21,964 bases of DNA, taken from an uncultured Deinococcales bacterium (GTDB lineage: Bacteria > Deinococcota > Deinococci > Deinococcales > JAAFIG01). This document shows positions 1 through 21,964 of this stretch, piece by piece. Location: positions 1 to 21,964 of the forward strand of contig CAXTKV010000075.1 of assembly GCA_964244895.1 (NCBI GenBank), given 5' to 3'. The notes under the pieces were generated by a model, which saw nothing but the letters and a program-made list of their open reading frames with translations, was not told the origin of the DNA and made no database searches. The translations under genes and the position numbers were made by a program. Each line of letters begins with the position of its first letter. Position 1 is the first letter of the stretch.

Positions 1-10
1 CGAGGCTCAT
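1..10 (-). CDS. Possible start of the next operon gene (runs off the window)
   Basis: ATG at 10-8 overlaps the SDR stop as TGATG, a typical coupling overlap. Only 3 codons are visible. Confidence 0.3.
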
Positions 11-741
11 CAGATCTCCTGCGCCTGCGGCAGCACGACCAGATCGCGGATGTTGACGTGCGCGGGCAAGGACAGCATCATGGTCACCAGTTCCGCCACG
101 TCCTCGGAACGGATTCCCGTTTTTTCGGCCACGCCGCGCTCGATTTCCGCCTCGTCCGTGACCTGCCAGATGTTGTTCAGCACGACACCCGGCGCGATCG
201 CCCCGACGCGCACGCCGCGCCCCGCCATCTGGCGGCGCAGGCCGTGAACGAAGGCCTGAAGTGCGTGCTTGGAGGCGCTGTAGACGGGTTCCCAGTGGAT
301 CACCTGATGCCCGGACACGCTGGAATTGACCACGATATCGCCCGAGCCGCGCGCCAGCATGTGCGGCAGCACGGCCCGCACGGCGCGCAGCACGCCGTTG
401 ACGTTGACATCGATCAGGTGCGCCCACGCGTCGGGATCGCCGTCCTCGACCGCGCCCGGAACGTACACGCCCGCGTTGGCGAAAAGTGCGTCCACCCGCC
501 CGAACCGTTCCAGGGTCGCCTCGAAAAGATGCGCGACCTGCGCGCCGTCGGTCACGTCGGTCGGTACGCCGATGGCGTTGTCCCGTCCGAACTCGCTCAC
601 CAGTTTCTCGAGCCGATCCCTCGATCGCGCCGCCAATCCGAGCTTCGCGCCGCGCTTCGCCAGGGCGCGCGCCGTCGCCTCGCCGATGCCGGAACTCGCG
701 CCGGTGACGATCACGACTTTGTCCTGGATTGGATCGCTCAT
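10..741 (-). CDS. SDR oxidoreductase, ribitol 2-dehydrogenase (RbtD)-like
   Basis: TGASSGIG, NAG and YSASK motifs. Segments GDPDAW, WEPVYSASK, QAFVH.RRQ and RDLVVLP resemble RbtD as I recall it. ATG 741 (MSDPIQ) has an AGGTGA SD; the track's longer start lies inside a repeat. Confidence 0.88.
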   Translation of the reverse strand: MSDPIQDKVVIVTGASSGIGEATARALAKRGAKLGLAARSRDRLEKLVSEFGRDNAIGVPTDVTDGAQVAHLFEATLERFGRVDALFANAGVYVPGAVEDGDPDAWAHLIDVNVNGVLRAVRAVLPHMLARGSGDIVVNSSVSGHQVIHWEPVYSASKHALQAFVHGLRRQMAGRGVRVGAIAPGVVLNNIWQVTDEAEIERGVAEKTGIRSEDVAELVTMMLSLPAHVNIRDLVVLPQAQEI

Positions 742-759
742 GGCTTCACCTGGGACATG

Positions 760-818
760 GAACACCGTCCTGGACGGCGTTCCCTCGAGTATCGAATCTG
801 TTGTGCTGGACGGTCTTC
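760..818. repeat. Paired-site intergenic repeat, long class (59 bp)
   Basis: GAACACCGTCCTGGACGGCGTTC ... TTGTGCTGGACGGTCTTC; the right end overlaps the AKR stop codon. Confidence 0.85.
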
Positions 819-1896
819 ACTTCTTGAAGCGCAAATCCTGCCACGGCCCGCCATCCTCGAACTTCTCGGGCTCGAGGATTTTGGCGCGCGGGTCTTCGGC
901 CTGATCGAGTTGCAGCACCATCCACTTCGGGTACGGCGTGCCGGGATCGCTGGCGTCGTTCAGCCATTTCAGGTCGGCGGCGGAGAGTTTCAGGTCGATC
1001 GCCGCGATGTTGTCCGCCAGGTTTTCCAGCTTGCGGGCCGCGATAATCACGCTCGAGACGGCGGGTTGGCGCACCGTCCAGGCGTAAGCGACTCGCGCCA
1101 TGCTGACGCCGTGGCCTTCGGCGACCTTGCGCAGCGCCTTCAGCACGGGCTCGCCTTTCTTCCAGTCGAACGGTACGAACTGTCCGGCTTCCGCGAAACG
1201 CGTGCCTTTGTCGGCCTTGCCGGGTTGCGCGTACTTGCCCGTCAGGTAACCGCCCGCCAGCGCGCTCCAGACCAGCACGCCGATGTTGTGGTACTGCGCG
1301 AAGCTGGTGAAATCGAATTCCAGTTCCCGCCCGACCATGCTGTAGTACATCTGCGCGGTCACGAAGGGTTCCAGGTTGAGTTGCTTCTGCACGCCCAGCG
1401 CGGTCGCGGCCTGCCAGCCCATGTAATTGGACAGCCCGATGTAACGCACCATGCCGTGCCGCACCAGGTCGTTGAGGGTGCGCAGGGTTTCTTCCAGGGG
1501 CGTGTTGGAATCCCAGCCGTGAACCTGATAGAGGTCGATGTGATCCGTCTTGAGGCGCTTGAGGCTGCTTTCCACGCCGCGCAGGATGTTCACGCGGGTC
1601 GCGCCGGAGCGGTTGAAATTCTCCGACATCGGCAATCGAAATTTGGTGGCCAGCACGATCTCGTCGCGGTTGCCGATCTTTTCCAGGGCGTTGCCGATCA
1701 GCGTCTCGCTCTCGCCGCCCGAGTACACGTCGGCGGTGTCGATGAAGTTGATGCCGTGTTCCAGCGCGAATTTGATCATGGCGGTCGTGGCTTTCTGATC
1801 CAGCCCGCCCATGTTCATGCCCTTGCCGAACTGCATCGTGCCCAATGAGAGCGCGCTGACGATCAATCCCGAATTGCCCAGGCGTCTGTATTCCAC
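817..1896 (-). CDS. Aldo/keto reductase (Tas/Kv-beta-like)
   Basis: LSLGTMQFG, IDTADVYSGGESE, LATK, IDLYQVH, YIGLSN and WSALAGG motifs; GTG start with GGAGG SD. Confidence 0.93.
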   Translation of the reverse strand: MEYRRLGNSGLIVSALSLGTMQFGKGMNMGGLDQKATTAMIKFALEHGINFIDTADVYSGGESETLIGNALEKIGNRDEIVLATKFRLPMSENFNRSGATRVNILRGVESSLKRLKTDHIDLYQVHGWDSNTPLEETLRTLNDLVRHGMVRYIGLSNYMGWQAATALGVQKQLNLEPFVTAQMYYSMVGRELEFDFTSFAQYHNIGVLVWSALAGGYLTGKYAQPGKADKGTRFAEAGQFVPFDWKKGEPVLKALRKVAEGHGVSMARVAYAWTVRQPAVSSVIIAARKLENLADNIAAIDLKLSAADLKWLNDASDPGTPYPKWMVLQLDQAEDPRAKILEPEKFEDGGPWQDLRFKK

Positions 1897-1966
1897 GTGA
1901 ACCTCCTCGTCTCGAGCCTGCCTTCCCTCGAGCGCGTGCCCCGAGGCTAACCCGCGATGCGCCCTG

Positions 1967-2024
1967 GAACACCGTCCTGCACACGAATTTGTGAGCCTCG
2001 AAAACGCTGTGCTAGACGGTCTTT
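1967..2024. repeat. Paired-site intergenic repeat, long class (58 bp)
   Basis: GAACACCGTCCTGCACAC-N22-CTGTGCTAGACGGTCTTT. Confidence 0.85.
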
Positions 2025-2052
2025 TCGGGCGCGCGCCCTCGATGCTCGAGTC

Positions 2053-2829
2053 TCACGCGCCGACCATCAGCTTGACCACCTCGTCGCCGTTGGTGTCACC
2101 GATCAGGCGCTCACCGGCCTTGACGCCGCGCCGCAGCACCAGAATCCGGTCGGAGACCGCGAAGATATCGCCCAGGTTGTGACTGATGAAAATGATCGCC
2201 ACGCCCTGCGACTTGAGGCGGTGAATCAACTCGACGACCTTGCGCTGTTCCGGCACGCCCAGGGCCGCCGTGGGTTCGTCCATGATCAGCACGCGCGCCT
2301 TCCAGAAGATCGCGCGCCCAATCGCCACGGCCTGACGTTGACCACCGGACAGGTCGCGCACGGGCCGCTCCAGGCTGGTGTGAATGTCCAGCGTCTCGAG
2401 CACGTCCTTGCTGGCCTCGCGCATGCTGACCCGATCCAGCGCCGGGAAGATGCCCATGATCTTTCGCATCCGCTCGCGCCCTAAAAACACGTTGGAACCC
2501 ACGTCCAGGTTTTCGGCCAGCGCCAGATCCTGATAGATCGTCTCGATGCCCAGCACCCTGGATTCGTGCGGCGTGGCGATGCTGACCGGCTGACCCTCGA
2601 AGAAGATCTGCCCCTCGCTCGGGTGGTGCGCGCCGGAAATACACTTGATCAGCGTGCTTTTTCCCGCGCCGTTATCGCCCGCCAGCGCCAGCACCTCGCC
2701 GGGATAGAGCTCGAAGCTGACATCCTCGAGCGCGGTCAGACCGCCGAAGCGTTTGGTGATGCCGCGCACCTCGAGAATCGGGGTTCGCGCGGGTGGTTGC
2801 TGCGCGGTCGTGCCAGGCACGGCGGTCAT
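2053..2829 (-). CDS. Monosaccharide (CUT2) ABC transporter ATP-binding protein, single domain
   Basis: Walker A GDNGAGKS, signature LSGGQRQ, Walker B LIMDEPT, H-loop ISH; GAGGT SD. Confidence 0.95.
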   Translation of the reverse strand: MTAVPGTTAQQPPARTPILEVRGITKRFGGLTALEDVSFELYPGEVLALAGDNGAGKSTLIKCISGAHHPSEGQIFFEGQPVSIATPHESRVLGIETIYQDLALAENLDVGSNVFLGRERMRKIMGIFPALDRVSMREASKDVLETLDIHTSLERPVRDLSGGQRQAVAIGRAIFWKARVLIMDEPTAALGVPEQRKVVELIHRLKSQGVAIIFISHNLGDIFAVSDRILVLRRGVKAGERLIGDTNGDEVVKLMVGA

Positions 2830-2844
2830 GGGCGCACCTCTGGC

Positions 2845-2900
2845 GCGAGCCGCGAGCCGTGAGCCGCGAGCCGCGAGCCGTGAGCCGCGAACCGCGAGCC
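2845..2900. repeat. Heptamer tandem repeat, (GYGARCC)x8
   Basis: GCGAGCC GCGAGCC GTGAGCC GCGAGCC GCGAGCC GTGAGCC GCGAACC GCGAGCC. Confidence 0.95.
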
Positions 2901-2917
2901 AAAAACGTTAGGTTTCA

Positions 2918-2976
2918 GAACACCGTCCCAGACGCGTGATCCTGAACCCCCGAGAACATTGTCCAGCGCGGTCTTT
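2918..2976. repeat. Paired-site intergenic repeat, long class (59 bp)
   Basis: GAACACCGTCCCAGACGC ... GAACATTGTCCAGCGCGGTCTTT. Confidence 0.75.
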
Positions 2977-2980
2977 TCCC

Positions 2981-3008
2981 GCGACCCGCGACCTGCGACC
3001 CGTGACTC
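2981..3008. repeat. Heptamer tandem repeat, (GYGACYY)x4
   Basis: GCGACCC GCGACCT GCGACCC GTGACTC. Confidence 0.85.
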
Positions 3009-3010
3009 TT

Positions 3011-4030
3011 TCACGACCGCACCACGCTTCTGCGCGCCTGATCGACCAGCACGCTCAAAATGATGACCGCACCGACAGCGATGAACTGCCAGAACGGGGC
3101 GACGTTGATGAACACCAGCCCGAACTGAATCACCGCGATGATCAGCGCGCCGATGACGGTGCCTTTGATCGTGCCCTCACCGCCGAACAGACTCGCGCCA
3201 CCGATCACGACGGCGGCAATCGCGTCTAGAAGCGTGGGTTCGCCCGCTTGAGCCGCGCCCGCCGTGAAGCGCCCGGTGTAGATCACGCCCGCCACGCCCG
3301 CCAGCAAGGCCGTCAGGATGTACAGCAGAATCGTGTGCCGATCGACGTTGATGCCCGCGCGGATGGCGGCGTTCTTGTTGCCGCCGATCGCGTAGGTGTA
3401 CTGCCCGAAACGCGTTCTGGACAGCACGTAGTGCATCACCAGCACGATCACGGCGGTGATCAGTACGGGTATCGGGATGATCCACAGCGCGTAATCGTTG
3501 CCGAGCGCGGCGTTGAGCTTGTTGTCCACCGGCACGGGCGTGCCCGCCGAGATCAAAAACGCGACCCCTCGGGCCACGCCGTACATGCCGAGCGTTCCGA
3601 TAAAAGCTGGAACCTTCAACCTGGCGATCAGCACGCCGTTGACGAAGCCGACCACCATCGCCGCCAGGAGCGCCGCGACGATGGAAATCAAGAGCGCCAG
3701 CAGTTCTGGCACGCTCGAGCCGAGCCCCTGCATCACCAGCGAACCGACGACCGCCGCCAGTCCGACCGTGAAACCGACCGACAAATCGATGCCGCCCGCG
3801 ATGATCACCAGCGTCATGCCCAAGCCGATCAGCAAGGGTTGCACGGTCGCCAGCAGGATGCTCTGCACGCTGGTCAGGTTGAACAAAAAGGTCTGGCCGA
3901 AACTGAGCCGCGCCCAGGCTTCAAAAAAGATGATCAGGAAGGCCAGAAACAACCACGACCACATGTTGGAAATGGTTTTCAACAAGCTCGAGGGTTCAGT
4001 GCGCGTTTTGGGCGGTGCGGCAAGGCTCAT
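3011..4030 (-). CDS. Monosaccharide ABC transporter permease (RbsC family)
   Basis: GGIDLSVG, VPAFIGTLG, YAIGGNKNAAIRAGI and AIAAVVIGGASLFGGEG motifs; multiple TM segments; GAGGTGA SD. Confidence 0.95.
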   Translation of the reverse strand: MSLAAPPKTRTEPSSLLKTISNMWSWLFLAFLIIFFEAWARLSFGQTFLFNLTSVQSILLATVQPLLIGLGMTLVIIAGGIDLSVGFTVGLAAVVGSLVMQGLGSSVPELLALLISIVAALLAAMVVGFVNGVLIARLKVPAFIGTLGMYGVARGVAFLISAGTPVPVDNKLNAALGNDYALWIIPIPVLITAVIVLVMHYVLSRTRFGQYTYAIGGNKNAAIRAGINVDRHTILLYILTALLAGVAGVIYTGRFTAGAAQAGEPTLLDAIAAVVIGGASLFGGEGTIKGTVIGALIIAVIQFGLVFINVAPFWQFIAVGAVIILSVLVDQARRSVVRS

Positions 4031-4134
4031 AGGTCACCTCGAGCGGAATGCGCGGTTCGTGTTCGTTCAGTCCCGGCGGCGTTGATCTTTTGCATCTTTT
4101 GTTGTGCGTCTTTCTACGTGAGGTTCCGGCCCGA

Positions 4135-4183
4135 GAACATCGTCCCAGACGGTGTTCTTTGGTGTACGTCCGGGACGGTGTTC
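4135..4183. repeat. Paired-site intergenic repeat, short class (49 bp)
   Basis: GAACATCGTCCCAGACGGTGTTC ... ACGTCCGGGACGGTGTTC. Confidence 0.8.
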
Positions 4184-4287
4184 CGGTGTTTGCGCGGGAG
4201 CCAGGTGCGTCTCGCTCCCACGCAAATTCCCGATTCGTCAATCGCGGTCAATACCCTTGGCTCGAGAAATCGATGGAGAACAGAGGC

Positions 4288-5265
4288 TTACTTGCTGGCG
4301 TAGGTCGCGGCTTTGGCGTCGGCGGAATCGGCGTTCTTCTTGTCGATCACGAAGTAACCGGTGCCGTAACGGGTTGGAACTTTCTCGCCGCCCAGCGCCT
4401 TGACCATGTATTCCACGCCGACCTGTCCCATCTCGGCGGGGCGCTGGCAGATGGCCAGGTCGATCGTGCCGCCCTTGACATCGTTGATGATCGATTCCGG
4501 GCAGTCGAAGGCGACCACGTTGACGGCGCCGCTCTTCTTGGCGGCCTTGACGCCGTTGGCTGCGCCCTGCGCGCTGAACAGGTTCGCGCCGAAGACACCG
4601 GCCAGGTCGGGGTTGCGGGCCAGCACGGCGGCGAACTGGCTGGCGGCCTTGTTCGCGTCGTCGTCGTTGAATTGCGTCTCGAGCACCTTGATGTTCGGGT
4701 ACTTCTTCATGCCGTTCTTGAAGCCCAACTCGCGCTGGTCGGTGGTCGAAATGCCGGGCTTGACGTTCGAGACGTAGACCGAGCCCTTCTCGCCGATGGC
4801 TTTGGCCAGGGCGTCCGCGCCGACCTCGCCGCCCTTGACGTTATCGCTAGACACGTAAGAAAGCGGGAAGTCGGCATCGCCGGAACCCGTCTGGTACTTG
4901 CCGTCGTCACCGATGAAGGTGTCCACCGTCAGCACCTTGATGCCCGCGTCCACCGCTTTCTTCAAGGGCGCGATCAACTGCTTCTTGTCGGTCGGTGCGA
5001 TCAGGATGCCGTCTGGCTTGCGGGCGATGACCGCGTTCAGCACGGGAATCTGCGTCACCGGGTTGAAATCCGGCGCGCCCTGGAAGTCCACCGTCACGCC
5101 CAGTTTGGCGGCGGCGGCCTGCGCGCCCTTGTTCATGGTGATGTAAAAGCCGTCGGTCGTCAGGCCCGGAATCAGCGTGATCTTGTAGGCTTTCTGGGCG
5201 GTGCTGCTCGAGACGCTGACGGCCAGGGCCGCGAGGCCGAATGCGGCGAGAACGGATTTGCGCAT
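4288..5265 (-). CDS. Sugar ABC transporter substrate-binding protein (RbsB-like)
   Basis: N-terminal signal peptide; PDGILIAP, SSDNVKGG and VVAFD motifs; AAGGAG SD. Confidence 0.94.
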   Translation of the reverse strand: MRKSVLAAFGLAALAVSVSSSTAQKAYKITLIPGLTTDGFYITMNKGAQAAAAKLGVTVDFQGAPDFNPVTQIPVLNAVIARKPDGILIAPTDKKQLIAPLKKAVDAGIKVLTVDTFIGDDGKYQTGSGDADFPLSYVSSDNVKGGEVGADALAKAIGEKGSVYVSNVKPGISTTDQRELGFKNGMKKYPNIKVLETQFNDDDANKAASQFAAVLARNPDLAGVFGANLFSAQGAANGVKAAKKSGAVNVVAFDCPESIINDVKGGTIDLAICQRPAEMGQVGVEYMVKALGGEKVPTRYGTGYFVIDKKNADSADAKAATYASK

Positions 5266-5322
5266 GGTGACTCTCCTTCGAGGGGGGCGAATGACGAGGG
5301 GCTTCTCGGAGACCGTGCTGGA

Positions 5323-6600
5323 TCAGGTCATGACGATCTCCTTTCGCCCGGCTGGGCTTGAGATTGGAAGTTGCGCGGTTTCTGGAAGAGGAATTTCGCC
5401 CTGATAGATGGCTTGCAGCGCGCGTTCGGCGGCACCGATGCCGAAGGGTCGTTCGAGCTTCGCGATCTCGATCGGCAGGTGCGCGCCCCAGCCCAGAAAC
5501 GGGTAGGCGCGCTCCTCGAGCTTGGCGCGCAACCCAGGCACGATCAAGTCCGCCCAGGCGCTGCCCGCGCCGCCCAGCACGATCAATTCGGGATCGAGCA
5601 GGTTGACCAGGCTGACGCAGGCCAGCCCGAGCGCTTGCCCTGCGGCATCGAACGCAGTTTGCGCGTGCTTGTTGCCGCCCCTGCCCAGCTCGGCGATCTC
5701 GAGGATGCTGAGGTTTCTTCGGCTCAGTCGCGCGAAGTGCGCTTGGATCGCGTCCGAACTCGTGTAGCGTTCGATGCAGCCCCGGTTGCCGCACGGGCAC
5801 TCCAGCCCCTGATGGTCGATCGAGACGTGCCCGAATTCTCCGGCGAAACCGTGAACGCCCTTGTAGACGCGCCGCCCGATCACCACGCCCGCGCCGATGC
5901 CTTTGCCCAAGAGCACGTAGACGAAGTTTTCAGCTCGGGTTTCGCGCAGGTAGGTGACGCTGGCGGCGTGAACGTCGCGCTCGAGTCTGGCGGGCAATTT
6001 CAGATCCCGCTCGAGCCGCGCGACCAGATCGAGGCCGGTCAGCGCGGGGTAGTTCGGCGGGCTGAGGATCGTGCCGCGCCGCGCGTCCACCGGGCCGGGC
6101 GATGCCGCGCTCACGGCGGCGACCGGACCAGCGCCGCTCTGGACGGCGTGCGCGATCAGGTCGCGCACGGCCCGCAGGGTGTGCGCGTAGATCTCGTCGC
6201 GGTGTTCACCGATGGCGTTCGGCGCGACGCGAACTTCCAGTGGCTGTCCGCTGGCGTCGTAGAGTCCGGCTTCGATCTGTTGCGGGTGGTGCGAGACGAT
6301 GTCCAGGCCGATCACGCAAAAACGCTCGGCGTTGATTTCCAACGGTGCGGGGTGGCGTCCCCGGCTGGTCGGGGCGGGTGGGCGTTCCAGCACCAGGCCG
6401 TCGTTGATCAGTTGCGTCACCAGATCGCCCAGGGCGGGCTTGGAGAGCCGCATCTCGCGGGCCAGTTCGGCGCGACCGCGAGGTTGCGCGCGCAGCAGCT
6501 CTAAGGCCACAGCGCGGTTGTTGCGGCGCACGTCCTCTGGTCGTCTGCCCCGGAACGGGCTGACCTCGTGGGCGCGCAGTTGGCCTCTGGCCTCGAGCAC
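5323..6600 (-). CDS. ROK family transcriptional repressor (XylR/NagC-like)
   Basis: N-terminal HTH (RAELAREMRLSKPALGDLV) and ROK motif GFAGEFGH...CPCGNRGCIE; GTG start with GGAGG SD. Confidence 0.93.
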   Translation of the reverse strand: MLEARGQLRAHEVSPFRGRRPEDVRRNNRAVALELLRAQPRGRAELAREMRLSKPALGDLVTQLINDGLVLERPPAPTSRGRHPAPLEINAERFCVIGLDIVSHHPQQIEAGLYDASGQPLEVRVAPNAIGEHRDEIYAHTLRAVRDLIAHAVQSGAGPVAAVSAASPGPVDARRGTILSPPNYPALTGLDLVARLERDLKLPARLERDVHAASVTYLRETRAENFVYVLLGKGIGAGVVIGRRVYKGVHGFAGEFGHVSIDHQGLECPCGNRGCIERYTSSDAIQAHFARLSRRNLSILEIAELGRGGNKHAQTAFDAAGQALGLACVSLVNLLDPELIVLGGAGSAWADLIVPGLRAKLEERAYPFLGWGAHLPIEIAKLERPFGIGAAERALQAIYQGEIPLPETAQLPISSPAGRKEIVMT

Positions 6601-6630
6601 GTTGAGCCTCCATCTGTTGAGTGTTCGAGT

Positions 6631-6660
6631 ATAGTAAACTTAACTAACGAATCATGTCAA
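6631..6660 (-). promoter_or_regulatory. Sigma70-type promoter for the ROK/ABC operon, overlapped by a probable ROK operator
   Basis: TTGACA (6660-6655)-N18-TACTAT (6636-6631). The AT-rich imperfect palindrome TAGTAAA-C-TTAACTA at 6632-6646 overlaps the -10 box. Confidence 0.65.
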
Positions 6661-6729
6661 GCTGAGTTTCGCGCCCCGCTTTCGCGCGCGGTCGGGCGCG
6701 ATGGCAACCCCACTGGGAGACCCCGGATC

Positions 6730-7638
6730 ATGCCCAAAATCACCCTCAACACCGTCATCGTGGCCGACATCGGCGGGACGAAAATTGCGCTCGGACACCT
6801 GATTGATGGTGCGCCATCCGACGCCGCCAGCACGGTCGCCACGGATCGTTTGCGGGTCAGCGACCCCACGGAATCCCTGCAAGCGATCCTGAACGAATAC
6901 ACCGTCCAGCACGGTCTTGGGCGCATCGATGCCGTCGTGCTGGGCGTGCCCGTCAGCCTGGACCGCGACCTGGATCGCGTGCTTTCGAGCCCTAACATCC
7001 CGCAACTCGAGAACCTGCGGCTCGGCAGCGCGCTGGAAGACCTGATCGGCGCGCCCGTGCGCCTGGAGCGCGACATCAACCTCTTGCTGCTCGGCGAACA
7101 CCGCGCGGGTGCGGCGAGCGGTTCCTCGAGCGCCTTTGGCGTGTTCTTCGGCACGGGCGTCGGCGCGGGCTTTTTGATGCACGGCAAACCGTATCGCGGC
7201 TTTTCCGTCGGCCTGGAACTGGGCCACATCCCGATTCGCGGCGAGGGTCGGGTGTGCGTCTGCGGCAACGTCGATTGCCTGGAAGCTTACGCCTGCGGGC
7301 ACACGCTCAACGCGCTCTCCGGTCAGTTCAACCTGCCCGTCGGTCAACTCTTCTCGAGACGGACTGAGCACGCGAACCTCGACAGAGCGCTTTTTGAATT
7401 CGTGCGCGACCAGGCTTACGCGACCGCGACCGCCATCAACCTTTTAGACCCCGAAGTTGCCGTGGTCGGCGGCGGCATCCCGGAAATGCTCGGCTTCCCC
7501 AGGGATGCGTTCATGGTGACCGTGCTGGATCACCTGCGCCGCCCTTACCCGCGAGAGGTCATCAAACTGACCTGGGCGCAACTCGGTTCCAGAGCCGTGC
7601 TGCACGGCGCGTTGGGCGTACTCGAGGACAGGCTTTAG
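6730..7638 (+). CDS. ROK family sugar kinase, D-allose kinase (AlsK)-like
   Basis: DIGGT ATP motif, no HTH, ELGHIP..CVCGNVDCLE. C-terminal INLLDPE..VGGG..M.GFPRD...LRRPYP resembles E. coli AlsK as I recall it. ATG 6730 has a GGGAG SD. Confidence 0.88.
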   Translation: MPKITLNTVIVADIGGTKIALGHLIDGAPSDAASTVATDRLRVSDPTESLQAILNEYTVQHGLGRIDAVVLGVPVSLDRDLDRVLSSPNIPQLENLRLGSALEDLIGAPVRLERDINLLLLGEHRAGAASGSSSAFGVFFGTGVGAGFLMHGKPYRGFSVGLELGHIPIRGEGRVCVCGNVDCLEAYACGHTLNALSGQFNLPVGQLFSRRTEHANLDRALFEFVRDQAYATATAINLLDPEVAVVGGGIPEMLGFPRDAFMVTVLDHLRRPYPREVIKLTWAQLGSRAVLHGALGVLEDRL

Positions 7639-7698
7639 GGTTGGTTTGGTCGAACTTGCTCGAGACTCGCACGTCCATGTCGATCGCGTATTCTCGCG

Positions 7699-7752
7699 AG
7701 GGCCACCACGATGGTTGCCCTTACAAGACTGGCCTCGTAAGAGCCCGTCTAC
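7699..7752 (-). repeat. Two tandem GTAG/GTAA-tagged REP-like hairpins
   Basis: Minus strand reads GTAGACGGGCTCTTACGAGGCCAGTC, then GTAAGGGCAACCATCGTGGTGGCCCT. Confidence 0.5.
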
Positions 7753-7780
7753 GACCTGCTCTTCCCTCGAGACTACCGAA

Positions 7781-7828
7781 GAACACCGTCCAGCACGCAT
7801 GATTAAATACGCGTACCAGACGGTGTTC
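7781..7828. repeat. Paired-site intergenic repeat, short class (48 bp)
   Basis: GAACACCGTCCAGCACGC-N12-GCGTACCAGACGGTGTTC, between convergent genes. Confidence 0.9.
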
Positions 7829-7843
7829 TCAGCGCGGACGCCC

Positions 7844-9100
7844 TTAAATCCCGAGCGCCCAGGCTTCGATGGTCTCCACGCTCAGGTGCTCGGCGGCGTT
7901 CGAGGCGTAATGGGCGCGCTCGACGCGAAGGTCGGGCCCGATCAGAAAATCGGCGGGCATGCGGGTCGCTTCGCCGTCCGCGCTGCCGTGCGGCACGCCC
8001 AACTTGCGGCCCTCGAGCCAGATCGGAAGCATGGCGGGCGACAACAGACCGCTCAGGCTGCGGCGCGTGCCGTACAGCTCGTGGATCGCGTCGTCCGGGT
8101 CGGCCAGAATCACGAAGGGCGGGTTCTGAAGGCCGACGCGTTCCTGCAAGCCTTCGAGGCTCGAGCCGAACACGCCGACGACCTGCACACCCGCACCTGA
8201 TAGGCGGTCATGGGCTTCGATCAGGCGGTGAACGTGCAGGTTGCAGAACGGGCAGCCCGCGTGCCGGAAGAACACCAACAGCGTGCGCTTGCCGCGCAGC
8301 GCGCCCAACGAGAACGCTTCGTTGTCCAGGGCGGGCAGCGTGAACATCGGGGCGGTGTCGCCGACGTTCAGTTGCGGATAGCGCCGCGCGATCTCGCGGC
8401 GACCGCGCGCGTCCTCGATCAATCCGAGTTCCTCGAGCAGGGCCACGCTGCGGGTCAGCGCATCCCACGGCAGCACGGTGTGCAGACCGATCCTGAGCAG
8501 GTCGGATTCGCCATCCAGTGCAGACAGCACGCTCCAGTCGTCCGGCATCAGCTGCCGCACGCGCGAACTGAAATCGCCGACGCGATCCGCGCAGGCGAAG
8601 ACGTGATCCGGGCGCAGGTCAGCCGTGATGTCGCGCCCGAGTTCGTCCAGACGGCGCGCGATCTCGAGCGCCAGGGTGTTGACGGCCAGGCTGGGGCCGG
8701 AGGTGCGCGGCGCGAAGCCGAACGGCATGAACTCGAAATGCCCGTTCGTTTCGTGCCAGACGGGCATCAGCGCCACCTCGAGCCGCAGCTTCAGGGCGCG
8801 TTCCAGGTCGTGCTGGCTGACCGGGCTGGACGCGCTCTCGAATCCCTCGCCGGCCAGCGCCGCGACGCTGGCCGGCGAGACGCCGAGCTTCAGGAGCGCC
8901 TCGCCGATGCGCGGCACGATCGCACCGTTCGTTCCGGTGACCCGACCCTGCGAGAACATCAGGCTGATCTCGAGATCGCGTTCGGGGAAGTTCAATCGCA
9001 GGATGCCGCTTTTGCTACCGCCTGCGATCAATCCGAGTACGTCCGGCACGCCGAAAAGGTTGAGTGGCCCCTGGAGTTTGTCGGTGCTGGTCTGGTTCAC
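7844..9100 (-). CDS. DUF4388 (PATAN-like) domain fused to a C-terminal peroxiredoxin-like AhpC/TSA domain
   Basis: N-terminus LQGPLNLFGVPDVLGLI..SKSGILRL..MFSQGRV fits the DUF4388 pattern. C-terminus has VGDTAPMFTL, FFRHAGCPFC, ILADPD and MPADFLI. GTG 9100 has a GGAG SD; ATG 9112 is an alternative start. Confidence 0.82.
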   Translation of the reverse strand: MNQTSTDKLQGPLNLFGVPDVLGLIAGGSKSGILRLNFPERDLEISLMFSQGRVTGTNGAIVPRIGEALLKLGVSPASVAALAGEGFESASSPVSQHDLERALKLRLEVALMPVWHETNGHFEFMPFGFAPRTSGPSLAVNTLALEIARRLDELGRDITADLRPDHVFACADRVGDFSSRVRQLMPDDWSVLSALDGESDLLRIGLHTVLPWDALTRSVALLEELGLIEDARGRREIARRYPQLNVGDTAPMFTLPALDNEAFSLGALRGKRTLLVFFRHAGCPFCNLHVHRLIEAHDRLSGAGVQVVGVFGSSLEGLQERVGLQNPPFVILADPDDAIHELYGTRRSLSGLLSPAMLPIWLEGRKLGVPHGSADGEATRMPADFLIGPDLRVERAHYASNAAEHLSVETIEAWALGI

Positions 9101-9184
9101 GTCGGCTCCCATGTGGTCTCACAATGAGATACGTGTGCCCATCTGGGAACGGATGTTGGACTTTGGTTCAAACGCGCTTCAAAA

Positions 9185-9232
9185 GAACACCGTCCCGGAC
9201 GAGGTCTCGAGCTTGCGTCCAGGACGGTGCTT
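9185..9232. repeat. Paired-site intergenic repeat, short class (48 bp)
   Basis: GAACACCGTCCCGGACGA-N12-GCGTCCAGGACGGTGCTT. Confidence 0.88.
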
Positions 9233-9235
9233 TAA

Positions 9236-9727
9236 TTAATCCGATTCCTCGAGCTGGATCGGTTGATCGGGAATCACTTCCAGATCGGAGGCCAGCCGTT
9301 CCCGGATCACGCTCGGAAAGAGCGGCAGCCCGCTGACCTGGGAGACCAGCACCCAGGTCGGCGCGTAAACGTTGACCGGGTTGGAACGCTCGCGCTCCGG
9401 GCCATCCCCCAGGTGCGGCTCGCCGCTCAGCCAGCGCGCCAGAAAGTAATGCCCGATCCGTCCAGAGCGCGGATTCTGGCTCTGGTACAGCAAGCCTTCG
9501 AGCGCGAACTGCAGGTTGGTTTCCTCGCGCAACTCGCGCTCGGCGGCCTGCGGGATGTTCTCGCCGTCCTCGACGCTGCCGCCCGGCACCACGAAATACT
9601 CGCCGCGCTCGACCCGGTAACGGCGCATCAACAAGACCTCCAACTGATTGTTCTGCCCGTCGCGCACGATGAACCCACCGGCGCGGTTGCGCCGCAACGG
9701 GCTCCAATCGGGTCGCGGCAGGCTCAT
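9236..9727 (-). CDS. NUDIX hydrolase
   Basis: Nudix box GGSVEDGENIPQAAERELREETN; ATG 9727 overlaps the upstream stop (ATGA). Confidence 0.88.
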   Translation of the reverse strand: MSLPRPDWSPLRRNRAGGFIVRDGQNNQLEVLLMRRYRVERGEYFVVPGGSVEDGENIPQAAERELREETNLQFALEGLLYQSQNPRSGRIGHYFLARWLSGEPHLGDGPERERSNPVNVYAPTWVLVSQVSGLPLFPSVIRERLASDLEVIPDQPIQLEESD

Positions 9728-10509
9728 TTGCCCGTCCACTGGGCGCGGCGCTTCTCCAGGAAGGCCGCCATGCCCTCTTTTTGATCCTGGGTTCCGAACA
9801 GCAAATAAAAGTTGTGGCGCTCCACCTCGAGCCCGACCTCCAGGGTCGTATCGAAGGATTTCAGCACCGCGTTCTTGCCCAACCTGACCGCAATCGGTGC
9901 GCGCGCCGCGATCTGCCGCGCGATCTCGAGCGCGTTCTCCAGGTGGCTTTCCACCGGAAAAATCCTTGAGATCAATCCGACCTCGAGCGCTTCGTTGGCC
10001 GTCAGCATCCGCGCGTTCAAGACCATCTCCATCGCCAGGCTCTTGCCGACCGCTTTGGTCAAACGCTGCGTGCCGCCCGCGCCCGGAATGATCCCCAGGT
10101 TGATCTCCGGCTGCCCGAAACGCGCGGATTCGCTGCCCACCGCGATGTCGCAGGTCATCACCAGTTCCAGACCAGCACCCAGCGCCACCCCGGACACCGC
10201 CGCGATCACCGGCTTCGGGAATTCGCGCAAGCGCTGCCAGGCGAAAGAACGCTTGCCGGACAGCATCTCTGCCACGCCCATCCCCGCCATCTCCGAGATG
10301 TCCGCACCCGCCGCGAACGCTCGGGCGTCGCCGGTCAGCACCACGCACCGCACGGCGTCATCGGCGTTGAAGCCATCGAAGGCCGCCACGAGTTCCGCCA
10401 TCGTGGCGCTGTTCAACGCGTTCAGCACCTTCGGACGGTTCAAGCGCACCAGCCCGACGCCACCCTTGAGGGTCTCCACGATGATGTTCTCGAACGCGCT
10501 CTCAGCCAT
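9724..10509 (-). CDS. Enoyl-CoA hydratase (crotonase, PaaF-like)
   Basis: LNRPKVLNALN, AFAAGADI, GAGLEL and FGQPEINLGIIPGAGGTQRL; both catalytic glutamates are present. Confidence 0.94.
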   Translation of the reverse strand: MAESAFENIIVETLKGGVGLVRLNRPKVLNALNSATMAELVAAFDGFNADDAVRCVVLTGDARAFAAGADISEMAGMGVAEMLSGKRSFAWQRLREFPKPVIAAVSGVALGAGLELVMTCDIAVGSESARFGQPEINLGIIPGAGGTQRLTKAVGKSLAMEMVLNARMLTANEALEVGLISRIFPVESHLENALEIARQIAARAPIAVRLGKNAVLKSFDTTLEVGLEVERHNFYLLFGTQDQKEGMAAFLEKRRAQWTGK

Positions 10510-10553
10510 GCGTCACTTTAACTCGGGCCGCCGTCCGGGTTCGTGGCTCCGAA

Positions 10554-11051
10554 TTACCCAAACGCGATCCGGATGCGTTCGTCAACCTCGAGCTTCACGA
10601 CCGCGCAATCGTTGGCGTAGGTGCGCTCCGGCAGCACGATCAGCACGTTGACGGGCTGAGCACCGACCGCGAACGGCGCGTGATGCCACACGCCTGGACG
10701 CAAGACCACCAGCGTTCCGCGCGGCACCCGAAACACCCGGATCGCGTTCACCGGAACCTCGCCCGTCGTGGCCGGGCCGACGTGAACCAGCACGTCCCCA
10801 TCGAGCGGTAGCACGCCCTCGCCCGTCCTGGAATGGAATTCTGTCACGTCCACCACGAACTCGCGGGCTTCGACCCGGCACGTCGAGAACGATGCCCGGT
10901 TCGCGCTCCCCAGATCGAGCTGCGCCATGTCCCTGAAGAATTCCACCGGCGCATCCCCGATTTTTTCCGCGCTCGGGTTCAGGTGCCCGGCCACGAACCC
11001 GAACGGGCTGAATGCGTCCACGCTCAGTTCTTCGACCTCGACGGTTCTCAT
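10554..11051 (-). CDS. Ureidoglycolate lyase (AllA)-like cupin protein
   Basis: LSVDAFSPFG, EFHSRTGE and LRPGVWHHAPF motifs; ATG 11051 with GGAGGA SD. Confidence 0.8.
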   Translation of the reverse strand: MRTVEVEELSVDAFSPFGFVAGHLNPSAEKIGDAPVEFFRDMAQLDLGSANRASFSTCRVEAREFVVDVTEFHSRTGEGVLPLDGDVLVHVGPATTGEVPVNAIRVFRVPRGTLVVLRPGVWHHAPFAVGAQPVNVLIVLPERTYANDCAVVKLEVDERIRIAFG

Positions 11052-11215
11052 GCGTCCTCCTGTTGTTGATCTCGAGCATAACGCCCAAGCTTTTGTCCTC
11101 TGCTTCGTCGAGAGAGTGGTCACTTCTCGAGAATGGCGACCCCTTCATCTCGAGCCATCCAAAAGCTGACGCTCGAGCCACTTCCCTTATTTGCACAACG
11201 GAGGAAAGGGCAAGA

Positions 11216-11263
11216 GAACACCGTCCAGCACGCATATTTAGATTCGCGTGCTGGACGGTGTTG
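11216..11263. repeat. Paired-site intergenic repeat, short class (48 bp)
   Basis: Perfect 17-bp inverted repeat AACACCGTCCAGCACGC-N12-GCGTGCTGGACGGTGTT. Confidence 0.92.
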
Positions 11264-11270
11264 TTGCAAC

Positions 11271-12785
11271 CTAGAACAATCTCGAGCGCAGGTACGCCTC
11301 GAGTTCGCTGACCTTGATGCGTTCCTGCTGCATCGTGTCGCGGTCGCGCACGGTCACGGTATCAGAAAGGTTTACATCCGGGTTCTCGCCCTTGCCGATG
11401 GTGTCGAAATCGACCGTCAGGCAAAACGGCGTGCCGATCTCGTCGTGGCGGCGGTACGCCTTGCCGATGTTGCCCGTGTCCTCGTACAGCACGCGGCCCC
11501 AGCCCAGAGATTGCAGTTTCGCCTTGAGCTTCCGGGCGTAATCCGTGATCTCCGGCTTGTTCTTGGCGAGCGGGATCACCGCGACTTTGATCGGCGCGAG
11601 GTGCGGACGGAGTTTCAGCACGATCCTTTCCGTGCCGTTCTCGAGGGTTTCCTTGGTGAAGGCTTCCGTCAGCACGGCCAGCACGCCGCGATCCACGCCC
11701 GCAGAGGGTTCGATCACGAACGGCACGACTGGCTTCTGCGTCTCCGGATGCGCGATGGTCAGCTTTTCCGTGCTGTCCGCGTTCGGTTCGACCCTGGCGC
11801 TCAAGCCCAGCGTGTCCTGATTCTTGGAGTGCGATCCCAGGTCGAAATCCGTGCGGTTGGCGATGCCCTCGAGTTCCTCCAGGCCGTGCGGGAAGCGGTA
11901 CAGAATGTCCGTCGTGGCCTTCGAGTAATGCGAGAGATCCGCCTGCGGTTGATGGAATTCTTGCAGATTCCCACTCTCGAGCCCCTGATCCCGCCACCAC
12001 GCCACGCGCGCAGCGACCCAGGTCTTGTGCCAGTCCTCGTCTGTGCCGGGCAGCACGAAGAACTCGAGTTCCATCTGCTCGAATTCCCGCACCCGGAAGA
12101 TGAAGTTTCTGGGCGTGATCTCGTTGCGGAAGGATTTCCCGACCTGCGCGATGCCGAACGGCAGCTTTCTCGAGGTCGAATCCACCACGTTCTTGAAGTT
12201 CACGAAAATGCCCTGCGCGGTTTCTGGTCGCAGGTACGCGTAGGAATCCTCGTCCGCCACTGGGCCGACGGTCGTGCGGAACATCATGTTGAACGGTCGC
12301 GGCGCGGTCCAATCGCCCGTCTTGCCGTGTTCCGGGTCGGTCACTCGTGATCCCTTCAAAATGGCTTCGGCTTTATCCGATTTGTTCAGCGCACTCGAGA
12401 TCGCGTCCACGTCGGAAGTCTCGAGCTCGAGTTGCTGCGCTACGGCGGCTATGACTTCGGGTTTCTGATCTTTCAGCAGGTGATCCAAGCGGTAACGCTT
12501 CTTGGTGGCGCGGTTGTCCACCATCGGGTCGGTGAACGTGGCCTCGTGACCGGAGTGGCGCAGCACCAGCTTGTGCGTCAGGATGCTGGCGTCCAGACCC
12601 TCGACATCCTCGCGCTCGTAGACCATCGAGCGCCACCACGCGGCCTTGAGGTTGTTCTTTAATTCCACCCCGAGCGGGCCGTAATCGTAGGTTCCCTGCA
12701 AACCGCCGTAGATGTCGCTGCCGGGAAAGATGAAGCCTCGGCGTTTGCAGAGGCTGACGAGTTCGTCCATCGTCTGTGCTGGCAC
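11271..12785 (-). CDS. glyQS: Glycine--tRNA ligase, alpha2 type
   Basis: [55 protein letters not shown] and [14 protein letters not shown] motifs; GTG 12785 with GAGGGG SD; 504 aa. Confidence 0.97.
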
Positions 12786-12830
12786 GGTTGCCCCCTCGCG
12801 CACAGGAAGTTTGGATTTTCCGTGGGGCGT

Positions 12831-12873
12831 AAACAAAACGTCCCCAGGTGGCTTCCTGCGCCACCTGGGGACG
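12831..12873 (-). terminator. T-box intrinsic terminator
   Basis: 14-bp perfect stem CGTCCCCAGGTGGC/GCCACCTGGGGACG with a 7-nt loop, followed by TTTTGTTT. Confidence 0.9.
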
Positions 12874-13055
12874 CGAGAACTCGCGCGGTTCCACCCCAGT
12901 TCCTCGATTCCAAGCTCTTGGCTTTGGAAATACTGCCGAGGCACCTCGCTTGCTGTTTGCTCCCCGCTGCCCTTCCCGAAGTGCGCTTCGTGAGGCTTCC
13001 ACCGTCCCTCACTCGCTCTGGATCGCTTTTTTCGGTACTCCTGCGGATCGACGCG
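12831..13055 (-). ncRNA. T-box riboswitch (Gly) upstream of glyQS
   Basis: T-box AACTGGGGTGGAACCGCG (12901-12884). Stem I has AGTA, an AG-rich bulge, a GGTGGAAG distal loop and GAAG-GGC-A (Gly specifier 12971-12969). An antiterminator competes with the terminator. Confidence 0.93.
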
Positions 13056-13060
13056 TGAAC

Positions 13061-13089
13061 ATTGTCCTTCAATCTTCGTGGGAGCGCAA
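13061..13089 (-). promoter_or_regulatory. Putative promoter of the T-box/glyQS leader
   Basis: TTGCGC-N17-GACAAT places the start site just before stem I; the -10 box is imperfect. Confidence 0.4.
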
Positions 13090-13111
13090 TACGCCATTCG
13101 TGCCAACACGG

Positions 13112-13159
13112 GAACACCGTCCAGCACGCATGCTCGAGACCGCGTGCTGGATGGTGTTC
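13112..13159. repeat. Paired-site intergenic repeat, short class (48 bp)
   Basis: GAACACCGTCCAGCACGC-N12-GCGTGCTGGATGGTGTTC; abuts the NUDIX stop codon. Confidence 0.92.
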
Positions 13160-13669
13160 TTAAAGGATTCGGCGCGCGCCGCTCGCCCAGTCCGCCAGGG
13201 CTTCTCGGGCGGATTGGAACGCGATGTTTTCGGGCAGTTCGTGAAGGCCGAACCAGCCGATCTCGAGCGCGTCATCGGCGGGGCTGGGCGTGCCGCTCAC
13301 GATCTGGACGCTGTAGTACACGCTCAGAATGAACTCGCTCGCGTCCTGGTACGTGTCGGTGTACATCCCGATCAGTTCGGTGATCCGCACTTCGACGCCC
13401 AATTCTTCTCGGGCTTCACGAATCGCGGCGCGGCCCGGATGTTCGCCGGGCTCGAGGAACCCGCCGGGCAAATCCCACCAGCCCCGGAACGGTTCGATGG
13501 CGCGCTTGACCATCAGCGCGCGCCCTGAAGCGTCGTGAATGATCGCGCCCGCGCCGGGCTTGGAATTTCGCCAGCTCGTCCGACCGCACGCGTCACAGTG
13601 CGGGTGCGTGCTCGCGCCGAGATCCGCGATGGGCGATCCGCAGTTGAAGCAGAATTTGATCTTCGGCAC
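13160..13669 (-). CDS. Zinc-ribbon NUDIX hydrolase
   Basis: CFNCG...CDACG; Nudix box [29 protein letters not shown] 6 nt before the GTG (leaderless-like). Confidence 0.92.
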
Positions 13670-13679
13670 CCGTGAAGCT

Positions 13680-13727
13680 TAACACCGTCCTGCACGCGTT
13701 CCGAGGGTCGCGTGCGGGACGGTGCAG
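13680..13727. repeat. Paired-site intergenic repeat, short class (48 bp)
   Basis: TAACACCGTCCTGCACGC-N12-GCGTGCGGGACGGTGCAG, in a divergent region. A lone core CGTGCTGGACG also occurs at 13764-13774. Confidence 0.88.
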
Positions 13728-13984
13728 AGACTTCGCAAAACCTTTCTTGATTACCATCCCTGCCGTGCTGGACGATAGGTTGAAGGTCTCGAGCACAACA
13801 TCGAAGATGACCATCGCGGCCTGTGGTCATGTCGGATTGCTTGATTCTGGATTCAGGTGATGGGGTAGATTGATCGCAAGGTATCGTGATCCCAAGCCCA
13901 AAAGCCCGAGTCCTTCCCTGTACGATAAGAGCACAATGACACCCACGAGGCAAGCTCGAGACACTTTCCAAGGAGCGCTGTAGC

Positions 13985-16192
<2,208 letters not shown>

Positions 16193-16210
16193 AGGATTTG
16201 CAATCTCGAG

Positions 16211-16238
16211 CGCGGCCCGAATCCACGGGCCGCGTTTT
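16211..16238 (+). terminator. Intrinsic terminator after clpC
   Basis: CGCGGCCCG-AATCCA-CGGGCCGCG followed by TTTT. Confidence 0.7.
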
Positions 16239-16253
16239 CGTCGCGCTCGGCAA

Positions 16254-16301
16254 GAACCCCCTCACGCACGCAGTTCGAGGTCAGTGTGCCGGACGGTTCT
16301 C
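16254..16301. repeat. Paired-site intergenic repeat, short class (48 bp, degenerate)
   Basis: GAACCCCCTCACGCACGC-N12-GTGTGCCGGACGGTTCTC; the spacing is kept although the arms have decayed. Confidence 0.6.
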
Positions 16302-16306
16302 TCGAG

Positions 16307-17086
16307 CTAGGCCTTCAGCGCGAGCACGCAGTCGAAATGGTCGGAAAACCCGAAGCTTCCGGAAGCTTCGACCTCGAGCAACGCGCGCCTGAGATCGGCC
16401 TCGAACGCCGCGAGGTGATTCCCGAAGCGTTCTGGTGCGCTTGAGGACATGGAGAACACGCGCCCAACAAGCTCATCCAAGCTCACGGTGCGGCTCGTCT
16501 GGATACGCATCTCCTCGACGGTGGCGAAGCGAGAACGGCGCAGTAGTGTGTCGTGATGCTCCCAGTTTGGATCGTGCCAGCGAGACGCTTCTCGAGGCCC
16601 GAGGTAACGCTCGATAACCCTGTCCGCCGCGACCCGCCACGGATCCCGGCGTTCGTCGTCGCTGCGGAGCGTAGCAAAGCCCCCACCGGGCTCGAGCAGA
16701 TCGTAGGCGCGCTCGATCACGACCTCGCGGTTCATCCAGTGCAGCGCCCGCCCAACCGTGATCAACCGGAACGCGCCCAGCTCAGCCCCGATCTCCTCGG
16801 CGGGACGGATCGAGAAGCGCACGTTCGACGCCCCGAGGTCTGAAGCCCGAGCTTCCGCTTGACCGATCATGGCGGCGTTCACGTCCAGCCCGATGACCTC
16901 CGCGAACCACTCGCGCATGGCGAGCGAGATCGTGCCGGGGCCGCAGCCGAGGTCGAGCAAGCGGCTCGAGTCATCGCGGGGAACTCGAGCCGCCAGACGC
17001 TCGAGCAGTTCACGCGGATAGTCGGGTCTGAAGCGCGCGTAGAACGCGGCGGCTCCGGTGAAGCGTTCGGTGATTGAAGGTTCCAC
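16307..17086 (-). CDS. Class I SAM-dependent methyltransferase
   Basis: YARFRPDYP, motif I LLDLGCGPG, GLDVN and ALHWM; TAGGAT 6 nt before the GTG. Confidence 0.92.
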   Translation of the reverse strand: MEPSITERFTGAAAFYARFRPDYPRELLERLAARVPRDDSSRLLDLGCGPGTISLAMREWFAEVIGLDVNAAMIGQAEARASDLGASNVRFSIRPAEEIGAELGAFRLITVGRALHWMNREVVIERAYDLLEPGGGFATLRSDDERRDPWRVAADRVIERYLGPREASRWHDPNWEHHDTLLRRSRFATVEEMRIQTSRTVSLDELVGRVFSMSSSAPERFGNHLAAFEADLRRALLEVEASGSFGFSDHFDCVLALKA

Positions 17087-17129
17087 GTTTCAATCCTAGA
17101 TCGGTTCTGAAAACCGCGACATTCGCCGG

Positions 17130-17187
17130 GAAGACCGTCCAGCACGCAAACCTCATGGCCTGAGAAAACGCGTCCCAGACGGTCTTC
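17130..17187. repeat. Paired-site intergenic repeat, long class (58 bp)
   Basis: GAAGACCGTCCAGCACGC-N22-GCGTCCCAGACGGTCTTC. Confidence 0.9.
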
Positions 17188-17240
17188 TCGAGAGGCAGCA
17201 TCCAAACCCAAAGACTTCTGGCTCCCGACCCCTGACGTAC

Positions 17241-17288
17241 AAACACCGTCGCAGACGCGAATTAAAGAATGCGTTCCCAACGGTGTTC
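17241..17288. repeat. Paired-site intergenic repeat, short class (48 bp)
   Basis: AAACACCGTCGCAGACGC-N12-GCGTTCCCAACGGTGTTC. Confidence 0.8.
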
Positions 17289-17317
17289 TGTTGCTTCCTG
17301 ATCGTGTGACGCATCGG

Positions 17318-17323
17318 TATACT
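17318..17323 (+). promoter_or_regulatory. -10 box of a probably leaderless radA transcript
   Basis: TATACT 7 nt before the GTG; no SD. Confidence 0.6.
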
Positions 17324-17330
17324 GTGCGCC

Positions 17331-18671
17331 GTGGCGAAAGTCCAGGTTCAATACCGGTGCGATTCTTGCGGCTACACGGCGGCCAAACCGCTGGGGCGTT
17401 GCCCGTCGTGTTCGGCCTGGAACAGTTTCACGGAGGTCGCACCGGCCCCAGGTGGCAGCGCTCGAGGTGGGGGTTTCGGCGCTCAGCGCAGCGTGCCTCC
17501 GGGTGCGGTCACGCGGCTCTCCAGCGTGGCCTCGTTGACGGAGCCCCGCATTCCGTCCGGCGTCAGCGAACTGGATCGCGTGCTGGGCGGCGGTTGGGTT
17601 CCGGGCGGCGTGGTGCTGCTGGGCGGCGAACCGGGCATCGGCAAGAGCACGCTGTTGTTGCAGGTCGCGGATCACCTGGCCCGCACTGGCGAGAAAGTCC
17701 TGTACGTGGCGGGCGAGGAATCCCTCGAGCAGGTTCGCCTTCGGGCGGATCGGTTGGGCGTGCAGGGCGACATCCTGATGACCCGAGACATCCAGTGCGG
17801 CGGCATCAGCGCGCTGCTGGAAGCCGAATCCCCGAAGCTCGCGATCGTGGACTCGATCCAGACGATTCAGGTGGACGACGACGGCACGCCCGGCAGCACC
17901 TCCCAGGTGCGAGAAGCCACGGCGCGGCTGACCCGCGCCGCCAAGGAAACCGGTTGCGCGATGGTGCTGGTCGGGCACGTCACCAAGGACGGCACGGTCG
18001 CCGGGCCGAAGGTGATGGAGCACATCGTGGACGCGACCCTCTACCTGGAATCGGTCGGCCATTACCGCCTCTTGCGTTCCGTCAAGAACCGCTTCGGGAG
18101 CGTCGGTGAACTGGGCGTGTTCGACATGCAGGAATCCGGCCTGCAAGCCATCGAGAACCCGTCCCTGGCCTTCCTGGCGGAGCGTCCCGTCGGCGTTCCC
18201 GGCAGCGTCGTGGCCGCCACCATGGACGGCAACCGCCCGTTATTGCTCGAGGTGCAGGCCCTGGCCGCCAAGACCCCGTACCCGGCACCCAAACGCGTCG
18301 CGGTCGGGCTGGATGCGCGGCGCGTGGATGTCGTGCTGGCGGTGCTCGAGCGCAGGTTGGAATTGTCATTGGCCGGACTGGACATCTACGTCAACCTGGC
18401 GGGCGGCATGAAGCTCTTCGATCCGGGATTGGATCTGGCGATCGCGCTGGCCGTCTATAGCGCCGTCATGGGCAAGCCCGTGCCGGAGGACACCGCCGTC
18501 TTCGGTGAAGTCGGCCTGGCCGGAGAGGTTCGCACCGTCAGTCAGGCCGCCCGGCGCGCCGAGGAAGCCAGACGCGTGGGCTTCCACAAATTGGTCACGC
18601 CACCCGATGGCTCGAGGGGCGGCATCAGGTCCGTGCGGGACGCGGTCAAGGCCGTCTGGGGCGCAGCGTGA
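17331..18671 (+). CDS. radA: DNA repair protein RadA/Sms
   Basis: C4 zinc finger, Walker [21 protein letters not shown] motif and a Lon-like C-terminus with [10 protein letters not shown]. Confidence 0.97.
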
Positions 18672-19735
18672 GGCAGGGATTGGGCGATCCCTTGCTGGTG
18701 CTGGTGCGCTCCGTGCTGGTCGCGCTGGGCGCGCTGGTCGGCTACGTGATTTCTTACCCGGTGTTCGCGCCGGATTCGTTGAACCGCATTTACGTCACGC
18801 TTTTGGGCGGGTTGATCGCTTCGTTGTTGATCCGTCGGCCCGCCAGAACCATCCGGGATTTCCTGGGTCGCGTGATTGACTCGCTGGTTCACCTGCCGCC
18901 CCAGACGGTGCTGGCGGGCACGGTCGCGACCATCGCGGCGCTGGTCATCAGCGTGCTGTTGAACAACTTGCTCTCGAACGTGCCGGGCTTCGCGTGGTAC
19001 TTCCAGCTATTGGTGACGCTCTTGCTGGAAGTCTTTTTCGTGTTCTTCGCGGTGCAAAACCGCGAGTGGTTCACGCCGATCGCGGGCAAACCCGTCGAAC
19101 GGATCGTGCCAGTAGGCGTCACGCCGCTCAAGTTGCTGGACACCAGCGTGATCATCGATGGGCGCATCGCGGAGGTCACGCAGACGGGCTTCCTGGAAGG
19201 CCCGTTCGTGGTGCCCGCCTTCGTGCTGCGCGAATTGCAGTTCTTCGCCGATCAGTCCGACCCGATCAAACGCAGCAAGGGCCGCCGAGGTCTGGACATC
19301 CTGGAGCGCATGCGCGCCACACCCGGCATGGAGTTCGTGGTGCGCGAGTTCGGCAATTCCGGCGCGACCGAAAGCGGCACCGAGGCCGTCGATGACCGCC
19401 TGGTGCGCGCCGCGCTGGAATTGGGCGCGTGGCTGATCACGAACGACAACGGGCTGGCCAAAGTCGCCAGTTTGCAGGGCGTCAAATGCCTGAGTTTGAA
19501 CGCGTTGGCCGAAACCCTCAAGCCGCGCCACGGCGCGGGCGACGAATTGACGATCACGGTCGTCAAGGAGGGCTCTCAGGCCGGTCAGGGCATCGGCTAT
19601 CTGGACGATGGCACGATGGTCGTGATCGAGGACGGTCTGGCCTTGCGCGGTCGCACCGTGCGGGTGGCGGTCGTGTCGAACATCCAGACGGCCCTGGGGC
19701 GCATGATTTTTGCCAAGCCCAAAGAGGTCGTCTGA
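18668..19735 (+). CDS. Membrane PIN/TRAM domain protein (YacL-like)
   Basis: Four N-terminal TM segments; PIN motifs [20 protein letters not shown] and ITND; TRAM motif [18 protein letters not shown] overlap with radA. Confidence 0.93.
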
Positions 19736-19765
19736 CGGGGATTCTCGAGGCGTCGTGTTACTCGA

Positions 19766-19823
19766 GAACACCGTTCAGCACGATGTTCTCGAGTAATCAG
19801 AATTCGCGTGTGGGACGGTCTTT
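19766..19823. repeat. Paired-site intergenic repeat, long class (58 bp)
   Basis: GAACACCGTTCAGCACGATGTTC ... GCGTGTGGGACGGTCTTT. The left site extends to TTACTCGAGAACA/TGTTCTCGAGTAA, and the right end overlaps a stop codon. Confidence 0.87.
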
Positions 19824-20655
19824 ACAGCCAGTCGTTCTTGTGATCCGCTGCGAACTGCGAGAAGCTGATCGGCTCGCGGCCCAGCACGCGCTCGACGGTG
19901 TCGGTCGTGGCGTCCGACCATCCGGCGCGAACGCCCGAATAAAGGCTGCTCATCAGTTCCAGGTAGGTCGGTGAAAGGACGCTCTGCATGGAGGCGCGGA
20001 ATTGATCGTCGGTGACGGGCACGTACTGGACGGGCTTTCCGGTCGCCTCGGAAATCTTTTGCGCGACCGCCGTGCGATCCAGGCTCTCCGGGCCGGTCAA
20101 CGGGTACGCCTGCCCCGCGTGGCCGTCCTCGGTCAGGGCCTTGACGGCCACGGCGGCGATGTCGCGAGAGTCGATGAAGCCAGTTCTGGCGTCGGCGGCG
20201 GGTTCATAGAGCCCGCCCTGCCTGATGCCTGCGGCCATACCGGTGGAATAGTTCTGCATGAACCAGTTTGGGCGCAGGAAGGTCCATTCCAGGCCGCTTT
20301 TTTCGAGGTGCAGTTCCACCTGGCGCAGGGGCGCGTCCGGGTTGTTCTCGACGCCCATGGCGGAGAGTTTCACGACGCGTTTGACCCCGGTGGCTTTGGC
20401 CAGATCGATCACGCGCTTTTCGGGTTCGGCGGGGAAATCGCCGGGCGAGGCCAGGTAGAGGGTGCTCACGCCCTGAAGGGCAGCTTTGACGCTGGCTTCA
20501 TCGTTGTAATCGAAATGCACGACATCTGCGCCGGGGAAGGCCGCTTGCGCTTTGGCCAGGTTGTGTGCGCCGATGCGGACGCTCTGGCCTTGCTGGATCA
20601 GGCTTTTGACGATTTCGTTGCCGACCTTGCCGTTGGCGGTGCTGATCAGAATCAT
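19822..20655 (-). CDS. NmrA-like atypical SDR, NAD(P)-dependent oxidoreductase
   Basis: ILISTANGKVG, SGLEWTFLRPNWFMQN, IDSRDIAAVA and YPLTGPE motifs; ATG 20655 with AGGAG SD. Confidence 0.9.
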   Translation of the reverse strand: MILISTANGKVGNEIVKSLIQQGQSVRIGAHNLAKAQAAFPGADVVHFDYNDEASVKAALQGVSTLYLASPGDFPAEPEKRVIDLAKATGVKRVVKLSAMGVENNPDAPLRQVELHLEKSGLEWTFLRPNWFMQNYSTGMAAGIRQGGLYEPAADARTGFIDSRDIAAVAVKALTEDGHAGQAYPLTGPESLDRTAVAQKISEATGKPVQYVPVTDDQFRASMQSVLSPTYLELMSSLYSGVRAGWSDATTDTVERVLGREPISFSQFAADHKNDWL

Positions 20656-20757
20656 GGTGGTCTCCTGGAAAAATCTGTGATGTTGAATTGGGATCGTGGT
20701 CAACGCGGTGTTGACCCTCGAGTGCAGACTTTAAGCCCTAACACTCTATTTAGCAAG

Positions 20758-20792
20758 TACATACCTTTTGGTGCGTATAATGCTGCTATACT
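20758..20792. promoter_or_regulatory. Probable HxlR-family operator plus -10 box for leaderless hxlR
   Basis: Imperfect inverted repeat TACATACC-TTTT-GGTGCGTA (20758-20777) between the divergent genes; TATACT (20787-20792) 6 nt before the ATG. Confidence 0.6.
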
Positions 20793-20798
20793 TACCGC

Positions 20799-21218
20799 AT
20801 GAAACCGACCGAGCAACCCGTCCAGTCCCAACCCGTTCAGACCAACGTGATGTCCCGCTCCTGCCCATCCCAGAGCGTGCTGGACATGATCGCGGATCGC
20901 TGGAGCATCCTGGTGCTGTACGCCCTCAAGTGCTACGGCACGCAGCGCTATAGCCAGCTTCAGAACGCCCTGGAAGGCATCAGCCAGAAGATGCTGACGC
21001 AAACCCTGCGTTCCCTCGAGCGAGACGGTCTGGTGCGGCGCACGTCGTACCCGGTCGTGCCGCCGCACACGGAGTACGATCTGACGGAACTCGGGCACAG
21101 CCTGGACGAGATCATCGCGCCGTTGGCGGTCTGGGCCATGCAGAACCTGCCGCGCGTGATGGAAGCCCGCAGCGTTTACGACTCGCGCCAGGATCGAAGC
21201 GCGGATTCTCGAGCCTGA
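20799..21218 (+). CDS. HxlR/DUF24 family winged-helix regulator
   Basis: N-terminal CP, IADRWSILV, GISQKMLTQTLRSLERDGLV and YPVVPPHTEYDLTELG motifs. Confidence 0.94.
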   Translation: MKPTEQPVQSQPVQTNVMSRSCPSQSVLDMIADRWSILVLYALKCYGTQRYSQLQNALEGISQKMLTQTLRSLERDGLVRRTSYPVVPPHTEYDLTELGHSLDEIIAPLAVWAMQNLPRVMEARSVYDSRQDRSADSRA

Positions 21219-21283
21219 ACGTGACCATGTGCATCTCGAGAACGTGGCCTGACCGAAGCTGACCTGGCCAATTCAGATCACGA

Positions 21284-21342
21284 GAAGACCGTCCAGCGCG
21301 GTGTTTTTCTCGTGCCAGAAAACGCTGTCCTGGACGGTCTTC
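21284..21342. repeat. Paired-site intergenic repeat, long class (59 bp)
   Basis: GAAGACCGTCCAGCGCGGTGTTT ... AAACGCTGTCCTGGACGGTCTTC; the outer 16 bp form a perfect inverted repeat (21281-21296/21330-21345). Confidence 0.9.
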
Positions 21343-21530
21343 TCGAGAGACGCGCCCCTGATTTTCTCGCTCGAGCCGAATCTGTGGGCGAAACCGCTCA
21401 ACGCGCTGTCAGCTTGTCTCGGGCGGAAGGACAGCCCAAAGGATGACAAAGCGCAGAAAAACCTGGTAGATTCGCTCGAGCGTGCCAGATTTCGGGTCAA
21501 ACGCATCCGTTTCGGGCAACAATCGAACAA

Positions 21531-21623
21531 ATTGCGCCGGACGACCGGCGCAATCACCAACAGTCAGCCGGGAACGACCGGCGCAATCACCAAGCGTTTG
21601 CCGGGAACGACCGGCATAACCAA
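21531..21623 (+). repeat. Three hairpin-forming direct repeats (33-bp period) in the glnA leader
   Basis: GCCGG-(GA)ACGA-CCGGC x3. ACGACCGGC starts at 21541, 21574 and 21607; the last copy runs into the AAGGAG SD. Confidence 0.9.
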
Positions 21624-21633
21624 GGAGCGTGAC

Positions 21634-21964
21634 ATGAGCCAAGATTCGCTGCGTGACTTCTTAGAGCTGCCCTACGAAAAACTCGAAGAGCTGAACCTCC
21701 AGGCCAAGCAGGATCGTCTGGATCGCAAAGATCCGGGCAAGGTGCAAGAAGAGCGCATGAAGTACCTGGCGGCCACCAAAGGTATCAAGGCCGTGACGGT
21801 CTGCTTTTCCGACCTCGAAGGCAGACTGCACATGCTCGATTACGACAAGAAATTCCTGCTGAAATCCGCCGATAACCTGACCTTCGACGGGTCGAGCATT
21901 CGCGGCTTCACGGCGCAATCCGAATCGGACTTGCGACTGGCCATCGACTGGCCCGCCTTCTACT
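21634..21964 (+). CDS. glnA: Glutamine synthetase (type I family), 5' part, truncated by the window end
   Basis: Translated by hand: MSQDSLRDFLELPYEKLEEL...VTVCFSDLEGRLH...LTFDGSSIRGFTAQSESDLRL, containing the GS beta-grasp motif FDGSSI.GF...ESD. AAGGAG SD at 21622-21627. Confidence 0.92.
   Translation, partial: MSQDSLRDFLELPYEKLEELNLQAKQDRLDRKDPGKVQEERMKYLAATKGIKAVTVCFSDLEGRLHMLDYDKKFLLKSADNLTFDGSSIRGFTAQSESDLRLAIDWPAFY

Follow-up and report, generated by a model that had tools for sequence, protein, structure and literature searches.

Densely repeated paired palindromes as putative sites of a DNA-bending protein in an uncultured Deinococcales genome

Background

The genome of an uncultured Deinococcales bacterium carries 1,771 pairs of a 23-bp palindromic site, 1,631 of them spaced 25/26 or 35/36 bp from centre to centre. 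Judging from the sequence, we consider it reasonably probable that these are putative paired sites of a DNA-bending protein at gene 3' ends, the probable binder being a homodimer of the Deinococcota HU protein acting like IHF. IHF is described as confined almost wholly to Proteobacteria (PMC13769266), and how oriC and CRISPR leaders are bent in bacteria lacking it is presented as an open question (PMC13769266, PMC10325909). The single-copy form of the site offers a precise motif that is directly testable in Thermus thermophilus, and the amplified pairs offer about 1,700 natural variants defining putative binding rules and allowed geometry. If the pairs shape the nucleoid, they would be an unusual example of bacterial chromosome architecture that is densely encoded in the sequence, by a signal strong enough to change synonymous, even conserved, codons.

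Results

Paired sites in the window

The window is the whole stretch of 21,964 nt that was analysed. A reading made from its sequence alone had reported 14 pairs, all intergenic and in two spacing classes, and a re-scan of the window found all 14 where that reading had placed them. Every one fits the 25/26-bp or the 35/36-bp class, and all 14 lie between genes, two of them overlapping a stop codon by 2 nt. One extra single site, within a ROK gene, was absent from the earlier list. The features are as follows (spacings centre to centre).

760..818, unstranded: pair, 36-bp spacing, tandem gap; 2-nt overlap with the aldo-keto reductase stop codon
1967..2024, unstranded: pair, 35-bp spacing, tandem gap; bridged in a relative without an element-sized gap
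2918..2976, unstranded: pair, 36-bp spacing, tandem gap in an ABC transporter operon
4135..4183, unstranded: pair, 26-bp spacing, tandem gap
6897..6919, unstranded: single site within the ROK gene, 20.7 bits
7781..7828, unstranded: pair, 25-bp spacing, convergent gap
9185..9232, unstranded: pair, 25-bp spacing, tandem gap; NUDIX stop codon 3 nt away
11216..11263, unstranded: pair, 25-bp spacing, directly past the glycyl-tRNA synthetase stop codon
13112..13159, unstranded: pair, 25-bp spacing, touching a NUDIX stop codon; a T-box leader lies downstream
13680..13727, unstranded: pair, 25-bp spacing, divergent gap between NUDIX and clpC
16254..16301, unstranded: degenerate pair, 25-bp spacing, convergent gap past clpC; 11.3 and 11.7 bits
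17130..17187, unstranded: pair, 35-bp spacing, divergent gap between methyltransferase and radA
17241..17288, unstranded: pair, 25-bp spacing, in the same methyltransferase/radA divergent gap as the 17130 pair
19766..19823, unstranded: pair, 35-bp spacing, convergent gap; 2-nt stop codon overlap
21284..21342, unstranded: pair, 36-bp spacing, tandem gap between hxlR and glutamine synthetase

Genome-wide numbers, spacing and sequence

A scan of the 5.12-Mb genome (91% complete) with a position weight matrix (PWM) gave 4,640 sites of at least 12 bits, against 25 in the reversed genome used as control. Among the 1,771 pairs, 917 are spaced 25/26 bp and 714 are spaced 35/36 bp; there are also 1,037 unpaired sites and 20 clusters with three or four sites, and the genes next to these 20 clusters, viewed by eye, included no obvious binder gene. 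The earlier statement that no intermediate lengths occur is correct for the window but not for the genome, where they are rare: 55 of the 1,771 pairs are spaced 27-33 bp, mostly 30/31 bp; 18 pairs are spaced 41 bp.

The site has a GC-rich core, CGTSC-N-GSACG, with conserved CG steps at motif positions 7/8 and 16/17, 9 bp apart, and its inner half-sites have a consensus of their own, ACGC-RWWT. Spacer sequence, earlier thought to vary freely, is A/T-biased, with CTCGAG frequent at fixed offsets. Around the pairs CTCGAG showed no clear helical phasing beyond the adjacent position, and its density did not track pair density. The flanks have a phase-locked AA/TT periodicity of 11.7-11.9 bp (1,376 non-coding and 959 coding flanks) that was reached in none of 200 nulls.

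YR steps were present in 99% and 98% of 3,262 arms, but since most variants are transitions wherever in the motif they fall, this test does not discriminate.

Genomic context and the RNA hairpin question

Tandem, convergent and divergent contexts all occur, as had been noted, but they are not evenly used: within gaps of 120-600 bp, a pair is present in 73% of the convergent ones against 29-42% of the divergent ones. In coding DNA 70 sites score at least 20 bits, whereas each of five synonymous nulls gave 6-10. Pairs crowd 0-25 bp past stop codons (47% against 14% expected). Such a pile-up is also typical of REPs and RNA elements, and counts against the bender reading.

A terminator or stability element formed as an RNA hairpin at the mRNA 3' end would suit this crowding, and the median folding energy of the pairs, -25 to -28 kcal/mol, agrees with such a hairpin. 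Covariation between arms, proposed earlier as a check, was found weakly in the short class (25% against 14% by chance), which again counts against the bender reading, but not in the long class, where compensation stays at expectation (20.3% against 19.7%). Several further observations speak against a hairpin: on the transcribed strand G-U is no commoner than A-C (483 against 516; 439 against 487), divergent gaps contain about 200 of the pairs, and what is conserved is sequence and not pairing. The U-tract said to be lacking is indeed missing from most pairs, but 22-25% have a T-rich end. Rfam returned no family at cut-off, giving only sub-threshold miRNA-like hairpin scores, and a terminator scan performed no better than shuffles. 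Judged by compensatory pairing, G-U strand bias and U-tract, the pairs do not behave as terminators or structured RNAs, and we hold this explanation to be very improbable, although the short class could have an RNA function in addition, as a secondary one. Binding of a protein to duplex DNA, preferred from the outset, is favoured by the long class without covariation, the lack of G-U excess, the phased flanks and the fixed sites in oriC and CRISPR leaders described below.

Origin of the copies

The sequence-only reading had named a nucleoid organiser or a recombinase/transposase as candidate binder. The former is the likely branch; for the latter the following results give no support. No match to a RAYT or Y1 transposase (PF01797), which that reading had suggested looking for, and none to TnpB was found in the 91%-complete genome, nor did 1,625 pairs yield any target duplication of 2-6, 8 or 9 bp. 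Copies are common to a relative of about 91% identity, in whose listed contigs all nine bridged elements lacked an element-sized gap (these contigs do not bridge pairs 760, 11216, 16254 and 19766 and cover 2918 to its edge only). Furthermore, aligning the pheT pair with 13 relatives gives no gap, so that it arose within the gene without an indel; the alignment of the miaA pair is likewise free of indels, and in lpxD and nuoG the difference is no more than 0-8 residues. The duplication and unit insertion expected of a MITE were thus not seen in the 1,625 pairs, the nine bridged copies or pheT. Flank profiles, which lean to CTCGA, contain no unpaired terminal GTAG or CGTC tag, in line with the earlier remark that no GTAG tag is present.

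Eleven tyrosine integrase matches and one GIY-YIG match are listed in the genome.

The pairs could also be a REP/REPIN-like or MITE-like selfish repeat that derived from a host bending site, with its transposase lost or unassembled and its spacings inherited as subfamily lengths. The pairs do occur as extragenic head-to-head palindrome dimers in tandem and convergent gaps, close to 3' ends, as REPs and REPINs do; their amplification is restricted to one lineage, 32 of 790 short pairs differ from another one by no more than two mismatches, and the genome is 91% complete. Some REP families are described as having no known transposase and spacers alike in length and unlike in sequence (PMC3733652). 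Against such a repeat stand the missing Y1 transposase and TnpB matches, the missing target duplications, the gap-free bridged and intragenic copies, the phased flanks that run on into coding DNA, and the fact that all 804 strictly seeded pairs of the four main classes are distinct as read. We therefore regard it as quite improbable; the sites would rather have accumulated where they stand, through substitutions driven by selection or biased conversion, without transposition.

Single-copy sites in relatives

A comparable amplification of pairs was sought in 40 relatives and not found. The core motif occurs 2,703 times in this genome against 167 in the control; enrichment is about 3-4-fold in a few relatives and about 1-fold in most, and five chosen relatives hold 10 pairs in total, three of them at 36 bp. 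Searching 24 of the 64 parts of GTDB gave three stretches among the matches listed, in unrelated taxa and apparently by chance. A metagenome search with RadA found best relatives of 69-72% identity.

When the PWM, trained on this Deinococcales genome, was applied to the oriC of relatives, it peaked in 16 of 24 anchored origins at one offset, which falls between the last DnaA boxes ahead of the unwinding region. The count within ±1 bp, 17, was reached by 21 of 1,000 column shuffles and the mean score by 14 of 1,000. In the origin of the source genome itself, a site of 20 bits stands at this same offset. Four Deinococcus-type and two Meiothermus-type origins match poorly or at a displaced position. 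IHF or HU is reported to occupy the equivalent interspace in E. coli and T. maritima (PMC10325909).

Of 31 CRISPR arrays, 21 have the best match in their leader at -22..-25 or -116..-118, and none of 500 shuffles reaches the mean score found at -23. The leader on pTT27 (NC_005838.1) of T. thermophilus HB27 has a site at -25, and the I-C leader of D. wulumuqiensis has sites at -23 and -117. Multiple IHF sites have been reported in most I-F and I-C leaders (bioRxiv 2023.05.26.542337). Sites of at least 10 bits are also found upstream of five of 28 hup genes, from three genera, against one of 155 other upstream windows.

The oriC test is moderate (P about 0.01-0.02), and because the relatives are kin, the counts for oriC, leaders and hup suggest more independence than they have. 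An IHF/HU-type architectural site would be expected in the oriC interspace beside the unwinding-proximal DnaA box and, in type I CRISPR leaders, at one proximal and one distal fixed position; the present site occupies these places. The IHF core consensus, WATCAA-N4-TTR (PMC10325909), is not matched, the consensus here being a GC-rich palindrome.

Discussion

A two-fold symmetric bender, likely an HU homodimer, would recognise each 23-bp palindrome, and a pair, through its spacing of 25/26 or 35/36 bp, would fix the rotational setting of two bound dimers, presumably with cooperativity. The prolines of IHF kink DNA at points 9 bp apart (PMC9519438); those at the HU arm tips may do so at the two conserved CG steps. 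The unusual arm tip GV[KR]PGT was present in all 32 HU proteins examined, where IHF has GRNPKT. A pair would then bend the DNA twice within a short length, with close to no writhe according to a toy model, and this double bend may set local chromosome shape downstream of genes, including plectoneme position and supercoil handling. In the model, net writhe is zero for spacings of 25-26 and 35-36 bp, a post hoc result; the model also predicts a 45-46-bp class, whose absence genome-wide counts against it. HU is described in the literature as sequence-non-specific, which counts against an HU binder. Furthermore, the three HU genes of this genome are not unusual beside relatives lacking the amplification, and the HU complement therefore gives no reason why it occurred in this lineage only.

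Much more tentatively, Deinococcota HU may be a sequence-specific, IHF-like bender with a palindromic code, and point substitutions, some of them within essential genes, may have rewritten the whole chromosome as a set of about 1,700 writhe-cancelling paired bend modules. This would be a DNA-encoded blueprint for nucleoid folding, comparable to nucleosome-positioning signals; we think it doubtful.

Another sequence-specific architectural protein of the Deinococcota could take the place of HU, or the pairs could load a topoisomerase such as gyrase, which would wrap the periodic flanks at gene ends. All the DNA-level evidence for HU fits this equally, and the convergent and 3'-end bias suits zones of positive supercoiling. 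E. coli gyrase sites are likewise reported to have periodic flanks, to lie downstream of transcribed genes and to be over-represented in BIME-2 (PMC6379681). However, the gyrase motif is described there as degenerate with a 10.75-bp period, against the 11.7-bp flanks and sharp palindrome seen here, and a bender of the HU/IHF type is suggested by where the site lies in oriC and leaders and by the copies upstream of hup. We consider a non-HU protein or gyrase unlikely.

Relation to known systems

The sites resemble E. coli IHF sites in their positions, in oriC (the R1-R5M interspace) and in type I CRISPR leaders (proximal and distal), and in their extent of about 25-35 bp, A/T-rich flanks and 9-bp candidate kink spacing. 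They differ in the palindromic GC-rich core that replaces WATCAA-N4-TTR, in the HU-type homodimer as candidate binder, and in being massively amplified in the form of helically quantised pairs. The BIME-1/RIB and BIME-2 elements of E. coli are also paired palindromes at gene 3' ends, in hundreds of copies and with a link to a bender or gyrase. In RIB an IHF site lies between two REPs, whereas in the present element the putative bender sites are the palindromes, with no GTAG tag, no RAYT and an apparent origin in place. Cyanobacterial HIP1 and DNA uptake sequences resemble the present element in occurring in thousands of copies, born by substitution and found also within genes; this one is a longer, bipartite site of fixed geometry, mostly extragenic and with a conserved single-copy role in relatives. 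REP dimers and REPINs, including CGTC-tagged families (PMC3733652), share head-to-head dimers, preferred spacer lengths, a tandem and convergent bias and species-restricted abundance; here there is no unpaired terminal tag, CGTC lies within the stem, no hairpin is selected, the two spacings are one turn apart and the flanks are phased. The SNRs of Deinococcus radiodurans, dispersed non-coding repeats of the same phylum, are set apart by their description as elements of 60-215 bp, of which at least SNR4 varies in copy number (PMC11276467).

Sites, pairs and spacing

The paired sites are a real, genome-wide, lineage-amplified family. All 14 pairs that the sequence-only reading had claimed in the window (contig C75) are present, at centre-to-centre spacings of 25, 26, 35 or 36 bp, together with an additional single site at 6897. 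Their neighbours are unremarkable genes of metabolism and housekeeping. Across the genome (5.12 Mb, 91% complete; probably of Deinococcota, given the Thermus-like and Deinococcus-like genomes among its relatives), a seed search with no spacing assumption gave peaks solely at lengths 23, 48-49 and 58-59, and a PWM scan counted 4,640 sites where the reversed genome gave 25. The same PWM yielded 1,771 pairs, besides 1,037 singles and 20 larger clusters. Quantised spacing was upheld, with 917 pairs at 25/26 bp and 714 at 35/36 bp (means 25.1 and 35.2); intermediates, absent from the window, are rare but present genome-wide, 55 pairs lying at 27-33 bp. Twelve large contigs (C15, C36, C50, C5 and eight more) are nearly site-free and were probably acquired; C36 holds a type I-C CRISPR-Cas locus.

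The two CG steps, 9 bp apart, are the most strongly conserved part of the site. The outer half-site reads GAA(C/G)ACCGTCC; the inner one retains ACG, beyond which it drifts to C-R-W-W-T, a change best seen in the short class, and one full palindrome is commoner in 26- and 36-bp pairs. The spacer is fixed in length, as had been proposed, but not free in sequence, being A/T-biased and often containing CTCGAG. This HIP-like, highly iterated palindrome is the most frequent hexamer of the genome (21,883 copies; 11,726 in coding DNA against about 8,150 in synonymous nulls), and also lies inside the type I-C CRISPR repeat. Short tandem repeats of GAGCCGC and GACCCGC type stand at 2844-2900 and 2980-3005, either side of the 2918 pair, and the alignment of the window to a relative about 91% identical breaks across 2787-2918. 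Other features of the window are as follows.

Other features in the window
7844-9112, reverse strand: fusion protein of DUF4388 and AhpC/TSA redoxin domains
12864-13060, reverse strand: T-box-like leader ahead of the glycyl-tRNA synthetase gene, scoring 73.8 bits (E 1.4e-14) where the Rfam cut-off is 93
21533-21620: three direct repeats, CCGG(G)A(A)CGACCGGC, ahead of the glutamine synthetase gene
21533-21620: weak guanidine-II riboswitch match (26.8 bits against a cut-off of 32)

Duplex DNA, RNA or mobile repeat

AA/TT oscillations are locked to the site: their period is 11.7 bp where the flank is non-coding (1,376 flanks) and 11.9 bp where it is coding (959), and 0/200 shifted nulls reach this periodicity. 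Pairs occupy 73% of convergent gaps of 120-600 bp against 29-42% of divergent ones, and in large tandem gaps 47% fall in the first 25 bp past stops (14% expected). An RNA element might be expected at such positions, and in the short class departures of an arm from consensus are compensated by the partner more often than expected (25.3% against 14.1%), an excess for which correction templated by a hairpin, or common descent, would account. This reading was rejected because long-class compensation is at expectation (20.3% against 19.7%), G-U does not exceed A-C on the transcribed strand of 940 tandem-gap elements, a T-rich end was seen in just 22-25% of the 1,023 elements that follow a stop, and the paired elements gave no Rfam match at cut-off. 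The earlier preference for duplex DNA over a hairpin or terminator thus held, supported by the lack of long-class covariation excess and of G-U excess and by the phased flanks.

Sites also occur inside genes: 27 pairs lie deep within genes in the gene calls made for this analysis, and strong sites number 70 in coding DNA, where five synonymous nulls give 6-10, while pairs there number 21, where the nulls give 0-3. Four of the 27 (pheT, miaA, lpxD, nuoG) were compared with relatives. Against 13 relatives, the 36-bp pheT pair (contig C80, codons 57-77) aligns gap-free, and where it lies a cysteine present in 13/13 of them is replaced; the weaker 34-bp miaA pair shows no gaps against five relatives, and pair-bearing lpxD and nuoG are 0-8 residues longer than the relatives' versions.

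A mobile repeat, the other alternative, was rejected for want of a transposase, target duplications or element-sized gaps and because the copies are diverse. Neither TnpB nor the Y1 transposase sought as a RAYT was found in this 91%-complete genome, and 1,625 pairs showed no target duplication. The relative that is about 91% identical has contigs spanning 9/14 window pairs with total gaps shorter than an element. The suggestion of a recombinase or transposase site is not supported. Nearest neighbours typically differ at 5-7 of 48 positions (short) or 10-13 of 58 (long), and 32/790 short pairs are within two mismatches of another.

HU as candidate binder

HU-family genes occur in 41/41 genomes, three of them in the genome under study, where the main HU has as its closest structure PDB 5EKA, which we take to be T. 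thermophilus HU; the arm tip GV[KR]PGT is present in 32/32 HU proteins examined. Sites of at least 10 bits precede 5/28 hup genes, one locus with too little upstream DNA having been dropped, against 1/155 control windows, which is suggestive of autoregulation. Two motif copies 31 bp apart lie upstream of the main hup in the genome under study, G005 and G001 (loci L005, L183, L186), and in G005 a 30-bp pair (C189:2399-2439) directly precedes an HU paralogue.

Thirty dnaA loci were collected for oriC and 24 anchored; four with a variant anchor (the genome under study among them) and two without an origin downstream were dropped. In 16/24 anchored origins the PWM maximum falls at a single offset, flanked by the DnaA boxes closest to where the origin unwinds, and a 20-bit site occupies that offset in the genome under study. 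Among 31 CRISPR arrays (from 37 cas1 loci), the best leader match falls at -22..-25 in 11 and at -116..-118 in 10; the signal at -23 was equalled by 0/500 shuffles, and leaders of T. thermophilus HB27 and D. wulumuqiensis match at corresponding positions. Elsewhere in relatives the core is near background. In other bacteria, IHF or HU act at oriC positions of this kind (PMC10325909), and IHF at leader positions of broadly this kind (bioRxiv 2023.05.26.542337). IHF prolines kink DNA 9 bp apart (PMC9519438), equal to the separation of the CG steps, and the symmetry of the site suits a homodimer. HU is usually described as non-specific. A literature search, mainly of papers free of subscription, turned up neither this motif nor a Deinococcota HU with sequence specificity. 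From sequence comparisons, HU is a fairly probable candidate binder.

Spacing and function

In a toy model with two kinks per site, 9 bp apart, net writhe is zero at 24.7-25.8 bp in 24/24 parameter sets and again at 34.7-36.1 bp in 18/24. These crossings agree with the observed means, a post hoc agreement with one of several special phases. Writhe is negative for the minor 30/31 and 41 classes, and the model also predicts a 45-46 class that is unseen in this genome. Protein-protein contact, instead of writhe, may set the spacings.

Judged on sequence evidence, the pair is likely to be an architectural site in duplex DNA; that it helps to shape supercoils or the nucleoid where genes end is tentative, at somewhat below even chances. 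Among known systems, the pairs failed the membership tests for REP and MITE; they resemble the IHF site in their apparent working but do not fit its consensus.
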